Of a DNA stretch of 64,000 nt, positions 1 through 64,000 are shown one piece after another. The DNA lies in assembly GCA_011525805.1 (NCBI GenBank), contig WYBR01000096.1, forward strand, positions 8,969 to 72,968, in the 5' to 3' direction. This DNA is from Vicinamibacteraceae bacterium (GTDB taxonomy: Bacteria; Planctomycetota; Phycisphaerae; Phycisphaerales; UBA5793). Within the stretch, counting starts at the first letter, position 1, and each line of letters begins with the position of its first letter. The position numbers and the translations under genes were made by a program. The notes beneath the pieces were generated by a model that saw nothing but the letters and a program-made list of their open reading frames with translations, did no database searches and had not been told where the DNA came from.

Positions 1-2186
1 CCCCGGAGTTTGACGACGAACGCATCCATGGTGCCGCCGTGGTATGCGTTGTTCCGGCCTTCGAAGGCGGTCGAGGCGGTGCCGCCCGTCGTGAGCGCGT
101 TGCCGGCGCTGTCCACTGCGATGCCCTCGCCGTAGTCGTTGTTGCGTCCACCGAGGTAGGTCATCCACTGGAGAGCGCCTGGTGGGCTGACCTTGACGAC
201 AAACGCGTCGTAGGAACCGTGTTCTGTGTTGTTCCGACCTTCGAAGTCGGTCGAGTGGGTTTCGCCCGTCACTAGCGCGTTGCCCGTGCTGTCCACGGCG
301 ATTCCGTTGCCCCAGTCGTAGGCGCTTCCCCCGAGGTACGTCATCCACTGGAGGGCGCCCGAGGCGCTAACCTTGACGACAAACCCGTCGGCGTAGTTGT
401 GGTAGGCGTTGTTCCGACCTTCGAAGACGCTCGACCAGGTTTCGCCCGTCACCAGCGATTTGCCAGCGCTGTCCACGGCGATGCCGTTACCCTCCTCCCG
501 GTCGCTTCCACCGAGGTAGGTCATCCACTGGAGGTCGCCTGAGCCGCTGACCTTGACGACAAACGCGTCGCTGGCGCCGCCGTGGGATGCGTTGTTCCGA
601 CCTTCGAAGTCGAACGAGCCGGTGCCTCCGGTCACCAGCGCGTTCCCGGTGCCGTCCACGGCGATGCCGCGCCCATAGTCGTAGTCGGTTCCACCGAGGT
701 AGGTCATCCACTGGAGAGCGCCTGAGCCGCTGACCTTGACGGCGAACGCGTCGTAGTAGCCGCGGTATGCGTTGTTCCGACCCTCGAAGTCGGTCGAAGT
801 GGTGGAGCCCGTCACCAGCAAGTTGCCGGCCTTGTCCACGGCGATGCCGCCGCCAAAGTCGTCGCGGCTTCCACCAAGGTAGGTCATCCACTGAAGGGCG
901 CCTGAGGCGCTGACCTTGACGACAAATGCGTCGTAGGGACCGCCGTGGGATGCGTTGTTCCGCCCTTCGAAGTCGGGCGAATAGGTATTGCCCGCCACCA
1001 GCGCGTTGCCGGCACCGTCCACGGCAATGTCGTAGCCTTCGTCGTCGAGCCTTCCACCGAGGTAGGTCATCCACTGGAGAGCGCCTGAGCCGCTGACCTT
1101 GACGACAAATGCGTCGTATTCGCCGCCGCGATATGCGTTGTTCCGACCTTCGAAGTCGGTCGAATAGGTGAAGCCAGTCACCAGCGCGTTGCCGGCGCTG
1201 TCCACGGCGATGCCGTTGCCCCGGTCGCCGCCGCTTCCTCCGAGGTAGGTCATCCACTCCAAGTCGGGATCGATGATGAGTTCGCGCGTCGGATCGACGG
1301 GGCCATCGAGCGCGAAGCGGTAGGTGCGATCGTCGCAGAGTTCGAAGCGGGCGGGGACGGCGTCGCGCGACTGGCCTTTCACAAAGCCCCCGGTCAATGA
1401 CCGGGGGTGATACACCACCGGCGCACCGTCGGCAAGTGTGCCAAATGACGTGTTGATCTGAACATTGCCGGCCTCGTCGATGCACAGGGAATCAATGCCG
1501 TGGTAGGCGATGCGGATTTGCGCGTAGTCCGCCCCCGGCGCGACGTGGAACTCGTACTTCAGCACGCCGTCGTCATTGCCCCTCACGTGCAGGTCCACGC
1601 CGTCGTAGAGATCCTCGTAGATGACCGCGCCGTAGGAGAGAACGCCGCTGGCCGTGGTGCGCCCTTCGCCGCCGACGAAGTAGTTGAACTTCGCCGCCTG
1701 CGGCTGCGCGCCAATGGGCAGCACACCGTTGCTGCCGGGGAAGGTGATGGTGAGTGTGAGGCCGTCGTACGCGGCGGACTCGCCTGACGAGCCGCGCGTG
1801 TCAGCAAGCGGCACATCGCGCTCGACGTTCAACGCCGCTTCCTCACGGGCGCGGCTCGTTGAGGCAGCGGCGCGGCTCGTAGAGGCATCGGCGCGGCTCG
1901 TAGAGGCATCGGCGCGGCTGATTGAATCGACATGCCGCGTCAGGTGCATCGTCAGTGCCGACTCCCGGAAGGCGACATCGAGACCGCGCGAGCGCAGGGC
2001 GTAGTGGACTTCGCGATCCGCCCACTGTCCCTGGTTGGGCACAATGTAGACGCCGCACAGGCCGAGTTTGAGCATCTCGCTTGCGGCGGGATCGCTCTCC
2101 GCCGGGCCGCCTGTGGCCGGCGGCGCAATGAGCACGCAGCAGGCAAGAACCACACCCATCGCCGACCACGTGGTGAAACGACGCAT
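1..2186 (-). CDS. Secreted SBBP (seven-bladed beta-propeller) repeat protein; 3' end runs off the window
   Basis: Not in the ORF track; translated by hand from ATG at 2186 (SD GAGGAGG at 2194-2200). Signal peptide MRRFTTWSAMGVVLACCVLIA, then NQGQW...YEDLYDGVDL...KYEFHVAPGAD...LIIDP, then 7 repeats of ~60 aa (WMTYLGG..D.G.GIAVDSAGNALVTG.T.S.DFEGRNNA..G..DAFVVKV). Confidence 0.9.
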   Translation of the reverse strand, partial: MRRFTTWSAMGVVLACCVLIAPPATGGPAESDPAASEMLKLGLCGVYIVPNQGQWADREVHYALRSRGLDVAFRESALTMHLTRHVDSISRADASTSRADASTSRAAASTSRAREEAALNVERDVPLADTRGSSGESAAYDGLTLTITFPGSNGVLPIGAQPQAAKFNYFVGGEGRTTASGVLSYGAVIYEDLYDGVDLHVRGNDDGVLKYEFHVAPGADYAQIRIAYHGIDSLCIDEAGNVQINTSFGTLADGAPVVYHPRSLTGGFVKGQSRDAVPARFELCDDRTYRFALDGPVDPTRELIIDPDLEWMTYLGGSGGDRGNGIAVDSAGNALVTGFTYSTDFEGRNNAYRGGEYDAFVVKVSGSGALQWMTYLGGRLDDEGYDIAVDGAGNALVAGNTYSPDFEGRNNASHGGPYDAFVVKVSASGALQWMTYLGGSRDDFGGGIAVDKAGNLLVTGSTTSTDFEGRNNAYRGYYDAFAVKVSGSGALQWMTYLGGTDYDYGRGIAVDGTGNALVTGGTGSFDFEGRNNASHGGASDAFVVKVSGSGDLQWMTYLGGSDREEGNGIAVDSAGKSLVTGETWSSVFEGRNNAYHNYADGFVVKVSASGALQWMTYLGGSAYDWGNGIAVDSTGNALVTGETHSTDFEGRNNTEHGSYDAFVVKVSPPGALQWMTYLGGRNNDYGEGIAVDSAGNALTTGGTASTAFEGRNNAYHGGTMDAFVVKLR
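1387..1407. repeat. REP-like palindrome CCCCCGGTCA-A-TGACCGGGGG inside the SBBP gene
   Basis: Perfect 10-bp stem preceded by AAG; same architecture as the copies at 16249 and 43238. Confidence 0.7.
1787..1859. repeat. Inverted REP-like doublet inside the SBBP gene
   Basis: ACGAGCCGCGCGTGTCAGCAAGCGGC (1787-1812) and GCCGCTTCCTCACGGGCGCGGCTCGT (1834-1859) are 22/26 complementary. Confidence 0.7.
1848..1919. repeat. 21-bp tandem repeat x3.4 (encodes SRADAST repeats)
   Basis: GGCGCGGCTCGT(T/A)GAGGCA(G/T)C units at 1848, 1869 and 1890, partial unit at 1911. Confidence 0.9.
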
Positions 2187-2542
2187 TGCTGGGCCTCCTC
2201 CTGCTCGAGCACGCTGGCGGCAAGAACGGGACTGCCAATCCCGGCGGCGAGCGTGGCCTACATTATCCTGTATCCCGGCCGCATGTGCAAGCAGAAAACA
2301 CCCCCGAGAGAAGAAACATCGCGAGTCCTCCTCTCGCGGCCGGGGGAGAGGGGATTGCCCGCAGGAATCGGGCTTCGCCTCGACATGGGATTGCACCGCG
2401 TCAACTGTGTTCTTTCGGGCAAAGTGGGAGCCGCGGTTCGGATTGTGGTCGATACGAACGGCATTAATGATCCTCGCTGGCGCGTCGGCCTGGTATCGTT
2501 GGACCGTCCGGATCGGGATTCGGCATCGAGAGGGGGGAGGCC

Positions 2543-3268
2543 GTGACCACAGTCATTGAGGCATGTCCGGTGCTCGCCGAGATGTTTGAGTCGGGCCGCA
2601 CCCTCGCCGCCGACGGCGGCGAGATGCCGATTCACTCGCACATCCCCGTCGCGTACGCCGAAGCGCTCTTCCGCGTCGTGCGCGACCTGCGGCCTCGCGC
2701 GTGCGTCGAGATCGGCCTGGCGCTGGGGACTTCGGCGCTGGCGATCCTCGCCGGACTCGAAGCGGGAGGCGGCGAGGGCCGCCTCATCTCCATCGATCCC
2801 AAGCAGCGCGACAAGTGGCGCAGCGCCGGACGCGCGGCCGTCGAGCGCGCCGGCTATGCCGCCCGCCACGAACTGCTCGTCGAGCCGGACTTCACCGCCC
2901 TGCCGGCCCTCTTTCGAATGGGCCTCCGCGCCGAGTTCGGCTACATCGACGGCTGGCACACCTTCGACCACGCCATGCTCGACTTCTGGTACATCGACCG
3001 CATGATGCCCGTCGGCGGCGTCGTGGCCTTCAACGACTGCGGGCTTGCAGGCGTGGACAAGGCCATCGGCTTCGTCCAGTCGCACCGCCGCTACGAGGAG
3101 TTGAACGTCGGCCTGTCGATCGACTACGGCTCTCTCGGCCGCACGCGTTTGCTCGGGCGGCTCCTGCGCGGCCGCACCCGCGGCCTGCGCCTGCGCCAGC
3201 ACCAGGACCGCTACTTTCGCAAGGTCGAGGACTGGCAACCGCCGTGGGACTTCTACGCGCCGTTCTGA
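2543..3268 (+). CDS. Class I SAM-dependent methyltransferase (Methyltransf_24-like)
   Basis: VEIGLALGTS motif I, LISIDP, YIDGWHTFD, GGVVAFND; GGAGG SD upstream of the GTG. Confidence 0.85.
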   Translation: MTTVIEACPVLAEMFESGRTLAADGGEMPIHSHIPVAYAEALFRVVRDLRPRACVEIGLALGTSALAILAGLEAGGGEGRLISIDPKQRDKWRSAGRAAVERAGYAARHELLVEPDFTALPALFRMGLRAEFGYIDGWHTFDHAMLDFWYIDRMMPVGGVVAFNDCGLAGVDKAIGFVQSHRRYEELNVGLSIDYGSLGRTRLLGRLLRGRTRGLRLRQHQDRYFRKVEDWQPPWDFYAPF

Positions 3269-3336
3269 GGCGCGAATCCGTTCCTGTGAGTAGGGACGGC
3301 CAACGCGTTTGGATGATGTGGAGCACGGAACACGTC

Positions 3337-4227
3337 ATGGATGCGACGGATGCCAAAGAGCCTTGCGGCCCCGGTATCTACTGCGTGCGGTGCGGCTACG
3401 ACCTGCGCGTCACACCGAAGACGGGTATCTGCCCGGAGTGCCGCGAGGTGTGTGAAGCGTCCCTGTGGATTCGCACGCATGCGGGACAGCGGTGGCGGCG
3501 GCGGATGCATCGAGGGGCGATATGGCTGGCGGTGGCGGCGATGGCGCGACTTCTTCCCGGCGCGGGCACAATGCTCGCGACCTGGTTCGGATACCCTGTG
3601 TCTTACGGGGTGTACTACTGGTGCGAGTGGGTTCTGTGGTGGACGGTTCCATTGAGCATTGGCGCGCTGCTGATTACGACTCCTTTCGAGCCGGATCGGG
3701 GACGCCGAAGATGGGCCGTGCCAATTCGGCTCGTGGCACGCTGGGTCGTTCTGCTGTGGGCGTTTCAGGAGGTGGCAGCGCCGCTGCTGTACTTTGCTCT
3801 CACCTTCAACGGCGTGGAGGGCGCATCAAGTCCTCTGATGCTGCCGCCAGCGTGGAGTAGGGTCTTCGCGGTTTCTGTGTGGATGAACTGGCCCATCTGG
3901 ATGACGGGTCTGCTGGGACTGCTGGCTCACATCTTCATCATTGCAGCGCGGCTGCGCAGCAAGCGACTGCTGATGCAACTTCGCACGCTGGCCGTGCTGC
4001 TGGCGGCCTGGTCCGTTGTCGCGTACAACGTGGATTGGTTCCATCGATTGCTGGACCGAGGCGGCTCGTCCATGCTGGCGACTGTGATGGACGCGATCGA
4101 TGTTTTCGTGCACTCTTCCACGTGGTGGACGGAGTTCGTGCTCGAATCGTGGGCTGTGGTTCTGATGCTGTGGTTGGCGCGGATGTATTCGACGCCGCTC
4201 CCGGAGCATCCGGTAGAATCAGGGTGA
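3337..4227 (+). CDS. Membrane protein with N-terminal Zn-ribbon
   Basis: CVRCGYDL...CPEC followed by ~6 hydrophobic helices; 3' part of track ORF 2701..4227; start uncertain (3313 or 3337). Confidence 0.7.
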   Translation: MDATDAKEPCGPGIYCVRCGYDLRVTPKTGICPECREVCEASLWIRTHAGQRWRRRMHRGAIWLAVAAMARLLPGAGTMLATWFGYPVSYGVYYWCEWVLWWTVPLSIGALLITTPFEPDRGRRRWAVPIRLVARWVVLLWAFQEVAAPLLYFALTFNGVEGASSPLMLPPAWSRVFAVSVWMNWPIWMTGLLGLLAHIFIIAARLRSKRLLMQLRTLAVLLAAWSVVAYNVDWFHRLLDRGGSSMLATVMDAIDVFVHSSTWWTEFVLESWAVVLMLWLARMYSTPLPEHPVESG

Positions 4228-5469
4228 TGTTGAATCCCCGGCTTGGCCGTGGATTACCACCGGCTGCACCCACGCCATCTCGCGGTCGCCCTTGGCGAAG
4301 GGGTTGGGGTGTACCTTTGACGAGATGATGACGGCGCGGACGTAAACTTCGTCGCCGGCAAAGGTGTAGGTCGCCGGGTTCGCCATGGTCTCATCGAGGA
4401 TTTCGCCGACGATACCCAGGTCAGGTTGGCCGTCGCCGTCGGCATCTCCCACGCGGCGCGTGCCGAGGAAGCGCGTCGTGTAGGCGACGTCCGGCTCGGC
4501 GCGGATGTGAATGGTGAGGTGATGATCGTCGCTTTTGATGGCGTCGAGCACTACGCCGCTGCTGGCGTAGAAGTCGCCGCGATGCATCGCATTCAGAATC
4601 GCCTCGGCGTCGAGCGACTCGGCCCGCACCATGATCCAGCCGCGCCCGGGGTTCGAGTGTCCCTCGGGAACCTCGTGGTAGTTGTGCGCATCATCGGTGG
4701 CGAGGCCGTAGAGCGGGCCGAGGTCGAGTTCGGTGAGTCGCTTCGTCAGCGCGAGGTCCCACATTTCTTCGGTGCCGGCATGGTCGGCGTCGCCGTGGTT
4801 GCGGACGCTGCGGTGGCCGTTGTAGATCTCGAAGAACTGCTCGCCGCGCAGGCGGGCGATGTCCTCGACGCTCACGCCCCAGCCGAAGTTGGGATGGTTG
4901 ACGTGCGCCAGCGTGGTGCGGTCGTGCGCGTGGCCGTGCGCGATGACGGCGTCGAGATTGCGCTGCATGACGTCAACCACGCTCTCGCCTCCCTGCGGCT
5001 TGATGAGTTCGGCGAGGTTCAGGCCGTTGATGTGCACCGGCAGGCGGTTGAACTGGTCGGTGATCTCCTCGCCTTCGATGAAGAGAAAAGCGCCGGGCTG
5101 CTCGAAGTCTTCGCGGAGTTCCTCAAGCGTGCGCAGGCGCATCTCGCGCTTGCCCTCCACTTCGCGAGTCTCAACGCGCTCTTCGCCGAAGCGGGCGATG
5201 AGATCATCGACGCGCTCACTCGTGAGGCGGCTGCGCGGCAGATCGAGAATGGGGAACCATTTTTCGTCGCGCGAAAGGATGTTGTGGTCGGAGAGGACGA
5301 GGAAGTGGTAGCCGTTGTCGCGGTACCACGCCGCGGCGAGTTCAGGCGCCGCGTCGCCGTCGCTCCAGAGCGTGTGCGTGTGGGTGTTGCCCTTCCACCA
5401 CTGATCAGCGTCGTTGTCGCAGCCGGGGGCGCCCGCCAGCAGCGCCAGGGTGAGGATCATGATCCGCAT
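4219..5469 (-). CDS. Exported PHP-superfamily metallohydrolase (CehA/McbA-like)
   Basis: Signal peptide with Cys; WWKGNTHTHTLWSDG, LSDHN, EGEEIT, HVNHPN, ATDDAH motifs. Confidence 0.85.
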   Translation of the reverse strand: MRIMILTLALLAGAPGCDNDADQWWKGNTHTHTLWSDGDAAPELAAAWYRDNGYHFLVLSDHNILSRDEKWFPILDLPRSRLTSERVDDLIARFGEERVETREVEGKREMRLRTLEELREDFEQPGAFLFIEGEEITDQFNRLPVHINGLNLAELIKPQGGESVVDVMQRNLDAVIAHGHAHDRTTLAHVNHPNFGWGVSVEDIARLRGEQFFEIYNGHRSVRNHGDADHAGTEEMWDLALTKRLTELDLGPLYGLATDDAHNYHEVPEGHSNPGRGWIMVRAESLDAEAILNAMHRGDFYASSGVVLDAIKSDDHHLTIHIRAEPDVAYTTRFLGTRRVGDADGDGQPDLGIVGEILDETMANPATYTFAGDEVYVRAVIISSKVHPNPFAKGDREMAWVQPVVIHGQAGDSTSP

Positions 5470-5556
5470 GTCGATTCCTCCATTGGGGGCGAGGTCCGCG
5501 AGGCATGGTACCGCCTCCGGCCGCCGCGTCCTCGGAGTCTGGCCGGGCAGGCCGAC

Positions 5557-7053
5557 TCACTCGAAAGCGGCCGGCCGCACGCGGCTCGTCGCGCATCGCT
5601 GCCGATCGACGCACTGCAGGAGAATCTCAATGCCGCGCGCGCCATGCGGAACAAAGCGATCGAGCGACGCGACACCCTTCGCGTCGGCCGCCGCGCTGCC
5701 GATGACCGCCGGCGCGTCGAGCATCACGTTCACGCCGGGGCAGCCGGGAATCGGCGTCGAGCCTTCGCGCCGGGCGTAGACGAACCAGATCGTCGCGCCG
5801 GGTTGTGCGCCGATGGCGGTGAGGCGGTTGACGCGACCCGCCTGCCCGGGGATGGGTTCGAGCACGGCGAAACTGGTTCCCTGGAACTCGTAGCAGCCGA
5901 GATCGACGATGGGGGCGCTGCCCCGGCCGCCGTCGGGCGTTCCGGGGTCGTCGATGAAACGCGGGTTGAAGTCGAGATCGAGCGTCTGCCCCGGCGGCAC
6001 GCCGTCGTTGTCGCCCGCGTCGATGCAGGGGGAATTGGGCGCGAGTCTCAGGTCGCCGCCGGCGGGATCGACGAGCATGGGATCGGCGCTGAAGTTCCCC
6101 TCGCCCGGCCAGCCGCCAGTGATGCAGGAGTAGGTGGCGGTGATGCTCGACTTGAAGTTGCGGATTTCGTTGGGTGTGTTGTTCCAAAGAATGCTGTTGA
6201 CGATGGCCGTTTCCGCGCCGTTGTTGGTGATCGCCCCGCCCTCGCGGTCGGCCCGGTTGTTGATGAATGTGCAGTTGCGGATCACGGCATGGGAGGACAC
6301 GTTGGCGACTGCACCGCCGAACCCGCGCGCGTAGTTGTTGTAGAAGCGGCAGTTGACGACCTCGGTCGTTGTGTCGATGTTCGCCAGATAGACGGCGCCG
6401 CCATGACTGGCCGTGTTGGAGTCGAAATCGCAGTCGATGATTTCGCACTGCTCGGGTTCATCGATCAGAATGCCGCCGCCCCACGTGCCAATGTTCGCCC
6501 TGAACGTGCAGCCCGTGACTACAACTGCAAAGGCGAGATAACGGATATTGATCCCTGCTCCCCATGTACCATTTCCGAATGCAATCGTTACGTTCTCAAT
6601 GGAGGCATACTCAGTTTCGGCGAAAGCGGAGACCACAGTCTTGGTGTTGTCGGTCGCATCGTTCAGAATACCGATATCTCCGCTGAGGAGGGTCTGAAGC
6701 GCCCGTTGCGATCGAGGCGGGCGCGTGAGTTCGTATCCCGAAAAGCAACCGTAGACGCCGACATTGCTCACGAGAGCAAACGTGGCGTCTCGATTGCCCG
6801 TGCCCCTGTCGGGCTTGTACACGCCGCCGGCAATCCATATCTCTCGCACCTCCGGCTCGCTTCTAGCATGATCAAGAGCGTCCTGCAAGTCGCGGTACGC
6901 AGTCTGCCAGGAAGCGCCGTCGCCGCCCGGCGTCGCCCTTGCGTCTACGTGAATGACGGGCTGCGCCTGAACGTTTGCGCTCAGGAACAACCCCAAGGCT
7001 GAAACGAGTACCCCGGACGCTGGGCGAAGTGATCGGCGCATGGCGATGATCAT
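5557..7053 (-). CDS. Secreted right-handed beta-helix (pectin lyase-like) protein with C-terminal ~100-aa domain
   Basis: Signal peptide; DGASWQTAYRDLQDAL, IWIAGGVYKP, FxxNxA..GGA repeats, DP.LVD...DLRLAPNSPCIDAG, VDLGCYE. Confidence 0.85.
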   Translation of the reverse strand: MIIAMRRSLRPASGVLVSALGLFLSANVQAQPVIHVDARATPGGDGASWQTAYRDLQDALDHARSEPEVREIWIAGGVYKPDRGTGNRDATFALVSNVGVYGCFSGYELTRPPRSQRALQTLLSGDIGILNDATDNTKTVVSAFAETEYASIENVTIAFGNGTWGAGINIRYLAFAVVVTGCTFRANIGTWGGGILIDEPEQCEIIDCDFDSNTASHGGAVYLANIDTTTEVVNCRFYNNYARGFGGAVANVSSHAVIRNCTFINNRADREGGAITNNGAETAIVNSILWNNTPNEIRNFKSSITATYSCITGGWPGEGNFSADPMLVDPAGGDLRLAPNSPCIDAGDNDGVPPGQTLDLDFNPRFIDDPGTPDGGRGSAPIVDLGCYEFQGTSFAVLEPIPGQAGRVNRLTAIGAQPGATIWFVYARREGSTPIPGCPGVNVMLDAPAVIGSAAADAKGVASLDRFVPHGARGIEILLQCVDRQRCATSRVRPAAFE

Positions 7054-7667
7054 TCAACGAGCGTGAAATAGTACGTGAAGGGCTGCACGTCCGGGTCTTC
7101 CGTCAACCCGAGATCGGATTTCAGCCCGTCCGCCTTCTCAATGATGCGGTACTCGCCCAAGGGCGTGACGCAAGGGCAGACAGGACACCTCGTGAGTTCC
7201 AGCACGTTGAGCGAGGTGTTCGCGCCGCTGGGAAGCAGGTCGTAGAGAAGCACTTCGAGACTTGAGAAGGCGCAGGTGCCTCCCGTAACCCACTCCTCGC
7301 TTTGCGGGTCGAACCACTGCAAGTCAACGTGAGGCCCGTCCCCTTCGAGGCGGATCGGGCCGTAAAAGACCAGGTCGATCCACTCGTCGCCGGTCTTCCA
7401 GTTGGCGAGGGAAATCTCGTTTGACCCGCCCGAACCCGAAGGCGGGAAGCAGGCTTCGAGATGGAGGTGGAAGCCAAGATCGTTTCCGGCGCCGTCCACC
7501 ATCCCGATCGTGCCCCCGCCAGTAGTGACGAGGGAGTAAGCGGGGTTCTCCTCACTGGCGTTCGCGTCAGTCGCCCAGAAGCGCTCGTTGTTCGCGGCGT
7601 TGAAGATCAATTCGCGGTCCTCGTCATTGCCCGGCGAGTCGATGTCAGCGCGCGGGTCTCTTTGCAT
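7050..7667 (-). CDS. Hypothetical acidic protein, possibly a truncated secreted-protein fragment
   Basis: Its stop overlaps the next start (ATGA); extracellular-type composition but no signal peptide. Confidence 0.55.
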   Translation of the reverse strand: MQRDPRADIDSPGNDEDRELIFNAANNERFWATDANASEENPAYSLVTTGGGTIGMVDGAGNDLGFHLHLEACFPPSGSGGSNEISLANWKTGDEWIDLVFYGPIRLEGDGPHVDLQWFDPQSEEWVTGGTCAFSSLEVLLYDLLPSGANTSLNVLELTRCPVCPCVTPLGEYRIIEKADGLKSDLGLTEDPDVQPFTYYFTLVE

Positions 7668-7760
7668 GCCCGATCATCCGTGTTCTACGCATCGGCATGT
7701 CACAACCGCATCGTGCAGGCATATGCTCACAACGACCGAAGGAAGCCCGTGAGGACTGCT

Positions 7761-8138
7761 ATGACGTTGCACATGACCGCTGGCCAGATCAGCACCCTGC
7801 GAGGATGCGCAACGTGGGTCATTCGTTCGGTCGCGGTCATCCTCGTTGCCGTCGGGGCGTATCTCATGCTCAAGCGCCTTGCGTTCGGCGTGGGGGTGTG
7901 GGACTTTGAGACGGCGCTGCAGGTCTGGCAGGGCATCGGCGAGGAGCAGTCCTTCTATCGCGGCATCGCACTGGTCCTCACGGGGTTGCTGCTCGGCTTG
8001 TTTTCGCGGCGCATCGCGGCGTGGGTCATCGCCATGCCGCCGACGGGCTGCCCGCAGTGCGGCTACGCGGTGGCGCCGCCCACCGGCCGGACGGCGCCGC
8101 CGCGGTGCCCGGAGTGCGGGCTGCCGCTGGAGGATTGA
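7761..8138 (+). CDS. Small membrane protein with C-terminal Zn-ribbon
   Basis: GAGGA SD, two TM helices, CPQCGY...CPECG. Confidence 0.7.
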   Translation: MTLHMTAGQISTLRGCATWVIRSVAVILVAVGAYLMLKRLAFGVGVWDFETALQVWQGIGEEQSFYRGIALVLTGLLLGLFSRRIAAWVIAMPPTGCPQCGYAVAPPTGRTAPPRCPECGLPLED

Positions 8139-8165
8139 CCCGCGGGGGCGCCGCATTCGCCCGAG

Positions 8166-8193
8166 TTGACCCGCCCCGGCGGATTCGTATACT
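8166..8193 (+). promoter_or_regulatory. Sigma70-type promoter of the S10-spc operon
   Basis: TTGACC (8166-8171), 16-bp spacer, TATACT (8188-8193), ~155 nt upstream of rpsJ. Confidence 0.7.
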
Positions 8194-8348
8194 CACGGGC
8201 TTTTCACCGCGCGTCGGCCATGGGGGCCGATGCGCCAGTCCGGTGGTGGGCCAGGCAGGTTGTGCAGGCCGGCGGCGAGAAGGCGATGCCCCGCGGGATC
8301 GTCCCCGGCGTCGCAGTTGAACGATTCAAGTCGATCCCAGGTGACTCA

Positions 8349-8657
8349 ATGACCGAAGCCAAGATCCGAATCCGCATGGAAGCCTACGACCACCAGGCGC
8401 TGGACGCCTCGGCCCGCGAGATCGTCGACCACGCCAAGCGCACCGGCGCCCGGGTGTCGGGTCCGATCCCGCTGCCGACGCGGATCGAGCGCTACACCGT
8501 GCTGCGCGGCCCGCACATCGACAAGAAGTCCCGCGAGCAGTTTGAGATCCGCACCCATAAGCGCATCATTGACATCCAGGAACCCAACTCCCGCACGGTC
8601 GAAGCGCTCAATCGCCTCGTGGTCCCGGCGGGTGTTTTCGTTAAGATCAAAGCGTGA
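8349..8657 (+). CDS. rpsJ: 30S ribosomal protein uS10
   Basis: [11 protein letters not shown]...GPIPLPT...[14 protein letters not shown]. Confidence 0.98.
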
Positions 8658-8847
8658 GTCGAGTTGTCGCCGCGGTCGCCTGAAGAGGCGGCCGTTTGCA
8701 TTGGTGGGTCGGTCGGCCCCGCGTTGCGGGGCCGATCTCCCGGAAAAACAAGAGGTTTTCAGCCCCGGCCGTGTTTCCCGCTGACGCCGGCGATCGTTCG
8801 CCGACCCCTCGCGGGCAACCTCCGGCCCGAATCGGAGCATCATCGCC

Positions 8848-9537
8848 ATGAGCAAGGCACTCCTTGGCCGCAAGATCGGCATGTCGCGCTACTTCACCGA
8901 GGAAGGGAAGAACGTCCCCGTCACGGTGATCCAGGCGGGTCCGTGTTTCGTGACCCAGATCAAATCAAAGAACGACCACGGCTACAGCGCGATCCAGATC
9001 GGCTTCGAGGACGTTGAGCCGGGGCGGACCACGATGCCGCTGATCGGCCACGACGCCAAGGCCGGCGTCAGCCCCAAGAAGTTCCATCGGGAGGTCCGCC
9101 TCGATGAGGACGCCAAGGACGCCCAACTCGGCCAGCAACTCACCGTCGAAGTCTTTGAGGGCACGAAGTTTGTGGATGTGGTTGGGGTGAGCAAAGGCAA
9201 GGGCTTCCAGGGCACCATGAAGCGCCACAACTTCAAAGGCCTGTGCGCTTCGCACGGCACGGAGCGCAAGCACCGCTCGCCCGGGTCGATCGCCGGGCAC
9301 GCAACCAACCGCGGCACCGGCCCCAAGCCCAAGAAGGGCAAGAAAATGGCCGGCCACATGGGAGCCGAGCGCGTGACCGCGCGCAACCTCGACGTGGTGG
9401 AAATCCAACCGGAAAGAAACATTTTGCTGGTCAAGGGGGCTGTCCCCGGGCCGAATGGCGGCCTACTCTTCGTCCGCACTTCGGTGCGTCTGGGCCGCTC
9501 CAAGCAACTCGCGGTGAGCGGCAAGAAGAAGAACTAA
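8848..9537 (+). CDS. rplC: 50S ribosomal protein uL3
   Basis: LLGRKIGMS, SKGKGFQG, HRSPGSI, KKMAGHMG. Confidence 0.98.
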   Translation: MSKALLGRKIGMSRYFTEEGKNVPVTVIQAGPCFVTQIKSKNDHGYSAIQIGFEDVEPGRTTMPLIGHDAKAGVSPKKFHREVRLDEDAKDAQLGQQLTVEVFEGTKFVDVVGVSKGKGFQGTMKRHNFKGLCASHGTERKHRSPGSIAGHATNRGTGPKPKKGKKMAGHMGAERVTARNLDVVEIQPERNILLVKGAVPGPNGGLLFVRTSVRLGRSKQLAVSGKKKN

Positions 9538-9791
9538 CTCCAGCAGAGCGAGTGATTTTGGAATTTCGGGCGGGGAGAGCATCCCCCCCGGCCGGGGAAG
9601 CCCGACGACTTCATGGGTACTGCCCGGCGACGACAGATACAGCAACGCGGCTCAAGCAGCAGCGAACCGAGTCGATTCCTGCCGCGCCGGAACAGTGATG
9701 GATGGCGCCGGAGGATAGGCGAAACGAGCCTTCAACCCGCACGAGAGACACCCGGGTGACTCCCAAGCGGGCGAGGCAAGGTGGAACCACC

Positions 9792-10478
9792 ATGATTGAA
9801 CTGCCTGTTTACGATTTGGATGGAAAGCAGGTCGACACGTTCAGCGTCGACGAAGCGCTGCTCGGAGGTGAGATCCGCCCCGCGCTGCTCAAGCAGGCCT
9901 ACGTCCGCTCCCACGCCAACCGGCGCCAGGGCTCGGCCCGGACGAAGAACCGCGGCAGGGTCGAAGGCTCGACTCGAAAACTCTTCAAGCAAAAAGGCAC
10001 GGGCAACGCCCGCCGCGGCACCGTGCGCACCAACATCATGAAGGGCGGCGGCGTCGCCTTCGCCAAGACCCGCACCGGCGAGGATTTTCGCAAGGACATG
10101 CCCCGCAAGATGCGCCGCCTCGCCAACCGCAACGCTCTGCTCGCGAAAGCCGTCGACCAGGAGATCAAGGTCATTGACCGGATCAACCTGGACGCGCCAA
10201 AGACCGCCGCATTCAAGTCGATGCTCGAGAAGGTCGGTATCGACCGCTCCTGCCTCGTCGCGCTCGACTCCGCGAACGTCAACGCCCGCCGCAGCGCCCG
10301 CAACCTCGACGGGGTGGACACGATCCGCTGGGAGCAGTTGAACGCGTTTGAACTGCTCAACCATCGCTACCTCGTGATCGAGAAGGCGCACCTCAAGGCC
10401 TTCATCGAAGGCGCGCACTGCACGGGAGGCGCCGAGGGCGGCGCGCCCGCCCCGGCCGCGAAGAAGGGAGGCCGCTGA
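9792..10478 (+). CDS. rplD: 50S ribosomal protein uL4
   Basis: [32 protein letters not shown]. Confidence 0.97.
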
Positions 10479-10753
10479 TGGAAGCCACCACCGTCATCCG
10501 CAAGCCGCTGGTCACGGAGAAGAACTCGGCCGCGGCGGAGGAGAACCGCTACGTCTTCGAGGTCGATCGACGTGCGACCAAGCAGGACATCAAGCGCGCC
10601 GTTGAAGAACTCTACAAGGTGCGCGTGACGAGCGTGAACACCGCCAATCGCATCGGCAAGGTCCGCCGCACGCGGTTCGGCTACACGAGGACGCTGGACC
10701 TGCACAAGGCCGTCGTGCGGGTGCATCCCGACGACCGGATTGAACTGTTTTGA
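10478..10753 (+). CDS. rplW: 50S ribosomal protein uL23
   Basis: [25 protein letters not shown]. Confidence 0.97.
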
Positions 10754-10801
10754 AGCCGGCGTCGCGGCGACGGGCCGCGGCGCGACCAGAGGATTTGAGC
10801 C

Positions 10802-11656
10802 ATGCCGATTCGAGTCTACAAAAGAACCAGCGCCGGGCGGAGGAACTCCTCGGTCAACCTCCACGCCGAGGTGACCAAGCAGACGCCTGAGAAGTCGCTG
10901 CTGCGCCGCTATTCGAAGACGGCCGGGCGCAACAACCAGGGCAAGATCACCGCGTGGGGTCGCGGCGGCGGGCACAAGCGGCGCTACCGCGCCATCGACT
11001 GGAAGCGACATCTCGACGATGTCCCCGCGAAGGTCGTCGGCGTCGAGTACGACCCGAACCGCTCGGCCCACCTCGCGCTGCTCGAGTACGCCGGCGGGGA
11101 GCGGCGCTACATCATCGCGCCCAAGGGGATCAAGGACGGCGAAGTGCTCCTGAGCAGCCGCCAGCGCATCGAGCCCAAGGTCGGCAACTGCATGCCGCTC
11201 AAGTACATCCCCACCGGCCTGAACGTGCACTGCCTCGAGATGGTGCCGGGCAAGGGCGGGCAACTCTGCCGCGCCGCGGGTATGTCGGCCCGCCTGACGA
11301 ACCGTGAGGAGAAGTGGGCGACGCTGGTGATGCCCTCGGGCGAGATCCGGCAGGTTTCCATCGAGTGCCGCGCGACCATCGGCGAGGTCGGCAACACCGA
11401 TCACCAGCAGGTGCGCCTGGGCAAGGCCGGCCGCAGCCGGCACCGCGGCCGCAAACCCAAGACGCGCGGCGTGGTGCGCAATCACTACGACCATCCGCTG
11501 GGCGGCGGCGAAGGCAAGTCCAAGGGCGGCCGCGCCCCCGCCAGCAAGACCGGCGTCTTTGCCAAGGGCGGACGGACGCGCAAGCGCAAACTCGCCTCCG
11601 CCAAGCGGATCATCCGGCGCCGCCGCAGCAAGCGCTACGGGCAACTGACGCTCTGA
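10802..11656 (+). CDS. rplB: 50S ribosomal protein uL2
   Basis: GRNNQGKIT, EYDPNRSA, DHPLGGGEG. Confidence 0.98.
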   Translation: MPIRVYKRTSAGRRNSSVNLHAEVTKQTPEKSLLRRYSKTAGRNNQGKITAWGRGGGHKRRYRAIDWKRHLDDVPAKVVGVEYDPNRSAHLALLEYAGGERRYIIAPKGIKDGEVLLSSRQRIEPKVGNCMPLKYIPTGLNVHCLEMVPGKGGQLCRAAGMSARLTNREEKWATLVMPSGEIRQVSIECRATIGEVGNTDHQQVRLGKAGRSRHRGRKPKTRGVVRNHYDHPLGGGEGKSKGGRAPASKTGVFAKGGRTRKRKLASAKRIIRRRRSKRYGQLTL

Positions 11657-11713
11657 GGAATCGAATCGACGCGGCGGGCGGATTCGTCCCGCCGGTCAAG
11701 AGGAACGTGAATC

Positions 11714-12004
11714 ATGGCTCGATCACTGAAAAAAGGCCCCTTCGTCGAAGAGCATCTCTTCAACAAGGTGATGAGGATGTCCCAGGGAGGACGGCGCGAG
11801 CCGATCAAGACCTGGTCGCGCCGCTGCACCATCGTTCCCGAGTTCGTCGGGCACACCTTCAAGGTGCACAACGGCCGGTCGTTCCTGGACGTCTTCGTGA
11901 CGGAAGACATGGTGGGGCACAAACTCGGCGAGTTCAGCCCCACCCGGCAGTTCCGGGGCCACACGAACAAGAAGGAAGGCATCGTCTCCGGCGCCAAGGG
12001 CTGA
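11714..12004 (+). CDS. rpsS: 30S ribosomal protein uS19
   Basis: [30 protein letters not shown]. Confidence 0.98.
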
Positions 12005-12033
12005 GCAGGCGCCGAACGAGAGGTTGACGCATC

Positions 12034-12567
12034 ATGATTCTGAACGCACAACGATTCAACGCGGTGATGAAGGCCGCCGGGGCAAGCCCTGAGGACCTCG
12101 CGGCCGCCATCAGGCGGCCGGGGATCAACGCCGTCTCCGCGCTGCGCAACTGGTCGAAGGGCAACTACAAGCCGGCGCCGAAGCGCGAGGACATCCGCGC
12201 CCTCGCCGCCGCGCTTCGCGTCGGCGTGAGCGACATCGCCGACTTCGACGGCGCGCACAAGTGGGCGCGGATTTCGCCCCGAAAGGTGCGGCTGGTGTCT
12301 GACCTCATCCGCGGCCGCGACATCGACACCGCCCTCACCGTGCTCAAATTCAGCAAGAAGCGGGCGGCGGTGTTCGTTCGCAAGGCCCTCGAGTCGGCCA
12401 TCGCCTCGGCGGAAGACAATGAGGCTGATCTCAGCCGCCTCGTCGTCAGCGAGTCGCGCGTCGACGAGGGGCCGACGATGAAGCGCTTCCAGCCCAAGGA
12501 CCGGGGCCGGGCGCACCCCATCATGAAGCGGTCCAGCCACGTGCGCGTCGCGGTGGCGGTCGCTTAG
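12034..12567 (+). CDS. rplV: 50S ribosomal protein uL22 with N-terminal XRE-like HTH domain
   Basis: C-terminal [11 protein letters not shown]...[27 protein letters not shown] is uL22; ~68 extra N-terminal residues have an HTH pattern; SD GAGG upstream. Confidence 0.95.
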
Positions 12568-12655
12568 GCAGGAGCAGGCCGGCGCGGCGCCGAAGCGCCC
12601 GCCCGCGAGAGACGAGACTCGGGGCCGCGGCCCCAGGAAACGGACTGGTCGAACC

Positions 12656-13354
12656 ATGGGACAGAAGTGTCATCCGCTCGGATTCAGGGTCGGCATCACC
12701 GAGCCGCATCGCAGCCGCTGGTACGCGCCCAAGGCGCTCTACGGCGAGTTGCTCGTGGAGGACTTCCGCATCCGCGAGTACGTGGACAAGCGCCTCAACC
12801 GCACGCCGCCCTTCGCCGCCGTCTCCGAGATTCACATCGAGCGGACGCGGCAGGAACTCTCGATCGTCCTCAAGACGGCGCGGCCGGGTCTGGTCATCGG
12901 CCCGCGCGGCGCCGAGGTCGAGAAACTCCAGCAGGATCTCCAGACCATGACCGGCCGCCAGGTCTCGATCAAGATCGTCGAGATCAAGAGCCCGGACACG
13001 AACGCGAAACTCATCGCCGAGGGAATCGCGGAGCAGTTGAAGAAGCGGGCGAGTTTCCGCCGCATCCTCAAGATGCGCGCCGAGGGCGCGATGCAGGCGG
13101 GAGCCAAGGGGGTCAAGATCAGCGTCTCGGGCCGTCTCGGCGGCGCCGAGATGAGCCGCAGCCTCACCGTCGCCCTCGGGTCCATCCCGCTCCAGACGCT
13201 GCAGGCGAACGTGGATTACGGCTTTGCGCCGAGTTTCACCAAGTCCGGGACGATCGGCGTGAAGGTGTGGGTGTACAAGGGTCTCTACGAAGCGAGCGAG
13301 GAGGCCGAGTCCACCGCGGCCGGCGGCCGGGCCCGTGCGCGAGGACGGCGTTGA
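12656..13354 (+). CDS. rpsC: 30S ribosomal protein uS3
   Basis: MGQKCHPLGFRVG, ARPGLVIG, SGRLGGAEMSR. Confidence 0.98.
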   Translation: MGQKCHPLGFRVGITEPHRSRWYAPKALYGELLVEDFRIREYVDKRLNRTPPFAAVSEIHIERTRQELSIVLKTARPGLVIGPRGAEVEKLQQDLQTMTGRQVSIKIVEIKSPDTNAKLIAEGIAEQLKKRASFRRILKMRAEGAMQAGAKGVKISVSGRLGGAEMSRSLTVALGSIPLQTLQANVDYGFAPSFTKSGTIGVKVWVYKGLYEASEEAESTAAGGRARARGRR

Positions 13355-13416
13355 CCGCCGAGTGTGATTCCGCTTGCGCCGCGGCGCAAGTCCGCCAGAC
13401 GAGAGGATGAGTTCCG

Positions 13417-13836
13417 ATGCCTCGAATGCCCAAGAGAATGAAGTTCCGCAAGCAGCAGCGCGGCCGCCTGCGCGGCAATGCGACTGCGGGCAACTACGTC
13501 GCCTACGGCGACTTCGGCCTGCAGTCGCTCGAGCACGCCTGGGTCAGCGCCCGGCAACTCGAGGCCGGCCGCGTCGCCTGCACCCACTTCCTCCAGCGCG
13601 AGGGCAAGGTCTTCATTCGCGTCTTCCCCGACAAGCCGATTTCGAAAAAGCCCATCGAGACGCGCATGGGCAAGGGCAAGGCTGAAACCGAGTACTGGGC
13701 CGCGCGCGTCAAGCCCGGCACCGTGCTCTTCGAGATCGCCGGCGTGCCCCACGAGGCGGCGCAGGGCGCCCTGGCTCGCGTCGCCATGAAGATGCCCGTC
13801 CGCTGCCGGCTCATCACGAGGCGACTGACCGTTTGA
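13417..13836 (+). CDS. rplP: 50S ribosomal protein uL16
   Basis: PKRMKFRKQQRG, RVFPDKPIS, ETRMGKGK. Confidence 0.98.
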   Translation: MPRMPKRMKFRKQQRGRLRGNATAGNYVAYGDFGLQSLEHAWVSARQLEAGRVACTHFLQREGKVFIRVFPDKPISKKPIETRMGKGKAETEYWAARVKPGTVLFEIAGVPHEAAQGALARVAMKMPVRCRLITRRLTV

Positions 13837-13887
13837 CGAACCCGAGCGCAGCGCCGCGGCGATCCGCTCCAGAATCGGGAACACGAC

Positions 13888-14094
13888 ATGAAGGCCAAAG
13901 AAGCACACAAACTGAGCGATGAGGAAGTGGCGGTCGAGATCGATCGCATCCGGCGCCACCTCTTCGAACTTCGCACCCAGGCCGTCACCGAGAAGATCGA
14001 GGACTCATCGCAGTTTCCCAAGAACCGCAAGGACGTGGCGCGGCTGCTCACGGAGCGCCGTCGACGCGAGATCGAAAGGCAGAGCCAGTCATGA
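13888..14094 (+). CDS. rpmC: 50S ribosomal protein uL29
   Basis: LFELRTQ...RKDVARLLT; operon position. Confidence 0.95.
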   Translation: MKAKEAHKLSDEEVAVEIDRIRRHLFELRTQAVTEKIEDSSQFPKNRKDVARLLTERRRREIERQSQS

Positions 14095-14411
14095 CCACCG
14101 CCGCCCCCGCCAGCAAGTCACGCCGCGTGCGGCCCCTCGAGGAGGGCATCGTCGATCGCGCCTCGAACGACAAGACCCGCCGCGTGCGCATCGAGTTCCA
14201 GGTGCGCCACCCGAAGTACGGCAAGTTCATCAAGCGCCGGGCGTTCCGCACCGTCCACGACGAGAAGAACGTCAGCGCCGTGGGGGATCGCGTCGAGATC
14301 ATGCCCTGTCGCCCGATGAGCAAGACCAAGCGGTGGAAGGTGGTCCGCGTGCTCGCGGCCGCGGTGGGAGAAGTGTCGCTCCACGACGAGGGGCAGGGCG
14401 TCGTCGCCTGA
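14091..14411 (+). CDS. rpsQ: 30S ribosomal protein uS17
   Basis: HPKYGKFIKR, HDEKN, RPMSKTKRW. Confidence 0.97.
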   Translation: MTTAAPASKSRRVRPLEEGIVDRASNDKTRRVRIEFQVRHPKYGKFIKRRAFRTVHDEKNVSAVGDRVEIMPCRPMSKTKRWKVVRVLAAAVGEVSLHDEGQGVVA

Positions 14412-14470
14412 TTGCACGACCATCGATCGCGTCGCTGCGGCGCCGCGGTCTGAGATGAACGGATCAAGCC

Positions 14471-14857
14471 ATGCTGCAACAAGAAGCCAGAGTCGAAGTC
14501 GCGGACAACACGGGCGCCAAGGTCGCCTACATCATCCGCGTGCTGGGCGGGTCGACCTCCCGGGGCCGCTTCACGCGGCGCACCGCCGGCGTGGGAGACC
14601 GCGTCATCTGCGCCGTCAAGAAGGCCCTGCCCGGAGGCGACGTCAAGGCCGGCGACAAGGTCAAGGCCGTCGTCGTCCGCACCGCCTATCCAACACGCCG
14701 TCCGGACGGCTCGCTCATCCGGTTCGACAACTCCGCCGTCGTCCTCATCAACGACGACGGCAATCCCAAGGGCACGCGCATCTTCGGCGCCGTCGCCCGC
14801 GAACTCCGCGAGAAGAACTACCTCAAGATCGTCTCGCTTGCCACGGAGGTGCTCTGA
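14471..14857 (+). CDS. rplN: 50S ribosomal protein uL14
   Basis: [32 protein letters not shown]. Confidence 0.98.
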
Positions 14858-14859
14858 TC

Positions 14860-15363
14860 ATGCCCGCCCACGTCCGCAGCGGCGACACGGTGATGGTGAC
14901 GGCCGGCTCCGATCGGGGCCGGACCGGCACCGTCCTCAAGGTCATCCCCGCAAAGAGCCAGGTCATCGTGCAGGGGCTCAACACCCGCACCAAGCACCTC
15001 AAGCCCTCGCAGACCAATCCGCAGGGCGGGGTCATCACGCGCGAGATGCCCATTCACCTCTCCAACGTCAGCCCCGTCGTGGACGGCAAGCCGACGCGCG
15101 TTCGATTCGCCGTCAAGAGCGACGGGTCGAAGGTGCGCGTCGCGGCCCGTGGCGGGCAGGAACTCGGCGTCGTTCACGGGCCGCGCGAGTCGCGCGGCCC
15201 GGCGGGCGCATCACCCGGCCCTTCGCGGCGGGTCGCCTCGAAGAAGAAGCCCGCGCGGCGCAAGGGCGGCGCCAAGGCCGGCGGCAAGGCCGCTGCGGGC
15301 AAGTCCGCCAGCCGCAAAGCCGCCAGCAGCACCAAGAAGACCGGCACCGGAAGGAAAACCTGA
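14860..15363 (+). CDS. rplX: 50S ribosomal protein uL24 with Lys/Ala-rich C-terminal tail
   Basis: HVRSGDTVMVTAGSDRG, PIHLSNV; ~60-aa basic low-complexity tail. Confidence 0.95.
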   Translation: MPAHVRSGDTVMVTAGSDRGRTGTVLKVIPAKSQVIVQGLNTRTKHLKPSQTNPQGGVITREMPIHLSNVSPVVDGKPTRVRFAVKSDGSKVRVAARGGQELGVVHGPRESRGPAGASPGPSRRVASKKKPARRKGGAKAGGKAAAGKSASRKAASSTKKTGTGRKT

Positions 15364-15409
15364 GCGACCCGGGACTCAACCAACCGCCTCCACGACTGGA
15401 TGATCGACC

Positions 15410-16000
15410 ATGACAGCAACCGCCGCACCAACGCGAATCAAAACCGCCCTTCAGGAGAAGTTCGAGAAGGAAGTTCTTCCCAAGGTGAAGGAGAAGTTCG
15501 GCATCACGAACCCGATGGCGCTGCCGCGCCTCGAGAAGGTCGTGATCAACACCGGCATGGGCAAGCAACTCGAGAACAACAAACTCAAGCCCGAGATCCG
15601 CGACGCGGTGCTCGGCACGCTCGCCGCCGTCTCCGGCCAGAAGCCCGTGTTGCTCACCGCCAAGAAGTCGGTGGCGAACTTCAAGGTGCGCGAGGGCGCG
15701 ACCTCCGCGGCGATGGTCACGCTGCGGCGCGACCGCATGTGGAGCCTGCTCCAGCGCGTCATTCACCTCGCCATCCCCCGCGTCAAGGACTTCCGCGGCC
15801 TCAAGGACACCTCCTTCGACAAGCAGGGCAACTACTCCTTCGGCTTCAGCGAGCAGGCCGTCTTCCCCGAGATCGACATGGGCAAGGTGACCTTCTCGCA
15901 CGGCATGCACATCAACATCTCGTTCCGCAACTCCAATCCAGCCATCAGCCGCTTCGTCCTCGCCGAACTCGGCTGGCCCTTCAAGCGCGAGGACTCGTAA
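15410..16000 (+). CDS. rplE: 50S ribosomal protein uL5
   Basis: [30 protein letters not shown]. Confidence 0.98.
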
Positions 16001-16046
16001 GCGACGCAAGGCCTCAGGCGCGGCCCGGCCGCGAAGGAACCAATCA

Positions 16047-16232
16047 ATGGCGACGAAAGCACAAATGGCCAAGTTGAAGCGACCGCCGAAGTTCTCGACG
16101 CGCAAGGTGCGCCGCTGCGAGATCACCGGCCGGGCGCGGGGCGTGTACCGCAAGTTCCGCGTCAGCCGCATCATGCTCCGCGAACTCGCCCACCAGGGGC
16201 TTATCCCCGGCATGCGCAAGGCGAGTTGGTAA
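16047..16232 (+). CDS. rpsN: 30S ribosomal protein uS14 (short 61-aa form lacking most Zn ligands)
   Basis: [37 protein letters not shown]. Confidence 0.96.
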
Positions 16233-16248
16233 ACACGCTCAGGCCAAA

Positions 16249-16271
16249 GCCCACGTTCAATGAACGTGGGC
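16249..16271. repeat. REP-like palindrome GCCCACGTTCA-A-TGAACGTGGGC
   Basis: Perfect 11-bp stem in the rpsN-rpsH spacer; near-identical copy at 43238-43258. Confidence 0.75.
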
Positions 16272-16311
16272 CTCGGACCTGCGATTGAAAGCATCCAAGA
16301 GGGTTTGACTG

Positions 16312-16710
16312 ATGTCATTCAACGACCCGATTTCCGACCTGCTCACGCGCATTCGCAACGGCCTGCAGAACCGCGCGGGAACCGTCAACTGCATCAACAG
16401 CCGCGTCTGCCGCGGCGTCTGCGACGTGCTGCGCGACGAAGGCTACATCGAGCGCTACGACGTCATCGACAACGGCCTGGGCGGGTTGATCCGCGTGCAC
16501 CTCAAATACGGCCCGCGCGGCGAGACGGTCTTGCACAACCTGCGGCGCGAGAGCAAGCCCGGTCGGCGCGTCTACACCGGCGTGGACAACCTCAAGCGCC
16601 CGCTCGATGGCCTGGGCATCTCCATCGTGTCCACCAGCCGCGGCGTGCTCAGCGATCGCAAGTGTCGGGAATTCAAGGTCGGAGGCGAGTTGCTGGCGAC
16701 GGTCGATTGA
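16312..16710 (+). CDS. rpsH: 30S ribosomal protein uS8
   Basis: DPISDLLTRIRNG, SKPGRRVY, GISIVSTSRG, GGELL. Confidence 0.98.
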   Translation: MSFNDPISDLLTRIRNGLQNRAGTVNCINSRVCRGVCDVLRDEGYIERYDVIDNGLGGLIRVHLKYGPRGETVLHNLRRESKPGRRVYTGVDNLKRPLDGLGISIVSTSRGVLSDRKCREFKVGGELLATVD

Positions 16711-16784
16711 CCCGCGCACGGTCCGGCCGGCCGATCCGCTGCCGCGGGCCGGTCGAGCCCGGAGGCGCGGCAGGAGTATGAACC

Positions 16785-17339
16785 ATGTCTCGAGTTGGAA
16801 AGAAACCCGTCCCCGTCCCCGCCGGCGTCAACGTCGCGGTGGCGAACCGCACGGTCACCATCGAAAAGGGCCCGAGCAAACTCCAGGTCACGCATCGACC
16901 CGAGGTCGATGTGCAGTGGCAGCCCGACAAGCGGGAGATCGTCTGCACCATCCCCGAGTCGAAGATGCGCGACCAGGCGTACAAGGCCTATTGGGGTACG
17001 ACGCGCTCCCTCATTCAGAACATGATCCGCGGCGTGACGAAGGGCTACGAGAAGAAACTCGAAGTCATCGGCGTGGGCTGGAACGCCAACGTCCAGGGCA
17101 ACAAACTGGTCATGAACCTCGGCTACTCCAAGCCCGTCGAGTTGCCGGTGCCCGCGGGAATCAAGGTCGCCGTCGAGCGACAGTTCATCACCCTCACCTC
17201 ACCAGACAAGCAGGCGATCGGGCAGTTCGCCGCCACGATTCGCGCCAAGCGCAAGCCCGAACCCTACAACGGCAAGGGCGTGAAGTACGCGGACGAGCAG
17301 ATCATCCGCAAGGAAGGCAAGACCGTCGTCGGCCGCTGA
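16785..17339 (+). CDS. rplF: 50S ribosomal protein uL6
   Basis: MSRVGKKP, RKPEPYNGKGVKY. Confidence 0.98.
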   Translation: MSRVGKKPVPVPAGVNVAVANRTVTIEKGPSKLQVTHRPEVDVQWQPDKREIVCTIPESKMRDQAYKAYWGTTRSLIQNMIRGVTKGYEKKLEVIGVGWNANVQGNKLVMNLGYSKPVELPVPAGIKVAVERQFITLTSPDKQAIGQFAATIRAKRKPEPYNGKGVKYADEQIIRKEGKTVVGR

Positions 17340-17392
17340 GCGGCGCGCGGAACACCGCATCGGCTCGGGCCCCGGCCCGGGAGGAATGAGTC

Positions 17393-17755
17393 ATGAGTCG
17401 CACATCGGATCGAGTTCTCCGCCGCCAGCGCCGCCGGCGCGGGCTGCGCAAACGCATCTTCGGGACGCCCGACCGGCCGCGCCTGTCGATTTACCGCTCG
17501 CTCAAGTACGTGTACGCGCAGGTGATCGACGATGTGGCGGGGCGGACCCTCGCCGCCGCGAGTTCGCGCGATGCCGAGTTCAAGGGGCCGTCGACTCGCG
17601 ACTGCGCCGCCGCGGCCACCGTCGGGACGCTTCTTGCCCAGCGCGCCCTCCAGGCCGGCGTCACTCGCGTCCAGTTCGATCGCAGCGGGCTTCGGTATCA
17701 CGGCCGCGTCAAGGCCATCGCGGAGGCGGCGCGCAAGGGCGGGCTTCAGTTCTAA
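17393..17755 (+). CDS. rplR: 50S ribosomal protein uL18
   Basis: [28 protein letters not shown]. Confidence 0.98.
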
Positions 17756-17815
17756 CCACACCCAGGAGAGGCCGCAACCCGTTTGCTCCGCGCGACCGGG
17801 ATCGGATGACCACAC

Positions 17816-18490
17816 ATGATCGACGAATCAAGCGAATCACAGGGATTTGAATCGAGCACGGTCGGCGTGTTCCGCACGGCCGCCACCGTCAAGGGCGGTC
17901 GGCGCTTCAGTTTCGGCGCGCTCGTCGTCGTCGGCGACCGGCGCGGCCGGGTCGGCTTCGGCTACGCCAAGGGCAAGGAAGTTCCCCCCGCGATCGAGAA
18001 GGCGGAGAAGACCGCCCGGCGCGACCTCCTCAAGGTCGAACTCATCAAGGGCACCATCCCGCACTCAGTGCTCGGCCGCTTCGGCGCCAGCGAGGTGCGG
18101 CTCCTCCCTGCCAGCCCCGGCACCGGCGTCGTCGCGGGCGGCACCGTCCGCGCTGTCCTCGAACTCGCCGGCGTGCGCGACTGCCTGACCAAGTGCTACG
18201 GCTCCACGAACAAGAAAAACCTCGTCAAGGCCACGATGAACGGCCTGCAGCAACTCCGCTCTAAGCGCCTCGTCGAGGAGTTGCGCGGCGTGTCGATCGA
18301 AACCACCCACGTCGAGGAGTTCACCGCCAACGCCCCCGAGGTCGAATACGTTCGCAAGGCCCCGCCCAAACGCGAAGAGCAGTCCGGCGGAGGCCGTCGC
18401 GGCTCAGGCCGCGGACGCGGCCGATCTCGTCGCGAAGGCGGCGAGGAGGGCCAGGCCGGGCAGACCGGCCAGAGCCCCGCTCCGGAGTAA
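17816..18490 (+). CDS. rpsE: 30S ribosomal protein uS5 with C-terminal extension
   Basis: TVKGGRRFSFGALVVVGD, PASPGTGVVAGG. Confidence 0.97.
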   Translation: MIDESSESQGFESSTVGVFRTAATVKGGRRFSFGALVVVGDRRGRVGFGYAKGKEVPPAIEKAEKTARRDLLKVELIKGTIPHSVLGRFGASEVRLLPASPGTGVVAGGTVRAVLELAGVRDCLTKCYGSTNKKNLVKATMNGLQQLRSKRLVEELRGVSIETTHVEEFTANAPEVEYVRKAPPKREEQSGGGRRGSGRGRGRSRREGGEEGQAGQTGQSPAPE

Positions 18491-18592
18491 CCACCGCCCC
18501 ACCGCGGGCTTCGGCCCCGACGGCGCATCGCCAATGTCAGCCAATGCGGCCGGACCCGTTCCGACCCGCACGTCCGAAAGAGAGTTCTCACC

Positions 18593-19087
18593 ATGATGAT
18601 CCACGAGATCACCAGCCTCGTCGAGCGACACAAGGACCGCAAGCGAGTCGGCCGCGGCCGCGGCTCCGGCCTCGGCAAGACCTCCGGCCGGGGCCACAAG
18701 GGCGCCAAGTCGCGCAGCGGCTGGAGCGAAAAACTCGCCCGCGAAGGCGGCCAGTTGGCTTATTTCCGCCGAATCCCCAAGCGCGGTTTCTCCAATAAGA
18801 ACTTCGCCACACGGTTCTACGTCGTCAACGTGCGCGACCTGCAGAAGCACTTCAGCGACGGCGAGGCGGTCAGCCCCGCGACCCTCATCGACAAGGGCCT
18901 GGTGCGCGACGCGGCCCTGCCGGTGAAGATACTCGGCTGCGGCGAACTCACCCGTCGCCTCTCCGTCTCCGCCGGGCAGGTCTCCGCCTCGGCACGCGAG
19001 AAGATCGAAAAGGCCGGAGGAACGATCGAACTGAGCGACAAGAAATCCTGGACCCGGCCGCCGTCGAAGAAGACCGAACGCACCTGA
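18593..19087 (+). CDS. rplO: 50S ribosomal protein uL15
   Basis: RVGRGRGSGLGKTSGRGHKG, EGGQ, RIPKRGF. Confidence 0.98.
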   Translation: MMIHEITSLVERHKDRKRVGRGRGSGLGKTSGRGHKGAKSRSGWSEKLAREGGQLAYFRRIPKRGFSNKNFATRFYVVNVRDLQKHFSDGEAVSPATLIDKGLVRDAALPVKILGCGELTRRLSVSAGQVSASAREKIEKAGGTIELSDKKSWTRPPSKKTERT

Positions 19088-19174
19088 CCGCGCCCGCCAC
19101 CCGCGCCGCGGAGGACGGCGGCGCCGCGGCGACGTTTCCGCCTCACGAGTGATACCCAGATCGGCTTGCCCACC

Positions 19175-20581
19175 ATGCTACAGGCCTTCCTCAATGTCTT
19201 CCGCATCCCCGAACTGAGGAACAAACTGCTCTTCACGATCGCGATGCTCGCGATCTACCGGATCGGTTTCTGGGTCCCGCTCTCGGGCGTCGATCAGTCG
19301 CGCCTCGCCGCCTTCTTCGAGTCCGCGAACCAGGAGTCGGGGGCGGCGCAGAAACTCACTCAGTACATCTCCACGTTCACGGGCGGCGATCTCGGCCAGT
19401 CCACGATCTTCGGCCTGGGCGTCATGCCCTACATTTCCGCCGCCATCATCTTCCAACTCCTCGCCTCCGCCTGGGAGCCGCTCAAGAAACTCCAGAAGGA
19501 AGGCCCGACCGGCCGCCAGAAAATCCAGGAGTGGACGCGCTACGCCACGATCGGCCTGTGCATCCTCCAGGGCTTCGGCTGGCTCACCTACATGCAGTCC
19601 CAGGGGCTGATCTACCCCGCCATCTCCGACAACCTCGGCCTGCTGTGGTCCTTCCGCATTCAGGGCGTCCTCGCGCTCGTCGCGGGCACCACCTTCCTCA
19701 TGTGGCTCGGCGAGCAGATCGACAAATACGGCTTGGGCAACGGCGTCTCGCTCATCATCACCGCCGGCATCCTCGCTCGAATGCCCGCCGCCGTCAACCT
19801 CGTCATCGCCGACTTCAGCCTCGACGCCACGAGCGGAGCGAAGTACGGCCCGCTCTCGATCATCTTCCTCGTCTGCGCGTTCGTCGCCGTCACCGCCGGC
19901 GCCATCGTCATTACCGTCGCGCAGCGCCGCATCCCCATCCAGCAGGCCAAACACACCCGCGGCCGCAAGGTCTACGGCGGGCAGAAGGCCTTCCTCCCCC
20001 TGCGCATCAACCACGGCGGCGTCATGCCCATCATCTTCGCCCAGTCGCTGATGATCTTCCCCTCCGTCGGCCTGAGCAGCCTCGCCCAACTCGGCCAGCG
20101 CAGCGACGTCGAATGGTGGCAGCGGCTCACCGACTTCCTCGGCCGCTCCTTCACGATGGGCAACTACCCCTACGTCGTCATCGAGATCCTCCTCATCTAT
20201 TTCTTCAGTTACTTCTGGACCACCGTCCAGTTCAACCCCAAGGAGATGTCCGAGCAGTTGCGCAACCACGGCTCGTTCATCCCGGGTCTGCGGCCGGGGC
20301 CGCGCACCGCGGAGTATCTCGAAACGGTCCTCGAGCGCGTGACCTACGTCGGCGCCGGCTTCCTCGCCATCATCGCCGTCATTCCCACGGTCGTCGCCAC
20401 GGGTCTGGGCATTCCCTGGGTCGTCTCGAGTTTCCTCGGAGGCACCGGTCTGCTCATCGTGGTGAGCGTCGGCCTCGACTTCGTCCAGCGCATCGAGGCG
20501 AACCTGCTCATGCGCAACTACGCCGGCTTCCTCGGCGGCACCGGCAGCGGCGACCGCATCCGCTCCAGCCGCGGCGCGTAG
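19175..20581 (+). CDS. secY: Preprotein translocase subunit SecY
   Basis: LGVMPYISAAII, WLGEQID..GLGNGVSL, GGVMPIIFA, IPGLRPG, GGTGLLIVV. Confidence 0.98.
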   Translation: MLQAFLNVFRIPELRNKLLFTIAMLAIYRIGFWVPLSGVDQSRLAAFFESANQESGAAQKLTQYISTFTGGDLGQSTIFGLGVMPYISAAIIFQLLASAWEPLKKLQKEGPTGRQKIQEWTRYATIGLCILQGFGWLTYMQSQGLIYPAISDNLGLLWSFRIQGVLALVAGTTFLMWLGEQIDKYGLGNGVSLIITAGILARMPAAVNLVIADFSLDATSGAKYGPLSIIFLVCAFVAVTAGAIVITVAQRRIPIQQAKHTRGRKVYGGQKAFLPLRINHGGVMPIIFAQSLMIFPSVGLSSLAQLGQRSDVEWWQRLTDFLGRSFTMGNYPYVVIEILLIYFFSYFWTTVQFNPKEMSEQLRNHGSFIPGLRPGPRTAEYLETVLERVTYVGAGFLAIIAVIPTVVATGLGIPWVVSSFLGGTGLLIVVSVGLDFVQRIEANLLMRNYAGFLGGTGSGDRIRSSRGA

Positions 20582-20681
20582 CGCATTCTGCCGCCGGCGC
20601 CGCGCCCCGGCGGAGTTCGATGGCGCAGGTGCAAGTGCGCACGATGTCCATTGAACTCCGCGACGCCGCCCGCACGCCCGT

Positions 20682-21091
20682 CATGCATCGACCCCAGAGC
20701 GGGTCCATGCATGGCACCACTCGAGAACGCCACGTCCCGAACTCCGCGCGTGGTGCCATGCTTCGCGGCTCTGAGCGAAGCATGGCGAACGGGCAGACGC
20801 AATCGTGCCCCCCCCTCGCCCCTCGGCACACGTCGCCCGCCCTCAGTCCAACTCAGGCCAGGGAAGCGGGTCGATGTGTGGCACCCTCACTTGATTCACC
20901 GCAGCAGAGTGGGCGCCACACAGCATCGCGCCAGCGTGCTGTGTGCGGGCGAGCAACGACGAACGAATTGAAGGAGCGATGGCCGCTTCTGCCCGCTGCA
21001 CTGCACTCTCGCTCAGAGCAGCGAGCGTGCAGTGGCACCCCTTCGCGCGCAGGGTGGCATCGATCGCCGCCGCTCTGGGCGGAGATCGATG
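20682..21091. repeat. Array of six alternating-orientation hairpin (REP/BIME-like) units
   Basis: Units CA-stem-loop-stem-TG-GCACC(C) at 20682, 20827 and 20999; reverse units at 20750, 20911 and 21052; loop CAGAGC/GCTCTG in four of them. Confidence 0.8.
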
Positions 21092-21267
21092 GCGAATGCG
21101 TCGCGAGACCAGACCGCAGCGCCGGCGAGGACGAAAGGCGACGCGGCATTCGAGAGCGGAGCCTCGAGTCGCCTCGACTCAAGGAAAAGCAAACCGGGCG
21201 GCGCCTGGGGGCGCCGCCCGGAGGAGGAATGCGTGCGTGTCGATGCGGCCTGGAGGGCCGCGTCGAA

Positions 21268-21885
21268 TCAGGCCCGGCGGCGGCGGGCGCCGCAAGCGAG
21301 GCCGGCAAGGCCGAGCAGCGCCAGCGAGGAAGGCGCCGGGATGTAGTTGATGTAGCCGGAGAAGGTGCGGGGCGAGAAGCGGCTGCCGCCGAACTCCGGC
21401 GCGCCGCGCGCCACATCGCTGAAAAGTGTCAGGTTGGCGTCGGAGAAGGTGGTCTGGTGGCCGCCGCTTCCCGTGCCGGTGTAGCGCACGCCGCCGATGA
21501 GCCCCTGGAAGAGGAATCCCGTCACTTCGCCGTGCGCGAGGGCGATCGGGTTGTTGAGAAAGAAACTGGTCGGGTTGGTCGTACCGGCGGAGAACGCATC
21601 GACCTCATCGACGATCGACCAGCCGTCAGACGTGCCGTCGAATCCGACGTAGGAGCCGGTGCGGCGCCAGACGCGCAGACGAACGGGGCCGTTCTCAGGC
21701 TCGCCCGAGACCATGCCGATTTCGATGACGGTGAGATTGCCGGACGTCGCCGTAAGATCGACGAACACTCCAGCCCCGTCTTCGCTGCGCCCGTTGTTGG
21801 GAGGCGCCGTGTTCAGGATGTCGGCCGAGGCCACGGTGGTCGCCAGCGCGAGCGCGGCGAACGACAGAAACGCCTTGCGAATCAT
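21268..21885 (-). CDS. PEP-CTERM-type (IPAP variant) exosortase target protein
   Basis: Signal peptide; C-terminal IPAPSSLALLGLAGLACGARRRRA. Confidence 0.9.
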   Translation of the reverse strand: MIRKAFLSFAALALATTVASADILNTAPPNNGRSEDGAGVFVDLTATSGNLTVIEIGMVSGEPENGPVRLRVWRRTGSYVGFDGTSDGWSIVDEVDAFSAGTTNPTSFFLNNPIALAHGEVTGFLFQGLIGGVRYTGTGSGGHQTTFSDANLTLFSDVARGAPEFGGSRFSPRTFSGYINYIPAPSSLALLGLAGLACGARRRRA

Positions 21886-22244
21886 GATTCCTCTTCCTCC
21901 TCAATCTGTTGCGCTCGGCGCGACGCCTGCACGGCCGCGAATGCGGATGGGACGTTCATTGGCGCCCGTCGAGCCCACGTCAGGCGGCGAGCGCCGCCCA
22001 CTCATTTCTCTCCTCGAGCCCCCGGACCCGGAGGCCCACGATGCTGCAAAGATAACCCAAGAACGCCGCCCGGACAAGTACAAATCCTGAAAATCGTCAG
22101 ATTTTGTTCGCAAGTGCTAAGGCCCGGCCGCCGTCGCGGTGGCCAGCCATGTGAAGCGTGCAAAAATGGGGACTCTGACGAAACCGGGAGGCCTCCGCCA
22201 GCGCCTCGCGATGGCCCGCCTCCACCCATATCGGGGAAGGGGGG

Positions 22245-24332
22245 TCAACTCGCCAGGTTCGTGATCAGGTTGAGCACGTCGTTGTAGAACGTCACGAGGA
22301 AGAGGCTTCCGATCAGCAACAGCCCGACCGCCGTCGCCGCGTTCTGCACCTGCACGCTGACGGGAGAGCCTTTGATCTTCTCGATGATGAGGAAGACCAT
22401 CAGTCCGCCGTCCACGATGGGAATCGGCAGGAAGTTGAGCACCGCGAGGTTGACGTTGATGACGCCGAGGAACAGCAGCAGGTACGGCAGCCCCTGGCCG
22501 GCGACGCGCGTCCCGAGTTCAGCGATGCCCACCGGCCCCTTCAACTGGTCCACCTTGATCGAGCCGCGCACCAGCCGATCGAGCGTCTGGTAGGTCGTGA
22601 TGATCATCTCCCACGTGCGCTCGAGGCCCATCGAGATCGCGGCGATCGGGTTGTCCGCCCGCTGCGTTTCGGTGAGGGGCTGAAAGATCGTCACGCTCAA
22701 CTGGCTGTGCCATTCAAGCGCCAGCACGGTGCGGGCCGCGTCCTGGTCGATCGACCACGTGAGCGGCTCGACCGGTCGGCCCGGTACGGGCAGTTCGCAC
22801 GAGATTTCGATGTCCGTGCGCGGCGAGTCCGGGTCGAGCGCGCCGCGAAGGGCCAGGAAGACCTCGCGCCACGTCGCGACCTCGCGGCCGCCGATCGAGG
22901 CGATGCGCGATCCCGGCATAAGGCGAGGCGCTGGGGACGGCGCCGGCCGCTCCGAGCCCGACCCGTCCGCGACGCCGCGCAGGGGAAACGAGTCGATCGC
23001 GTCGACGACGATCGGCGGCGCCATGGCGGGCATGTCAGTAAACGCGAAGCCCGCCCGCCCCGCCCGATCGACCGGCACGTCGAAATCGAGCTCGCGCCCC
23101 TCGCGAAGGACGGTCACGCGGCCCTTGGCGCGCGGCCTGAGGGCTCGCTGCAGTTCGTCGGATCGCAGCCACATCGCGCCGTCCGCTCCCACGATCACGT
23201 CGCCGGGCGCGATCCAATCCGCGGTTCGGCCCGGATCGACGTCGATCACCACCGGCGCCGGCACGAGGCCAAGGAGGTGGCGCACCGCGTACCACGAGCC
23301 GCCCTCCTCGATCTGCGAGAGCATGAAATCCGGATCGGGCCGCAACATGCCCCGGCTGACGGCGCCGGTCTCGGGATGCTCGAACGTGAGTTCAAGCGGC
23401 TTGCCCTCGGAGCGATCGATGGCGCGGCTGAGTTGCCAGACGGCGTCGATCTTCTCGCCGTTCACCTGCGCCAGGCGCAACCCCGGCGCGGGAGTGACGC
23501 CTTCCAGCCCCGCGAGGCGGAAGACCGTCTGCGCCTGCCGCTCGGCGGGCGACCCGGGCTTGTAGTCGAGCAGGGCGGCACTCTGCGTCGAGGCGATGCC
23601 CAGCGCCAAGAGGCGCGTCTCGCGGTCGGCCCGCGGCGCGAGGTCGAATGTCAGCCGCGTTCCGGCCCGATCCACCTCGATCCGCAGCGACTGCCCGGGC
23701 TTGGACACGGCCGCGGCAAGGAGAATCTGCTCGTAAGTCCGGATCGGCTTGCCGTTGATAGAGATAACTCGGTCGCCCGGCCGGATGCCCGGCCCCTCGA
23801 TGCCGTGCTCGGCGGCGTTGGTCGGCATGGTGACGGCGGCGAGGCTGTCGGGGCTGACGCCTCCGATCACGGGTACGAGGGTATCCACCCCCCACATGAA
23901 GCAGATCACGAAAAGAACCAGAGCAAAGATGATGTTCATGACCACGCCGGCGGAGACGACGCACATGCGGGCCCAGATCGGCCGGCTGCTGTAGGAGCGC
24001 GGGTCGTTGACCACCGCGGCCATGTCGAGGTCTTCCTGCCCGAGCATCTTGACGTACCCGCCGATGGGAAGGTAGTTGAGGCGGTACTCTGTCTCGCCAA
24101 AATCGCCCGCGCGCCCGCCGGCCTTGAGCCGCGCTTCGTACTCCGGCGCCGTCGTGCCGGAACGAAAGCCGATGCCCTTGCGCCACGACAGGAGCGCCGG
24201 ACCCATGCCGATGGCGAACTGCTCGACGCGGATGCCGACCCACTTGGCGACGGCAAAGTGCCCCAGTTCGTGAACGAAGATCACGAGGCTGAAGCCGATG
24301 ACCAAAAGGAGAAAGTCGAAGAAGGTGGACAT
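22245..24332 (-). CDS. rseP: RIP metalloprotease RseP (M50, multiple PDZ domains)
   Basis: HELGH, PIGGYVKM, AGVVMN, NFLPIPIVDGG; downstream of dxr. Confidence 0.93.
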   Translation of the reverse strand: MSTFFDFLLLVIGFSLVIFVHELGHFAVAKWVGIRVEQFAIGMGPALLSWRKGIGFRSGTTAPEYEARLKAGGRAGDFGETEYRLNYLPIGGYVKMLGQEDLDMAAVVNDPRSYSSRPIWARMCVVSAGVVMNIIFALVLFVICFMWGVDTLVPVIGGVSPDSLAAVTMPTNAAEHGIEGPGIRPGDRVISINGKPIRTYEQILLAAAVSKPGQSLRIEVDRAGTRLTFDLAPRADRETRLLALGIASTQSAALLDYKPGSPAERQAQTVFRLAGLEGVTPAPGLRLAQVNGEKIDAVWQLSRAIDRSEGKPLELTFEHPETGAVSRGMLRPDPDFMLSQIEEGGSWYAVRHLLGLVPAPVVIDVDPGRTADWIAPGDVIVGADGAMWLRSDELQRALRPRAKGRVTVLREGRELDFDVPVDRAGRAGFAFTDMPAMAPPIVVDAIDSFPLRGVADGSGSERPAPSPAPRLMPGSRIASIGGREVATWREVFLALRGALDPDSPRTDIEISCELPVPGRPVEPLTWSIDQDAARTVLALEWHSQLSVTIFQPLTETQRADNPIAAISMGLERTWEMIITTYQTLDRLVRGSIKVDQLKGPVGIAELGTRVAGQGLPYLLLFLGVINVNLAVLNFLPIPIVDGGLMVFLIIEKIKGSPVSVQVQNAATAVGLLLIGSLFLVTFYNDVLNLITNLAS

Positions 24333-24380
24333 GCCGTGGAGATCCCGTGCGGTTGACAGAGCATAGGCGGGCGGGGGCGG

Positions 24381-24800
24381 CTACTGGCCGACGGCGTCGA
24401 CCATCGTGTACAGCGGCGCGAGAAGGAGTAAAACCTGAGCGATGATCGACGCCAGCAGCGCCGTCGCCAGGGCCATGGCCAGAAGCGGCGCGCGGCGCAG
24501 CGCCGCGAACAACCCCGTCACGGCGATGGCGGCGAGCGGGACGGCGATCATCCAGCCCGAAACGACCTGGCCCGCGCGATCGCCCCCCATCCACTCCGAC
24601 GCCGCCAGCAGCCACCGCGTCGCGCGCGGCAACTCGAACTCGAACTCCGCGAACATCTCGCGGAACATCGGAACGATGAAGAGCAGCGCCGCCGTCTGCA
24701 CCGCGATCCACAGCCAGGCGAGCACGAGGCTGTACCAGAAGGTGAGACGGCGGACCACGGGGCGCGCCTGGCTCAGAACGTCATCGTGGGAACTCGTCAT
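24381..24800 (-). CDS. Small membrane protein resembling the TM segments of GspF/PilC
   Basis: LFIVPMFREMFAEFEFELPRATRWLL and C-terminal PLYTMVDAV; 3 TM helices. Confidence 0.6.
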   Translation of the reverse strand: MTSSHDDVLSQARPVVRRLTFWYSLVLAWLWIAVQTAALLFIVPMFREMFAEFEFELPRATRWLLAASEWMGGDRAGQVVSGWMIAVPLAAIAVTGLFAALRRAPLLAMALATALLASIIAQVLLLLAPLYTMVDAVGQ

Positions 24801-24809
24801 GGCCTCTCC

Positions 24810-26018
24810 TCAACGGGCGGCGGGAATCGGCGCGCCTAGAAGCGTGCGTACGTGCCCGCGGGCGCGCCGGTCCGCCTCGAAGACATCCTCGAGCGTGCGA
24901 ATCGGACTGACGGAGATTGCATCGAGCGCGTCCGCGGCGAGATCGGAGATGCGCCCGAAGGGGATACTCCCGGCGAGGAAGGCGGCGACGGCTTCCTCGT
25001 TGGCGGCGTTGAAGATGGCGCCGCCCGTGCCGCCGGCCCGCACGACCTGCCGCGCCAGCCGCAGCGCCGGAAACCGCTCTTCGTCGGGCGCTTCGAAGTC
25101 CAGCCGGCTCAGCGCCGTCCAGTCGATCCGGCGGGCGCACCCCTCCGGCCGCCGCGGCCAGGTGAGCGCGTACTGGATCGGCGCGCGCATGTCCGGCTGA
25201 CCGAGTTGCGCGAGCACCGAGCCGTCGTTGAACTCCACGAAACTGTGGATGATGGACTGCGCGTGGACGAGCACGTCGATGCGCTCGGCCTCGAGGCCAA
25301 AGAGCCAGTGGGCTTCGATTACTTCAAGGGCCTTGTTGGTCATTGAGGCGCTGTCGATGGTGATCTTCGGCCCCATCTTCCAGGTCGGGTGGCTCAGAGC
25401 CTCGTCAACCGTGGCGCAGGCAATTTGTTGGCGGGGCCAGGTCCGGAACGGCCCGCCCGAGGCCGTCAGCACGATGCGCCGGACCGTCGAGGTGTCCAAC
25501 CCGCGCTGATCGGCGCCGAGCGTCCGGGACTGAAGGCACTGAAAGATCGCGGAGTGCTCGGAGTCGACCGGGAGGATGTGCGAGCCGTGTCGTGCGGCGA
25601 GGGGCATGATGATCTCGCCGGCGGCGACGAGCGTTTCCTTGTTCGCCAGCGCGATGTCGCAGCCGCGCTCGATGGCCGCGGCGACGGCGGAGAGGCCGGC
25701 CGAGCCGACGACCGCCGCGACGACGACATCCGCCTCGACGGCCTCAACAAGCCGCCGCGCCGCGTCGGCTCCACTGAAAACGCGCATGCCGGAAGGGGCG
25801 CCCTGGGCCGCCTCGCGCGCCAGCGCCGCGTGCCGCACGCCGAAGCGCGCGGCCTGCTCGAAGAGCAGGGGCGCGTTGCCGCCGGCCGCGAGACCCACAA
25901 CCTCGAAGCAGCCGCGGTCGATCGCGTTGAGATGCTCGACGACCGCGAGCGTGCTCGTGCCGATCGAGCCGGTGGAGCCGAGGATGATGAGGCGTCTTGG
26001 TCGAGCGGCGTGATCCAT
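24810..26018 (-). CDS. dxr: 1-deoxy-D-xylulose-5-phosphate reductoisomerase
   Basis: LGSTGSIG, LANKE, PVDSEHSAIFQ, LTASGGPF, HPTWKMGPKITIDSA. Confidence 0.98.
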   Translation of the reverse strand: MDHAARPRRLIILGSTGSIGTSTLAVVEHLNAIDRGCFEVVGLAAGGNAPLLFEQAARFGVRHAALAREAAQGAPSGMRVFSGADAARRLVEAVEADVVVAAVVGSAGLSAVAAAIERGCDIALANKETLVAAGEIIMPLAARHGSHILPVDSEHSAIFQCLQSRTLGADQRGLDTSTVRRIVLTASGGPFRTWPRQQIACATVDEALSHPTWKMGPKITIDSASMTNKALEVIEAHWLFGLEAERIDVLVHAQSIIHSFVEFNDGSVLAQLGQPDMRAPIQYALTWPRRPEGCARRIDWTALSRLDFEAPDEERFPALRLARQVVRAGGTGGAIFNAANEEAVAAFLAGSIPFGRISDLAADALDAISVSPIRTLEDVFEADRRARGHVRTLLGAPIPAAR

Positions 26019-26024
26019 CCGCAA

Positions 26025-28541
26025 TTATCCCTCGTCCGCGGGGGCCACGCTCGCGAGTTCAGCCGGCGTGAGTCTTCGCCGGCTGCCGTAGAGTCGGCGG
26101 CGCGGCTTGGGGACGCCGACCTGCGGCGGGGCCGAAGCGTCGCTTCCCGAGGGTCCGCTCGCCGGACTCGACGCGGGCGGCGGTGTGGAGCGAGACGCGG
26201 CGGGAGCATCGCCTGCCCCGGCCGCTCCGGCCGACTTGCCGCCACGACGGCGGCGCTTCTTCTTGCGCGCCGGGGAGGCGCCATCGACCGCGGCCGCGTC
26301 GTCTGCGGACATCGCTTGACCGGCGGCCGGCGCCGGGGCGCGGGTCGGATCGCCGGCGGCGGCCGGTTGACGTTCACCATCCCCACCGCGCGCGCGGCGT
26401 CGGCGGCGCTTCTTCTTGCCTCGGATCACCGCTTCGCCGCCGCCGCCGGGGCGCTCTCCGTCCGAGGAAGTCCTCGAATCCGGCGGCGCTTGAGCGGACG
26501 ACTCCGGATCTGCCGGCGCCGCCTGGGCCGAGCCGCCGGCCGGGGCTGAAGCGCCTTCGGCTGCTGCGGCGCCCTCCGGACCCTGACCGGAAGCGGCGGC
26601 TCCCTTACCACGGCCGCGCCGACCGCGGCGCCGTCGCTTCTTCTTGCCCCCCGGTGCGCCTGGCGCCGGCAGCGCGTCGCCGTCGTCGCGGGATGCCGCG
26701 GCCGGGGACGCATCCGACCGGGGCGCGGCCGAACCGTCTGCCGCGACGCCGCCGGCCCCATCCCGCCCCTTCCTCGATCGTCGACGGCGGCGCTTGCGCC
26801 GCGGCGAGGCGTCGGCGTTGTCCGGAGGCGCCGTCTCGGCCGTCGTCCCCGTCTGCTCGGTCACCTCCACCTCGACTTCGTCGAGGTCGTCGGCGGGCTC
26901 GGCGAGCACCATCTCATGGACGGTGCGCGCCGGCGCGGAGGCCGGAGCCGCCGGCGGCGGCGGCGTGATCGCCACTTCTTTCGGGAACGAGGCGGCGAGC
27001 GTCGCCAGGTCGAGGTCCGTCCGGTGGTCGTCGTAGGCGTAGAAGTCGACGCGCGACGCCGGCAGGTCGAGGCTCACTCGGATGTCGATGCGCTTGCCCG
27101 TCTCCGTTTCGAGGGCGACGATGGCGCGGCGCTTGCGGCTGAGCAGGACGCCGGCCACGGGCTGGCTCACCGCCACCTCCAGCGAAGCCACCTTGGGATG
27201 CGCGATCCAGTTGGCCATGTCGCGCATCGCCTCGTTGGCGATCGAATCGGGCGTGGCGAGTTGCCCGCGTCCCTCGCACGTCGGGCAGGGGGTGAAATGC
27301 GCCTTGCGCAGCGGCGGACGCATGCGCTGCCGCGTCATCTCGATGAGGCCGAACTGACTGATGCGGAGAAACTCCGTCTTGGCCCGGTCGCGCTTGAGGT
27401 TCTCGCGCAGTCGCGTCTCGAGTTCGCGGCGGTGGGCGGCGGAGATCATGTCGATCGTGTCGAGGACGATCAGCCCGCCGAGGTCGCGCAGCCGCAGTTG
27501 CCGCGTGATCTCGTCGATGGCCTGCATGTTGGTGCGGAAGGCGGTCGTCTCCGCGTCGCGGAACTGCCTCATCCGGCCGGAGTTGACGTCGATCACGACC
27601 ATCGCCTCGGCCGAATCGATGATGATCGACCCGCCGCCGGGCAGCGGCACCTCGCGCGAGTGCGTGCTGCGCAACTGCTCCTCCACGCCGAAGCGGTGGA
27701 AGATCGGCACGCGGTCGCGATAGGCGACGACCTCGGGCCCCTTGCGCCGCGGCGCGACGATCTGGAGGAACTCGTTCACCCGCGCCAGCGCCTGCTCGTC
27801 GTCGATGACGATCTGCTCCAGGTCGGCCGTCGAGACGTCCCGGATCGTGCGGATGAGCAGGTCGGACTCGACGTAGAGTTCGCACGGCGCCTTGGCGCTG
27901 CCCCGCTGGCTGTCGATCGTCTTCCAGAGGCGCTGGAGGTAGGCAAGGTCGCGCTTGAGTTCGGTCTTGAGGGCGGTGAGGCCGGCGGTGCGGAGAATGA
28001 ACCCGAACCCCTCGGGCAGTTCGAGCGAATCGAGGATCTTGCGCATCTCCCGGCGCTGCTCGATGTCCTCGACCTTGCGCGAGACGCCGAGTTGCTCCAT
28101 GTGCGGCATCATGACGAGCAGGCGGCCGGGGATGGAGAGGTAACTCGTGAGGGTGGGGCCCTTGGTGCCGATGCCTTCCTTGAGCACCTGCACGAGGATT
28201 TCCTGGCCGCGCTTGAGACAGTGCTGGATGGGCGGGCGCTGGCGGTGGGGGGTCTTCTGGCCGACGGCTTCGGTCGTCTCCGCATCTTCGCCGGGGAAGT
28301 GCATCGGGTGGAGGTCGGAGACGTGGAGGAACCCGTTGCGCCCGACGCCGAAGTCGATGAAGGCGGCCTGGATGGCGGCCTCGACGTTGACGACCTTGCC
28401 GAGGTAGATGTTGCCGACGTGCAGGTCGTGGGCTTCGCGCTCGGTGTAAATCTCTTCGAGCCGGCCGTTCTCGAGGAGCGCGATGCGCGTTTCGTCGCCG
28501 GGGGAGTGGTTGACGATCAGTTGCTTCTTGACGGAGGACAT
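26025..28541 (-). CDS. rne: Ribonuclease E/G with long Arg-rich disordered C-terminus
   Basis: GNIYLGKV, QAAFIDFG, VIDVNSG, LRLRDLGGLIV, CPTCEGRG Zn-link. Confidence 0.95.
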   Translation of the reverse strand: MSSVKKQLIVNHSPGDETRIALLENGRLEEIYTEREAHDLHVGNIYLGKVVNVEAAIQAAFIDFGVGRNGFLHVSDLHPMHFPGEDAETTEAVGQKTPHRQRPPIQHCLKRGQEILVQVLKEGIGTKGPTLTSYLSIPGRLLVMMPHMEQLGVSRKVEDIEQRREMRKILDSLELPEGFGFILRTAGLTALKTELKRDLAYLQRLWKTIDSQRGSAKAPCELYVESDLLIRTIRDVSTADLEQIVIDDEQALARVNEFLQIVAPRRKGPEVVAYRDRVPIFHRFGVEEQLRSTHSREVPLPGGGSIIIDSAEAMVVIDVNSGRMRQFRDAETTAFRTNMQAIDEITRQLRLRDLGGLIVLDTIDMISAAHRRELETRLRENLKRDRAKTEFLRISQFGLIEMTRQRMRPPLRKAHFTPCPTCEGRGQLATPDSIANEAMRDMANWIAHPKVASLEVAVSQPVAGVLLSRKRRAIVALETETGKRIDIRVSLDLPASRVDFYAYDDHRTDLDLATLAASFPKEVAITPPPPAAPASAPARTVHEMVLAEPADDLDEVEVEVTEQTGTTAETAPPDNADASPRRKRRRRRSRKGRDGAGGVAADGSAAPRSDASPAAASRDDGDALPAPGAPGGKKKRRRRGRRGRGKGAAASGQGPEGAAAAEGASAPAGGSAQAAPADPESSAQAPPDSRTSSDGERPGGGGEAVIRGKKKRRRRRARGGDGERQPAAAGDPTRAPAPAAGQAMSADDAAAVDGASPARKKKRRRRGGKSAGAAGAGDAPAASRSTPPPASSPASGPSGSDASAPPQVGVPKPRRRLYGSRRRLTPAELASVAPADEG

Positions 28542-28848
28542 GGACCACAGGCTTTCAGCGTGGTCAATCGGGTGAAGCGCCGGGGCGGCTCGGAGAAGAG
28601 GTGGGGAGGCGGGCGCAACGCGCCGGGCGAATCAGGCTCGCTCGGCAGGTCTGATTGTGCGCTCGGCACGACCATCGGCCATCCGTCCGCCCTTGCGGGC
28701 GCTGCTCGATTGTCGCTGCGGCGTCAGCACTGGCCCTTCTGAGAGGCCGGGCCGGAGGTGCTCGGCAACGGGCCGCGAGGGCCACGCGCGAACGATCCGG
28801 CGATTTGACAGCACGCAGCAGGCGTGTTTCAGACGAGGGGGCGAGCCG

Positions 28849-30618
28849 CTATGCGACGCCGCCTTCGACGGAACGACCGTCGTACCCCTCGGGCATGACC
28901 TTTCGCGTCTCGTCCCGGATGAAGTTCAGGACTTGACGCTCGGAATCGAACGAACCGACCTTTCGGGCGATCAGCTCACAATGTCTGGTATCGACGGCTC
29001 GAATCACCCGCTTGATATCGGGTATCGCCGAGGGAACCAGTGAAAGGTTACGCAGCCCGATCCCGATGAGCAACATAATGTAATCCGGGTCGGATGCGAT
29101 TTCTCCGCACAGGCTCACTTCGATCCCCCCACGCCGACCCGAACGGATGCAGTCCTTGATCAGCCTCAGAACCGCCGGATGGGCCGCAGAATAGAGGTTG
29201 GCCACGCGCTCGTTCGTCCGGTCCACCGCCAGCGTGTACTGGATCAGGTCGTTGGTCCCGATCGAGAAGAAGTCCACTTCGCGGGCGAAGGCGTGGCTCA
29301 TGATCGCCGCGGAGGGGGCCTCGATCATGATTCCCACCGGCACGTTGCGGTTGAAGGGCACCCCCTCCTCGTGCAGGTCCTCCATCACGTCATTGAGCAC
29401 CATCCGCGCCTGCCGCAGTTCCAGCGGTCCCGTCACGAGCGGGAACATCACCCGCAGGTTGCCCTCGACGGACGCCCGCAGGATCGCCCGCAACTGGGTC
29501 TTGAAAATCGGCAGGTTCTGGAGGCAGAAGCGGATGCTTCGGCAGCCCAGGGCCGGATTGCGCTCCGGCGCTTCGGCCCGCCGCTGGGTGTACTTGTCCG
29601 AGCCGAGGTCGAGGGTTCGGATGGTGAGCGGCTTGGCCCCGGACATGCGCAGCGCATCGCGGAAGGCTTCGTACTGCTCCTCCTCGGAGGGGTCGCGGTC
29701 GTGGGCGAGGAAGAGGAACTCGCTGCGGTACAGTCCCACGCCGTCGCCGCCGAAGCGGTCCACCAGTTCAACCTCGAAGGGGAACTCGATGTTGCCGTAG
29801 AGGTTGATGCGCACGCCGTCGGTTGTGACGGCCGGGGCCTTGGCGAGATCGACGAGGGAGAGTTCGTAGGAGCGCCGCGCCTCGATGCGCTTGGTGTACT
29901 CGGCCAGAGTTGGCTCATCGGGGTCGATGATGAGGACACCCCGGTCGCCGTCCACCACCAGCAGGTCATCCTCAAAGATGTCCGCCATGGCCCGTTCGAG
30001 GCCGACGATCGCGGGGATGCCGATCGAGCGGGCCATGATCGCGGTGTGGCTGGTGCGGCCGCCGGCATCGGTGACGAAGGCCTTGACGTGATTGGTGTCA
30101 AGGCCGACGGTCTGGCTCGGCGTGAGGTCGTGGGCGATGACGACGACCTCGCCTTCGACCTGCTTGAGACGGCTCTGCGTCTCTCCCACGAGGTGGCGCA
30201 GCAGCCGACGGTCGAGATCGAGAAGGTCGGAGACCTTCGAGCGGAAGGCTTCGCTGTCGAGCGCGCGGAACTTGTCGGCCATGCCCTGGATCTCGGTCGT
30301 GACCGCCCACTCGGCCGGGACGCGCTCCTGTTCGATCCGCGCGTGAACCGGCTCGAGGAAATGCGGGTCGCCGAGCAGGACCATGTGGAATTCGAGGATC
30401 TTGGCCGCCTCGGGGTCGAGTTCCTGCGCCACGCGATCCCGGAGCGTCTGGAGTTCATCAATGGAGGCGGCGACCGCGGCGTCGAGACGATCATGCTGGT
30501 GCGGCAGATCGCCTTCAGACACGTGTCTCCTGGGAATGTGAAGCGCGACGTCGTCGAGGACGAAAGCCCGGCCGATGACGACTCCCGGAGATACGCCGAT
30601 TCCCTTGAGTAACTTCAT
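28849..30618 (-). CDS. ptsI: Phosphoenolpyruvate-protein phosphotransferase (PTS enzyme I)
   Basis: GGRTSHTAIMAR, GVGLYRSEF, FFSIGTNDLIQY, SLCGE. Confidence 0.96.
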   Translation of the reverse strand: MKLLKGIGVSPGVVIGRAFVLDDVALHIPRRHVSEGDLPHQHDRLDAAVAASIDELQTLRDRVAQELDPEAAKILEFHMVLLGDPHFLEPVHARIEQERVPAEWAVTTEIQGMADKFRALDSEAFRSKVSDLLDLDRRLLRHLVGETQSRLKQVEGEVVVIAHDLTPSQTVGLDTNHVKAFVTDAGGRTSHTAIMARSIGIPAIVGLERAMADIFEDDLLVVDGDRGVLIIDPDEPTLAEYTKRIEARRSYELSLVDLAKAPAVTTDGVRINLYGNIEFPFEVELVDRFGGDGVGLYRSEFLFLAHDRDPSEEEQYEAFRDALRMSGAKPLTIRTLDLGSDKYTQRRAEAPERNPALGCRSIRFCLQNLPIFKTQLRAILRASVEGNLRVMFPLVTGPLELRQARMVLNDVMEDLHEEGVPFNRNVPVGIMIEAPSAAIMSHAFAREVDFFSIGTNDLIQYTLAVDRTNERVANLYSAAHPAVLRLIKDCIRSGRRGGIEVSLCGEIASDPDYIMLLIGIGLRNLSLVPSAIPDIKRVIRAVDTRHCELIARKVGSFDSERQVLNFIRDETRKVMPEGYDGRSVEGGVA

Positions 30619-30804
30619 GCTCGTCTCGACCCGCTGGTGACGGGGCAGCGTGCGTCGAGGCCGGCTGCCGCGGTTTCCGGGTCGCCACAGGGTAGGAGAG
30701 GTTGCCCGTTTTCACAAGCCCCACCCGCTCCGGGGGCCGAAATTCCTCGAGACCCGCTCAGGGGACGGCTTGCCCGAAAATCAAGATCCGGGCCCGCCGG
30801 GTCG

Positions 30805-31191
30805 ATGAACTACCCCATGCGCTGGATCGGCACTGATCGCCCGGCGGCGCCGTCCGCCCCAACGCCCGAAGTTCGACGCTGCGGCCGATTGCGCTGCAAC
30901 ATGCTCACCAGTTCGCTCGGGGAGGTCATCGACATCTCCGCCGCGGGAATGCGCATCGCGCATCGCGGCCAGCCTCGAGTCGAGGTCGGCCAGGGCGTCG
31001 AGATCACGCTCGCGTTCGCATCCACCGAAGTCCGGCTGGCCGCCCGCATCGTGTGGATGCGGCGGACCGGGTTCCGGCGACACGAGATCGGCGTCGAGTT
31101 CTGCGACGCCGATCCGGACACCCGGACTTGCCTGACCGAGATCGCCCGCTGCGCCGCCAAACTCGCGGGCTTCCGACCCGAAGCGGCGTAG
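30805..31191 (+). CDS. PilZ-domain (c-di-GMP-binding) protein
   Basis: RRCGR (RxxxR) and DISAAG (DxSxxG), ARIVW, IGVEF. Confidence 0.85.
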   Translation: MNYPMRWIGTDRPAAPSAPTPEVRRCGRLRCNMLTSSLGEVIDISAAGMRIAHRGQPRVEVGQGVEITLAFASTEVRLAARIVWMRRTGFRRHEIGVEFCDADPDTRTCLTEIARCAAKLAGFRPEAA

Positions 31192-31261
31192 TCGTTTCGG
31201 CATCGCTTCGGCAGGCGCCGTCTCGTGCTGCCGCGCCCGCAAAGAGACCGAGGCCGGCGGA

Positions 31262-31834
31262 TCACGCCTCCGCGTTCGGGTCCGGCACGGGGTGCGCCGC
31301 GGGATCGATCGGATCCACTCGGCCCGCGTTTCGGTCGCGCAGAACCATGTAGACGTTGCGCAGGTAGATCGGCCAGCCGAGGATCTGTCCGAGAATGCCG
31401 ATCGGCTCGCCCTGGACAATGAAGTAGGCGAGGAGGATGCTCGCGCCCGCGAGGCTCAGCCACCAGAATCCGAGGGGGACGACGCTGCGTCCGCGGCGCT
31501 CGCTCACGATCCACTGGAGCGCGAAGCGGCCCATGAACATCGCCTGCCCGAGAAGGCCGAAGAGAAACAGCGCGATGGCGCGCGTCGATCGACCCTGCGA
31601 ATAGAACAGGCTCAGGAAGGGCCAGTCCGAAGCGCGGGGATTGCGCGCGGCGCTGTAGACGTAAACGCCCGATCCATCGGCCGCCGGTTCATACCAGGCG
31701 GTCGTCCCGTCGCTGGCGCGGACCTGAACGGCGGTGGGCGCGGCGGGGGAGTCGCCCTGAGACGCGGCGCCCGTTCGAGCGCCAACCGCCAGGATGATCG
31801 CCGCCGCGAGCCAGATGTGAGAACGCCAGTGCAT
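31262..31834 (-). CDS. Lipid-A-disaccharide synthase N-terminal (LAB_N) domain protein
   Basis: FGLLGQAMFMGRFALQWIVSERRGRSVVPLGFWWLSLAG...YLRN. Confidence 0.85.
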   Translation of the reverse strand: MHWRSHIWLAAAIILAVGARTGAASQGDSPAAPTAVQVRASDGTTAWYEPAADGSGVYVYSAARNPRASDWPFLSLFYSQGRSTRAIALFLFGLLGQAMFMGRFALQWIVSERRGRSVVPLGFWWLSLAGASILLAYFIVQGEPIGILGQILGWPIYLRNVYMVLRDRNAGRVDPIDPAAHPVPDPNAEA

Positions 31835-31979
31835 GCGCTGCCTCCCGAGACAAGGTCGGCCCGAGGCACGAGCATAGGCGGCCCCGTGCGCCCACCGGCA
31901 GCGCGGCGCGGCCGCGCCCGGCGCGACGCGGGGCTGGGCATCGCCGATCCACGGCCCGCTCGCTCCTACACTCCGCCCC

Positions 31980-32453
31980 ATGAGTGAGCCACCGGGCGAG
32001 GCGGCGCAGCGGCCGCGAGTGGAGTTGTTCACCGACGGCGCGTGCTCGGGCAATCCCGGGCCCGGAGGCTGGGCGTTCATCTTGCGCCATCCCGCAAGCG
32101 GAACCGAACGCGAGCACAGCGGCGGAGAACGATCGACGACGAACAACCGCATGGAACTCATGGCCGCGATTGAAGGCCTCCGCGCCATCAAGAAGCCCAG
32201 CATCGTCGATCTCTTCTCCGACAGCCAATACGTCGTGAGAGGGCTGAACGAGTGGGTGGCCGGCTGGAAAAAGCAGGGCTGGACGCGCGGCAAGAAGCGC
32301 GAACCGGTGCAAAACGTCGATCTCTGGCAGGATCTTGACGATCTGCGGCATCGCCACACCGTCCGCCTCCACTGGGTGCGCGGCCACAGCGAGCACCCGG
32401 AGAATGAGCGCTGCGATCGCCTCGCCGTCGCCGCCCTTCAGCGATTCAAGTGA
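31980..32453 (+). CDS. rnhA: Ribonuclease HI
   Basis: [38 protein letters not shown]. Confidence 0.98.
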
Positions 32454-32877
32454 TCTCCGCCGTAACGTGCGTGCGGACGAGGTCGAGGATGCGATCGCGG
32501 TCTCGGCCCAGCGGCAGGCGCACCTCGCGGCGGGCGGCGAACCACGAGCGGCGGAGGCGCATCGAGAGCAGAACGCTGTGCGGGGCGACCTCGACGCGCC
32601 GCACGTGCCGCCATTCGAGGCGCCGGGTCGAGAGGGGCAGCGAGGCGCTGACGCCCTGCTCGTCGATCGTGTAGACGCTCGGCAGGAAGAACTGGTTGAG
32701 CGAGCCGAGAAGCACGGCGGCGCTGAGCAGCCCCCAGCCGAAGTGCTCAAACGTGATCGCCGCGGCGATCGAGAAGGTCAGGATGACCAGCCCGGTCAGG
32801 AGCGCGGCCTGCGGCCGTGTCGCGGCGGGGTGAATTCGCCAGGAGAGCAGCGGCGCCGGCGGGTCGGGGTCGGTCAT
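32446..32877 (-). CDS. Hypothetical membrane protein (two TM helices plus PH-like tail)
   Basis: Coupled to the upstream hydrolase (ATGA overlap); [14 protein letters not shown]. Confidence 0.7.
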
Positions 32878-33815
32878 GGCGTCGGATTCGGTTCGGCCTT
32901 GAGGTGCTCGTCAAAGAATGTCACGGCCCCTTCGAGCGTGCGCAGGAGTTCCGCCCCCGTCCAGCCGTGGCCTTTGCCGATGAGCAGTTCGACGCGGCCG
33001 GACACGCCGGCCTGCGTCAGCGCTTCGCCCATACGCGTCGCCTGCGGCCAGAGGACGAGCGGATCGATCGTTCCCTGAAAGAGCAGCATCGGGGCGTCGC
33101 CGGCGTCAACGTGGTTCACGGGGGACGCCTGGCGGTACACCCCCGCCTGATCCTCGATCGTTCCGCCGAGAAAGTCGCGGACGAGATTCACGCTCTGCGG
33201 CGGATACTCGATGACAAAGTCGGTCGGGCCGAAGAAGGAGACGACCGCCTGGACCTTGCTCGACTCCTCCGCCCATCCGCCCTCGCCTTCGAGTCCGGCT
33301 TCGAGATCGACGGCGCCGAGCATCATGGACAGGTGGGCGCCGGCGGAGAATCCAATGGCGCCGATGCGCTGCGGATCGAGGTGGTGCTCGTCCGCGTGGG
33401 CGCGGAGGTAGCGCACGGCGCACTTCACATCCTCGACCTGCGCGGGGAAGACGTGCTCGGGGCAGAAGCGGTAACTCACGGTGGCGGCGACGTAGCCGCG
33501 CTTCGCCAGTTCGCGGGCCAGGTCATCATGGGCGCGGCGGTGCCCGGCGCGCCAGCCGCCGCCGTGGATGATCACAATGCAGGGGTGTCGCGCGTCGCCG
33601 CTGGAATCCGGTCGCGCGAGGTTGAGTTGCAGATCGACGCCGCCTCCCTGGCCATAAACGATGTCCGGCAGCCATGCGACGCCGGATGCGGCCGGCGTTG
33701 ACTCCGGCTGGGATGCGGGCGTCGCGGGCGGCGCGTGCGTCGCCGCGGCACGGGGGAATGGCGCCATCGCGGGGAGCGCGGCGGCGAGTGCGGTCCAGAA
33801 CCTGCGGTGCGGCAT
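32874..33815 (-). CDS. Exported alpha/beta hydrolase (HSL/BD-FAE-like esterase)
   Basis: HGGGW, GFSAG nucleophile elbow, GTIDPLV, GKGHG; RR-containing signal peptide. Confidence 0.9.
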   Translation of the reverse strand: MPHRRFWTALAAALPAMAPFPRAAATHAPPATPASQPESTPAASGVAWLPDIVYGQGGGVDLQLNLARPDSSGDARHPCIVIIHGGGWRAGHRRAHDDLARELAKRGYVAATVSYRFCPEHVFPAQVEDVKCAVRYLRAHADEHHLDPQRIGAIGFSAGAHLSMMLGAVDLEAGLEGEGGWAEESSKVQAVVSFFGPTDFVIEYPPQSVNLVRDFLGGTIEDQAGVYRQASPVNHVDAGDAPMLLFQGTIDPLVLWPQATRMGEALTQAGVSGRVELLIGKGHGWTGAELLRTLEGAVTFFDEHLKAEPNPTP

Positions 33816-34059
33816 CGGAGCAACTCCCAAGAGCGTGAAGACGCGGCCGGAGATGATACCGGCCGGCGGCGCGCCGCGAAGTTCTCGGAACCTGGACGGG
33901 TCGAGATTCGTACATAAAGGTGGCCGCACGACACGCCGCGCCGCAGCCGCAGCGCTGGACCGGCGCGGCGGCGTGCCGCCCGAAAACTCGCTTTCTCTCC
34001 TTCCGACGTCGATCGTGCGGTCTCAACACGATCGATGTCGTTTTTCTTGATCAAGCGGC

Positions 34060-34809
34060 TCAGCGGTCGCGCTTGGCCTTTCGCGGACCCTTGTGCCCCG
34101 CCTTGCCGCGCGCCGGGCGGCGAGGCCTGGGTCGGACCGGGGCCTCGGCTGCGGCGTGCGCCGAGGCGTCGCCGTGCGCCGCCTGGTGCGCCACTTCCGC
34201 GAGTTTCTGGTGCAGGAGTTCGCTCTCGGGCAGCGTCATGACCTTCTCGACGAGGTCCTCCACCTGGCGATGCAGCGCGCGGCCTGGGTCGAACGTCTCG
34301 AGCGCCGAGTTCGTCAGCGCCTCGACTGCCTCCAGGCACCACCGCGGCGTGAAGGCGCGCGGCGGGCGCATCTTCGCCCGGATCGTCGTCGCCCCCACCA
34401 CCGCCAGGGGCAGCAGCCCCAGGCGCGTGCGCGGCTCCACCGCCAGCGCGAGAACGGGCACGCGCTGCTCGAACGCGGCCTCGGCGATGCGCCGCGCATC
34501 CGCCGCCACCAGCGGCGCGCACATCACGTAGCAGCCCGGCCGGAGTTTCGTCTCACCAGAGGGAGGGTCCTTCTCAAAGACAAAGATGCGATCGGCCTCG
34601 ATCGCCAGGAGGCGCCGCTGCCGCCTCGCCTCCTGCAGCGGCAGCGCGATGCGCGCGACCAGTTCGAACTCGCCCCGCACAAAGGCCGACTGCATCGCCT
34701 TGGCGCAGAGGCGCTCGGAGGCGAAATAGTCGCCGCGCGAAAGCGCCGCGGAGGCTTCCTCCATCACTGCCTCGATCGTCCGCGTGGCGGGCTTCGTGGC
34801 TGCGGTCAT
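34060..34809 (-). CDS. Hypothetical protein
   Basis: 249-aa ORF with protein-like composition, translationally coupled to the upstream gene. Confidence 0.7.
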   Translation of the reverse strand: MTAATKPATRTIEAVMEEASAALSRGDYFASERLCAKAMQSAFVRGEFELVARIALPLQEARRQRRLLAIEADRIFVFEKDPPSGETKLRPGCYVMCAPLVAADARRIAEAAFEQRVPVLALAVEPRTRLGLLPLAVVGATTIRAKMRPPRAFTPRWCLEAVEALTNSALETFDPGRALHRQVEDLVEKVMTLPESELLHQKLAEVAHQAAHGDASAHAAAEAPVRPRPRRPARGKAGHKGPRKAKRDR

Positions 34810-35432
34810 CCCGCCCCTCCCTCGTTCTGGAGCGATTCAACGCGCTCGCCGAGGCGCTCGACGAAGGCCTGCCAGTCGTCCACCACCGGCTGCATCTCGT
34901 AGCCGAGCGTGTCGGCGAGGCTCGACCAGTCCTGGCTGGAGATCGACCGGCGAATCTCCTCCAGTCGGTCGGCGAGCGAGTTGAGCGCCTTGGCCACGGC
35001 GGGTTCCTCGCTGCGCCACTGTTCGATGTCCAGGCCGATGAGCAGGCAGCCCTGCTCGACGCCCTGCCGGACGCTGTTCCACAGGCTCAGCGCTTCCTGG
35101 AGTTCGGAGAGCCCCTCGGCGAAGCGCCCCGCCTGAAAGTGCTCGGCGATGGCGTCGTGCGACGCAGAAACCTGGCGCAGCGCCTCCGCCGCGTACCCAA
35201 ACGTCTCCGCCACGAGGTTGAGCGGGTCGGTGCTCGTGCAGCGCAGCACCGTTCCCGCTGGGTTGTCGCGAGCGAGGTCGTCCAGATCCGGCCCGTCGAG
35301 CCGTCGATCGTCGAGGAAAACGTCGGTGATGATCCGGCCCTGCGACTCGCACGCGAGGCGCGCCGACTCCAGCGCCTCGGCCGCGCCGCCGCTGACCTCG
35401 TCGAGTTCGTGGTCGTCGAGAACAATGCGCAT
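34806..35432 (-). CDS. Hypothetical helical acidic protein
   Basis: 208-aa ORF with an ATGA overlap with the next gene. Confidence 0.7.
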   Translation of the reverse strand: MRIVLDDHELDEVSGGAAEALESARLACESQGRIITDVFLDDRRLDGPDLDDLARDNPAGTVLRCTSTDPLNLVAETFGYAAEALRQVSASHDAIAEHFQAGRFAEGLSELQEALSLWNSVRQGVEQGCLLIGLDIEQWRSEEPAVAKALNSLADRLEEIRRSISSQDWSSLADTLGYEMQPVVDDWQAFVERLGERVESLQNEGGAG

Positions 35433-35513
35433 GACAACATCATCGGCACGCCGCCGGCCTTTCGCAAGTGGAACGTCCGCAAAAAGGCGGCATCTTGCAC
35501 CTTTCAGCCGCGC

Positions 35514-36194
35514 TCAACGCTCCGCAAGCGTCTCCAGCGTCAGGATCAGTCGCTCCCCCTCGAAGGTGAGATCGCGCAGGACGACGCGGCGGCCGTCGCT
35601 CAGGCGCAGCACCGGATCGATCGGTTGGCCAGCGATCGCGGCGCGCGCCTCGGGCAAGGATCCCGCCGCCGAGAAGAGCGCCTCGCCCGCGAACCCCAGC
35701 GGCAGCCGCAGCCGTCCCGCGCGAAGACGCAGATCCTCGATCCGCAATCGCCCGTTCTCGTCGAGCCGGGGTCGAAACTCAATGCTGTAGGGCTGGCCCG
35801 CACCCGCCGGGCCGTAACTGAGCCCGAAGCGGATGCGTCCGTCGCCGATGTCCACGTTTGCCTCGTCCACGGTCGCGGACCAGGAGAGCCCTCGGTTCGC
35901 GGCCCAGAGGGGCAGGCGCGTGGCGAGCCAGGCGTTGATCCACTGGTCGTCGAGTTCGAGCGTCCACCGCGCCGCCTCCGGCGGCCGCACCTTGTGAAAC
36001 GCGGTAACGACCTGGTTCTCGAAGTACTCGCCCCGGACGATATTGCCGGTGGACTGCGCCTCGGCCGGATTCCACCACGCCGGCCGCGACCGGACCATTC
36101 GCCAGGCGACGGCCGCGATGAGCAGCAGCAGCACCGCCGCCGCGCCCAGCGACCACCACAGCGCGCGCCGGGTGCGGGACCGGGCGGGCTTCAT
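35514..36194 (-). CDS. Hypothetical protein with N-terminal membrane anchor
   Basis: Single TM helix; coupled to the ketosynthase stop. Confidence 0.7.
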   Translation of the reverse strand: MKPARSRTRRALWWSLGAAAVLLLLIAAVAWRMVRSRPAWWNPAEAQSTGNIVRGEYFENQVVTAFHKVRPPEAARWTLELDDQWINAWLATRLPLWAANRGLSWSATVDEANVDIGDGRIRFGLSYGPAGAGQPYSIEFRPRLDENGRLRIEDLRLRAGRLRLPLGFAGEALFSAAGSLPEARAAIAGQPIDPVLRLSDGRRVVLRDLTFEGERLILTLETLAER

Positions 36195-37516
36195 GCGCCG
36201 GCGAACCGCTTGACGACGAGCGTGTCGTTCTGCCCGCCGAAGCCGAAACTGTTGGAGAGCGCCACGTCCACCGCCGCCCGCCTCGACCGGTTGGCAACGT
36301 AGTCGAGATCACACGCGGGATCGGGCGTCTTGAGGTTCATCGTCGGCGGCAGCCAGCCCGTGCGGATCGCCTGGATGCAGGTGATGAGTTCGACAGCGCC
36401 GGCGGCGGCGATGAGGTGGCCCATCATCGACTTGATCGAACTGACGGGAATCTCCGGCGCGAGGTCGCCGAAGACGCCCTTGACCGCCCGCGTCTCGATC
36501 GAGTCGTTCTCCTGCGTGCCGGTGCCGTGGGCGGAGATGTAGTGGATGGGAGGCCGGCCGTCGGGCAGGCGCTCATGCGGATCGATGCCGGCGTCATTGA
36601 GCGCTTCGAGCATCGCCGCCCGCGCGCCCAGTCCCTCAGGTTGAATGTCGGTGATGCGGAACGCGTCGGCGGAAGAGCCGAAGCCGATGAGTTCAGCGAG
36701 GATCGTCGCGCCGCGCGCAAGGGCGTGTTCGAGCGTCTCGATGATGATCATCCCCGAGCCTTCGCCCATGACGAAGCCGTCGCGAGAGAGATCGAAGGGG
36801 CGCGAAGCGCTCTGCGGAGAATCGCGGCGGGTGCTCAGGGCGGTGAGGCGATTGAAGCCCGTTACGCCGAGCGGATGAAGCATCGTGTGCGCGCCGCCGG
36901 CGACCATGACATCTGCATCGCCGCGGCGGATGATCTCCATGCCCTCGCCGACGGCCTGGGTCGAGGCGGCGCAGGCGGTCAGGCAGTTGTACGCCGGGCC
37001 GCGCACGCCGAGTTCCTGCGAAATGTGCAGCAGCGGCATGTTCGCCTCCTGCTCCACTTCTTCGTGCATGACGATGTGCTCGCGGGCCGCGGCGATCCAC
37101 GCCTTCGCATCCACGCTCTGTCCGCCGCTCGCCTCCCAGCCGGCGAGGTTGGATTTCACACTGCTTTCAAACGCCGGCGGCCCTTCGCCCGCGCCGAGGT
37201 AGATGCCCACGCGCCGGCGGTTGAGGTTCGCAAAGCGATCGAGGCCCGACTGCCGCCACGCCTGCACCGCGGCGCCGAGCGCATATTGCGTGTTGAGCCG
37301 CGCATGCTCGTGCAACTTCGGATCGCGCAGAAACTGTCGATAGTCGTAGTCGCGCACCTCCGCGGCGAAGGTGGTCGGAAAGGTCTCAGCATCGAAGCGC
37401 GTGATGCGATCGACGCCCGACTCGCCCTTGACGAGGCGCTCCCACACCGCATCGATGCCGTGCCCCAGCGGGGTGACCCAGCCCATGCCCGTGATGACGA
37501 CGCGCCTCTTGCTCAT
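36191..37516 (-). CDS. Beta-ketoacyl-ACP synthase (FabF-like, catalytically intact)
   Basis: RVVITGMG, TACAAS (Cys), SAHGTGT (His), KSMMGH (His), SNSFGFGGQN. Confidence 0.93.
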   Translation of the reverse strand: MSKRRVVITGMGWVTPLGHGIDAVWERLVKGESGVDRITRFDAETFPTTFAAEVRDYDYRQFLRDPKLHEHARLNTQYALGAAVQAWRQSGLDRFANLNRRRVGIYLGAGEGPPAFESSVKSNLAGWEASGGQSVDAKAWIAAAREHIVMHEEVEQEANMPLLHISQELGVRGPAYNCLTACAASTQAVGEGMEIIRRGDADVMVAGGAHTMLHPLGVTGFNRLTALSTRRDSPQSASRPFDLSRDGFVMGEGSGMIIIETLEHALARGATILAELIGFGSSADAFRITDIQPEGLGARAAMLEALNDAGIDPHERLPDGRPPIHYISAHGTGTQENDSIETRAVKGVFGDLAPEIPVSSIKSMMGHLIAAAGAVELITCIQAIRTGWLPPTMNLKTPDPACDLDYVANRSRRAAVDVALSNSFGFGGQNDTLVVKRFAGA

Positions 37517-38847
37517 GCCGATCGCCTGTGCCGTTTGAGGATGATCGCGGTGTTCTGCCCGCCGAAGCCGCTGCCGCACACGAGGACGTGTTCGAGGCGG
37601 GCGTCGCGCTGCCCGGTCGGTGCGGCATCAAGGCCATCCAGGCACTCCGCGGCGCCGAGCCGCGCCGGCAGCGACTGGTTGAGCACGCACAGCGCGCCGA
37701 CCGCCACGTCGATGGCCGACGCCGCCGCCGCGCACAGGCCGATGTTCGGCTTGGTCGTCACCAGCGGAATGCGAGCCAGTCGAGCGCCGAATACCCTGCG
37801 CAGCGCCGCCGCCTCGGCCGCGTCGTACTCGGGCGCGCCGCAGCCGAGCGGCACGATCGCATCAATCGCCTCCGCGTCGATGGACGCATCGCCCAGCGCC
37901 TGGCGGATCGCGTCCGCCAGCCCCTCGCCGCCTGAATCCGGCCGTGGCGGGCAGACGCTCAGGTCGGCCGATTGGGTGGCGCCGAAGCCGGCGATGGTGG
38001 CGTAGACGCGGGCGCCGCGTTTCGTGGCCGTGTCGAGCGATTCGATCATGAGGATCGCCGCCCCTTCACCCGGCAGCGAACCGCTCGCTTCGGCGCCGAA
38101 CGGCGCAACCACGCGCTGCGGATCCATGTCCGGCGAGGTGGCCGCGATCATGCCTGTGTGGAACTGCCGCAGCAGGCCGAGCATGTTGATCTTGCTCTCC
38201 GCCCCGCCGGAGAAGCAGACATCCGCATCGCCGCGCTCGATCACGCGGCGCGACTCGCCGATGCTCAAGGCGCCGGAGGCCTCGCCGCAGGTGATCGTGT
38301 TGCTCGGCCCCTGGCAGTCGTGGATGATCGTGACGTGGCAGGCGAGCATGTTGGGGAGGTACTTGAGCAGCCAGAGAGGCGTCAGTTCGTTCATCCCCTC
38401 GCCGCCCCAGCGCTTCATGCTGAAGGCGCTGCTCTCATCGCGCGCTTTGGCGAAGGCGGTGGTGAGTTCATTGATCTCGGCGACGATGAGGCCGGCCCCG
38501 ATCTGGCAGCCGACGCGATTGGGAGCAAAGGTCGGGGCCGCGCCGTCGCCGAGGCCCTTGGTCACCATCCGCGCATCCTCGACCGCCCGGGCCGCCCCGA
38601 TCACCGCCAGTTCCACATCGCGGCACATGACCTTCACCGCCTTGCGGTAGGTCTTGGGCACATAGTCGCGGACCGACACGGCCGGATCGACTTCGGAGGC
38701 GAAGTTGAAGGGAAAGGCGGAGGCGTCAAACTGCCGCACCGGCCCGATCGCCGACCGCCCCGCGAGCAACCCCTCCCACAGCGCCTCACCGCCGATTCCA
38801 AGGCCGGTAACGACGCCAAGACCCGTAATGGCCACTTCGCGTGACAT
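37513..38847 (-). CDS. Ketosynthase-like protein lacking the catalytic triad (chain-length-factor-like)
   Basis: KS fold (VAITGLG, PGEGAA, GFGGQN) but TCGEASG, VPLGCG and KPNIGL replace the Cys-His-His motifs. Confidence 0.85.
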   Translation of the reverse strand: MSREVAITGLGVVTGLGIGGEALWEGLLAGRSAIGPVRQFDASAFPFNFASEVDPAVSVRDYVPKTYRKAVKVMCRDVELAVIGAARAVEDARMVTKGLGDGAAPTFAPNRVGCQIGAGLIVAEINELTTAFAKARDESSAFSMKRWGGEGMNELTPLWLLKYLPNMLACHVTIIHDCQGPSNTITCGEASGALSIGESRRVIERGDADVCFSGGAESKINMLGLLRQFHTGMIAATSPDMDPQRVVAPFGAEASGSLPGEGAAILMIESLDTATKRGARVYATIAGFGATQSADLSVCPPRPDSGGEGLADAIRQALGDASIDAEAIDAIVPLGCGAPEYDAAEAAALRRVFGARLARIPLVTTKPNIGLCAAAASAIDVAVGALCVLNQSLPARLGAAECLDGLDAAPTGQRDARLEHVLVCGSGFGGQNTAIILKRHRRSA

Positions 38848-38989
38848 GGTTCAAGTCTAGCGCGGGTACGGCGAAGGCAGGGGGCGATCGTTTCCGCGAG
38901 TGCAGTCCAGGACCATGGCGCTCTCACCAGCAAGCGCATCGATCCGCAGCGCGAATCGAATGTCGATCCGCCGCGAAGCGGCGAGCGCG

Positions 38990-39247
38990 AGGCTGAAGGC
39001 CTCATCGCAAGTAGCCGGGGGTGAAGCGCCAGCGCCACCCCCGGAACGCGACGCCCACCCATCCCGATTCCCACTCCGGAGGAGTGGTCGTAGCGTCCTC
39101 TCAAGTGGAAGACGACACGCGCCGTGATCGCGCCGCTCGCCACGAAGACCGCCTTCGGGGTCCAACGAAGTCAACTATGCATCGCACCCGGGGGTGGCGA
39201 TTGAAACAATCGCCACCCCCGGCTACTCACGATCAGACCTTCGGTCT
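38990..39247. mobile_element. MITE/REPIN-like element with 34-bp imperfect terminal inverted repeats
   Basis: 38990-39023 and 39214-39247 are 28/34 complementary; GTAG/CTAC next to the hairpins; perfect 16-bp stem at 39188-39222. Confidence 0.65.
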
Positions 39248-39351
39248 GCAATCCATCATGCCGCGTCACCGCGACATGCCAGGAACTCGAACTGTGCCTT
39301 GCGGCGGCGAAGCGATTCACCACGCGAGGCGTTGAGCCGTACAATCCCCCC

Positions 39352-40044
39352 ATGACCGTCAAGGAAGTCTTCGCACAACTCGAATCGCTCGGCGACGACG
39401 CTCGCCGCAAGTACAACGGCAAGACCGGGCCTGACGGAGTGGCCGGCGCGCCGGCGGACAAGCAGTTCGGCGTCAAGACCGGCGACCTCCGCGCGCTCGC
39501 GAAGAAGATCAAGGTCAACCACGAACTCGCGCTGGAGTTGTGGAAGACCGGCCACATGGATGCGCAGATGCTGGCCATCCTCATCATGAAGCCCAAAGAA
39601 CTTTCGGCCAAACAACTCGATGCAATGGTGCGCGAGGCCCGCTTCTCGTGGGTGGCGGAGTGGCTGCAATCGTACATCATCAAGGAGCGATCCGAGGCCG
39701 AGAAGGAAACGCTGCGCGAGAAGTGGATGAAGGACAAGGATCCCTGGGCCGCCCGCGCCGGCTGGCACCTCACCGCTTCGAAGATCAACAAAGGCGCGGA
39801 CGACCTCGACGTGCCCGCCTTGCTCGACCGCATCGAAAGGGAAATGCCCAAGGCCCCGCCGGAGACGAAGTGGACGATGAACAACACCCTCGGCGCGATC
39901 GGCATCAAGCACGCGAACCACCGCAAACGCGCCATCGCCATCGGCGAGAAGATCGGCCTCTACAAGGACTGGCCGGTGTCCAAGGGCTGCACGATCCCCT
40001 ACGTGCCGACATGGGTCGAGGCGATGGTGAAGGGGAAGGGGTAA
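39352..40044 (+). CDS. DNA alkylation repair protein (AlkD-like HEAT-repeat family)
   Basis: FGVKTGDLRALAKKIKVNHELALELWKTG..DAQMLA, KWTMNNTL; family assigned from memory. Confidence 0.8.
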   Translation: MTVKEVFAQLESLGDDARRKYNGKTGPDGVAGAPADKQFGVKTGDLRALAKKIKVNHELALELWKTGHMDAQMLAILIMKPKELSAKQLDAMVREARFSWVAEWLQSYIIKERSEAEKETLREKWMKDKDPWAARAGWHLTASKINKGADDLDVPALLDRIEREMPKAPPETKWTMNNTLGAIGIKHANHRKRAIAIGEKIGLYKDWPVSKGCTIPYVPTWVEAMVKGKG

Positions 40045-40093
40045 ATTGCGGCGAGATCCTTTGGTAGCATCGCGACTCCGGGCAATGTACCAT

Positions 40094-40969
40094 CTACCCA
40101 TACAGGTCGCGAACGTGGATGAATGGGTCGCCACTCTCCGCTGCGCGCCGGACCTTTCTTGCCATGACGTCGCCAAACGGAAGTCGTCTCGCAAGCATTT
40201 CATACATGTCGAGCCCGTCCATGCAGACAACGCGCTTGCCTCGTCCGAATGCCGCAAGGCCATCCGCTGTAAACCCGCTTTGACTGACGAACAAACCTCT
40301 CGACCATGCTGCCTTGTCTGCCACCTTTCCTTCAAAGGAACGGAGGTCGGATGCTCCGATGGGCGGACCAGTCCACCGCGCCTCCAGGAGGTAGGTTTCA
40401 CCTGATAGCTCGAAGCTCCCGTCAATCTGCTCACCAACGTGCCGAAATGACGCTCGACCCGCCAAGCCGTTGGCGTCGAACAGTGCTTTCAGGAATCGCT
40501 CAAACGCATACCCGCGTGGCTGCGGGTCAAGCCGACTGACTTCAAGCAGCTGTTGCGTCAGGGCAAGCGAGCGAGATTCGTCAAAGACACTGATCGGCTC
40601 ATGTGACACAGGTCGCGTCTCCGTGCCTGGCCGCTTGCCACCGAGCCTTTCGATAAGCAAATGGAATTGATCGTGCGCGTCCGGGATGTTTTCTGGGATC
40701 TGCCTTCTGCGGCGATCGTGTTCCCGATACTCCCACAAGGCCAACAACGTACGGACGCGGAGTTGAGGGTCGCAGTTCTTCAAGAAAAACCGCAGTCGCT
40801 TTGCCTTGCTCGTTCCTTCCACCCTGTACCGAGGATGATCGATATCTATGTCGAGTTCCTCCGCAAAGAAGGCGGAGAACGTGCGGTCGGAGAAGTTGAG
40901 GACATAACCGGCGCCCATTCCGAACAAATCGTCGATAAGTACCATGTCGAGCGTTCGAATCGTTGCCAT
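40094..40969 (-). CDS. Mrr-like PD-(D/E)xK restriction endonuclease with Abi-type N-terminal domain
   Basis: N-terminal GYVLNFSDRTF..FF...SKAKRLR; C-terminal RGYAFE...EQIDG...YLLEARW...GLFVSQSGFT. Confidence 0.8.
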   Translation of the reverse strand: MATIRTLDMVLIDDLFGMGAGYVLNFSDRTFSAFFAEELDIDIDHPRYRVEGTSKAKRLRFFLKNCDPQLRVRTLLALWEYREHDRRRRQIPENIPDAHDQFHLLIERLGGKRPGTETRPVSHEPISVFDESRSLALTQQLLEVSRLDPQPRGYAFERFLKALFDANGLAGRASFRHVGEQIDGSFELSGETYLLEARWTGPPIGASDLRSFEGKVADKAAWSRGLFVSQSGFTADGLAAFGRGKRVVCMDGLDMYEMLARRLPFGDVMARKVRRAAESGDPFIHVRDLYG

Positions 40970-40971
40970 CG

Positions 40972-41568
40972 CTATCCCTTTGCGGACGTCACCTGTGGAA
41001 TGACAGCACCGACTTCGTCCGCCCGCGAGAGAAACGAGGCCCACCACTCGTCCGGTATCTTGCCCGGAGTCTGCTTCTTAAGCCGAGCAACAACCATGAG
41101 CGGGTTGACGAGTAGCACGTGTCCGATCTGTTGCGCACCATTCGCCTTTATCCTGACGAAACCGTGGTCTTCAAGGATTCGCACGCGCTCCCGCCAACTT
41201 CGCAGACCGCGCTGTCCCGAATAACCAGCGGCGTACGCGTGGTCAGTTTCGTTCTTCACCTGCACATATCCTTCGTCGTAGACGCGAGCCCATAGCTCCA
41301 CGTACACGGACGACGGATCGCCACCACCCGCAGACAAATGCTTGAGCAAGACGGTGACCCATGGCAGCAGGCGCGGAATGGTTGAGAAGCCATCGTTCTC
41401 GGTTCGTATCCACACCTCAGCGCCCGATCCTGGCCAAAGTTCGTCACGACGATCTGCGCGACGCTGATGCGCACGGCGGCGATCTCGCTTGTTGGCAGGA
41501 GCCTCGGGATCGGGGGTAACGGTGTGCTTGGTAACCGGTTTCTTCGTTCGCTTGGCCTTTGTTCGCAT
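40972..41568 (-). CDS. Putative winged-helix DNA-binding protein
   Basis: GFSTIPR, YVELWAR, AYAAGYSGQRGLRSWRERVRILEDHGFVRI has a wHTH-like pattern; basic N-terminus; 2 bp from the nuclease start. Confidence 0.65.
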   Translation of the reverse strand: MRTKAKRTKKPVTKHTVTPDPEAPANKRDRRRAHQRRADRRDELWPGSGAEVWIRTENDGFSTIPRLLPWVTVLLKHLSAGGGDPSSVYVELWARVYDEGYVQVKNETDHAYAAGYSGQRGLRSWRERVRILEDHGFVRIKANGAQQIGHVLLVNPLMVVARLKKQTPGKIPDEWWASFLSRADEVGAVIPQVTSAKG

Positions 41569-41918
41569 CAGAATGTCCAATCGAAGACTTCGGAATTCCG
41601 CGTGACCTCGAGCGCCCAGGACGCTGGCGGACCATCCCAGTGGCGTGTGGGCATCCTCAGCCATACTGAGCGTCGAGGCCGACGCATCACGCGAGTTCTG
41701 CAGTGGCAGTGCAGCGCTCGTGCATCTTCATTTTCCCGGCACTGGACAAGGAGTCTTGTGCGCTGATGAAGATGCTCTGGTACGGCAGGGGCACATTCCA
41801 CGGTAAAGGATAGCGCCTCTCCGCGAGCCATCGCAGGATGGGCATGCGAGTGCGCGAGAAATCGCAGAGCATCGACAGACCGATCCCTGAGAATCCGGTC
41901 CCCTTTGCGCGTTTGTCG

Positions 41919-41969
41919 GTGCTCCTGTGCTCGACGTGCTCGTGCGTTCTCCGTGTGCTCCTAGTGCTC
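41919..41969. repeat. Iteron-like GTGCTC repeats with ~9-bp period
   Basis: GTGCTC at 41919, 41927, 41936, 41955 and 41964, and GTTCTC at 41946. Confidence 0.7.
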
Positions 41970-42097
41970 AGCGTGTGGGGATACGCAAGGGGGTACTGTG
42001 AATTCCCGATTCCGTTGTACGACCTAGAGTGCTGCGCGCCCCTCTGTTTGCGGACGCATGGGTCGAGGCGATGGTGAAGGGGAAGGGGTGACGGCGG

Positions 42098-42616
42098 ATG
42101 CTCTGGCGCAGGCGACGCACGCTCTACCTCGTGAAGGCCAACGACGACTTTGTGAGTGGTTGTTCCTGCAGCAGCGCTCCCATTGCATCTTCCGCGCAGA
42201 TGGATTGCCCGTGGTGCGGTTGCGGGTGGCTCTTCTCATGCCTTTATTGCCACGGGGCTTTCACATTCGCCCGCGCGGTGCTGATGAGAGAGTCGCTTGA
42301 AGAACTCGCCGCCCACGAGGTGCCTCGAACGCAGAGGGTCGTGTCGATGCAGGGCGAGATTCGTGAAGAGGTCCTCATTCCAACCGTCGAGGACTGGATC
42401 GAAAAGATGCAGCCGCTGATCGGCGCTCTTGAACTCGACAGGACGTACGTGTATTTCGACGGGCATGCGATCCCCGCGGATGCGAATGGCGTTCGGATGA
42501 AGGGCATGCGCCGATCGCATGACCTGAACTACGTTCCGCAGGTGCGGGCATTGACGGATCCCTCTGCCGAGGCGCTGCTGCACGACATCAAGTACTGGAC
42601 CGCGGAAGACGAATAG
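42098..42616 (+). CDS. Hypothetical Cys-rich (probable Zn-binding) protein
   Basis: CSC...DCPWCGCGWLFSCLYC; starts 6 nt after the duplicated stop of the alkylation-repair gene. Confidence 0.7.
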   Translation: MLWRRRRTLYLVKANDDFVSGCSCSSAPIASSAQMDCPWCGCGWLFSCLYCHGAFTFARAVLMRESLEELAAHEVPRTQRVVSMQGEIREEVLIPTVEDWIEKMQPLIGALELDRTYVYFDGHAIPADANGVRMKGMRRSHDLNYVPQVRALTDPSAEALLHDIKYWTAEDE

Positions 42617-42659
42617 CACTCGTGGGAGCAAGCGGTGGACCCGGCCGCGCGGCAATGGA

Positions 42660-42946
42660 GCGAGCTCGCTCACGCTTCGGGCTCGCTTTGGGCCGTGTTG
42701 CACGTTCGTGTTTTCTCACGCAGAGGCGCTGAGGCCGCGGAGGCGGCGATTTCATTTGTGTCCGATCTCTGCGACCTCTGCGCCTCTGCGTGAGATTGAG
42801 GTTTCTGCGCTCGACGCGCTCCCCTGCGCAGAGCCTCCGGGTCGCGGCTAACCAAAGCCGCGATCCCCTGATGCCTCGATGCCTTGATGCCTCTCCCTAT
42901 TGCCGAGTGCCTAGTGCCGAGTGCCTGCTGCCCATTGCCTGCCCCC
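42660..42946. repeat. Cluster of mixed REP-like inverted repeats and short tandem repeats
   Basis: CTCGCTCACGCTTCGGGCTCG; 29-bp inverted pair 42714-42742/42767-42795 (26/29); CGCTCCCCTG...GGTCGCGGCTAA; GATGCCT and TGCC(G/T)AG short repeats. Confidence 0.7.
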
Positions 42947-42957
42947 TACCATCCCCC

Positions 42958-43251
42958 ATGCACCCCGATGAAGACGTCTGCCTCTGCTATCACGTCACGC
43001 AGCGCAAGATTGTCGCGTATCTCAAGCGCGAGGATCCGCCGGTGGCGTCGCTCATCAGCGAGTGCCTCGGCGCGGGGACGGGCTGCGGCTGGTGCATCCC
43101 CTACCTCAAGCGCCTGCACGAAATGCACCAGGCCGGGCAGGAGCCGGACCTCGCGATCTCGCCCGAGCGGTATGCGAAGCAGCGGCTCGACTACCACAAG
43201 ACCGGCGAGCGCCCTGAAGGTGATGAGGGAGCCGAAGCCCACGTTCAGTGA
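42958..43251 (+). CDS. BFD-like [2Fe-2S]-binding protein
   Basis: VCLCYHV...AGTGCGWC. Confidence 0.85.
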   Translation: MHPDEDVCLCYHVTQRKIVAYLKREDPPVASLISECLGAGTGCGWCIPYLKRLHEMHQAGQEPDLAISPERYAKQRLDYHKTGERPEGDEGAEAHVQ

Positions 43252-43258
43252 ACGTGGG
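43238..43258. repeat. REP-like palindrome CCCACGTTCA-G-TGAACGTGGG supplying the stop codon of the BFD-like gene
   Basis: Perfect 10-bp stem; TGA at 43249-43251 is the ORF stop. Confidence 0.75.
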
Positions 43259-43287
43259 ATTCGGCGCGTGCTGCAACACGCGCGCCG

Positions 43288-43719
43288 CTACTGCTCCAGC
43301 GCCGGCGCCACGCGATGCTTCCACACGATGCGCGAGACGACCTCGACCGCCTCGCGTCGATGCGTGAGCATGATGGCCGCGAAGGCGATCCAGATGATGA
43401 GCAGGCTGAGGCGTGTGCGGCGCGAGGTGATCCATGCCGCAATGCTCAGCGGCACGGCGATGAACGCCGAGCCGGCGAGCGCGAAGCCCAGCACCTGACG
43501 GTCGTACACCCAGAGAAGTTCGAGCAGCCCGCCGCGCAGCGGCGTCGAGTCCGCGAGGGTGAGAAACAGCGTGAGCGTGATGGTGTTGAGGACGAGGACG
43601 ATCGTCGTGAGGAGGCCGGCGAAACGATGCACGGCGGCGGCGGCCAAGGCGCGCATCCGACGGATGCGGCTGCGCGATCGTCTTCGAGTTGTGGCGGCGG
43701 CGCTACCGATCGACAGCAC
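43288..43719 (-). CDS. Hypothetical membrane protein
   Basis: Three hydrophobic helices, directly after hslV; start uncertain. Confidence 0.6.
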   Translation of the reverse strand: MLSIGSAAATTRRRSRSRIRRMRALAAAAVHRFAGLLTTIVLVLNTITLTLFLTLADSTPLRGGLLELLWVYDRQVLGFALAGSAFIAVPLSIAAWITSRRTRLSLLIIWIAFAAIMLTHRREAVEVVSRIVWKHRVAPALEQ

Positions 43720-43725
43720 TCCGAT

Positions 43726-44301
43726 TCACAGCGTCAGCACCGTGATGTTCGTGTTCGTGTAGACGCAGATCTCGCCGGCGATGCGCAGACTCTCGCGCGC
43801 GACATCAGTCGCCGACATGGACGTGTGCTCGAGCAGCGCCCGGGCCGCGGCCTGGGCGTAGGCGCCGCCGCTGCCGATGGCGATGATGCCGTCGCCCGGC
43901 TCGATCACGTCGCCCTGGCCCGAGATCATCAGGCTCTGCTTCGCGTCCGACACCGCCAGCAGGCTTTCGAGGCGGCGCATCACGCGGTCGGTGCGCCACT
44001 GCTTGGCGAGTTCGATCGCGGCCTTCATGAGGTTCTGCGGCGAGGCCTTGAGGTGCGTCTCGAACCGGTCGAGCAACGCGAACGCATCCGCGGCCGAGCC
44101 GGCAAAACCCACGAGCACGCCGCGACCCTCCGCGCCGAGCGCATCGAGTTTTCGCACCTTGACCGCGTTGGCCTTGGCGACCGTCTGCCCCAGCGTCACC
44201 TGCCCGTCGCCGGCGATCGCAACCTGCCTGTCGCGGCGAACCGAGACGATCGTCGTCGCGTGAAAGACGGTCGGGCCTGCATGTCCGGCGCTGCCGTGCA
44301 T
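43726..44301 (-). CDS. hslV: ATP-dependent protease peptidase subunit HslV
   Basis: [43 protein letters not shown]. Confidence 0.97.
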
Positions 44302-44311
44302 CGCGGTCTCC

Positions 44312-45682
44312 TCACAGGACGAATCGGCTCAGGTCTTCGTCGGCCACGATCGATTCGAGTTCCTCCCGCACCATCGCGGCGGTAATGCGGACCTGAGTCT
44401 CGCCCCGAGCCGGCATGTCCGGCGCGTCGAAACTGATCTTCTCAAAGAGGCGCTCGACGATCGTCATGAGCCTCCGCGCGCCGATGTTCTCCATCATCGA
44501 GTTGGCGCGGGCGGCGACGTCGGCCATGGCGTCGATCGCATCATCCTCGATCTCGATGTTCAGCCCTTCGGTTTCGAGCAGCGCCTGCTGCTGCTTGAGC
44601 AGCGAGTGCTCCGGCTCGCGGAGGATGCGGATGAAGTCGTCGCGCTTCAGGCCGGCGAGTTCGACGCGGATCGGGAAGCGTCCCTGGAGTTCCGGCATCA
44701 GGTCGCTGACCGTGGCGGAGTGAAATGCGCCGGCGGCGATGAAGAGGATGTGGTCGGTCTGCACCATGCCGTGCCGCGTGGCGACGCTCGAACCCTCGAC
44801 GATCGGAAGAAGGTCGCGCTGCACGCCTTGGCGCGAGACATCCGCCCCGCCGACGGCCCCCTTGGGCGAGGCGGCGATCTTGTCGATCTCATCGAGGAAG
44901 ATGATGCCCGACTGCTCGGTGCGCGCGATCGCCTGCTGGATCATCTTGTCGCGGTCGATGAGTTTGTCCGTCTCTTCTTCGAGCAGCAGGCGCCTTGCCT
45001 CGCGCACCGAGACCTTGCGCATCTTGTGCCGCGCCGGCATGAGTTGTTCGAGCATGCTCGTCACGCCCGGGTCGAGTTGGTCCGGCCCCATGCCGCCGAT
45101 GAGCGGAATGGACTGCGCCTCGCGCACGGTCAGTTCGATCTCGCGCTCGTCAAAGACGCCCTGGCGGAGGCGTTCGAGCATGCGGTCGCGGGTGGTGCGG
45201 CTCGTCTCTTCGCCGCCGACTGCGGACTCTTCGGCGCTGACGTAGCCGCCGGCGGAAGGCTCCCGGCCGAGGAGGATGGAGACAAGGCGCTGCTCGACGG
45301 CCTCCTGCGCTTTGGCCTTGACGGTCTCAGCCTGCTCGGTGCGGACCATCTTGATGGCGAGGTCGAGCAGGTCGCGGATCATGGAGTCGACGTCGCGGCC
45401 GTGGTAGCCGACTTCGGTGAACTTGGTCGCCTCGATCTTGATGAAGGGGGCATCGACGAGCCGGGCGAGGCGGCGGGCGATTTCGGTCTTGCCGACGCCC
45501 GTCGGGCCGACCATGATGATGTTGCGCGGCGCGACTTCGCGGGCGAGGTCGCCTTCGAGGCGCTGCCTCCGCCAGCGGTTGCGCACCGCGATGGCGACGG
45601 CCCGCTTGGCTTCGCCCTGGCCGATGATGTACTTGTCCAGTTCCGCGACGATCTCGCGCGGCGTGAGTTCACGTGGCGTCAT
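44312..45682 (-). CDS. hslU: ATP-dependent protease ATPase subunit HslU
   Basis: [52 protein letters not shown]. Confidence 0.98.
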
Positions 45683-45749
45683 TGGAGCGATCGTAGGCGC
45701 GGGCGGGGGCGACCCTGCCTCTCAGGGGTCCGCCCTACCATGTTCCGCC

Positions 45750-46682
45750 ATGGCCTTCTACAAGGTTGATGAGTACTACACATCCCGTGGACTGGCGGCG
45801 CCGGGGGTGATCGGCGACGACCGGTCCTGCATCGCGTGCGGGTACGCGCTGCGCGGCCTGCGCGAGGGGCAGCGGTGTCCGGAGTGCGGCCGGCCGATCC
45901 TCGCCATCCGCGCCGAGGGGCTCGCTGAGGCGCAGACCGCCCATCTGCGGCGGCTGGCGCGGGCGCTGCTGCCGGGCGTGCTCGCATGGGCCGGTGCGAT
46001 GCTGCTCTGGTTCTGGGTTTTCTATGGCCTGCTCGGCTCGGTCATCGTCTATGTGGCGGCGTTCACGGTCGTGTGCGCCCTTGTTTCGATCTTCGGGGCG
46101 ACGGCGGTCTGGCCGCAGATTCACTCGCCGCGCCATCGCGCGGAGCATCGCCTGCCGGCGGCGCTGCGCGGCGTGCTGCTGGCGGCCATCGCCCTCACGG
46201 GCGCGCTGCTGCTCGTTCGCACGCGCTGGAGGACTCCGGTCGACCCCGGCGCGCTCATCACGCTGGCCGCGTTCGTGGCGCTGGCGTGGCTCGGGCTGCA
46301 GACGCTCACCTGCCTGCTCCTTCGGCAGGTGGCGATCGCCGGCCACGATGATGCGCTCGCGGACCGGTTCTGGAACATCTCCTGGGCCATCGGGCTGTGC
46401 GCCGCGTTCTGGGCGCCTTTCTTCGCGCTCACGCAGACCATTCAGACGCGCAGCGGCTTCGTGCCGGTCTGCTGCATGAGCGGCTACCTCGTGGCGATCG
46501 GCCTGCTGGCGGCGCAACTCTTCTTCGCGCACTCGCTCCTCCAGGTGCGCGCGATGGTGCGCTGGAGTCTGCGCTACCGCGAGCAGTTCGACGACAAGAC
46601 GAGGCGCATGATGAAGCGCGTCGAAGAAGGACGGCAGGTCGGCGAGTCGGGCGGAACGGCCCTCGCGCGCGACGCCGAGTAA
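45750..46682 (+). CDS. Membrane protein with N-terminal Zn-ribbon
   Basis: CIACGYALRGL...CPECG followed by ~6 TM helices. Confidence 0.75.
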   Translation: MAFYKVDEYYTSRGLAAPGVIGDDRSCIACGYALRGLREGQRCPECGRPILAIRAEGLAEAQTAHLRRLARALLPGVLAWAGAMLLWFWVFYGLLGSVIVYVAAFTVVCALVSIFGATAVWPQIHSPRHRAEHRLPAALRGVLLAAIALTGALLLVRTRWRTPVDPGALITLAAFVALAWLGLQTLTCLLLRQVAIAGHDDALADRFWNISWAIGLCAAFWAPFFALTQTIQTRSGFVPVCCMSGYLVAIGLLAAQLFFAHSLLQVRAMVRWSLRYREQFDDKTRRMMKRVEEGRQVGESGGTALARDAE

Positions 46683-46725
46683 GCGTGGTGTCAACCGCGG
46701 CGCGGCCCGCTTACGATCATGCGCC

Positions 46726-47760
46726 ATGGCGGAATCACGGACAGATCGGCCGTTGCGCGTCGGAGTGGTGGGGGTCGGCCGCATGGGCCGGCACCACGCG
46801 CGGCAGTACGCGCAGATGGAGCAGGTGGACCTCGTCGGCGTGGTCGACGCGGACGCCTCACGCGCCGCTGCCGCCGCGGAACAGTTCGGCACGCGCGCCT
46901 TTCCCGACGAGGCGGCGCTGATCGAGGCCGGCGCCGAGGCGGTGACGGTGGCCGTCCCGACGCGCGACCACCGCCGCGTCGCCGAGCCGCTTCTCCGCGC
47001 CGGCGTGGCGTGCCTCATCGAAAAGCCGCTGGCGCCCAACGTCGAGGAAGCGCGGCAACTGGCCGACCTCGCCGACGCCACGGGAACGATCCTCCAGGTC
47101 GGGCACATCGAGCGCTACAACCCCGCGGTGCGGGCGCTGGCGGCCCACTCCGACCTCGCGCCGCGCTTCATCGAGGTGCATCGCGTCAGCCCGATGACGT
47201 TCCGCAGCGTGGACGTGGGCGTGGTGCTCGACATGATGATCCACGACCTCGACGTCGTGCTCATGCTCACCGGCGGCGAGCCGGCGCGGGTGCAGGCGAG
47301 CGCGGTGGCGGTGCTCGGCGCGGCGGAGGATGTGTGCAACGCGAGGCTCGAGTTCCCGACCGGCTGCGTCGCCAACATCACCGCCAGCCGTCTCGCGCTC
47401 AAGACCGAGCGCAAGATCCGCATCGTCGCGGAGGACGCCTACGCGAGCGTGGACTTCGCGAAGAAGGCGGGGCTGATGATCCGCCGCACCGCCAACGAGG
47501 AACAGTTGGCGCGCGTGCGCCGCGAACTCGCCGCCGGCCGCGACCTCTCCGACCTCGATTACACCGATCTCGTGAACATCGAGCCGCTCGAGGTGGATGA
47601 CGCCGACCAGTTGCAGATGCAGTTGCGCGACTTCGTGCGCGTGGTGCGCGAGGGGGGCCGGCCGGAGGTGGATGTCCACGCGGGTTTCGCCGCGGTGCGC
47701 ACGGCCGAGCGCATCGTCGCCGCCGCCCGCGAGCACGCGGCGAGCATCAGGCCCAGGTGA
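46726..47760 (+). CDS. Gfo/Idh/MocA oxidoreductase (GnnA-like)
   Basis: VGVVGVGRMG, IEKPLA, QVGHIERYNP, LDMMIHDLD. Confidence 0.9.
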   Translation: MAESRTDRPLRVGVVGVGRMGRHHARQYAQMEQVDLVGVVDADASRAAAAAEQFGTRAFPDEAALIEAGAEAVTVAVPTRDHRRVAEPLLRAGVACLIEKPLAPNVEEARQLADLADATGTILQVGHIERYNPAVRALAAHSDLAPRFIEVHRVSPMTFRSVDVGVVLDMMIHDLDVVLMLTGGEPARVQASAVAVLGAAEDVCNARLEFPTGCVANITASRLALKTERKIRIVAEDAYASVDFAKKAGLMIRRTANEEQLARVRRELAAGRDLSDLDYTDLVNIEPLEVDDADQLQMQLRDFVRVVREGGRPEVDVHAGFAAVRTAERIVAAAREHAASIRPR

Positions 47761-47904
47761 GGGTCGGCGCCGCGCGTTCGCACTCTGTTTGCGGGGGAAA
47801 CTGCCGGGATTCGGCGTGGGGCCGCGATTCCCCGGCGCGCGGGCGCCTCCGATCCTGTAGAATGGTGGGAGACTCTCGCCGCCGCGCTTTCCGGGAGGGG
47901 CATC

Positions 47905-49467
47905 ATGCGACTCACTTCGGCCCGGGCGATTGAATGCGTCACGAAAGCGTGGATGTTCTTGTCCGCGATCGCGCTTCTGCTCGGCGGGGCAGCGCCTTGC
48001 TCCGCTCGCCAGTGTAATGGCTGGGAGGAGATTCTGGCCGCCGGACCAGCCGCCCGATCGCAGTTCTGCATGGTTTACATGGACCGCGCCCGGAAGACCC
48101 TGCTGTTCGGCGGCCAGGGGCGCGAGGGCGAAGTGTGGGTCAAGTACGACGACACATGGACCTGGGACGGCGCTGAATGGACGCAACTTCAGGTTGCGGG
48201 TCCCACGCCGCGCGTCGGCGCCAACATCGCCTACGACCCGCTGCGCGACCGCGTTCTGCTCTACGGCGGGCTGACCTCAGCCGGAAGACCGACCGACACA
48301 TGGGAGTGGGACGGGCAGCGCTGGCGGCTGCTCTCGGAAACCGGGCCGGAGATCGTCGGAGAGCGCTCGATGGCGTTCGACCCCTCGATCGGCAGGATCA
48401 TCCTCTTCGACGGTCGGACGGGACGGCCGTCGAAAACCTGGGTCTGGACCGGCCACATCTGGCTGCTCATCGCCACCAATGGTCCGGCCGTTTCGAGTTA
48501 CGCCCTGGTGACCGATACGGCGCAGGGGCGCATCGTCATGATCACGGACACGTCCTACCGCGAGATCTGGGAGTGGAACGGCAGCGCCTGGCACTGGATT
48601 GCGAAGCACCAGGGTCCGGAACTCTGGTACAAGTTCGATGCGGCCTTTGACGCATCGCGCAGCGCGATCCTCGTCACCGGCGGCGCTTACGATGGAAACT
48701 ACAACGATGAGACGTGGGAGTGGAACGGTCAGGACTGGTCGCTTCTCGCCAAGGAGCCGCGGCTGGCGCGTTACTCTCACCGAATGGTCTATGACGCCTC
48801 GAGAGACCGCCTCGTGCTCTTCGGCGGATACAACGACTTGGGGCGCTTCGCGGACACCTGGGAAGCGGATGCGGACACTTTCCTTTCGATCATCGAGCAG
48901 CCGCGTTCCATTGTCGCGATTCCCGGCCATGACGCGGGGTTTTCGGTTCGCACCGTCGGCTCGGGGCCGATGGCCTATCAGTGGCGCAAGGACGGCGAGG
49001 CGCTGGAGGACGGCGGACGCATCTCCGGCAGCCGAACCGCCGGGCTGCGCATTGAAGACGTCGGTGAATCTGATGTCGGCGCCTACGACGTTCTCGTGCG
49101 GCGCGAGTGCGGCGAGCGCCTCAGCGAGTCAGCCAGTCTGACGCTGCGTGTGATGCCGCTCCTCGAGGTGGGCGGACACTGTCCCGGGCAAGTCGGAGTG
49201 CGGCTGACCCGCGCGCGGCCGAACGGATCGGCCTTGCTGATCTATGGGGGAACTCGACGAGAGTGGTTCCAGTGGATTGAGCCTTGCGGGCCGATGTACC
49301 TTGAGATCGGGCCGCCCGGGGCAGCGCTGATCGGGTTCTTCCGCGTCGATGAATCCGGCTCGGTCAACCTTCGCGGCTACGCCGGACCGGGGCGATGCAG
49401 TGGCTACCTGCAGTTTGTCGATCTTCGCCAGTGCCTGCTTTCAAACGTGGTGGAAGTGCCTGACTGA
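47905..49467 (+). CDS. Secreted Kelch-like beta-propeller + Ig domain + C-terminal domain protein
   Basis: Signal peptide; repeats LFGG...DTWEWDG..W; YQWRKDG...D.G.Y Ig motif. Confidence 0.88.
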   Translation: MRLTSARAIECVTKAWMFLSAIALLLGGAAPCSARQCNGWEEILAAGPAARSQFCMVYMDRARKTLLFGGQGREGEVWVKYDDTWTWDGAEWTQLQVAGPTPRVGANIAYDPLRDRVLLYGGLTSAGRPTDTWEWDGQRWRLLSETGPEIVGERSMAFDPSIGRIILFDGRTGRPSKTWVWTGHIWLLIATNGPAVSSYALVTDTAQGRIVMITDTSYREIWEWNGSAWHWIAKHQGPELWYKFDAAFDASRSAILVTGGAYDGNYNDETWEWNGQDWSLLAKEPRLARYSHRMVYDASRDRLVLFGGYNDLGRFADTWEADADTFLSIIEQPRSIVAIPGHDAGFSVRTVGSGPMAYQWRKDGEALEDGGRISGSRTAGLRIEDVGESDVGAYDVLVRRECGERLSESASLTLRVMPLLEVGGHCPGQVGVRLTRARPNGSALLIYGGTRREWFQWIEPCGPMYLEIGPPGAALIGFFRVDESGSVNLRGYAGPGRCSGYLQFVDLRQCLLSNVVEVPD

Positions 49468-49528
49468 CGCCCGGGAGACGCGGTCGGGGCCTTTCCCGCG
49501 ATGTGATCGAAGAGTGAATCTTCGCTCG

Positions 49529-49682
49529 ATGCACCCCACGATTCGCGGGGCCTCATCGTGAGATGCGCCCCACGATTCGCTCGAAGCCTCGCTCATCGTG
49601 AAACGCACCCCACGATTCGCTCGAAGACTCGCTCATCGTGAAACGCACCCCACGATTCGCTCGAAGACTCGCTCATCGTGGG
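49529..49682. repeat. 40-bp tandem repeat x~4 of a palindromic unit
   Basis: GCACCCCACGATTCGCTCGAAGACTCGCTCATCGTGAAAC; first copy shortened; no unique spacers. Confidence 0.9.
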
Positions 49683-49690
49683 CGTGGGCA

Positions 49691-51217
49691 TTATCCGAAT
49701 CCATCGATCCACCAGGTGAGGGCCAGCGACGCGATAAGCGCGGCGGCCGCGAGGGCCTTGAGGACCCGCATCTGCCGGTCGATGGGCACGTCATTGCAGC
49801 GCCGTCCGATCAGAGTGCGCAGGTAGTCCTGCCGCCAGCGGATCGAGCCGTGGCGCCAACTCCTGCGTGTGATGGGGATGTGGTTGAGTTCGGCGACGAC
49901 CTGGAGAGCGTCGCTCATGGCCTCGGCCGCTTCGGCGGTGATGACGCGCTCGCGGCCGTCGTCGCGCGTCATGCCGCTGAGGTGTTGAACGGCGAAGGTG
50001 TCCGCCTGCCGCTCGAAGCGCCGGCTGGTGAAGCCGAAGACTCCCAGCGAGATGAGCACGGTCGTGACGAGGCCCACCGGTTCGAGCCAGTCGCCTTTCG
50101 CGCCGGCGTCGAGCGGCGAAAGCGGAGACTGGCGCGACCGCGGCGCCGGCTCGATCCGCGCGTTGCGGGCCGAGATGACCTCGACGCGCGAGGGGCGCGG
50201 GTTGGCGACGGCATCGACGCCGCGCACCGCCAGCGTCGTCAGCAGCGTGACGGAGGAGAGGATCGCGAGCAGGCAGACCGCCAGCCAGGGCAGGTGGTGC
50301 CGCCGCGCGTGGCCGATCTCGTGCGCCATGACCGCCTCGACCTGGCGCGTGGTCATGGCGTCGAGAAGCGCATCGGTCAGCAGGACGTAGCGCAGGCGGC
50401 CGAGAAGGCCCATCACCGCGCCGTTGATCATCCCGCCGTGCGTGTTCCAGACGAGCAGCCGCCGCACGCGCACGCCGTGCCGGGCGCAGAGTTGTTCGAG
50501 CCGGTCGCGCAGTTCGCCTTCGCTCAGCGGCTGCGTGTCCCAGATGCGGGTCATGAAGGTCGGCGCAAAGAGGAAGATGGCCGCGACGCCCAGTCCGAGC
50601 GCGGCGTGCCGCCACCACGGCGCGACCTCCTCGCTGACAGAATGCCGCCAGAAGAAGTCGATCCCCTCGGCCCAGCCCATGATGAGCATCGCGGGCAGCA
50701 GAACGAGGCCGAAGTGCAGCCGCGACTGGGAAACGACGTACTCGCGCCGCGTCCAGATCGGGTAAATCGTGCGGCCGGCGTCGAGGTGGCGGATCAGCGA
50801 CGCCTCGCGCAGCCGCCGGTTGATGGGGTAGTACGCCCACCAGGCGCCGAGGAGGATCGCCAATGGAGGGAGCATCGCGATCGCTTCGTCGACGATCACC
50901 CAGTCGCCCAGTTTCGTTCGGATGGCGCCGTGAAGGTCGAGAGCGGCGATGTTGAAAGCGTGCAGCGCGAGCGAGAGCCACATCCCGGCGGTCATGAAGC
51001 GGTCGGCCAGAAGGGCGGCCCGCCACGAGCCGCGCCGGTCCATGCGCCGGCGGCACAGGCGCATCGCGGCGAGAACCAACCCGATCAGCGCGACCGGCCC
51101 GAGCAGGGCGGCGAGGAGGCGCTCGTTGAGCGTGAGGTCGATCGGCCAGGGCCACCAACGGGCGGCGTCCTCCGAGAGATACACCAGCGCGACGATGAGA
51201 AGCGTGACGATCTGCAC
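49691..51217 (-). CDS. M48 family (Ste24/HtpX-like) membrane metallopeptidase
   Basis: INGAVMG, LLTDALL, VMAHEIGH, SRRFERQAD; probable GTG start at 51217. Confidence 0.9.
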   Translation of the reverse strand: MQIVTLLIVALVYLSEDAARWWPWPIDLTLNERLLAALLGPVALIGLVLAAMRLCRRRMDRRGSWRAALLADRFMTAGMWLSLALHAFNIAALDLHGAIRTKLGDWVIVDEAIAMLPPLAILLGAWWAYYPINRRLREASLIRHLDAGRTIYPIWTRREYVVSQSRLHFGLVLLPAMLIMGWAEGIDFFWRHSVSEEVAPWWRHAALGLGVAAIFLFAPTFMTRIWDTQPLSEGELRDRLEQLCARHGVRVRRLLVWNTHGGMINGAVMGLLGRLRYVLLTDALLDAMTTRQVEAVMAHEIGHARRHHLPWLAVCLLAILSSVTLLTTLAVRGVDAVANPRPSRVEVISARNARIEPAPRSRQSPLSPLDAGAKGDWLEPVGLVTTVLISLGVFGFTSRRFERQADTFAVQHLSGMTRDDGRERVITAEAAEAMSDALQVVAELNHIPITRRSWRHGSIRWRQDYLRTLIGRRCNDVPIDRQMRVLKALAAAALIASLALTWWIDGFG

Positions 51218-51246
51218 CGGGGCGGGCCTTCCTGAAGGGCGAGCGG

Positions 51247-52311
51247 CTACTCGTGATTCAGGCGCGCGAGCAGTTCCTCCGCCGCCGTCGTCAGCCACTT
51301 GACCTTGCGATCGACGACGTCGAGAAACTCCAGCCCGCTCCATCGGCCGAAGCGGCCAGTCTGCGCGATCACGGGAAACGCCTCGGCGATGAGCGCTTCG
51401 GCCATGAGCGGCGCCAGCGCCTGCACCTCCGTCACGCTGAGCATGAGCGAGGGGTCGTGCGCGTCGTACCCGCTCAGAAACGCCAGGAGGATCGACTCGT
51501 TGAGTCCGTCCGGATGGCTGAAGGGGTCGTCCGACGTGACCTTCATCGCGAACTGGAGCGCGCCGTTGGCGACGTCGGCGATGCGCGGCTCGAGGCGGAC
51601 GGTGTCGAAGTCGAAAACCCCCGCGACGTGGCCGTGCTCGCTGAAGAGCAGATTGCCCGGATGCCAGTCGCCGTGGACGACGAAGCGCGGCCACTGCGCG
51701 TACCCCATGAGGTCGGTGCGCTGCACGAGTTGGTCGTAGGCGTGGAAGAGGCGCTTGACGATCTCCGACGCGGCCTTGCGGTCTTCGTCGCGGCCGGTGA
51801 CGATGCGGATCGCCCGCGGAATGTGGTCGGCGATGCCCGCGAGATCGGGGCGGCGGTGGAAGGGCGTCGAGGTGGAAAGGGCCGGCACCTCCATCCCGCT
51901 CAGCGCCGCGTGCAGCCAGGCGAGGGTGCGGCCCGCCTCGCGCGCCTGCTCGCTGCTGCGGTCGAAGGAACTGCCTCGGATGAGGCGGGTGAGTTCGTAG
52001 ATGCGCTCGTTGCCCTGGTAGAGGGAGCGATTGCCCTCGCGCGTGCCCAGGAGCGGCGCCACGGGGAACTGCGCCTCTTCGAGGCGCAACTGGACCTCGT
52101 GGGCAAAGGCGACCTGCTCGACCGTGGCCAGCGCCTCGGATCGCTCCTTGAGGACGAAGTCGCCCCGGCGGGCGCGGATGACCCACTTGCGCGAGCGGCG
52201 CGAGCCGATCACCGCCTCGACGATCGTCTGGATCGGGCCGACGTCGTACTGGCTGCACGCGATCGCCAGGGCGGCGTCGTTGCGAATGTCCTGTGCGGTG
52301 CTCTCGGCCAT
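51247..52311 (-). CDS. APH/type II homoserine kinase-family phosphotransferase
   Basis: FVLK, VHGDWHPGNLLF, VFDFD. Confidence 0.85.
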   Translation of the reverse strand: MAESTAQDIRNDAALAIACSQYDVGPIQTIVEAVIGSRRSRKWVIRARRGDFVLKERSEALATVEQVAFAHEVQLRLEEAQFPVAPLLGTREGNRSLYQGNERIYELTRLIRGSSFDRSSEQAREAGRTLAWLHAALSGMEVPALSTSTPFHRRPDLAGIADHIPRAIRIVTGRDEDRKAASEIVKRLFHAYDQLVQRTDLMGYAQWPRFVVHGDWHPGNLLFSEHGHVAGVFDFDTVRLEPRIADVANGALQFAMKVTSDDPFSHPDGLNESILLAFLSGYDAHDPSLMLSVTEVQALAPLMAEALIAEAFPVIAQTGRFGRWSGLEFLDVVDRKVKWLTTAAEELLARLNHE

Positions 52312-52326
52312 CGCGCTCCCCGGCGG

Positions 52327-53217
52327 TTATTCGACGTTCTGCACCTGCTCCTTGATGCGATCGATGGCGCCCTTGATCTCGACGATGTCCCGGCTGATCT
52401 GCGCATCGTTGGACTTGCTGGCGATCGTATTCGCCTCGCGGAGCAGTTCCTGCGCGAGGAAGTCTAGGGTGCGGCCGACCGGCTCGCAGCCGTCTCCGTC
52501 GACCAGGTCGCGGAACTGGCAGAGGTGCGCCTTGAGCCGCGTGATCTCCTCGGCGATGTCGCTGCGCTCGGCGTAGATCGCCACCTCGCGCACGAGGTCG
52601 GCCTCGTTGACGTGAATGTTCGCGTCCTTGAGCATCGATTCGATGCGCGCCCGCAGCCGATGGTGGTACTCCTCGACGACCGTCTGCGTGCGGCCGGCGA
52701 TGCGCTCGAGGCGGGCGCCGATCGACTCGTACTGCCGATGCAGATCCTCGAGGAGCATCGCCCCCTCGCGGTCGCGCATCTCGATGAGCCGGTCGCACGC
52801 GGAGTCGAGCAGGTCATAGATGACGGGCTTGGCCTTCTCGATGCGCGACTCGAAGTCGGAAGGCGGCTGGAGCACGCCGGGAAGTTGGATCAGGCCCGCC
52901 ACGTCGATGGGAACGGGATGCCCGACTTCGTGGGGCAACTGCCCGAGGCGCTCGATGTAGGACTGGAGCGCCTCGATGTTGATCCGGTACGCGGCCCGGG
53001 CCGTCGGATCGGAAAGACGCGCCTTGAGCGTGATCGAGCCGCGCGTCAGCCGGCGGCGCAGGCGGGAGTCGATCTCCGCCTCGAGTCCCTCGAGTTCCTC
53101 GGGAAGGCGAATCGACGCCTTGTAGAACTTGTTGTTGATCGACCGGACCTCGACGGCATAGTGCACGCCCTGGACATCCGTCGTCGCCTCGCCGAAACCG
53201 GTCATCGATCGAATCAC
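52327..53217 (-). CDS. yicC: YicC/YloC family endoribonuclease
   Basis: MIRSMTGFG, EVRSIN, DIAEEITRL, GRTLDFLAQELLREANTIASKS, KEQVQNVE. Confidence 0.95.
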   Translation of the reverse strand: MIRSMTGFGEATTDVQGVHYAVEVRSINNKFYKASIRLPEELEGLEAEIDSRLRRRLTRGSITLKARLSDPTARAAYRINIEALQSYIERLGQLPHEVGHPVPIDVAGLIQLPGVLQPPSDFESRIEKAKPVIYDLLDSACDRLIEMRDREGAMLLEDLHRQYESIGARLERIAGRTQTVVEEYHHRLRARIESMLKDANIHVNEADLVREVAIYAERSDIAEEITRLKAHLCQFRDLVDGDGCEPVGRTLDFLAQELLREANTIASKSNDAQISRDIVEIKGAIDRIKEQVQNVE

Positions 53218-53241
53218 GTGCTTCGAGTCCTCATGGGCGAT

Positions 53242-53847
53242 TCAACCGCCCTCGCCGCCCGTCGCAGGCTGGTCGTCGGCGGGCTGGTCCTCCGCCGGCG
53301 GCGCCGCCGGGAGAGTGACCGGAATGGCGTCGGTCGGTTCGGAGTCGCCCAGCGTGTTCCGCGCAAGCACGCGGTAGAAGAAGGTCGATTCGGGCGTCAG
53401 GTCCGAGTGCGTGAAGGTCGTCACGTTCTCATCGACGAACATGACCTCCGACCAGCCCGTCAGACCGTCGGCCGAGCGCTGGATGGCGAAGCCGCTTTCG
53501 TTGCGTGAGTTGTCGCTCCACGTGAGGATGATCTCCGTCGGCGAGACGACCTTGACGGCCAGACGCGAGGGGGCGTCCGGCTCGGCCGGAGCGGCGCTGA
53601 GGAAGAGCGACTGGTTCAGCCACACCATGCCCATCGACGTCAGGAGGAAGAGAACGAAGATGGCGACGGTGGCGTAGGTGAGCATGTCGCCGGTCTTGGC
53701 TCCGAAGGCCGACTGGCTGCTGGCGCCCGCCCCCCCGAAGGCCCCGGCCAGTCCGCCGCCCTGCGGCCGCTGAACCAGGATCACCAGAATCAGCGCCACG
53801 GCGACGATGATGAACAGGAGCGAAAGCAGAATGGAGAGAATCGCCAT
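53242..53847 (-). CDS. secG: Preprotein translocase subunit SecG fused to a C-terminal fibronectin type III domain
   Basis: ILVQRPQGGGLAGAFGG...AFGAKTGDMLT (SecG), then APSRL...LTWSDNS.NESGF.IQRS...DLTPESTFFYRVLARN (FN3). Confidence 0.92.
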   Translation of the reverse strand: MAILSILLSLLFIIVAVALILVILVQRPQGGGLAGAFGGAGASSQSAFGAKTGDMLTYATVAIFVLFLLTSMGMVWLNQSLFLSAAPAEPDAPSRLAVKVVSPTEIILTWSDNSRNESGFAIQRSADGLTGWSEVMFVDENVTTFTHSDLTPESTFFYRVLARNTLGDSEPTDAIPVTLPAAPPAEDQPADDQPATGGEGG

Positions 53848-53927
53848 GATGAGTGGTACCTTGAATGGCCGGGACGACCACCCGAACGCAGTGGCAGTGC
53901 CCGGCAAGCGGCCGCCGGGATGACCGG

Positions 53928-54698
53928 TCACCCCGCGTGGGCGGCGGCCTGAACAATAGCGCCGAAATCGTCGGCGTTGAGGGAGGCTCCCCCGATTAGT
54001 CCGCCATCGATGTCCGGCATTCTCATCAAACCTGCCGCATTGCCGGGTTTCATCGATCCGCCGTACTGAATCCGGGCGCCGCCGGCGGTGGCGGAGTCGA
54101 AAAGGCGTCCGAGCGTCCCCCGGATCGCCGCGTGCGCCGCCTGGGCATCCTCCGGCGTGGCCGTCAGGCCCGTGCCGATCGCCCAGACCGGCTCGTAGGC
54201 GATCACGACGCGGCGCATCTGCTCCCGGGTCACCCCGTGCAGGCCCGAGGTCAGTTGCTGCTGGTTCACCGCGTCGGTCTGCCCCGCCTCGCGCTGGCCG
54301 CGCGTCTCGCCGACGCAGAGGATCACGTTCAGCCCCGCGCCCAGCGCGGCGAGGACCTTGCGGTTGACGAGATCATCCCCCTCGCCGATGACGTGCCGCC
54401 GCTCGCTGTGGCCGATCAGCGTCCACGCGCAGCCGCAGTCGCGGAGCATGCTCGCGCTGACCTCGCCGGTAAATGCTCCGTCTGGTTCGCAGTGTACGTC
54501 CTGGGCGCCGAGAGCGAGACGCGAACCCTCGATGGCCTTGCCCACTTCAAGCAGGTAGGGGAAGGGGGGAAAGAGAACGACTTCGATTCCGCCGAGGCCG
54601 CCCACGGCCGAGGAGACGGCGCGGGCGAGCGCGACCGCGGAGGCGCGGTTGGTGTTCATCTTCCAGTTGCCGCCGACGATCGGGATGCGTGTCGCCAC
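53928..54698 (-). CDS. tpiA: Triosephosphate isomerase
   Basis: GNWKMN, IGHSERR, AYEPVWAIGTG, YGGS, LIGGASL. Confidence 0.98.
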   Translation of the reverse strand: MATRIPIVGGNWKMNTNRASAVALARAVSSAVGGLGGIEVVLFPPFPYLLEVGKAIEGSRLALGAQDVHCEPDGAFTGEVSASMLRDCGCAWTLIGHSERRHVIGEGDDLVNRKVLAALGAGLNVILCVGETRGQREAGQTDAVNQQQLTSGLHGVTREQMRRVVIAYEPVWAIGTGLTATPEDAQAAHAAIRGTLGRLFDSATAGGARIQYGGSMKPGNAAGLMRMPDIDGGLIGGASLNADDFGAIVQAAAHAG

Positions 54699-54985
54699 CC
54701 TTGGCCTCCCTCATGAGGTGATCCGCTGGACACGATGCCCCGCCAGCGGCGCCGAGCCGCGCGGGACCGCGATTGTACGCGGTTGGGCCGGAGCCTTCAC
54801 ACGCCGCGACGACCCGTGGAAGCGTGCGCCGCGGAACGGGAATACGACCGCGGCGACGCGGCCCGGATCACGACCGGCGCTGCGGCCCGCCGCCTCTGAG
54901 CAGGCGGCGCAGATTGAACTCCGGCACAACGGTTCCCCGAGACCGCCTCAACCCGCCATGTGTTTGCGCCGATCGCGTTTGATCG

Positions 54986-55924
54986 ATGCGCCGCGATTCC
55001 CTCGACGAATCCCGATTCTCGGACCATGCGTCCGATGAAGCCGTCGACTTCCGATCCGACGTGCCCGCGCCGGTCCTGCCCTTGGAGGGCAATGAATCCA
55101 GCCAACGCGACCTGGGGGCGCCGGTCGAGCCGGACGAAATCGACGGCGTCGGCGCCGACCCCATCCGGCTCGCCGGGGCGAGCGCCGCGCTGGGAAGTTG
55201 CTTCGGCGTGATGATCGCAGCCCTCGTGCTGGGGTCCGCGGCGGCGGTCTCTGGTCCGCGTGCACTGCAGGCACAAGAAGCCCCGCCGGCGAGGTCGACC
55301 GACTCGACCGCGATCCCCGGCGTCATCGAGGCGTCGGCGCCCCTCTCGGCGATGGCCGCCGAATCGGCGGCGATGCCGCCCGAAGATGCGGCCGCTCTGG
55401 CGGCGCTGGAGCGGGACGTGTTCGCGGCGCGGGCGCGCGTTGAATCGGCGCGGGCGCGACTGTCGTTGTCGCGCAGCGCGATGCACAGCGACCTGGTCAG
55501 TCGGGCGGACGCGTCGCGGCGCCGCGCCGCGGCCGAAGCCGAACACGCGGCCGCAAATCCTTCGCTGGTCGCGGCGGCGCTGGAGCGAGGCTCCCAACGC
55601 CGTGCGCTCGAACAACTCGCCCGGGACCGCGCCGCCATCGAGGCGCTTGAGAAACAAGCCGCGGAGGATCTGGCGCGACTTGAAGCCGAGGTCGAGCGGG
55701 CCCAAGCAGCGCTCGCCCGGTGGCGCGAAGGCCGCTCCCCCGACGCGCTCGCGGACAAGGAAACGCCGGACCCGCTCGCCGGCGATCTCAGCGCCGCGCG
55801 CTCGCCGGCCGGTCGGCCCGGCGCCGAGGGCGCGATCGACCTCTTCCCCCTCATCGCGCGCCACCGCGCACGGCTCATGAGCGCCGCCGCCGAGAGCCCG
55901 GCGGACGCCGCCGCAAGTCCGTGA
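54986..55924 (+). CDS. Hypothetical membrane-anchored coiled-coil protein
   Basis: Hydrophobic segment, then Ala/Glu/Arg heptad-rich region; start uncertain. Confidence 0.5.
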   Translation: MRRDSLDESRFSDHASDEAVDFRSDVPAPVLPLEGNESSQRDLGAPVEPDEIDGVGADPIRLAGASAALGSCFGVMIAALVLGSAAAVSGPRALQAQEAPPARSTDSTAIPGVIEASAPLSAMAAESAAMPPEDAAALAALERDVFAARARVESARARLSLSRSAMHSDLVSRADASRRRAAAEAEHAAANPSLVAAALERGSQRRALEQLARDRAAIEALEKQAAEDLARLEAEVERAQAALARWREGRSPDALADKETPDPLAGDLSAARSPAGRPGAEGAIDLFPLIARHRARLMSAAAESPADAAASP

Positions 55925-56048
55925 CCGTCCGCTGGTCGGAGTTGACTCCATTCCCGAGGTGATGTTCGTCCCGCTGGCCGCGGACCGTGGCGGCTGGGGC
56001 GCGGCTACGATTCCCCGCAGCCGCGAACGTGGCGGCGGGAGCAGGAGC

Positions 56049-57005
56049 ATGAACGGGTCCATCGGGATCGTGTTGCTGGCGTTTTCGACCGTCGTTCAGG
56101 GCGCGGCGGTCCCCTTTCGGGCCGCGCCCGCGGCGGCCGACCTCCAGCGCCCGTCGGGACCGAGCCTGAGCGAATACGCCTCCCAGTTGAACGACCCACG
56201 GCTGGACGTGCGCGAGCGAGTCAGCCAGCGGCTGGAGGCGGACGCTTCGATCGGCGGCCCGGACATCGAAGCGTTCGTGAAGGAGCGCTGGGAGGAACTC
56301 GCCCCCGAGTCGATCGAGCGCCTGCTGATGGCGGCGCAGTCGCGGTTCGTGGCGCGGCCCGGGGCGATCGGCATCGAGTTCGAGCAGGGGGCGGCGATCG
56401 TCATGAACGTCAGGCCCGAAGCCCCGGCGGCGCGCGTCCTGCGACCGGGCGACCGCTTCATCAGCATGAACGGCGTGAGGCTGCCCGAGGATCGTTTCGA
56501 CCAGCAGGCCGAACTTCGGCGAATCATGTCTTCGCTCCGCGCCGGCGACATCGTCAGCGCCCGCATCCGCCGGGGCCGCGACGAGATCGATGTGACCTTT
56601 GCCCTGGCCGACCCGACCCAACTGCGCGAGTTCGAGGGGTACCTCGTCGAAGTGAGGCGGGAGATGCTCGCGCTCTGGAACGCGCGTCGGCGCGAGAGCT
56701 TTCCCCCGGCCGTGAAACTGGCCATCGACCTCGGCGTCGAGCCGGTGGACGTCTCCGACCGCGACGGGGCGTCGTCGCTTGCGCCGGAAGAGCGCCGCGG
56801 GCTGATCGTCGAGGAACTTCGCCGGCGCATCACCGATGTTTCGGAGCGGATTGCGCTCCTGGCGGAGCGGACGCAGGAGTCGGCCGACGCCGGGCGGCGC
56901 GGTGAACTCGAGCGGGAGTACCTGGCGCTGCGAGACGAACTTTTCGGTCTGAACGCCCGGCTGCGGCTGGTGGAGTCGAGTGCGCCCGGCCGGGCGAGGC
57001 GCTGA
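56049..57005 (+). CDS. Exported PDZ-domain protein
   Basis: AGGAG SD, signal peptide, GAIGI...PAARVLRPGDRFISMNG. Confidence 0.75.
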   Translation: MNGSIGIVLLAFSTVVQGAAVPFRAAPAAADLQRPSGPSLSEYASQLNDPRLDVRERVSQRLEADASIGGPDIEAFVKERWEELAPESIERLLMAAQSRFVARPGAIGIEFEQGAAIVMNVRPEAPAARVLRPGDRFISMNGVRLPEDRFDQQAELRRIMSSLRAGDIVSARIRRGRDEIDVTFALADPTQLREFEGYLVEVRREMLALWNARRRESFPPAVKLAIDLGVEPVDVSDRDGASSLAPEERRGLIVEELRRRITDVSERIALLAERTQESADAGRRGELEREYLALRDELFGLNARLRLVESSAPGRARR

Positions 57006-57100
57006 GTCGCGGCGCCTTGCCGCGCGGCCGGCAGCGCGGCTTGTTCGCGCGTTCGCGCCCCGCTAGCCTACGTCGCACGAATCAGGAGAAGTCGCGGGCG

Positions 57101-58411
57101 ATGCCGGGCCTGTCGCCAATCTGCCGTGCATGGAGGTACTCCGAGAGAGGCGCTGGCTGCCCGCCGGACCTCTCGACGCGGCTGGCGCCCCCCTATGACC
57201 TCGTGAGCGCCGACGTCAAGCGGCGCCTCCTCGCCGCCGACCCGACCTGCGCCGCCTCCATCGACGTGCCCCACCTGCCGGTCGATCGCGTCGGCCCGGA
57301 GTCCTCCTACGGGCGAGCGAGGGAGATTTTCGATCAATGGCGGACGGACGGAACGCTGCACGCGCTCGATCGACCGGTGCTCGGCGTGCTGCGGCAGACG
57401 TTCCGCGATGGTTCGAGCGTGCTTCGCCGCCACGCGCTGCTGGCCGACCTTCCGTTGGAGCCGCTGGGCGACTCGGGGCTTTTCGCCCACGAGGAAACGC
57501 GCTCGGGACCCCGCGGCGACCGCTTCGCCCTGCTGCGGGCGCTGCGCGTGCAGACCTCGCCGATCTTCGGCCTCTTCAGCGATTCGGATGGATCCGTGGA
57601 GGAGGCGCGCATGGCCGTCGAGTTTGCCTCCGAGCCGACGCTCGTCGGCCTCGCGATGGATCGGACGCTCTCGGAACTCTGGCTCGTGGAGGAGGAGTCG
57701 CTCATCTCGGGCCTGCTGGAGGCGTTCGGCCGGCGCGACGTCATCATCGCCGACGGGCATCATCGCTACGTCTCGCAACTGGAGTACGTTGAGTCGCTCG
57801 GGTCGGCCGCGCCGGCCGCGGCTCGCTCCTGCGTCTTCGCCCTCGTCGCGCAGGAAGACACGGGGATGTCCATCCGGGCCATGCACCACGTTCTGGGCGG
57901 GATTGAGGAGTATCGCATCGAGGCGGTCATGGAGGCGCTGAGCGACGAGTGCCGCTTCGAGGAAGCGCCCGGCGGCGCCGTCGACCTCGTCGACCAGGTC
58001 GCCCGCGCCTGGTTTGAGCGGTCCAATCCCGTCGGCCTGATCGACTTCGCGACCAGGCGGTGCTTCGTCATGACCTCGCGTGTCATTGATCCGCTGGTCG
58101 AGAAGTTTCCCGAGGCGCCCGAGGCGTGGCGGCGCTGCGGGCCGGTGGTGTGCGAGCACCTGCTCGTGCAGCGGACGCTGCGCGATCGGCTCAACGGGGG
58201 GCGCGAACCGCTCCGCCAGCCCGTCTTCGACGCGGCCGACCTGCAAGCAGGCCCGTCGATCCTCCCCGGCGCGCAACTCGGGCTGGTCATGCTTCCCGTT
58301 TCCCTCGCCGACGTGCTGACCATCGCGCCGAGCGGGCGGCTGCTCCCGGCGAACTCGACCTTCTTCTGGCCCAAAATGCCCACGGGGCTGATCTTCAAGT
58401 CACTGGAGTAA
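57101..58411 (+). CDS. DUF1015 family protein
   Basis: APPYD, HEET, SPIFGLF, IADGHHRY, STFFWPK..GL. Confidence 0.88.
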   Translation: MPGLSPICRAWRYSERGAGCPPDLSTRLAPPYDLVSADVKRRLLAADPTCAASIDVPHLPVDRVGPESSYGRAREIFDQWRTDGTLHALDRPVLGVLRQTFRDGSSVLRRHALLADLPLEPLGDSGLFAHEETRSGPRGDRFALLRALRVQTSPIFGLFSDSDGSVEEARMAVEFASEPTLVGLAMDRTLSELWLVEEESLISGLLEAFGRRDVIIADGHHRYVSQLEYVESLGSAAPAAARSCVFALVAQEDTGMSIRAMHHVLGGIEEYRIEAVMEALSDECRFEEAPGGAVDLVDQVARAWFERSNPVGLIDFATRRCFVMTSRVIDPLVEKFPEAPEAWRRCGPVVCEHLLVQRTLRDRLNGGREPLRQPVFDAADLQAGPSILPGAQLGLVMLPVSLADVLTIAPSGRLLPANSTFFWPKMPTGLIFKSLE

Positions 58412-58414
58412 CGC

Positions 58415-58855
58415 ATGAGCATCACGCTTGCCTCCGCCGCACACCTGCGCCGCCGGGCGCGCCTCGCCATCCTGCTGCTTCTCGCCGGCCTGTTGAGCGG
58501 GTGCGCCTGCACAACGTGCGACTTCGGCGGCGACCTTCCGCCCCGGCCGGCGCGGATCAACCACCTCGCCTTCTTCAAACTCAAGAACCCCGCAGACGCC
58601 GTCGAACTCATCGCCGACTGCGACGCCCACCTGGCGACGATTCCGGGCGTGCTGTCCTACTACGCGGGAACCCACCTCGACGTCGGCCGCGGCAACGTGG
58701 ACGGCGACTACGACGTCGGCTTCTTCGTCGGGTTTGAGACGGAAGAGGCCTACCGGCAGTACGTCAACCACCCCAGCCACGTGACGGTGGTCGAGAAGTG
58801 GAAGCCGCGCTGGGAGTGGATCCGCGTGCACGACGTGCTGGATGAGACGCCCTGA
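58415..58855 (+). CDS. Dabb (stress-responsive A/B barrel) lipoprotein
   Basis: Lipobox LSGC; INHLAFFKLK, IPGV, YVNHPSH. Confidence 0.85.
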   Translation: MSITLASAAHLRRRARLAILLLLAGLLSGCACTTCDFGGDLPPRPARINHLAFFKLKNPADAVELIADCDAHLATIPGVLSYYAGTHLDVGRGNVDGDYDVGFFVGFETEEAYRQYVNHPSHVTVVEKWKPRWEWIRVHDVLDETP

Positions 58856-58926
58856 GGGGGTTATCGTGCCGGTCGGATTTCCGAAGAAGGCCCTGGTCCG
58901 AGTCCTTCGATCGAACGGGAGCATCC

Positions 58927-59652
58927 ATGAGCCAGTATCACGCCGGCTACGACCCGGCTTATCCGTCCGGGGGCGAACCCGCCCGCACCAGCCTGCTGTG
59001 CGTATCCGCCCTGGTTTCCAGCGCGATCTTCTGCTGTCCGCTCGCCTCGCTGCTGGGCGTTCTGCTGGGGATCGGCGGCATGATCTCGGTGAGTTCATCC
59101 AACGGCCGGCGCAAGGGAAGCGGGCTGGCCTTCGCGGCGATCGCGCTGGGCATTCTCGCGATCATCGCTCAGTTCGCCGCGGTGCGGATCTTCTGGCCGC
59201 AGTTGCGGTCGTGGGTCGAGTCGGGAGTGCAACTCGCCACCGGCCCGTCCGAACTCCTCAGAGACCTCGAACTCGGCGACTACCAGTCGGCGCGCACTCA
59301 CCTGTACTCGGCCACTGAGCAGCAGATCACGGATGGGCAGTTGCGCTACTTCAAAGAGCAGGTGGTGGCCCGATACGGGTCGTTCCAGCAGTGGCAGCCC
59401 CCGGCCGGCCAGGGCTTCGAGTTCAGCGGCGCCGGCGAGTGGCCGCACGTCTACCGCGGAACCATCCTCTTCTCGAACGGAGCGCAGCAGGTGACGCTCG
59501 AACTGACGCTCAAGGTCTCGCAGACGATCGTGATCGAGGAGACCGGCATATCGCGACTCACGATTCACGACCCGGCGCGCGGAGACCTGACGCTCGATCC
59601 CTCGACGCCCGAAGCGGAAGACGCGCCCGGCGAGGGCGGGGGAGGCGGCTGA
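58927..59652 (+). CDS. DUF4190-type membrane protein
   Basis: RTSLLCVSALV...LLGVLLG...GRRKGSGLAFAAIALG. Confidence 0.75.
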   Translation: MSQYHAGYDPAYPSGGEPARTSLLCVSALVSSAIFCCPLASLLGVLLGIGGMISVSSSNGRRKGSGLAFAAIALGILAIIAQFAAVRIFWPQLRSWVESGVQLATGPSELLRDLELGDYQSARTHLYSATEQQITDGQLRYFKEQVVARYGSFQQWQPPAGQGFEFSGAGEWPHVYRGTILFSNGAQQVTLELTLKVSQTIVIEETGISRLTIHDPARGDLTLDPSTPEAEDAPGEGGGGG

Positions 59653-59766
59653 GAGACTGTTTCACAACGGTGGGACGGGCGTCCCCTCCGTCCAAGTCGA
59701 ACGGGCCAGAGGCCCGTTCCACCACTTCGACGTCAGTTGCGAAACAGATTCTGAGCGCCGGTTGCC

Positions 59767-60825
59767 TTACAGCCGCATTTCTTCGCCGCTCGAAGCGAGG
59801 CGGATCGTCTTGCTGTCGATGTTGTGAAACGCCTCGATGCGCCGGACCGTGCGGAAGCGTGAGCGCATCAGCACACTCTCGGTGATGCAGTGCTGCTGGT
59901 CGTAGCGGATTCCGCGGAGCATGGGCGAGTCGCTGATGCCGGTGGCGACGAAGATGATGTGATCGCCCTTGGCCATTTCGCTGACAGTCCAGATTCTCGC
60001 GAGGTCGGCTTCGGTGCAGCCGTGCTCGGTCAGGAGACTCTTGCGTTCGGCGTCGTCCCGGGGCCAGATGCGGCTGAGTTGCTCACCGCCGAGGCACTTG
60101 ATGGCGGCGGCGGCGATGACCGCCTCGGGGCTGCCGCCGATGCCGACGTAGAGATCGACGCCGGAGTTGGGCAGGCTCGGCGCGATCGCCGCCGCCACGT
60201 CGCCGTCCGAGATGAGCCGGATGCCGCAGCCCGCCTTGCGGATCGCGTCGATGATGTGCTGGTGCCGCGGCCGGTCAAGGAGGACCGCGACGAGGTCCTT
60301 GACGCGCTTCTTGAGTTTGAAGGCGATGATGTCGAGGTTCTCATCCATCGGCGCGTCCATGCGCACCTTCCCCGGACCCTCCGACACCTTCGGGCCGAAC
60401 GCGATCTTCTCCATGTAATGGGAAGGAATGACGGGGAAAAGTTCGGCGGGATCGTCATCGGGGTCTTCGCAGGCGGCGACGGCGAGCACGGAGACAGCGC
60501 CGGGCAAACCCTTGGCCGTCAGCGTGGTGCCGTCGATCGGATCGACGGCCACGGCGAGGGGGACGGCGTCCTCCGCCCAGGTGCCGAGCCGCTCATCGGT
60601 GAAGATGCCCGGTGCGTTGTCCTTGCGGCCTTCGCCGATGCGCACAAGGCCCTTGCAGGCGATGAGTTGGAACATGCCGCGCATCGCGTCGGAGGCGGCG
60701 GCGTCGGCCATGATCTTGTCGCCCTTGCCGAACCACTTCCACGCCGCGATCGCGGCGTTCTCCGTCGCGCGGACAAGATCGAGATCGATCAGTCGCTCCG
60801 GATCGGGCCGAGTCTTGCTCGCCAT
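59767..60825 (-). CDS. glpX: Fructose-1,6-bisphosphatase class II
   Basis: RATENAAIA, IGEG.KD.AP, VDPIDGT, DRPRH, SDGDV, FVATGISD. Confidence 0.95.
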   Translation of the reverse strand: MASKTRPDPERLIDLDLVRATENAAIAAWKWFGKGDKIMADAAASDAMRGMFQLIACKGLVRIGEGRKDNAPGIFTDERLGTWAEDAVPLAVAVDPIDGTTLTAKGLPGAVSVLAVAACEDPDDDPAELFPVIPSHYMEKIAFGPKVSEGPGKVRMDAPMDENLDIIAFKLKKRVKDLVAVLLDRPRHQHIIDAIRKAGCGIRLISDGDVAAAIAPSLPNSGVDLYVGIGGSPEAVIAAAAIKCLGGEQLSRIWPRDDAERKSLLTEHGCTEADLARIWTVSEMAKGDHIIFVATGISDSPMLRGIRYDQQHCITESVLMRSRFRTVRRIEAFHNIDSKTIRLASSGEEMRL

Positions 60826-60963
60826 GATGCTCCTCGCAGTGCGCTGCGCCGCCGGCCGCGGATCAAAGGCCGCGAAGCATCGCGAAGCGCGGCGCCGGTC
60901 GATCGGCGGCCGCCTCGCTCTCCCCCGGACTGCGGCGCGGTGAGCGGTCTTCAACAGGCCGCG

Positions 60964-61872
60964 TCATTGTACCGGCGCATCCCTCGCGCAGCGAAAGCCG
61001 GTGTGGCAGAGTCCTTCGTCCGGCGGCGCGTCGGCTCGGCCGGAGACTCGGTACCCGTGGCACACCGCGGGATCGCAGAGAAACGACCCGCCGCGCTGGA
61101 CCTTCTTGCTCTCCGCGGTCGGCTCGTAGGGCTTTCCCCGCTCGGAATAGGGGCGGAACCAGTCGTCGACCCACTCCCAGACGTTGCCGCCCATGTCGGT
61201 CAGCCCCAGCGGCGTGGCGCCGAACGCGCCGACGGGCGAGGCGCCGAGGTAGCCGTCGGCGGCCGTGTTGAATTTCGGGAATTGACCCTGCCAGGTGTTG
61301 GCCATGTAGCGGCCGTCGATGACGAGCGAATCGCCCCAGGCATATGTCGGCCCGCCGTTCTTCGCGTTGCGCGCCGCGTGCTCCCACTCCACCTCCGTCG
61401 GCAGGCGCTTGCCCGCCCACTCGCAGTACGCGACGGCGTCGATCCACGAGACCTGAGTCACGGGATGGTCATCGGGTGCGGCGGGCTGGTCGGGTCCGAA
61501 GGGATGATGCCACGTTGCGCCCTTGACGAGCGACCACTCGCCGGTCTCGAAGTCGAAGACGCCCGAGTCGCCGTAGGTCTCCGCGTGCGTGATGTGCCCG
61601 GTCGCTTGCACGAAGGCGCGATACTGTGCGACGGTCACGGGGTGAATGTCGAGGAAAAAGGGCTTGACGTCGGCGGTGAAAACCGGCTGCTCCTGCGGCA
61701 GGCCGTCGTTTGAGCCGATGCGCGTCTGGCCGCCGGGGATGTAGACCATGCCCGGCGGAGGCGCGGGAAGCGGCGCCGGCGAGGGCGCGGACTTCTTGCA
61801 CCCGGCGACCAACGCCGCGATCACGCACGCGGCCACGAGGCAATGTCGCAGAACAGGTGTCTCGCCTGCCAT
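60964..61872 (-). CDS. Formylglycine-generating enzyme family lipoprotein
   Basis: RLPTEVEWE, DMGGNVWEW, RGGSFLCDPAVCHGYR (both catalytic Cys present), GFRC. Confidence 0.9.
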   Translation of the reverse strand: MAGETPVLRHCLVAACVIAALVAGCKKSAPSPAPLPAPPPGMVYIPGGQTRIGSNDGLPQEQPVFTADVKPFFLDIHPVTVAQYRAFVQATGHITHAETYGDSGVFDFETGEWSLVKGATWHHPFGPDQPAAPDDHPVTQVSWIDAVAYCEWAGKRLPTEVEWEHAARNAKNGGPTYAWGDSLVIDGRYMANTWQGQFPKFNTAADGYLGASPVGAFGATPLGLTDMGGNVWEWVDDWFRPYSERGKPYEPTAESKKVQRGGSFLCDPAVCHGYRVSGRADAPPDEGLCHTGFRCARDAPVQ

Positions 61873-62069
61873 GAGTCAATCCTACCGGCTGCTCGACCGC
61901 CGTGCGCTTGGTTCCGGAGCCGTTCGCCATGCGCCGTCACCACACGCCGCATCCACCCGGGCAGCGCGGGGAGGGCGAGTTTGCGTATCATCACGGCAGG
62001 GCAGCAGAGGGGAGCCGGAGTCTCCGGCGATCGGCTCCGATCGCGCCCGGAACGTGGGGAGGTGTCAAA

Positions 62070-63674
62070 GTGGTGAGATGTCATTTCGGCGCTGCGACGC
62101 GTCATTGGCGGGTTCGTGCGCTTCCGGGCTGGGTCGCGCTCATGGCCGGCTTGATGTGTGGCGACTCAACTTCATGAGGTCAGTGCTTTCAATGGACGCA
62201 GGTCAGCCAAGTTGGACCTGGGTTGCGAGACCACAGCGCCATGGTCTTTGATACCCAACGGGGTGTCGCTGTGCTGTTTGGGGGAATGAACGAGCGTTCG
62301 GAGTTGCTCGGCGACACCTGGACGTGGGACGGGAGCGAATGGCTCCAGGTGGCGGAGGCAGGTCCAACGCCTCGGGTCGGTCAAAGAATGCCCCGGGCCA
62401 GTCACGCAATGGCCTATGACAGCGCTCGCGGCGTCGTCGTGCTCTTTGGCGGTGGGGGTCAGTCGGGATTCCTGGGCGACACGTGGGAGTGGGATGGAAC
62501 CCGGTGGGAACTCAAGGCCGTCCAAGGACCGCCTCCGCGGCCCAATCACGCGATGGCGTACGATGCGGCACGCGGTGTCACCGTGCTGTTCGGCGGTTTC
62601 GACTCGACGTTCGGCCACCATTGGGACGACACCTGGACCTGGGACGGCTCGAGTTGGACACAGGTGCAGACATCCGGGCCGGAGGGGCGAGAAGAGCATG
62701 CCATGGCGTACGACCCTGTTCGTCAGGTCGTTGTGCTCTTCGGAGGAGATGCACCCTTCAATCGACTGGGTGATACCTGGGAGTGGAACGGATCGGAATG
62801 GACGCGCGTCGCCACGAGCGGTCCGAGCGCACGGTACCTGCACACCATGACCTGGCACGAGTCCCGGGGGACGGTCTTGCTCTTCGGCGGCATCGATGGT
62901 TCGCGCCAAGGCGATACCTGGGAGTGGAACGGTTCAACTTGGCGGCTACTCTCCACCTCCGGCCCTCCGCCCCGATCACAGCACGCCATGACCTATGACG
63001 CCACGCGCGATGCCGCCATCATTTTCGGCGGCCGCGATCGGTTCAACGTACGTCTCGGCGATACCTGGGAGACCACCGGCGCCACGCTTGACATCGTCGA
63101 GCATCCCCGCGACCAGACGGCGCGCGGCGGGGCGCCCGCCTCCTTCACCGTCGTCGCCGAGGGACGCGGCGAACTCACCTACCAGTGGCGCCGCAACGGG
63201 CAGTCGCTCGTGGACGGAGGGACCATCATCGGCTCGCAGACCGACACACTCACCATCACGCGCGTCTTTCGCAGCGACGCAGCCGAGTACGATGTCAAAG
63301 TCACCGGCGACTGCGGCACGGTGACCAGTGAGCGCGCGACGCTGAGCGTCGTCGATCCTTCGCTCACCGTGAACGCCACGTGCCCCGATGGCGGTCCGAT
63401 CTCCGTGGCCTGGCAGTACGCGACGCCCTCGGGGGCCGTGGCCCTGCTCTATGCCGCCAACACCGGACGGTTCCGCATTCCCAATTCATTTGAGTGCGCG
63501 GGCACGCAACTCGGTCTCGGCGCGCAGTCGCTGCGCGTGGCATGGCGGGGTGAATCGGGGTCGGAGGGCTCCCGAACCATCTTCGCGAGTGCGGGGCCCG
63601 AGGTGTGCGGCGGATACATGCAGTTGATCGACCTCTCCTCCTGTGCCCCGAGCAATGTCGCGCGCGTTGAGTAG
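62070..63674 (+). pseudogene. Kelch-like + Ig + C-terminal domain secreted protein interrupted by an in-frame TGA at 62175-62177
   Basis: GGAGGTG SD, GTG at 62070, signal peptide ...MAGLMCGDSTS*GQCFQWTQV in frame with track ORF 62223..63674; paralogue of 47905..49467. Pseudogene status is uncertain. Confidence 0.65.
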
Positions 63675-63713
63675 CCCGAACGCTGCGACGCTCGGCACAT
63701 TGGTGCGACGCGC

Positions 63714-64000
63714 CTACTCACTGGCTGGCGGAGAAGTCGGTCCAACGGGCACCGGCCGGCGCCGCACGCACCACAGCACAATGCCGCCGGCGAGGACCAT
63801 CGCCACGCTGAGCCACTGGCCGCGGCTCAGGCCCATCACGCGCTCGATGCCTTCGTCGGGCAGGCGCCAGATTTCAGTCGTGATGCGCAGCACGCCGTAG
63901 GTGATGAGGAACCACGCGCCGACGACGCCGTGCCGCGCCGGGCGCAACACGAAGAAGATGAAGGCGAGGACCGAGCCGAGCACGATCCCCTCCGCGAAGG
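63714..64000 (-). CDS. lgt: Prolipoprotein diacylglyceryl transferase, 3' part
   Basis: EG...FLITYGVLRITTEIWRLPD...GLSRGQWLS. Confidence 0.85.
   Translation of the reverse strand, partial: FAEGIVLGSVLAFIFFVLRPARHGVVGAWFLITYGVLRITTEIWRLPDEGIERVMGLSRGQWLSVAMVLAGGIVLWCVRRRPVPVGPTSPPASE

Follow-up and report, generated by a model that had tools for sequence, protein, structure and literature searches.

We describe a very large family of protein domains that stand strictly at the C-terminus of diverse exported proteins of a planctomycete, are absent from the curated domain libraries, and occupy the slot in which related proteins carry known anchoring signals. We read the domain as an envelope-fate tag on Sec-exported proteins, which would serve for surface retention or delivery and would be interchangeable with other C-terminal anchors, and we assign this reading a probability of roughly 0.55.

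A shared C-terminal domain in the window

The domain was identified in three genes (A, B, and C) of the window, by which we mean the whole analyzed stretch of 64,000 nucleotides, and in a gene that runs off its left edge. Positions below are those of the window unless preceded by C80, the contig that contains it.

5557..7053, minus strand: gene A, 498 aa, with signal peptide, beta-helix with Chlam_PMP repeats, and C-terminal domain
5575..5868, minus strand: C-terminal domain of gene A (HMM envelope spanning residues 396-493 of the frame)
47905..49467, plus strand: gene B, 520 aa, with signal peptide, Kelch propeller, I-set Ig domain, and C-terminal domain
49165..49452, plus strand: C-terminal domain of gene B, the copy used for structure prediction
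62070..62177, plus strand: signal-peptide-like segment of gene C, terminating with TGA at 62175-62177
62178..63674, plus strand: mature part of gene C (gene placed at 62223-63674), with Kelch propeller, I-set, and C-terminal domain
63366..63662, plus strand: C-terminal domain of gene C (HMM)
1..2552, minus strand: SBBP/DUF7948-type gene running off the left edge (profile search; frame C80:8638-11520, 331 bases beyond the window)
C80:8647-8943, minus strand, 26-322 bases left of the window: C-terminal domain of the SBBP gene (three-tail HMM, E 1.8e-23)

The original prediction had placed a common tail at the ends of genes A, B, and C. Both the coordinates and the shared pattern were confirmed, and the aligned tails have 15 invariant columns, including Q..D...C..S.V close to the end. 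Gene A also shows a sub-threshold match to choice_anch_Q (residues 335-391). The claim that no TM helix follows the tail holds as well, because the proteins terminate 3-5 residues past the domain. Signal peptides had been claimed for all three proteins; they are clear in A and B, whereas that of gene C is cut off by an in-frame TGA (62175-62177), directly after which the mature frame opens. Contigs of two RNA libraries that stem from other studies read TGG at this codon, which identifies the window allele as a nonsense change, and gene C including its tail is spanned by RNA-library contigs from three studies. The question whether the SBBP gene at the left edge ends alike was answered in the affirmative by its tail, which lies just beyond the window.

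Family size, position, and passengers

An HMM built from the three tails alone gave 170 domain matches in 169 open frames of the source genome (4.54 Mb, 97.4% complete; E<=1e-5), so the similarity of the tails is far above chance. After three further HMM rounds the count rose to 241 copies in 240 open frames, and the domain is carried by approximately 1 gene in 15, or about 6% of the proteome. Many matches had been predicted, strictly C-terminal and on proteins with signal peptides, and this was borne out by all counts. Specifically, the domain ends at most 8 residues from the stop in 222 of the 241 copies (with modes at 3 and 5 aa), and a signal-peptide-like start was assigned to 198 of the 241 by a crude home-made rule. 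The same extreme C-terminal placement was found in all 150 top public representatives and, for 8 other GTDB families, in all 20 matches that were sampled across 13 genomes. Neither a flexible linker nor a conserved cleavage motif was found ahead of the domain. The passenger domains comprise SBBP/DUF7948, FG-GAP, Kelch, PQQ, LVIVD, BNR, beta-helix, S8, M14, GSDH, and CHRD. Current NCBI names of these proteins reflect the passenger only (e.g., 'SBBP repeat-containing protein').

About 22 proteins of the source genome have nothing besides a signal peptide and the domain, which suggests that the domain may act by itself; they often form tandem arrays of 2-4. Among the 150 top public representatives, 19 are shorter than 190 aa and 19 contain extra internal domain copies; some proteins are built of 2-3 tandem copies, and small domain proteins also occur in the ESM Atlas as clusters of 98-118 aa. 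PorA was considered as a precedent for tag-only proteins and rejected, as it has its own N-terminal Ig-like domain (excerpt of PMC7712824).

The abundance of small proteins, the tandem arrays, and the multi-copy proteins would all suit a docking or assembly module, in which the domain would bind its own copies or a repeated receptor and thereby assemble a protein layer or matrix at the surface. Domain-only proteins would then supply the bulk subunits, and enzymes and propellers would be displayed via their tails, in the manner of cohesin-dockerin pairs or S-layer anchors. The dockerin seen by eye in the same slot in a sister lineage (see below) also agrees with such a module. However, the analysis turned up no receptor bearing repeats of a partner domain, and intermolecular disulfide cross-linking cannot be general because 48 of 225 copies are cysteine-free; we consider this explanation unlikely.

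Predicted fold and cysteines

The AF2 model of the gene B tail is all-beta, with eight strands and a pLDDT of 96.4, and structure comparison classified it as Ig-like (best Z 10.1). The tail is thus confidently predicted to be an Ig-like beta-sandwich of ~95-100 residues. The top VIA and Foldseek matches to the model were generic Ig domains, and the T9SS CTD was not among the matches listed. Cysteine patterns were scored in 225 copies, with CCCC in 121, -C-C in 41, none in 48, and other arrangements in 15. The two cysteine pairs, predicted to be C1-C3 and C2-C4, co-vary across copies, which fits disulfides made outside the cytoplasm. The tails end in E, P or Q.

A generic Ig-like sandwich is also what would be expected of an ordinary ligand-binding domain, similar to a CBM or an adhesin, that merely tends to stand last and is directed at particles or polysaccharides rather than at the cell's own envelope. 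Stand-alone and tandem copies, and passengers typical for particle-attached degraders, are consistent with this possibility, as are the weak Pfam matches of the 81 tails tested, which were all at noise level (Big_3_5 with E 0.1 in 3 of 81, bMG3 with 0.044, Ig_7 with 0.013, and CBM_6). Nevertheless, binding modules do not normally keep a distance of 0-8 residues to the stop throughout hundreds of proteins from different families; moreover, the same tail is found on propellers, proteases, and dehydrogenases, and is exchanged with PEP-CTERM at the same junction. A ligand-binding role therefore appears rather unlikely.

Exchange with known C-terminal anchors

Five paralogs in the source genome, with 44-70% identity to passengers that elsewhere carry the domain, have a PEP-CTERM-type tail instead; TIGR02595 is above cut-off in four of them, and the homology ends 3-14 aa ahead of the tail start. 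A PEP-CTERM paralog lies within the window:

21271..21900, minus strand: PEP-CTERM paralog (TIGR02595, 23.6 bits, cut-off 16)

Over 188 aa, its passenger shares 64% identity with the passenger of the tail-bearing protein C95:197227-198483. Substitutions at the same place were observed among SBBP homologs. In one sister family, a homolog terminates with a canonical PEP-CTERM; in another, a homolog terminates with two dockerin-like repeats, recognized by eye. One planctomycete homolog scored 27.5 bits on dockerin_GC, below the cut-off of 29, and 17 of 26 distant DUF7948-SBBP homologs end in Soli_cterm (TIGR03437), the carriers being Blastocatellia/Blastocatellales wherever labelled. PEP-CTERM and dockerin are surface or extracellular signals. 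The domain sits in the slot of known surface-sorting signals and is therefore probably an address or anchor tag.

Comparison with described domains

None of the 81 tails tested matched a family in Pfam or NCBIfam, in agreement with the suspicion that the domain was undescribed, and PDB sequences contained no match either. Searches of the open-access literature and bioRxiv, including passages of PMC11131199 and PMC12078418, yielded no account of a domain of this kind from Planctomycetota.

The tag had been proposed to be separate from the PEP-CTERM system of the same genome, and this distinction stands, since TIGR02595 matches none of the 81 tails and the two systems coexist in the source genome. 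They share the same position on paralogous passengers, but PEP-CTERM spans ~25 residues (a motif, a TM helix, and a basic tail), whereas the domain is a 100-residue soluble fold without a TM helix. Dockerins (type I repeats; GC-type NF041540) are likewise C-terminal non-catalytic modules, and they tether secreted proteins; yet they consist of an EF-hand pair, as opposed to the all-beta planctomycete domain. No dockerin family was among the Pfam matches of the 81 tails, and dockerin_GC was not found in the source genome. Soli_cterm of Solibacter (an NCBIfam paralog_domain) is also an uncharacterised, strictly C-terminal paralogous domain, but it has 225 aa against ~100; hhalign of the tail against 17 Soli_cterm domains gave a probability of 0.4%, and the Soli_cterm profile matches none of the 81 tails.

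A further comparison concerns the T9SS type A CTD of Bacteroidota (TIGR04183 / PF18962), a beta-sandwich export signal according to the excerpt of PMC4804311. Both occur on Sec-exported proteins with diverse cargo followed by a small domain of ~100 aa at the extreme C-terminus, which for the planctomycete tail is predicted to be all-beta and Ig-like, both have tens to hundreds of carriers per genome (20-114 TIGR04183 matches in five out of five T9SS-bearing control genomes), and their passengers are alike, with propellers and S8 and M14 peptidases. The tail could accordingly be a strongly diverged T9SS CTD that a cryptic T9SS handles, and a window lipoprotein with an FGE fold does score 94 bits on GldK. 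That score, however, reflects the generic FGE fold only, because it is far below the cut-off of 350 and SenA and EgtB match equally. At the level of sequence and profile the tail bears no similarity to the T9SS CTD: PF18962 and TIGR04183 matched 0 of 81 tails at E<=1, hhalign against 29 T9SS CTDs gave a probability of 0.18%, and the two predicted disulfides belong to the planctomycete domain. The source genome has no TIGR04183 match and none to SprA or PorV, both of which were above cut-off in four of four control genomes. On the PorU model, ordinary C25 peptidases account for its best score, 60 bits, where the cut-off is 420. GldM and GldL had no match in the source genome, which is weak evidence because these models recovered only one of four positive controls. 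Finally, the tail was found in Planctomycetota and was present in 0 of 150 sampled genomes of a T9SS-bearing phylum. The T9SS reading is thus largely refuted, and we regard it as extremely improbable.

Phylogenetic distribution

All 11 genomes of the GTDB family contain the domain, with 83 to at least 150 copies each, and 0 of 15 sampled genomes belonging to the order's other families had it. Across the phylum it is patchy: of 401 Planctomycetota genomes sampled, 39 carry it, and these represent at least ten GTDB families. The domain is therefore not confined to one lineage, and the part of the original prediction that called it lineage-specific has to be qualified. Five matches on two contigs of a 'Kapaibacterium' MAG were taken as misbinned because all of a further 150 genomes from that phylum were negative.

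Search for sorting machinery

A cognate outer-membrane machinery had been anticipated, and none was found among all candidates tried. Two C25 peptidases in the source genome were considered as a PorU-like sortase and rejected as specific partners, since they are not co-distributed with the tail: PF01364 occurs in 221 of the 401 genomes of the phylum, in 28 of 39 tail-positive versus 193 of 362 tail-negative ones, and is missing from two tail-rich genomes. Five secretin-type channels are present in the source genome, but secretins are uninformative as a discriminating partner because they are ubiquitous in the order (41 of 41 genomes). The Pfam-less outer-membrane-like protein L098 was also discarded, being limited, among 50 genomes searched, to members of the same genus and three distantly related ones, as were 16 candidate outer-membrane proteins selected with a crude C-terminal-aromatic rule, which were identified as a TonB receptor, porins, PagL, FlgH, and several proteins not of the outer membrane. 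The neighborhoods of five domain-only arrays (52 proteins) contained housekeeping genes only, and an all-against-all comparison of the neighbors of every tail gene returned merely ABC ATPases, kinases, and spurious frames. Slam/T11SS (PF04575) had no match in a search in which the control was silent too.

That no outer-membrane translocon was linked to the domain would be expected if the proteins were kept in an enlarged periplasm, the tail either tethering them to peptidoglycan or membrane or being read by a C-terminal-processing protease for quality control. Disulfides suit the periplasm as well as the surface. Against such periplasmic retention, PEP-CTERM, dockerin, and Soli_cterm, with which the tail alternates, are regarded as signals for a surface or extracellular location, and we judge such retention to be quite improbable.

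Proposed role and significance

The envelope-fate tag remains our preferred reading. The tail would fold by itself into the Ig-like sandwich, stapled in most copies by two disulfides, and its position at the extreme C-terminus of Sec-exported proteins would commit them all to one fate in the cell envelope, i.e., retention on the cell surface or delivery there. PEP-CTERM, dockerin, and other C-terminal anchors would be able to stand in for it functionally, and vice versa. A receptor or translocon presumably reads the tail, and the free C-terminal strand (...C-x-[TV]-S-N-V-V-x-[IV]-E/P) may belong to the recognized part. The partner is almost certainly not a T9SS; candidates are a receptor on the surface, a glycan, or any of the five secretin-type channels. 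Scale, C-terminal placement, and the anchor slot all speak for the secretion or surface-attachment tag originally proposed, whereas the domain-only proteins and internal copies are not explained by a mere tag.

There is little understanding of how planctomycetes place their very large sets of exported enzymes and adhesins in the outer membrane or beyond it, and T9SS is generally regarded as restricted to Bacteroidota and kin. Tentatively, and with more doubt than for the tag itself, the domain might be the address tag of an unknown outer-membrane delivery or surface-attachment system of Planctomycetota. Such a system would be a functional analogue of T9SS made from unrelated parts; within one family of Phycisphaerales it would serve ~6% of the proteome, and in at least ten other families smaller sets of proteins.

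The sharp boundary between the 11 rich genomes (each with at least 83 copies) and the 15 empty genomes of sister families offers a clean handle for the partner hunt, and the machinery should be findable by full phylogenetic profiling. The source organism is common in bioreactor and sludge metagenomes, so metaproteomic tests would be feasible without culture. Since the domain ends ~240 proteins per genome, swaps with PEP-CTERM and dockerin, and has no name in the libraries, it marks a whole secretome for annotation.

Three window proteins and their C-terminal domain

The tail domain was first seen on three genes:

5557-7053, minus strand: gene A, with a clear signal peptide, then beta-helix repeats (Chlam_PMP) and the tail
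47905-49467: gene B, with a Kelch propeller, then an I-set Ig domain and the tail
62223-63674: gene C, with a Kelch propeller, then an I-set Ig domain and the tail

All three are genuine open frames ending where originally predicted, and the common pattern claimed for their tails was recovered as 15 invariant columns across the last ~100 residues, the Q..D...C..S.V ending included. Neither Pfam nor NCBIfam covered these tails; in gene A, a choice_anch_Q match below threshold lies immediately N-terminal of the tail. Signal peptides had been ascribed to all three proteins. They are clear in genes A and B; in gene C an in-frame TGA (62175-62177) cuts off the signal-peptide-like segment from the mature part downstream. 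This codon is TGG in RNA-library contigs from two other studies (A>G at 62177) and TGA in one DNA contig and one RNA-library contig, both perhaps derived from the sample of origin or its study. Since the RNA-library contigs of other studies carry TGG, the window has a strain-specific nonsense allele of a gene that looks transcribed and is otherwise an ordinary family member. Sequencing runs containing the gene C stretch (62000-63700) derive from bioreactor, sludge and wastewater metagenomes of 12 studies, with six RNA libraries among the runs.

Family size and position in the genome

The window occupies positions 8969-72968 of contig C80 in its own genome (4.54 Mb in 138 contigs, 97.4% complete, 1.1% contaminated), of which every stop-to-stop frame of at least 60 aa was searched at E<=1e-5. 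The HMM from the three tails alone gave 170 domain matches in 169 frames, and three more rounds raised this to 241 matches in 240 frames, dispersed across 122 separate 20-kb stretches. As the original prediction expected, the many matches were strictly C-terminal: 222 of the 241 envelopes stopped 0-8 residues short of the stop codon (modes 3 and 5), while nine ended 13-19 residues before it, three were truly internal and seven ran off contig ends. The three-tail HMM also placed the domain at the end of the SBBP-type gene leaving the window's left edge, a gene singled out beforehand. A signal-peptide-like start, likewise anticipated, was present for 198 of the 241 matches by a crude self-made rule (start codon, then a basic residue followed by a hydrophobic stretch free of charges), and many of the others are truncated by contig ends. 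Mean third-position GC across the genome was 0.80 in tail-bearing genes and 0.857 in other genes.

In two loci, L116 (contig C1:21816-23201) and L118 (C8:7531-8424), the tail is followed by a cysteine-rich extension of ~110 residues that has no NCBIfam match. In-frame stops occur at adjacent codons within the tails of two paralogs from a single passenger family, with the remaining domain readable downstream:

C82:34426-34428: TAA of locus L002, ...LVRW*Y...
C65, just below 53757: TAG of locus L003/L164, ...LVRWY*S...

This pair may reflect coincident pseudogenisation or something regulated.

Sequence, fold and passengers

The consensus spans ~95 residues with four cysteines. Among 225 full-length copies, 121 had all four, 48 none, 41 the pattern -C-C and 15 another; cysteines 1 and 3 co-occurred or vanished together, as did 2 and 4, a pattern indicative of two putative disulfides, 1-3 and 2-4. 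In these copies conservation peaked at one glycine (99%), followed by one glutamine (95%) and one proline (88%), and was also high for the S-N close to the end (83% and 71%). Of 229 copies, 87 ended in E, 56 in P and 24 in Q. Ahead of the domain there was neither a Pro/Thr-rich linker nor a conserved cleavage motif. The domain had been put forward as a candidate undescribed signal. Of 81 tails, 0 matched Pfam or NCBIfam (best E 0.013 and 0.009, which is noise), a profile search of PDB sequences gave nothing below E 0.33, and no description turned up in the open-access papers and preprints that were searched.

An AlphaFold2 model from the alignment of these 81 tails was all-beta with eight strands (mean pLDDT 96.4, pTM 0.87). 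Foldseek returned no PDB chain at E<=0.001. VIA-align against 48,161 chains gave generic Ig-like domains, led by a chicken Ig-like receptor (Z 10.1, rmsd 2.1, 81 residues), with 51 chains at Z>=8. The modeled tail is therefore predicted to be an ordinary Ig-like sandwich, a fold that points to nothing specific.

Passengers in 59 full frames included DUF7948 with SBBP, FG-GAP, Kelch, PQQ_2, LVIVD, BNR and beta-helix, as well as subtilase S8, carboxypeptidase M14, glucose/sorbosone dehydrogenase and CHRD; for 23 of these frames the N-terminal part had no Pfam family at E<=1e-5. This is the composition of a surface or secreted proteome. Phycisphaerales DUF7948-SBBP members are labeled by NCBI only as 'SBBP repeat-containing protein'. 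That the tail is a periplasmic retention domain seems improbable.

Distribution

The profile matched 4807 of 1.84 billion cluster representatives at E<=0.001 (2277 at E<=1e-10). In every one of the best 150, a copy lay no more than 8 residues from the C-terminus; 19 of these proteins had one or two extra copies and 19 were shorter than 190 aa. Scanning DNA for the pattern of nine close tails retrieved 73 loci in eight MAGs, labeled Phycisphaerales, Phycisphaerae, Planctomycetota or Planctomycetaceae, and one contig (L062) of a 'Kapaibacterium' MAG, G411. As the five tail matches of G411 fall on two contigs only and the tail is missing from all of the 150 further genomes searched in that phylum, these are probably wrongly binned Phycisphaerales contigs. 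All 11 genomes (5 genera) of the window genome's GTDB family had 83, 105 or at least 150 matches. An even sample of the phylum, scored at up to 12 candidates per genome, contained the tail in 39 of 401 genomes, with 0 of 15 in the order's other families and 0 of 8 others of the class. All 20 matches from 13 distant genomes (8 families) ended 0-2 residues before the stop. ESM Atlas neighbors formed 30 unnamed clusters, and their few placed members were Planctomycetota.

Exchange at the anchor slot

The strongest functional evidence is the exchange of the tail with other C-terminal ends at the anchor slot. The window's genome has 29 tail-less frames similar to tail-protein passengers, most of them truncated by contig ends. 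Five complete ones end in PEP-CTERM-type tails (44-70% identity over 169-285 residues; TIGR02595 above cut-off in four), and in each, homology ends 3-14 residues before the partner's tail domain and 18-27 residues short of the PEP-CTERM protein's own C-terminus. One directly adjoins its tail-bearing partner, and the window itself contains another:

21271-21900, minus strand: PEP-CTERM paralog of a tail-bearing protein

In a second genus of the family the DUF7948-SBBP passenger likewise carries the tail at its end. Read by eye, its homologs in two sister families of the order end differently, one in a canonical PEP-CTERM and the other in two dockerin-like repeats. Among 26 long distant homologs, TIGR03437 (Soli_cterm) reaches the last residue in 17, protein P0166 among them; those bearing a label are Blastocatellia. 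One other distant homolog carries a PxKF 'rightmost' domain and one a sub-threshold GC-type dockerin. By profile comparison Soli_cterm is no relative of the tail (hhalign probability 0.4%). It is itself an uncharacterised, strictly C-terminal paralog domain, a parallel unsolved case.

Comparison with type IX secretion and partner search

A further reading, that the tail is the signal of a cryptic type IX secretion system (T9SS), is very improbable. TIGR04183 had no match in the window's genome and 20-114 in each of five 'Kapaibacterium'-phylum controls (5/5); SprA and PorV were absent, yet over cut-off in 4/4 controls in the same searches. Against a cut-off of 420 bits the PorU model reached only 60, a score owed to two ordinary C25 peptidases, and the tail profile gave an hhalign probability of 0.18% against 29 T9SS CTDs of the control phylum. 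GldM and GldL were silent too, but this is weak evidence because their models detected only one of four controls. The tail system is very probably not a T9SS.

A window lipoprotein of FGE-sulfatase fold (60964-61872, minus strand) was considered as a GldK ortholog and rejected (94 bits against a cut-off of 350; SenA 112, EgtB 104); it has only the fold in common with GldK/PorK.

Distribution and neighborhood searches yielded no tail-specific partner. C25 peptidases (221 of 401 phylum genomes) and an unnamed outer-membrane-like protein did not track the tail and were discarded. A secretin route is possible; secretins occur in 41/41 sampled genomes of the order, five in the window's genome, so their distribution is uninformative.

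Domain-only proteins and overall reading

About 22 of 31 small frames, counted by eye, consist of a signal peptide directly followed by the tail. They often form tandem arrays, and the neighbors of five such arrays are housekeeping genes:

C38:68006-69598: four copies
C32:3098-4360: three copies
C82:31010-34647: three complete copies and one interrupted

Neither these proteins nor the tandem copies elsewhere are accounted for by a pure export tag; they fit better with a domain binding an envelope component or other copies of itself. A docking or assembly module is an unlikely alternative, and an ordinary binding module is slightly less probable again. The reading we favor, at a probability of roughly 0.55, makes the tail an address or anchor domain that Sec-exported proteins share at the C-terminus, analogous yet unrelated to the T9SS CTD and interchangeable with PEP-CTERM and dockerin.

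Follow-up and report, generated by a model that had tools for sequence, protein, structure and literature searches.

Background

The core ribosomal proteins of bacteria tend to be regarded as almost invariant; it is rare for them to carry folded lineage-specific domains, which can mark specialised ribosome biology. One of these core proteins, uL22, lines the exit tunnel in Escherichia coli. The XRE (Cro/C1) type of helix-turn-helix (HTH) domain is known almost solely from transcription factors and antitoxins. MBF1/EDF1 is a free archaeal and eukaryotic factor which binds transiently to the small subunit, namely to the 40S of collided ribosomes.

Besides ordinary bacterial uL22 and the Cro/C1 HTH proteins, the following described systems come closest to the protein presented here. 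E. coli uL22 is located at the tunnel exit; according to a preprint account, peptide deformylase and methionine aminopeptidase are anchored there primarily by uL22 and bL32 (bioRxiv 10.1101/312850). The XRE-type HTH of Mbf1 is described as contacting and bridging 18S rRNA (h33/h16/h18) on the 40S (bioRxiv 10.1101/2020.10.31.363135). For the chloroplast uL22c of spinach N- and C-terminal extensions are described which total 89 residues and are mostly extended and poorly resolved (PMC5071890). Finally, the NCBIfam model NF008917 (PRK12279, "L22/unknown domain fusion") represents another uL22 with added terminal sequence.

The gene analysed here lies in a 64,000 nt stretch of DNA, in the following called the window, and codes for a bacterial uL22 (RplV) which differs from the usual protein by an extra N-terminal domain of 70 residues that is predicted to be folded. 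With MBF1/EDF1 it has in common the XRE-type HTH, which in the case of MBF1 is described as contacting rRNA on the ribosome; here, in contrast, the HTH is a covalent part of a bacterial large-subunit protein. Chloroplast uL22c resembles it in that uL22 tolerates added terminal sequence on the ribosome surface, but the chloroplast extensions are not described there as a folded HTH domain. In PRK12279, L22 stands at the start of a model of 311 positions. Membership in NF008917/PRK12279 was rejected, as the protein reaches 67.9 bits versus a cut-off of 526 and matches only model positions 10–107, the L22 part. A full-text search, with subscription journals largely outside its reach, found no description of an HTH-uL22 fusion, and no mention of L22 was found in the accessible part of PMC7203096. 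The fusion would decorate the ribosome close to the protein exit, apparently in a way not described before. It belongs among the lineage-specific extensions of ribosomal proteins.

Results and discussion

An extended rplV gene within an S10-type operon

According to the list of open reading frames, positions 12034–12567 of the forward strand hold one frame of 177 codons plus stop, beginning with ATG, and the uL22 models of Pfam and TIGRFAM identify it as rplV, here the full-length HTH-uL22 fusion gene. Upstream lies rpsS (uS19; 11714–12004, forward strand, stop codon at 12002–12004), which was assigned from its frame and translation and has a constant length in relatives. Downstream follows rpsC (uS3; 12656–13354, forward strand), recognised by the Pfam families KH_2 and Ribosomal_S3_C. 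These genes are part of an S10-type operon with the order rpsJ, rplC, rplD, rplW, rplB, rpsS, rplV, rpsC, rplP, rpmC, which continues with the genes for uS17, uL14, uL24, uL5, uS14, uS8, uL6, uL18, uS5, uL15 and SecY. The arrangement rpsS-rplV-rpsC is the one expected for uL22, and the gene is the sole uL22 gene of the genome (one match in genome G000). A Shine-Dalgarno-like GAGAGG (12018–12023, forward strand) is located 10 nt before the ATG at 12034. The same hexamer is found before rplV in three of six other members of the genus and AGAGG in all six; purine-rich stretches upstream of fused rplV genes occur in other families, too.

When 30 fused uL22 sequences were aligned with 12 ordinary ones, the uL22 core was delimited to residues 71–177 (12244–12564, forward strand). 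Pfam Ribosomal_L22 (PF00237) matches residues 76–174 with an E-value of 6.7e-36 and 123.1 bits versus a cut-off of 28, and the cut-off of TIGR01044 (rplV_bact; 73.65 bits) is passed with 116.7 bits. The AF2 model contains the alpha/beta globular fold of uL22 together with the long beta-hairpin. Foldseek matched solved bacterial uL22 chains with E-values down to 2.8e-9 and TMt of 0.73–0.88, and none of the best 50 solved uL22 chains aligned to the full model beyond 112 columns, that is, beyond the core. Hence, with regard to family score, operon position, predicted fold including the tunnel hairpin, and single copy, residues 71–177 are like any bacterial uL22.

In the alignment, residue 71 (a Phe, Trp or Tyr) corresponds to the third residue of ordinary uL22 from sister families, a protein that begins with M-A-Y/F. 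The two domains are therefore joined without a linker. The fused genes of this alignment have another residue in place of the Met with which the ordinary protein starts. The preliminary description had reported a uL22 with additional N-terminal residues at 12034–12567, in the canonical rplV position and lacking a Met at the junction with the core. This is borne out: the translation contains the peptides quoted there, approximately 70–75 residues precede the core, the gene stands between rpsS and rpsC, and the junction has no ATG and one in-frame GTG, which is a conserved Val codon.

Sequence relationships of the N-terminal domain

The N-terminal XRE/Cro-C1-fold domain comprises residues 1–70 (12034–12243, forward strand) and was delineated by AF2, Foldseek, VIA-align and sub-threshold Pfam matches. 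When residues 1–71 of the window protein were compared to Pfam, HTH_31 was matched with an E-value of 0.005 and 17.5 bits (cut-off 27), HTH_26 with 13.5 bits (cut-off 22) and HTH_3 with 12.7 bits (cut-off 23). These sub-threshold matches span nearly the whole profiles and involve three related families. We also collected 17 homologous fused proteins from relatives, which are the basis of the alignments A1 and A2. Scanned singly, their N-terminal domains matched HTH_31 in 11, HTH_3 in nine and HTH_26 in nine of 17 cases at E<=1, the best E-value being 1.7e-5, and one homologue, P0010, lies above the Pfam threshold for HTH_31 (31.9 bits versus 27).

In the reverse direction, a profile of the N-terminal domain retrieved 118 sequences at E<=0.001 from 1.84 billion representative proteins. 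Among the best 57 of these 118, which were scanned with Pfam, 18 carry Ribosomal_L22 (P0010 is one of them), 11 carry several tandem HTH_3/HTH_31 repeats, and the remainder are short or belong to no family. Inspection of 18 short matches identified 13 as fragments of the same fusion, stopping or running out of frame, and five as chimeric reads (P0009, P0014, P0018, P0027, P0042). No clear stand-alone copy of the domain was found among the genomes searched or among the representative proteins. Compared to the sequences in the PDB, the profile yielded weak matches only (rotavirus NSP3, E 0.0025; TniQ, 0.02–0.03; C.Csp231I, 0.26). The matches in the ESM Atlas, none of which scored above 0.76, count as leads: at the top stood a Planctomycetota uL22 cluster of 182 aa, and small clusters of HTH_26/HTH_3 proteins came next.

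Predicted fold of the N-terminal domain

Modelled alone by AF2 with alignment A2, the domain reached a pLDDT of 91.2. Helices are predicted for residues 5–15, 19–25, 33–41 and 51–60, with a short one at 65–67. The full-length model has a pLDDT of 87.8 and a pTM of 0.77, and its pLDDT stays between 85 and 93 across the junction. The modelled N-terminal domain shows a lambda-repressor-like helical fold including the helix-turn-helix. In a Foldseek comparison with the PDB the top rows were nearly all XRE-family HTH proteins, among them C.Csp231I, DdrO, BswR, CapH, C.BclI, P22 c2, SinR and 434 Cro, and TMq ranged from 0.54 to 0.70 among the rows listed. Every E-value obtained for the domain was greater than 0.1, as would be expected because the domain is so short.

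With VIA-align, 15 out of 48,161 chains were matched at Z>=8, with a maximum Z of 9.1. Eleven of these 15 are XRE-type regulators (for instance, C.Csp231I, 9.0; C.AhdI, 8.6, with an rmsd of 1.6 A over 60 residues; SinR, ComR and P22 c2, each 8.4); the other four are phosphonate-pathway enzymes (HEPD, MPnS, HppE), in which one domain of 60–70 residues was matched. A Z near 8 alone is no proof, but here the whole domain is covered and most of the best 50 rows belong to one fold family. The fold matches also include a chain of the Toxoplasma gondii mitoribosomal large subunit (Z 7.0) and the HTH of EDF1 (1x57, Z 6.5). By analogy, a ribosome-bound XRE-type HTH would thus have a precedent in Mbf1 and possibly in the T. 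gondii chain. We did consider whether the protein is itself an MBF1/EDF1, and rejected this: its HTH is N-terminal and followed by uL22, instead of an MBF1 N-region followed by a C-terminal HTH_3, and the Z for EDF1 is lower than for many bacterial XRE proteins.

The sequence profiles, the reverse profile search and the predicted fold are three independent lines, and they agree in pointing to a Cro/C1 (XRE) fold for the extra domain. Thus, the XRE resemblance claimed in the preliminary description goes beyond chance, given the Pfam matches among the 17 homologues, P0010 above the HTH_31 threshold, the reverse search and the model; likewise the N-terminus is predicted by AlphaFold to fold as an HTH, with Cro/C1 proteins making up nearly all of its best structural matches. 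The Cro/C1 HTH proteins C.Csp231I, C.AhdI, SinR, P22 c2 and 434 repressor share the same helical lambda-repressor-like fold with it (Z 7.5–9.0 over 60–71 residues). Common to both is also the pattern from helix 3 to helix 4, consisting of N/E, x, x, x, G and then P, and the domain profile retrieves proteins made of multiple HTH_3 units. The differences are that our domain is fused to a ribosomal protein, with no separate dimerisation or sensor domain, that its turn is longer and variable, that Ala is found at positions 33 and 36, and that the window protein stays under the Pfam thresholds. Because of these sub-threshold scores and since any DNA binding by it is putative, we call it an XRE-fold domain and not an XRE-family regulator. 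A complex prediction with two copies of the domain (score 0.00, mark 0.42) speaks neither for nor against binding.

Translation start and selection

Two NCBI records of a related protein, MCA9282546.1 and MCB9842633.1, are 122 aa long and begin at an internal Met within helix 4, and one relative (G009) has a one-base frameshift in the N-terminal domain. Both observations would fit an artefact or a decaying relic: translation would begin with the uL22 core, and the frame before it would be an untranslated leader. So would the dN/dS ratios (Nei-Gojobori, 21 within-genus pairs), which are higher in the domain (0.03–0.39) than in the core (0–0.14). Nevertheless, we regard this explanation as extremely improbable. 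The ratios of the domain are far under 1, which indicates purifying selection, weaker than on the core. Across orders the protein identity of the domain is still 23–50% over 70 residues, with Trp40, Pro47 and Ala58 invariant, and M1 is aligned in all 30 fused sequences. The replacement of the ordinary uL22 start Met in the fused genes and the confident fold prediction argue in the same direction.

The possible start sites speak against a start at the core as well. A start-codon scan showed that the sole possible internal start near the junction is the in-frame GTG of Val65 (codon 65; 12226–12228, forward strand). This codon is conserved as a Val codon but not as a start, and no purine-rich stretch precedes it. 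Eight out of 31 fused genes lack any in-frame ATG, GTG or TTG over the 30 codons that precede the core; in one gene (L009) the entire N-terminal domain is free of such codons. In each of four RNA libraries from four studies, one assembled contig spans 11600–12750 without indels; as these are contigs from RNA libraries, DNA carry-over is possible, and they are silent on the translation start. Judged by the sequences, domain and core are translated as one protein and the fusion is not an annotation artefact. The cluster mates of the two 122-aa L22 records are 184 aa in length.

Distribution and inheritance

Within the GTDB order of the window the N-domain profile (E<=0.001) found matches in all genomes of the families f1 (10/10) and f2 (123/123, including the unpublished genome G104) and in none of f3 (0/123), f5 (0/19) and f6 (0/2). 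The single match in f4 (1/123) is weak (E 9.8e-4) and is located in an unrelated frame of 497 aa. Extending the search to the class at E<=1e-5 added f13 (4/4), f17 (27/28), f19 (5/5), f24 (20/20) and f25 (6/6), with no matches in the sampled genomes of f3, f4, f5, f8–f12, f14–f16, f18 and f20–f23. One match out of 60 genomes in f7 is on a 3.4-kb contig of a bin that is 88% complete and 3% contaminated; its sequence is f24-like, and a binning error is the probable explanation. Of 401 genomes from the phylum (E<=1e-6), 15 matched, all of them from carrier families, while there was no match in the other 386 genomes and none from the other classes of the phylum that were sampled.

Summarizing, seven GTDB families from more than one order of Phycisphaerae have the domain in all, or almost all, of the genomes sampled. 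What the preliminary description had noticed in a single gene is, by this survey of rplV, a trait of a clade. All 14 loci that were fetched from other orders have the domain fused to uL22. At least 80 loci come from named genome records, titled Phycisphaerae, Phycisphaerales or Planctomycetota; among the 80 listed, 62 match from residue 16 or earlier, two from residue 20 or 33, and 16 with the core alone. Records labelled Phycisphaera mikurensis and Tepidisphaera sp. are among the carriers; in the strains ZRK32 and ZRK34 the match is to the core alone.

A tree of the uL22 core follows taxonomy, and the ordinary uL22 of f3–f6 is placed among the fused proteins of f1 and f2. On this tree the fused label needs three changes; forced monophyly costs 10.2 log-likelihood units, with an AU p of 0.107. 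A single origin of the fusion is neither demonstrated nor rejected by the core tree. In the tree of the N-terminal domain a single branch (93/95) divides the order of the window from the remaining orders, and the families group as they do in the core tree. The domain tree agrees with that of the core, and the two parts have been inherited together. The simplest reading would be one old fusion, vertical inheritance and later losses; a new start codon at the junction would suffice for a loss.

Conserved residues and the question of DNA binding

Conservation was counted in the alignment of 30 fused N-terminal domains (plus the 12 ordinary uL22). Besides the three invariant residues W40, P47 and A58 (30/30), N39 is conserved in 29, A23 and A33 in 28, and G30 and A36 in 27 of the 30 sequences. 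From predicted secondary structure and conservation, the helix-turn-helix proper is located at 12088–12156 (forward strand). It consists of helix 2 (residues 19–25), an expanded "turn" of seven residues (26–32) and helix 3 (33–41), which holds A33, A36, N39 and W40. Conservation also outlines a basic patch around the invariant Trp and Pro (R38, N39, W40, K42, G43, K46, P47 and K50; 12145–12183, forward strand): a basic residue is present at position 38 in 27, at 42 in 20, at 46 in 27 and at 50 in 22 of 30 sequences, and position 7 is conserved as basic, too. The net charge of the domain has a median of +5 and a range of -4 to +7; it is positive in 25 out of 30 sequences, and the other five are net-acidic (-1 to -4).

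In canonical HTH proteins the turn is tight, and at the helix-3 positions equivalent to 33, 35 and 36 the XRE repressors bear what we take to be base-reading polar side chains. The domain described here has no conserved polar side chain at these positions, with Ser or Ala found at position 35, and its turn is 3 to 10 residues longer still in other families. Ala or Ser at the usual base-reading positions together with a long and variable turn favour contact to the backbone or base stacking over the reading of an operator. A classical operator-binding repressor thus appears less likely.

These observations weigh against a moonlighting DNA binder. Such a binder might autoregulate ribosomal-protein operons while outside the ribosome, as a reporter of free uL22, or, as part of the ribosome, tether translating ribosomes to the nucleoid. 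The repressor fold and the basic character of the domain would suit such a role, as would a sigma-70-like site upstream of rpsJ (8166–8193; TTGACC, 16 nt, TATACT) with inverted repeats around it. However, these repeats are short and GC-rich in a genome which is itself GC-rich, and in addition to the residues in helix 3 and the enlarged turn the failure to find a stand-alone copy in the genomes searched or the representative proteins argues against a regulator. Taken together, DNA binding of this kind seems quite unlikely to us. An operator near the rpsJ promoter was considered as a candidate and dropped, short GC-rich inverted repeats being all that was seen there. For a transcription regulator sensing free uL22, one of the two roles offered in the preliminary description, we found no evidence; the conserved A33 and A36, the expanded variable turn and the failure to find a stand-alone copy speak against a repressor of the classical operator-binding type.

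Proposed place on the ribosome and possible role

With moderate confidence we favour a different role, in which the HTH part of the single HTH-uL22 polypeptide would form a permanent module on the ribosome surface, close to the tunnel exit, and grip the backbone of a nucleic acid. In the model, strand 1 of uL22 (residues 69–77) pairs with the C-terminal strand (168–176); the tunnel hairpin emerges at the opposite end. The N-terminal domain would thus be found at the end of strand 1, beside the C-terminus and opposite the tunnel hairpin, and should project from the solvent side. The uL22 core must enter the 50S, and rigid attachment would keep the domain with it; for these reasons its permanent place should be the solvent face of the large subunit, bordering the polypeptide exit. 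There, Trp40, Asn39 and Pro47 together with the basic patch (positions 38, 42, 46 and 50) may grip a phosphate backbone or stack on a base. The simplest target would be the 23S rRNA next to uL22, or else another RNA at the exit. In this view the domain would serve the ribosome of this lineage as a structural or docking module. The preliminary description had named a ribosome-surface module near the exit as its other option, and this fits better owing to the rigid attachment without linker and to vertical inheritance; its place on the ribosome, like its function, is what we infer.

Several ribosomal components were compared between genomes with and without the domain. No indel of at least 4 nt in 23S rRNA follows the presence of the domain among six genomes with and three without it plus E. 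coli, a small sample judged by a crude block criterion. The length of uL23 is 91–92 aa with the domain versus 91–93 aa without it and that of uL29 61–68 versus 65–71 aa, that is, no difference in 10 genomes each. The genes for bL32 and bL17 are present in 41 out of 41 genomes, with or without the domain. Carriers have a longer uL24 (119–179 versus 111–118 aa, 10 genomes each). As a strict partner uL24 was rejected, since the long tail is found in only five out of 10 carriers.

The basic patch need not face nucleic acid. The domain could be a docking platform that binds none and reshapes the exit face formed by uL22 and bL32, thereby recruiting or excluding a protein factor. Candidates for such a factor are peptide deformylase and methionine aminopeptidase, chaperones, factors for targeting or hibernation, and partners confined to this lineage. 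The anchoring of peptide deformylase and methionine aminopeptidase by uL22 and bL32 described for E. coli (bioRxiv 10.1101/312850) is in line with this, and so are the rigid attachment of the domain to uL22 and the acidic charge of some N-terminal domains; the invariant Trp and the small residues in helix 3 would suit a protein-protein interface just as well. On the other hand, no partner was found among peptide deformylase and the neighbouring ribosomal proteins compared. In particular, the C-terminal ribosome-binding helix or tail of peptide deformylase was alike in 12 genomes that carry the domain and 18 that lack it. The basic patch and the positive charge in 25 out of 30 sequences point rather to a nucleic-acid backbone. 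We therefore judge a docking platform of this type to be conceivable though rather doubtful.

A surface module that contacts nucleic acid has to accommodate two further observations. The sister families f3–f6 live without the domain, which is hence not needed for basic ribosome function, and the five net-acidic domains among the 30 would fit a general backbone-binding role poorly. Both together suggest that the role of the domain is probably modulatory rather than essential.

Conclusion

The fusion is a trait which defines large parts of Phycisphaerae. Some public records begin the protein inside the extra domain and partly hide it, which makes this an annotation problem, too. We consider it a long shot that every large subunit would carry a working nucleic-acid-binding HTH at its exit face, directed to DNA or nascent mRNA and coupling ribosomes to the nucleoid or the transcription machinery, or that free HTH-uL22 would repress the ribosomal-protein operon in a feedback loop. 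If the domain does bind DNA, ribosome and chromosome would be connected in a new way. If it is ribosome-bound and binds RNA, it would be a bacterial counterpart to the gain of surface modules by eukaryotic ribosomes.

Length and neighbourhood of other ribosomal protein genes

Like uL22, uL24 is a tunnel-exit protein; in what follows, the uL22 domain is the extra XRE/Cro-type domain fused N-terminally to uL22. The uL24 gene of the window (14860-15363, plus strand) codes for about 167 aa, and the C-terminal tail comprises about 60 residues and is rich in Lys, Ala and Gly. Among relatives, uL24 measures 119–179 aa in ten carriers of the uL22 domain versus 111–118 aa in ten non-carriers, and the long tail is found in five of the ten carriers only. 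A further C-terminal tail, of about 68 residues, was seen in uS5 (window 17816-18490, plus strand; 224 aa), where residue 156 is the last one covered by the Pfam S5 domains; the tail beyond it has no family match.

In several sister families the bL17 gene (rplQ) shares a contig with rplV, at a distance of about 10–12 kb. In the family of the window genome, bL17 and the S10-spc cluster are located on separate contigs, even in assemblies of two and ten contigs (G000, G007, G009 and G010 considered); in the window genome itself (G000), rplQ is on contig C98 and the window belongs to C80.

23S rRNA in Phycisphaerae

The 23S rRNAs of eight Phycisphaerae and of one genome belonging to a different class in the phylum (loci L117-L125) were aligned to that of E. 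coli (L126). The segment at about E. coli positions 1543-1559 is missing in all eight Phycisphaerae, and that at about 1485-1510 in seven of them, G013 retaining about 1495-1510; both are retained in the genome from the other class. Within the eight sampled, these two absences are seen in carriers and non-carriers of the uL22 domain alike. One of the Phycisphaerae, G439 (L118), has an insertion of 285 nt (alignment columns 2105-2389) at about E. coli position 1870 which the other eight 23S rRNAs in the alignment do not have. An intron or other intervening sequence is a possible explanation of this insertion. The two 23S matches in G439 are nearly equal in length (3167 versus 3170 bases).

Single irregular cases and public annotation of the fused uL22

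In G009, a two-contig assembly from the same family as the window genome, the rplV N-domain is broken by one extra base within the codons of the conserved S-A-I-R-N-W stretch (minus strand of locus L011, at about 1900-1935), shortly followed by a TGA; the frameshift may be genuine or may stem from a faulty assembly. In family f7, the domain was found in one of 60 genomes, G665 (L134). Its rplV gene is on a contig of 3442 bases in a bin 88% complete and 3% contaminated, and the fused sequence is similar to those of family f24; this gene is probably a binning contaminant.

In the NCBI proteins MCA9282546.1 / MCB9842633.1 (P0130, in the cluster of P0026), L22 is annotated at 122 aa, its start being placed at a Met within the HTH domain; another member of this cluster has 138 aa, compared with 184 aa for cluster mates. 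The N-domain appears to be clipped by gene callers.

Follow-up and report, generated by a model that had tools for sequence, protein, structure and literature searches.

The 686-nt gap between the convergent secY and PEP-CTERM genes in the window (the whole stretch of 64,000 nt that was analysed) contains six hairpins that keep a common loop and tail on stems of very different sequence. What these hairpins are, and why such stems lie side by side, is the question that this locus raises. The initial annotation had proposed that they are structure-defined substrates of an HUH or other recombinase or, alternatively, an array of processed small RNAs. All six hairpins that it had reported between 20682 and 21091, with a conserved loop and tail, were found in place. 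The features of the gap and of its borders are given below, the class letters being those of the genome-wide REP classes described further on.

19166..20581, plus strand: secY, last gene of the ribosomal-protein operon, with S5 and L15 upstream (Pfam SecY, 339.9 bits)
20609..20661, no strand assigned: degenerate remnant in which two half units resembling class D pair together (14-nt arms, 93% complementary)
20682..20718, plus strand: U1, REP class B, CATGCAT.GACCC-CAGAGC-GGGTC.ATGCATG-GCACC (dG -9.7 kcal/mol, z -2.7)
20752..20784, minus strand: U2, REP class C, reading on the minus strand CATGCTTCGC-T-CAGAGC-C-GCGAAGCATG-GCACC (dG -15.3 kcal/mol, z -6.3)
20827..20885, plus strand: U3, REP class E, long-loop variant, CACACGTCGCCCGC...GCGGGTCGATGTGTG-GCACC (dG -14.2 kcal/mol, z -2.6)
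20912..20945, minus strand: U4, REP class F, reading on the minus strand CACACAGCA...TGCTGTGTG-GCGCC (dG -14.5 kcal/mol, z -3.2)
20999..21039, plus strand: U5, REP class A, with a T.C mismatch at stem depth 9 (dG -14.5 kcal/mol, z -3.7)
21053..21091, minus strand: U6, REP class D, with a CCACC tail (GGTGG head) and a T.C mismatch at stem depth 9 (dG -13.3 kcal/mol, z -3.4)
21194..21221, minus strand: intrinsic-terminator-like hairpin with T run of the PEP-CTERM gene, not a REP; the sole terminator-like site in 20400-21400
21268..21885, minus strand: PEP-CTERM sorting-domain protein gene, convergent with secY (TIGR02595, 23.6 bits, cut-off 16; Pfam PEP-CTERM, 19.1 bits, under the cut-off of 20.7)

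The array begins about 100 nt past the secY stop codon and runs in the order B> C< E> F< A> D<, with exactly one unit for each of the six classes. All six units start with CA and end with TG, followed by a GCACC, GCGCC or CCACC tail. The scan reproduced the annotated layout, in which orientation alternates and the units form three pairs with their tails (the GCACC-type ends) face to face, and the CAGAGC loop was seen in four of the six units. Unit length is 33-41 nt, and 59 nt for U3, a long-loop copy of a class whose members mostly have a short AAG loop. A conserved flank sits about 12 nt upstream of U1, and U6 pairs with U5 across a 13-nt spacer. Folded as single-stranded DNA, all six units gave hairpins with minimum free energies of -9.7 to -15.3 kcal/mol and z scores of -2.6 to -6.3 (200 shuffles per unit). 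The combination of loop and tail, CAGAGC-N4-20-TGGCACC, was observed three times in the window for 0.08 expected, a number reached in none of 100 shuffles. Over the whole window TGGCACC by itself was not enriched (5 observed versus 8.2 expected), and four of its five copies lie within 20712-21039. The remnant at 20609-20661 is located between the secY stop codon and U1; its first part (20609-20625) matches the inner half of U6 (21078-21094) at 94% identity, and the whole looks like a rearranged or truncated REP pair.

The genome that contains the window (hereafter G000; 4.54 Mb, 138 contigs, 67% G+C) was scanned whole for further copies. MAFFT alignment of the six window units left their stems unaligned, as these differ in length and sequence, and a structural scan was therefore used instead of the covariance model that had been suggested. 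It asked for a CA...TG stem with nine or more pairs and no more than a single mismatch, and directly behind it a GCACC that could differ in a single position. There were 510 raw candidates, which yielded 302 non-overlapping units in six classes (A 114, D 72, B 34, E 31, C 27 and F 24 copies); candidates beyond these classes were nearly all singletons. The loop-plus-tail pattern CAGAGC-N4-20-TGGCACC retrieved 120 copies (59 forward, 61 reverse) in which a few stem sequences recurred often. A seventh class, G, with a CA..TG-CCACC frame, an AAG loop and two stem mismatches, is present in 37 copies, often paired as two compensated variants about 40 nt apart; it was missed by the one-mismatch limit of the scan and found by eye beside a gene on contig C82, and other classes may be missed likewise. 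The family totals about 340 copies in G000, without fixed relation to genes. These counts are lower bounds because the assembly breaks at units, 33 of the 276 contig ends lying within 300 nt of one. Each hairpin of the window is a copy of a class that is repeated at high copy number throughout the genome, contrary to the initial remark that a standard repeat finder would miss the array.

The units are mostly extragenic: 291 of the 302 lie outside GC3-supported ORFs, 8 inside and 3 partly inside, these ORFs covering 64% of the genome as predicted by a crude, purpose-made gene caller. The eight units wholly within coding-like ORFs (C60:22780-22934, C126:5719-5823, C75:31-124, C15:169174-169206 and C117:28734-28774) may be in-frame REP insertions.

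Comparison of the classes revealed a shared frame made of a flank of about 12 nt, a CA...TG foot, a class-specific stem of 10-15 bp, a short loop and a (G/C)CACC tail. The flank, yTTGCCCGyyCG, is found on the side away from the tail in all six classes, and the loop reads CARRGC in four of them. Stem depths 1-8 are paired in all six class consensus sequences; depths 1-2 are invariant (C-G, A-T), while depths 3-8 carry 2-4 pair types. Classes A and D have in common a T.C mismatch at depth 9. When the units are read on the other strand, which is the orientation used in the literature, the tail becomes a 5' head beside the hairpin foot, GGTGG (which contains GTGG) in classes D and G and GGTGC in classes A, B, C, E and F. 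The stems had been described as wholly different and compensated. This holds at the level of the family, as the pair types at depths 3-8 indicate, and fails for a single local array that would have diverged: the stems look wholly different because six subfamilies adjoin.

The arrangement of the units follows a regular grammar. The 302 units form 98 clusters, including 31 single units, and the largest cluster holds 11. Among the 60 pairs with tails facing genome-wide, 45 join A with D, and in 42 of these 45 the gap is 12-15 nt; seven E/F pairs with tails facing have gaps of 14-15 or 26 nt. The 78 pairs that have their other ends facing involve several class combinations and are separated by about 38 or about 78 nt. 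Direct neighbours are equally constrained, with gaps of 24 nt in nine of ten cases for E then B, 25 nt in seven of eight for B then A and 31-32 nt in all eight for F then C. The 12-15-nt spacers between tails are variable in sequence and fixed in length, and the linkers of about 38 nt are conserved in sequence. Unit orders such as A> D< and E> B> A> D< recur. Clusters of alternating REPs with regular spacing and recurrent linkers are what defines BIMEs.

The initial annotation had advised a look at the genes flanked by hits. The genes of G000 that bear on this point are:

G000:C40:16298-16843, minus strand: RAYT of 182 aa (NF047646 REP_Tyr_transpos, 95 bits, cut-off 80)
G000:C82:22526-22999 (locus L010, C82:22339-23303): second RAYT-like gene, with class G flanks (NF047646, 72 bits, below cut-off)
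G000:C77:189092-189523 (locus L011, C77:188962-189652): third RAYT-like gene (61 bits)
C101:20002-20346: IS200-like Y1 transposase TnpA (PF01797, 88.2 bits)

The RAYT on contig C40 lies inside A/D arrays: one flank holds ten A/D units within 670 nt, the opposite flank eight within 510 nt. All 18 are within 1 kb of the gene, the nearest being 88 nt from the NF047646 match. The gene's immediate neighbours are a D(+) unit and, at the opposite end, an A(-) unit, so that the GGTGS ends of both point at the gene and REPs surround the RAYT in inverted orientation. The protein aligns to E. coli TnpArep (PDB 4er8) over the HUH motif HVH and the catalytic-tyrosine helix YIHLNAVRAG. Among the 11 matches to NF047646 in G000 this gene alone scores above the cut-off, and it is the single such copy in the genome; its Pfam Y1_Tnp score of 21.2 is slightly under the cut-off of 23. 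A Pfam Y1_Tnp search of G000 gave nine matches, and the C40 ORF was the only one with class A-F units nearby. Units of these classes were found neither within 1 kb of the C101 TnpA and nine further Y1/RAYT-like matches nor anywhere on contig C101, and in G000 no RAYT was found beside class B, C, E or F units. The C77 gene is flanked by an inverted hairpin pair with compensated A/G changes that occurs nowhere else in G000.

The units thus have the properties of REPs, being short hairpin palindromes of high, dispersed copy number and extragenic location, and the C40 protein has those of a RAYT in its HUH motif, tyrosine helix (YIHLNAV) and model score. E. coli REPs are described as imperfect palindromes of 30-40 nt with a head at the foot, of types y, z1 and z2 (PMC3333891, PMC2817692). 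According to these accounts, several types coexist in a genome and most copies are inversely paired with defined linkers, as is the case here. The layout of the array is also that reported for E. coli BIMEs and for the REP dimers of many bacteria (PMC3333891, PMC3733652). The resemblance extends to the E. coli REPtron, in which BIME-2 flanks tnpA_REP/yafM: there as here, the palindromes are imperfect and carry a short, conserved head at the hairpin foot, mosaics of two REP types enclose the RAYT gene, and the types next to it contain a stem mismatch. Nunvar et al. describe the RAYT as flanked by two inverted REPs, often BIMEs, and the C40 arrangement matches that description (PMC2817692). There are also clear differences from E. 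coli REPs. The head here is GGTGC or GGTGG and not GTAG, the stems are longer (10-15 bp) and fall into at least seven classes with almost no stem similarity, the CARRGC loop and the far-side flank of about 12 nt are conserved across classes, and the host belongs to the Phycisphaerales, within the planctomycetes, instead of the gammaproteobacteria. The head given in published accounts is GT(A/G)G at the 5' foot (PMC2817692, PMC3733652); a conserved head occupies that position here, but the five classes with GGTGC carry a variant of that tag.

Further counterparts are found in the survey of Di Nocera et al. (2013), which reports several REP families per genome, located mainly between convergent or unidirectional ORFs, as well as REPs in the PVC group, including Rhodopirellula baltica, and the occurrence of degenerate heads (PMC3733652). 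As described there, SMAG / GTAG-6 to -9 of Stenotrophomonas maltophilia and the families of Opitutus terrae and R. baltica put different stems behind one head tag, and they share with the present family head-to-head and tail-to-tail homo- and heterodimers and a preference for convergent or unidirectional gaps. The GTAG-20 elements of O. terrae, itself of the PVC superphylum, have the head GTGG in most copies, a mutated head of the kind seen in classes D and G (PMC3733652). No published family with the present consensus was found in a search of running text, and one of the PVC families of PMC3733652 may resemble it; likewise the full-text search found no paper linking Phycisphaerae with REP, REPIN or BIME. 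As for the REPINs of Pseudomonas, Bertels and Rainey (2011, PMC3116915) describe inverted REP doublets with a short spacer as the commonest form and the RAYT as typically single-copy. Inverted doublets with a short spacer, linked to a RAYT, are the commonest form here too, but the two REPs of a REPIN are near-identical and able to fold into one long hairpin, whereas the commonest doublet here, A/D, joins unrelated stems, each arm being able to fold on itself only. A REPIN in the strict sense is ruled out by the predominance of A with D, whose stems differ, among pairs with facing GCACC ends.

The initial annotation had stated that its idea would be refuted if no other copies were found, or if all matched an already described REP class with a known RAYT, which would remove the novelty. 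Further copies do exist; the second condition applies in spirit, as the system belongs to the known REP/BIME/RAYT kind and is deprived by this of most of its novelty, and what is new is an example in Phycisphaerales with a variant head. We conclude that the array is very probably a BIME-like cluster of six REPs, one from each stem subfamily of a single Phycisphaerales REP superfamily. It probably belongs to the 3' untranslated region of secY, where the units may have a secondary effect on the stability of the mRNA 3' end. The copy number, the class structure, the extragenic location, the spacing grammar and the presence of a RAYT between A/D arrays are established.

Forty relatives were searched for the same elements. 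Within the genus, CAGAGC-N4-20-TGGCACC occurs 134 times in G001 (242 times with a wider pattern), 17 in G004, 13 in G002, 12 in G005, 3 in G003 and not at all in G006, for 120 in G000; in the 34 genomes outside the genus it stays at the level of a reversed-pattern control. In the congeners the same loop and tail come with different stems, some classes being absent from G000. Their A-like and D-like variants display compensated changes, and a G-C pair replaces the T.C mismatch. In G001 both A/D and A'/D' doublets are present, each variant with its own partner (e.g. C76:28-666 and C34:8930-10193). No match to the C40 RAYT was found in the 260-contig assembly of G001, the congener richest in repeats. 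RAYT homologues with 35-60% identity were detected in 18 of the 40 relatives, and homologues of 50-51% identity in two Phycisphaerales/Phycisphaeraceae MAG records. At 7 of 11 foreign loci the RAYT homologue is adjoined by a CA..TG-(G/C)CACC hairpin with an unrelated stem; hairpins stand inverted on both sides at L027, L029, L034 and L036, and at L026 with mixed A'/D'. At the other four the detector used found no such hairpin. With the relaxed detector 64 of 300 random chunks were positive, but these were drawn from the REP-rich G000 and are not a clean null, and the relatives were therefore judged by hairpins directly beside the RAYT, often inverted on both sides. What travels with this RAYT clade is the frame and not the stem. 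The genomic association, a RAYT between class A/D arrays and homologues next to hairpins with the same foot and tail, supports the part of the initial proposal that saw in the hairpins putative structure-defined HUH substrates.

The other part of that proposal, that the units are small structured RNAs (processed sRNAs or regulatory 3'UTR hairpins) with a primary function at the RNA level, is improbable. RNA-library contigs from two studies run from secY without differences through U1 into U2, to 20781 and 20788. They fit co-transcription of at least the first units with secY and prove neither transcription nor processing: all public-run data are contigs, which carry no transcript ends, strand or level, the RNA libraries may contain DNA, and the RNA contigs end at the same repeat where the DNA contigs break, which deprives their ends of any value as a sign of processing. 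REPs are, moreover, described as often transcribed and able to act in 3'UTRs (PMC3733652; bioRxiv 10.64898/2026.03.23.713779), and the CARRGC loop kept across four classes is not needed by the RAYT model. Against a primary RNA function, the best Rfam match in 19500-22500 reached 20 bits for a gathering score of 98, all matches being of chance level; no promoter-like site was found in 20400-21400; the 120 copies of the loop-plus-tail pattern use the two strands equally (59 forward, 61 reverse); and the family's approximately 340 copies are not fixed relative to genes. The small-RNA array is in this respect left without support. Neither of the two RNA runs has contig coverage of 21149-21219, a weak hint that the PEP-CTERM transcript may stop short of the array.

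Two other enzymes could be invoked. The units might be relics or miniature derivatives of IS200/IS605-type ends mobilised by a classical, IS200-like TnpA and not by a RAYT, for the genome encodes a good IS200-like Y1 transposase on C101 and the ends of IS200/IS605 elements are likewise described as imperfect hairpins with a 5' guide tetranucleotide (PMC3479197). However, class units are absent from C101 and from 1 kb around ten other Y1/RAYT-like matches; only the C40 RAYT has them, and its protein passes the RAYT equivalog model and not merely Y1_Tnp. The units also form BIME-like mosaics, not left-end/right-end pairs around a cargo, and an IS200/IS605 origin is very improbable. An even more remote reading is that of attC-like sites of an integron or of another tyrosine or serine recombinase system. 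Recognition of attC sites takes place on the folded single strand, as the initial annotation noted, and in these sites, as in the present hairpins, the ends are conserved while the stem varies. The spacers between units (12-80 nt) nevertheless contain no ORFs and there are no cassettes, orientation alternates while attC arrays are co-oriented, the approximately 340 copies are dispersed over 98 clusters, and the enzyme found in association with them is an HUH/Y1 RAYT. We consider the chance of such sites to be negligible.

For the BIME-like cluster of REPs, a mechanism can be proposed by analogy with E. coli TnpArep. That enzyme is reported to bind the folded single strand, to read the 5' head base-specifically and to leave five apical base pairs untouched (PMC3479197, PMC3333891). 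The same sources state that it requires both the head and a stem mismatch, and that it cuts and rejoins at nearby sites and can multiply and reshuffle BIMEs. The Phycisphaerales RAYT would in the same way bind a folded single strand through the head and lower stem, the recognition elements being presumably the GGTGS head and the C-G/A-T foot; the T.C mismatch of classes A and D, the most abundant ones and those that flank the RAYT, may matter too. Cutting and rejoining nearby would amplify and reshuffle the units, and stems could drift or be swapped provided that the frame stays. The conserved CARRGC loop has no counterpart in the E. coli TnpArep model.

A stronger version of this mechanism is that one Phycisphaerales RAYT clade reads the frame only (GGTGS head, C-G/A-T foot, mid-stem mismatch and perhaps CARRGC) and accepts any stem. 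We regard it as conceivable though rather doubtful. If it were true, numerous classes with unrelated stems would be amplified together by a single enzyme, and the doublet preferred for mobility would be a 'heterodimer' of non-complementary hairpins (A/D, or A'/D' in the congener), a form unable to extrude as one long cruciform. In that event the genus would amount to a natural mutational scan of RAYT substrate recognition, and the conserved loop would hint at a contact or a host factor absent from the E. coli structure.

REP/RAYT systems have been studied almost only in Proteobacteria, and the present family extends them to Phycisphaerales. It is a clean case: the head is a variant, seven or more stem classes share one frame, the RAYT sits inside its own arrays, and congeners have the same frame on other stems. 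As a natural data set it is convenient for working out what in a REP is actually read by a RAYT. The repeats also break assemblies and account for many odd hairpin arrays in the genome and its relatives, which are not new systems.

Some observations concern the surroundings of the array. The ribosomal-protein operon (S5, L15, secY; 17816-20581) ends at secY, without adk, map or infA downstream, and beyond the array 21268-26024 is a convergent block encoding the PEP-CTERM protein, an RseP-type M50 protease with PDZ domains and Dxr. Joints of metagenome contigs at unit borders were considered as evidence of mobility and rejected, other genomic copies of the repeats accounting for them. DNA nearly identical to 19800-21900 of the window is present in bioreactor, activated-sludge and soil metagenomes of 11 studies, and these sources suggest that the organism lives in engineered or freshwater habitats.

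Follow-up and report, generated by a model that had tools for sequence, protein, structure and literature searches.

We found here that the 3′ end of a DNA repair gene in a planctomycete is occupied by a 2-kb islet of foreign DNA, which is flanked by a perfect direct repeat, precisely present or absent in different strains, and encodes two proteins with recognisable folds and no recombinase. It lies in a 64,000-nucleotide window (the whole stretch of DNA that was analysed) and represents, on a small scale, a kind of parasitic gene islet that has been described before. Taken as a whole, the data are best explained by a horizontally acquired, att-flanked islet without a recombinase of its own, similar either to the CIMEs of streptococci or to the H47 island of Escherichia coli, that carries a nuclease module; we give this reading about an even chance. 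The cargo is a probable defence or addiction module, possibly attenuated.

The insertion and its empty site

The target is an alkD-type DNA alkylation repair gene on the forward strand (39352..40044; 230 aa), whose product matches the DNA_alkylation family (PF08713, E 6.6e-20) and has relatives annotated as AlkD or DNA alkylation repair protein; of the relatives with a name, the nearest come from Phycisphaerales. A repeat search returned a direct repeat of 33 nt, 100% identical between an attL-like copy (40010-40042) and an attR-like copy (42057-42089) at a spacing of 2047, and it is the sole family of that size; by hand arithmetic, chance would produce roughly (4500^2/2)/4^33, or ~1e-13, such pairs in 4.5 kb. 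The last 10 codons of alkD and the T of its stop codon lie inside the left copy, and the insert supplies the end of the TAA (40042-40044) that closes the 230-aa frame. After the right copy comes TGA (42089-42091), which is also the alkD stop at the empty sites of congeners, and six nt further on the ATG of a Cys-rich, 172-aa flanking gene outside the islet (ORF 42098, 42098..42616, forward strand; GC3 0.75). The identity of the two copies breaks off precisely at the stop codon's T, beyond which the stops differ, as expected if incoming DNA brings a tail that restores the gene. The earlier note had described this repeat as a perfect duplication of the alkD tail followed by TAA on the left and TGA on the right, and both the repeat search and direct reading confirm it.

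When the organism's own 4.54-Mb, 97%-complete assembly was searched for the 33-mer with up to 3 mismatches, these two sites were recovered and no further copy was found outside the pair, with 0 matches for a reversed control pattern. A transposon or insertion sequence would have inverted repeats at its termini and would duplicate a short target site (2-14 bp). Here, 0 of 13 inverted-repeat pairs join the islet ends, the duplication is 33 bp long and Pfam returned no transposase domain. A Xer/dif-type (IMEX) site was set aside on inspection, the 33-mer having no dyad symmetry. A degenerate stretch of alkD ahead of the right repeat, which visual inspection and a MAFFT alignment had seemed to show, was also rejected: its local score was 15.0, the mean of 2000 shuffles was 14.8 (p = 0.47), and 104 of 176 other islet windows scored as high, with p = 0.02 for the anchored last 30 nt alone.

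A true empty site is present in an independent metagenome (run X17), where a 1,585-nt contig (depth 14) covers 39328-40009 and then 42057-42842, skipping exactly 2,047 bp. At its junction 33 letters fit both sides, and alkD is joined to ORF 42098 six nt on, which is the arrangement that the earlier note had predicted for removal of the insert. The contig differs from the reference by 23 and 12 letters on the two sides, corresponding to a strain ~97% identical, and depth over the islet bins is 0 in this run. The islet is likewise absent from two congeners, G001 and G006, in which alkD ends in TGA. The empty site in related genomes that had been proposed as a check is accordingly in hand, and the view of the islet as an insert absent from relatives is upheld by its precise lack in this strain and the two congeners and by its composition. 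GC3 is 0.64 in both islet genes against 0.84-0.90 in five neighbouring genes and 0.88 in alkD, there is a dip in GC over the islet, and islet DNA was found in none of 40 relatives. Among 401 genomes sampled from the phylum, the profile of the family to which the islet's 198-aa protein (p198) belongs matches one, and the nuclease has a full-length match in one, with eight others matching the catalytic domain alone. Given the GC3 contrast and the confinement of the p198 family to 1 of 401 genomes, the insert is foreign and horizontally acquired.

Thirteen runs from 5 studies contain the stretch, with 0.88-0.99 of sampled words present. The public runs are k=31 contigs, in which k is shorter than the 33-bp repeat, so that taken alone they do not separate an integrated islet from an empty site accompanied by a free circle of 2,047 bp; integration is instead read from the deposited 75-kb contig, which runs through both junctions. 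In runs X14-X16 the islet is present as short low-depth pieces only, with islet and flank depths of the same order (about 2-9; per-contig figures, not copy number), and one contig spans the right junction (41963-42186, 0 differences), a placement that is ambiguous at k=31. The search for a circular junction that the earlier note had advised returned no circular or back-joined contig among the k=31 contigs of four runs, which speaks weakly against such a form since contigs drop rare ones.

Comparison of congeners shows that the interval between alkD and bfd is a hot spot. It differs in every congener looked at, measuring 28 nt in G001 and about 130 nt in G006. In G004 an ankyrin gene separates alkD from a second alkD tail of ~100 nt, after which the sequence is the same as that downstream of the G001 empty site; the two tail copies are ~15% divergent over ~100 nt, and this event need not share a mechanism with the islet insertion. 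In G003 alkD is deleted, and the locus holds an ankyrin gene, two tail fragments and a homologue of ORF 42098. The alkD tail has matches in 27 of 301 genomes of the order (including G104, flagged unpublished), with two matches at E <= 1e-5 in G000 and G004 only; the second, degenerate fragment of G003 was recognised by reading the locus. Between G000 and G006 the tail is 99% identical over 118 nt versus 88% for the whole gene, and such strong conservation would allow it to serve well as a recombination anchor. ORF 42098 is itself variable among congeners.

There are only two credible ORFs in 40043-42056, and neither contains a recombinase domain in Pfam, NCBIfam or PHROGs. The genome has five PF00589 integrase matches, which lie on contigs C5, C41, C50, C59 and C17 and none on the islet contig (C80). 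The statement that the islet lacks both a recombinase and a methyltransferase therefore holds on the ORF list, the domain search and the placement of the integrases, and the islet is not a self-sufficient integrative element with its own tyrosine or serine recombinase. The further proposal of a satellite mobilised in trans gained nothing from our searches: we found no helper, no second 33-mer and no circular junction, the 29-mer core of the repeat has 0 exact matches in IMG/VR, and tblastn searches of 24 related genomes with the five integrases gave no match closer than 8 kb to alkD, a test that is weak because it is insensitive to distant recombinases.

The two-gene cargo

The operon lies on the reverse strand and begins with the gene for p198 (40972..41568), whose stop is 2 nt ahead of the nuclease ATG. 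This 198-aa protein has a basic N-terminus, and its AlphaFold2 (AF2) model (pLDDT 92) has helices at 68-78, 86-95, 107-113 and 118-134, and strands at 138-143 and 146-153. Its structural matches include MarR-type proteins (E 0.01-0.1) and Fur, TFE and RPC62 (Z 8.2-8.5 over residues 62-160), the model has the three helices and the beta-hairpin wing of a winged-helix (wHTH) fold, and all top matches are of this kind, yet their scores are at background level. The family comprises 671 clusters and has no Pfam model, with no Pfam match in 65 members; p198 itself had no match in NCBIfam or PHROGs, and a PDB sequence search gave only E > 0.06. The closest relatives of p198 have 63-72% identity to it. 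Plasmid records (165) and two records of P2-like phages contain members of the family. On small ColE1-type plasmids they head closely packed operons of two genes, in which the partners are mutually unrelated proteins of ~181 aa (two families among three plasmids), and the family also adjoins nucleases of two different architectures. An atlas lead pointed to replication, 12 of 30 hits falling in a set headed by a cluster with RepL on 37% of its members, and weak fold matches include RepA_N-type initiators. Two ColE1-type plasmids encode RNAI and Rop, and on these the relative of p198 travels as cargo and is not the replication protein.

The second gene (40094..40969, reverse strand) encodes a 291-aa nuclease with a match to Mrr_cat (PF04471, E 5.1e-8; 33.5 bits against a gathering cut-off of 21) over residues 154-260. 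Its AF2 model (pLDDT 85) comprises a helical N-domain (1-110), a disordered linker (115-126) and a C-terminal PD-(D/E)xK cleavage domain of the Mrr_cat/FokI-like type. Foldseek matched MspJI (E 2.1e-4) and also AspBHI, and further structural matches were N.BspD6I (Z 10.9), the small subunit of R.BspD6I (Z 10.8) and FokI (Z 9.4); no match was found in NCBIfam, PHROGs or a PDB sequence search. With the fold of p198, these results bear out the earlier description of a two-gene operon of a winged-helix protein and an Mrr-like nuclease. As in Mrr/MspJI-type (Type IV/IIM) enzymes and FokI, the protein joins an N-domain to a PD-(D/E)xK Mrr_cat domain at its C-terminus and has no methyltransferase as a partner. 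In contrast to them, the N-domain is helical with no Mrr_N or SRA match in Pfam, the match to mREase_IV is weak, and the catalytic triad D...E-x-K is incomplete, since D183 and E196 are present and residue 198 is Arg. Lys occupies this position in 39 of 39 relatives, leaving Arg198 unique in the alignment of 40; two changes separate its codon, CGG, from AAG, and the codon is backed by an independent contig (X16, 40343-40551, 0 differences). Loss of the catalytic Lys suggests that the islet copy may be attenuated, and possibly inactive. The rest of both islet genes is intact. AbiJ_NTD5 was considered for the N-domain on an Atlas lead of 0.89 and rejected, with an hhalign probability of 0.2 (two planctomycete AbiJ_NTD5 proteins versus the family alignment) and nothing in Pfam. 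Relatives of the nuclease, the closest at 74-83% identity, are widespread, mostly solitary and often adjacent to Abi, TA and Hachiman genes, occurring in 1,403 plasmid records (342 covering >=80% of the query) and in 0 of 50,697 phage records.

Upstream of the operon is a non-coding stretch of 488 bp (41569..42056), in agreement with the ~490 bp given in the earlier note. It contains GTGCTC five times within 41919-41969, a possible operator or recombination-arm site. We found no sigma-70-like promoter and no Rfam family in it, and terminators did not exceed shuffles; across 38800-43400 Rfam gave two matches only, both spurious miRNA models on a hairpin at 42711-42800.

The arrangement of a small DNA-binding gene directly upstream of, and nearly overlapping, a nuclease gene recalls the C-protein operons of restriction-modification systems. 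C proteins have an HTH of another family, are ~80 aa long and are accompanied by a methyltransferase, whereas p198 is a winged-helix protein of 198 aa that is elsewhere paired with non-nuclease partners. By analogy, the layout suggests that expression of a dangerous enzyme is timed or autoregulated when the genes reach a new cell. In the favoured reading p198 would probably repress or time the expression of its toxic partner. The partner itself is a solitary Mrr/FokI-type nuclease, and its family resides mostly on plasmids and in defence islands. Type IV restriction enzymes cleave only modified DNA and have no cognate methyltransferase. The module would most likely act in methylase-free (Type IV-like) restriction or in plasmid addiction, and a defence role is plausible from the neighbours of the plasmid homologues, which include Abi, type I R-M, RelE/Phd, AbiEii and Hachiman genes.

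The idea of an undescribed two-gene anti-phage module fared poorly. Among nuclease loci, the p198 family adjoins 1 of the 110 that are full-length and 5 of the 50 that have the catalytic domain only, so that the co-occurrence expected of a conserved pair is lacking, and the catalytic Lys is replaced. The PADLOC search that had been advised returned for the nuclease only mREase_IV, in a match that looks sub-threshold (PADLOC-DB 2.0, E 0.0084, 13.5 bits), and nothing for p198, ORF 42098, or the plasmid homologues and their partners. A possible but doubtful alternative is an operon that has no anti-phage function and instead encodes a plasmid-type addiction (toxin-antitoxin-like) module, or is what remains of such a module as it decays, with p198 neutralising or repressing its partner and K198R marking a toxin that was disarmed once stranded in the chromosome. 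The uniqueness of Arg198 fits this account, as do the two nuclease architectures found beside the p198 family and the tight operons that its relatives head, with unrelated partners, on small plasmids. On the other hand, the nuclease is solitary in 109 of 110 full-length loci and so generally needs no antidote, its plasmid homologues sit among Abi and Hachiman genes, and the remainder of both genes is intact.

Origin of the islet and its relation to known elements

The islet most likely arrived either as a circle of DNA or out of one, and this circle bore a copy of the 33-bp alkD tail with a stop of its own (TAA) behind it. One reciprocal crossover within the 33 bp would have placed the islet in the chromosome, duplicating the 33 bp, keeping alkD whole and moving the original tail with its TGA 2 kb downstream. 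With no recombinase in the islet, such a crossover would have been made by an enzyme encoded elsewhere, and we infer that this was either the integrase of a helper element, since lost or unbinned, or a host function. The islet may now be a relic with intact ends, as in CIMEs, or a parasitic islet that is still mobile, as in H47.

It is also conceivable, although we think it unlikely, that the islet was captured once, from linear DNA of a strain with the operon behind an alkD of the same last 33 nt, and that the variant then spread among strains by homologous recombination. The left junction would be homologous, within alkD, and the right one illegitimate or of short homology, at -33 of the recipient alkD (homology-facilitated illegitimate recombination); the repeat would be a by-product and the islet would never circularise. 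The absence of any recombinase, helper or circle from our searches is in keeping with such a history, and so are an alkD-bfd interval that varies in all congeners viewed, as in a recombination hot spot on conserved flanks, and an alkD tail conserved enough to act as the anchor. It demands, however, a donor tail identical over exactly the last 33 nt and an illegitimate junction that yields a repeat ending precisely at the stop codon. The donor arrangement is absent from the 40 relatives, and because the GC3 of the islet genes is unlike that of alkD, the operon would itself be an insert in any donor of the group, so that the question is merely moved. A very improbable reading is that the islet is a free 2,047-bp circular replicon, or an excised form, sharing the 33-mer and threaded by the assembler into an empty site. 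The two forms are indistinguishable at k=31, one of the clusters that p198 resembles in the atlas carries RepL on 37% of its members, its weak fold matches include RepA_N-type initiators, and the identical p198 protein occurs on short Logan contigs of which the longest is 2,077 nt, or 2,047 + 30. A contig of this length is equally expected from the integrated form, since a k=31 graph breaks contigs at any repeat longer than k. Against a free circle stand the deposited contig that runs through both junctions, islet and flank depths of the same order in X14-X16 (per-contig values, which do not give copy number) and the status of the p198 relatives as cargo on two plasmids with their own RNAI and Rop. 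Even if true, the exact alkD tail would mark such a circle as the excised form of an integrating element.

The favoured reading, an att-flanked islet without its own recombinase, can be set against several known systems. Prophage e14 and phage 21 integrate at the 3′ end of a protein gene, icd of E. coli, and supply a replacement tail while the old tail stays downstream; they carry their own integrase beside the att site and the tail that they replace is much longer and diverged. The islet likewise sits in the 3′ end of a protein gene and supplies its tail, and the e14/phage 21 pattern resembles the ankyrin insertion of G004 more than it does the islet. CIMEs (cis-mobilizable elements) are flanked elements that, as the account of streptococcal genomes has it, are often located at a gene end where several elements have accumulated. 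They derive from ICEs or IMEs whose integrases are identified, and an incoming ICE moves them by accretion (Guedon et al., 2017, PMC5704250). The islet agrees with CIMEs in that its flanking repeats are identical in 33 of 33 positions and the left copy completes alkD; it differs in having no known integrase of this specificity, in its planctomycete host and in its length of only 2 kb. The H47 island of E. coli is described as small, flanked by direct repeats and without a recombinase of its own, with excision and integration ascribed to the rest of the cell and attachment sites widespread among strains (Azpiroz et al., 2011, PMC3191183; Azpiroz and Lavina, 2017, PMC5426353). In the same reports it measures 13 kb and has long imperfect repeats, and its mobility is experimental and independent of RecA and of 16 site-specific recombinases. 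The islet shares the direct repeats, the want of a recombinase and the coexistence of occupied and empty sites in the population, whereas its repeats are 33 bp long, perfect and restore a coding tail, and its mobility is deduced from strain polymorphism alone.

To our knowledge, the mobile elements of Phycisphaerales-like planctomycetes from bioreactors are almost unstudied. It would be a long shot to conclude that gene-tail islets are a distinct class of recombinase-less cassettes in Planctomycetota, namely small circles that bear the last ~10 codons of a host gene with their own stop and are moved by a host or so far unseen function, and that the p198 family supplies the shared first gene of a new, modular family of two-gene conflict modules, spread on plasmids of the ColE1 and other types and in P2-like phages, whose effectors can be exchanged and include Mrr-type nucleases in two architectures and three or more small proteins unrelated to one another. 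If only a relic, the islet is ordinary accessory DNA in a hot spot. With its empty site in hand, it offers a clean natural case of a tiny recombinase-less cassette entering and leaving a chromosome with the target gene unharmed, and if the insertion was catalysed in trans, the 33-mer would be a handle for finding the enzyme. The cargo, for its part, points to an unnamed winged-helix family that, on many small enterobacterial plasmids, heads two-gene modules whose partners are exchangeable.

The repeat-flanked islet and its empty site

The DNA alkylation repair gene alkD (39352-40044, forward strand) encodes a 230-residue protein matching PF08713 (DNA_alkylation, E 6.6e-20), whose relatives bear the names AlkD or DNA alkylation repair protein, the nearest named ones belonging to Phycisphaerales MAGs. 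Sequence reading and a repeat search revealed that 33 nt recur without mismatch in direct orientation at 40010-40042 and 42057-42089, their starts 2,047 nt apart; the repeated stretch spans the final ten codons of alkD and the T of its stop codon. As the earlier note had described, the stop is completed differently at each copy, to TAA on the left and TGA on the right; the ATG of a further gene, ORF 42098 (42098-42616, forward strand), follows 6 nt past the right-hand TGA. The insert consists of a reverse-strand gene for a 198-residue winged-helix protein, p198 (40972-41568), another for a 291-residue nuclease (40094-40969, reverse strand) separated from it by 2 nt, and 488 bp with no credible gene (41569-42056), which is the cargo of two genes and some 490 bp of non-coding DNA reported earlier. 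Domain-family searches of the cargo proteins found no recombinase, transposase or methyltransferase, and the genome's five PF00589 matches all lie on contigs other than the islet's, so that the description of an islet devoid of recombinase and methyltransferase holds. In the assembly that contains the window (4.54 Mb, 138 contigs, 97% complete), a search for the 33-mer with as many as three mismatches allowed hits these two places alone, and a reversed control pattern has no occurrence.

The islet is inserted foreign DNA. This follows from its composition (GC falls from about 0.67 outside to 0.56-0.59 within, and GC3 is 0.64 in both islet genes compared with 0.84-0.90 in five neighbouring genes, 0.88 in alkD and 0.75 in ORF 42098), from the absence of islet DNA in 40 relatives by blastn, and from the p198 family profile, which finds a match in just one genome, the present one, among 401 sampled from the phylum. 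In the same sample, the nuclease family profile is matched at full length in this genome and by the catalytic domain only in eight others. The composition, together with the absence from relatives and the phylum sample, rules out an ancestral segment lost in relatives.

The region 39400-42600 is represented at 0.88-0.99 of sampled words in 13 public runs from five studies (bioreactor and sludge metagenomes, 2019-2025). Four runs with smaller word shares were compared as contigs, and in one of them, X17, a 1,585-nt contig of depth 14 matches 39328-40009 and then 42057-42842, skipping exactly 2,047 bp. The 33 letters at the junction are compatible with either side, mismatches number 23 on one side and 12 on the other, and the islet itself has zero depth. 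A strain of about 97% identity therefore carries alkD, a single 33-mer, TGA, six nucleotides and ORF 42098, which is exactly the empty site that had been predicted, with alkD restored 6 nt from ORF 42098. The public runs were available as Logan contigs built at k=31, shorter than the 33-bp repeat, and these therefore look alike whether the islet is integrated or exists as a free 2,047-bp circle accompanied by an empty site; integration thus rests on the deposited 75-kb contig. The longest Logan contig on which the identical p198 protein is recorded measures 2,077 nt (2,047 + 30), a length equally expected of an integrated islet in a k=31 graph, and in three runs (X14-X16) the islet and flank contigs have depths of the same order, per-contig figures that offer weak support at best. 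That the islet exists as a free circle instead is highly improbable, and the best reading of a circle bearing that exact tail of alkD would still be the excised form.

The alkD-bfd interval and the mode of insertion

Relatives were compared by blastn of 38900-43300 against 40 genomes, followed by reading of the loci. Four congeners share the order KAS gene, alkD, variable stretch, bfd-like gene and hslV. The alkD gene of G001 terminates in ...AAGGGGTGA, and the conserved pre-bfd sequence begins 28 nt further on; that of G006 shares 99% identity with the window's alkD over 118 nt at its tail, stops with TGA as well, and is separated from bfd by about 130 nt of different sequence. The alkD gene of G004 ends in its own, about 15% divergent tail, followed by a gene for a 219-residue ankyrin-repeat protein (Pfam Ank, E 1.4e-19) and, downstream, by a second alkD tail of about 100 nt, 93% identical to the window's (locus L007, 675-1635, reverse strand). 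This second tail continues into the sequence that also follows alkD in the G001 empty site, so that the new tail arrived with the cargo and the old one was displaced downstream. G003 has lost alkD save for a degenerate tail, after which come an ankyrin gene, another degenerate tail and a homologue of ORF 42098 with 73% amino acid identity (locus L009, 2005-3020, reverse strand). These loci mark the interval as a hot spot at genus level. Outside the genus the tail is single: 27 of the 301 genomes of the order match it (including G104, flagged unpublished), and two matches at E <= 1e-5 occur only in the present genome and G004. The duplication in the window is a sharp 33 bp; degenerate alkD sequence considered before the right repeat was rejected by a shuffle test (p = 0.47).

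ORF 42098 encodes a Cys-rich protein of 172 residues (CPWCGC...CLYCHG) that is present in G003 and the X17 strain, is missing from G001, G004 and G006, and received no family assignment in Pfam, PADLOC, NCBIfam or PHROGs searches. Downstream of it lies an inverted repeat (42714-42795; 29-nt arms, 90% complementary, 24 nt apart), on which matches to miRNA models were spurious. Dispersed repeats stand on either side of the alkD block, upstream of alkD (38988-39250) and before the bfd-like gene (42804-42940, containing short tandem GCCTTGATGCC-like units), and both recur at 75-97% on numerous further contigs, of congeners as well as of this genome. Over 42815-42853, summed depth is very high and contig ends are often loose, in X17 and other runs.

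Elements that integrate at the 3′ ends of genes, such as e14 and phage 21 at icd, use crossovers that restore the gene. We favour an insertion of this kind, in which circular DNA with a gene-restoring attachment sequence would have entered the chromosome by a single crossover at the end of alkD, its copy of the alkD tail supplying its own stop codon, because the block of identity ends exactly at the stop and the incoming copy brings a stop with it. A transposase target-site duplication was rejected, 33 bp being too long and the repeat search having found no inverted repeats that pair the islet ends. Without a recombinase, the islet therefore fits two described cases, namely the CIMEs (cis-mobilizable elements; PMC5704250) and the H47 island of E. 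coli, which likewise encodes no recombinase and whose mobility is ascribed to functions supplied from elsewhere in the cell (PMC3191183, PMC5426353).

That neither a helper nor a circle was found counts against this reading. No further 33-mer copy occurs in the 97%-complete assembly; a 29-mer core of the repeat has no exact match in IMG/VR; and no back-joined contig is seen in the four runs at k=31. A tblastn search with the genome's five integrases gave no match closer than 8 kb to alkD in any of 24 related genomes, although this test is insensitive. The main rival is a one-off capture, in which one end would have been joined by homologous recombination within alkD and the opposite end by an illegitimate junction, with later spread through ordinary recombination. 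The constant change of the alkD-bfd interval among congeners speaks for it, but the repeat sits in exact gene-end register and the cargo is foreign in composition, and we consider it unlikely.

The cargo proteins and their association

Residues 154-260 of the nuclease match Mrr_cat (33.5 bits, cut-off 21), and in its AlphaFold model (pLDDT 85) a disordered linker (115-126) connects a helical N-domain (1-110) with an alpha/beta C-domain. The nearest solved structures by Foldseek are MspJI (E 2.1e-4) and also Ecl18kI, AspBHI and FokI, while VIA-align gives N.BspD6I (Z 10.9, rmsd 3.6, 157 aligned), the small subunit of R.BspD6I (Z 10.8) and FokI (Z 9.4). The family is large and strongly conserved (at least 3,865 proteins at E <= 0.001 among 8,000 scored), its best members being 61-83% identical, about 294 residues long and spread over several phyla. 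Relatives occur in 1,403 plasmid records, 342 of which match over 80% or more of the query, whereas 50,697 phage records contain none. Three plasmid neighbourhoods were viewed: the relative lies near a RelE/Phd pair and an Abi gene in Vibrio harveyi, between AbiEii and Hachiman HamA with a helicase in Aminobacter, and near IS elements in E. coli. An alignment of 40 sequences yields the motif D183 ... E196-x-K198, in which Lys198 is found in 39 of 39 other sequences and Arg in the islet nuclease. The Arg198 codon, CGG (40376-40378, reverse strand), is two changes away from AAG and is supported by an independent X16 contig that covers 40343-40551 with no differences; the substitution may weaken the enzyme.

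For p198, searches of Pfam, NCBIfam, PHROGs and PADLOC returned no family, the sole match being a sub-threshold one to DUF7599; the PADLOC check proposed in the earlier note was thus run and left p198 unassigned. Exhaustive searching gives 671 cluster representatives at E <= 0.001 (best 50% identity), and eight more proteins, at 63-72%, come from a word-indexed search. In the model (pLDDT 92), residues 64-160 or thereabouts form a winged-helix core; the top structural matches are all wHTH domains, but their scores are no better than background (MarR-type, E 0.01-0.1; Fur, RPC62 and TFE, Z 8.2-8.5). Public gene calls vary in their start, giving versions of 147, 198 and 230 residues (window 40972-41664), and we favour at least the 198-residue form because helix 25-44 is conserved in the family alignment and well predicted in the model. 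Relatives at 33-42% identity are found in 165 plasmid records and two P2-like Burkholderia phages. On three small enterobacterial plasmids (3-5 kb) they lead tight two-gene operons (L176 1866-2920; L177 2583-3710; L178 101-1179), and two of these plasmids carry RNAI and Rop and therefore replicate in the ColE1 manner. The partner proteins, of about 181 residues, form two mutually unrelated, unnamed families with no match in Pfam or PADLOC, and the operons are a candidate modular conflict or addiction system. On plasmids of Labrenzia and the Roseobacter group, p198 relatives adjoin genes for Abi and type I restriction, and in phage Musica one lies near the integrase, upstream of a Schlafen-AlbA_2/HATPase_c_4 protein. 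The family is nameless, and papers dealing with Mrr_cat and defense yielded, by their titles and abstracts, no description of it or of its two-gene modules.

The earlier suggestion that the two genes form a system fared poorly when the p198 profile was run on the neighbours of 160 nuclease relatives (80 genomic and 80 metagenomic loci). A p198 neighbour accompanies 1 of 110 full-length nuclease matches (L151, same order, 30-nt gap), 90 of these loci having at least 700 nt upstream, and 5 of 50 loci that match the catalytic domain only. In three of the five (L079, L081, L082), p198 lies upstream in the same orientation, and the Rhizobium nuclease there has 357 residues and a different N-domain; in the others (L076, L170) the genes are convergent. 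No other neighbour is shared beyond close kin across 47 full-length genome loci. By these counts the pairing is recurrent without being a fixed two-gene system, the nuclease usually standing alone and p198 being a modular partner of varied genes.

Operon function and significance

The folds, gene order and neighbours, from which we infer every functional reading of the operon, suggest a methylase-free module of restriction or addiction type, in which p198 would bind upstream DNA and restrain a dangerous nuclease. A candidate p198 site lies at 41919-41969, where five copies of GTGCTC within 51 nt form the densest cluster of this word in the window (42 copies in 64 kb), four of them paired in (T)GTGCTC-N3-GTGCTC units that lie 28 nt apart and the fifth standing by itself; it may serve as an operator or as an arm-type site. 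Repeat-flanked islets lacking a recombinase are already known, and what is new here is a case, with its empty site documented, in a little-studied phylum.
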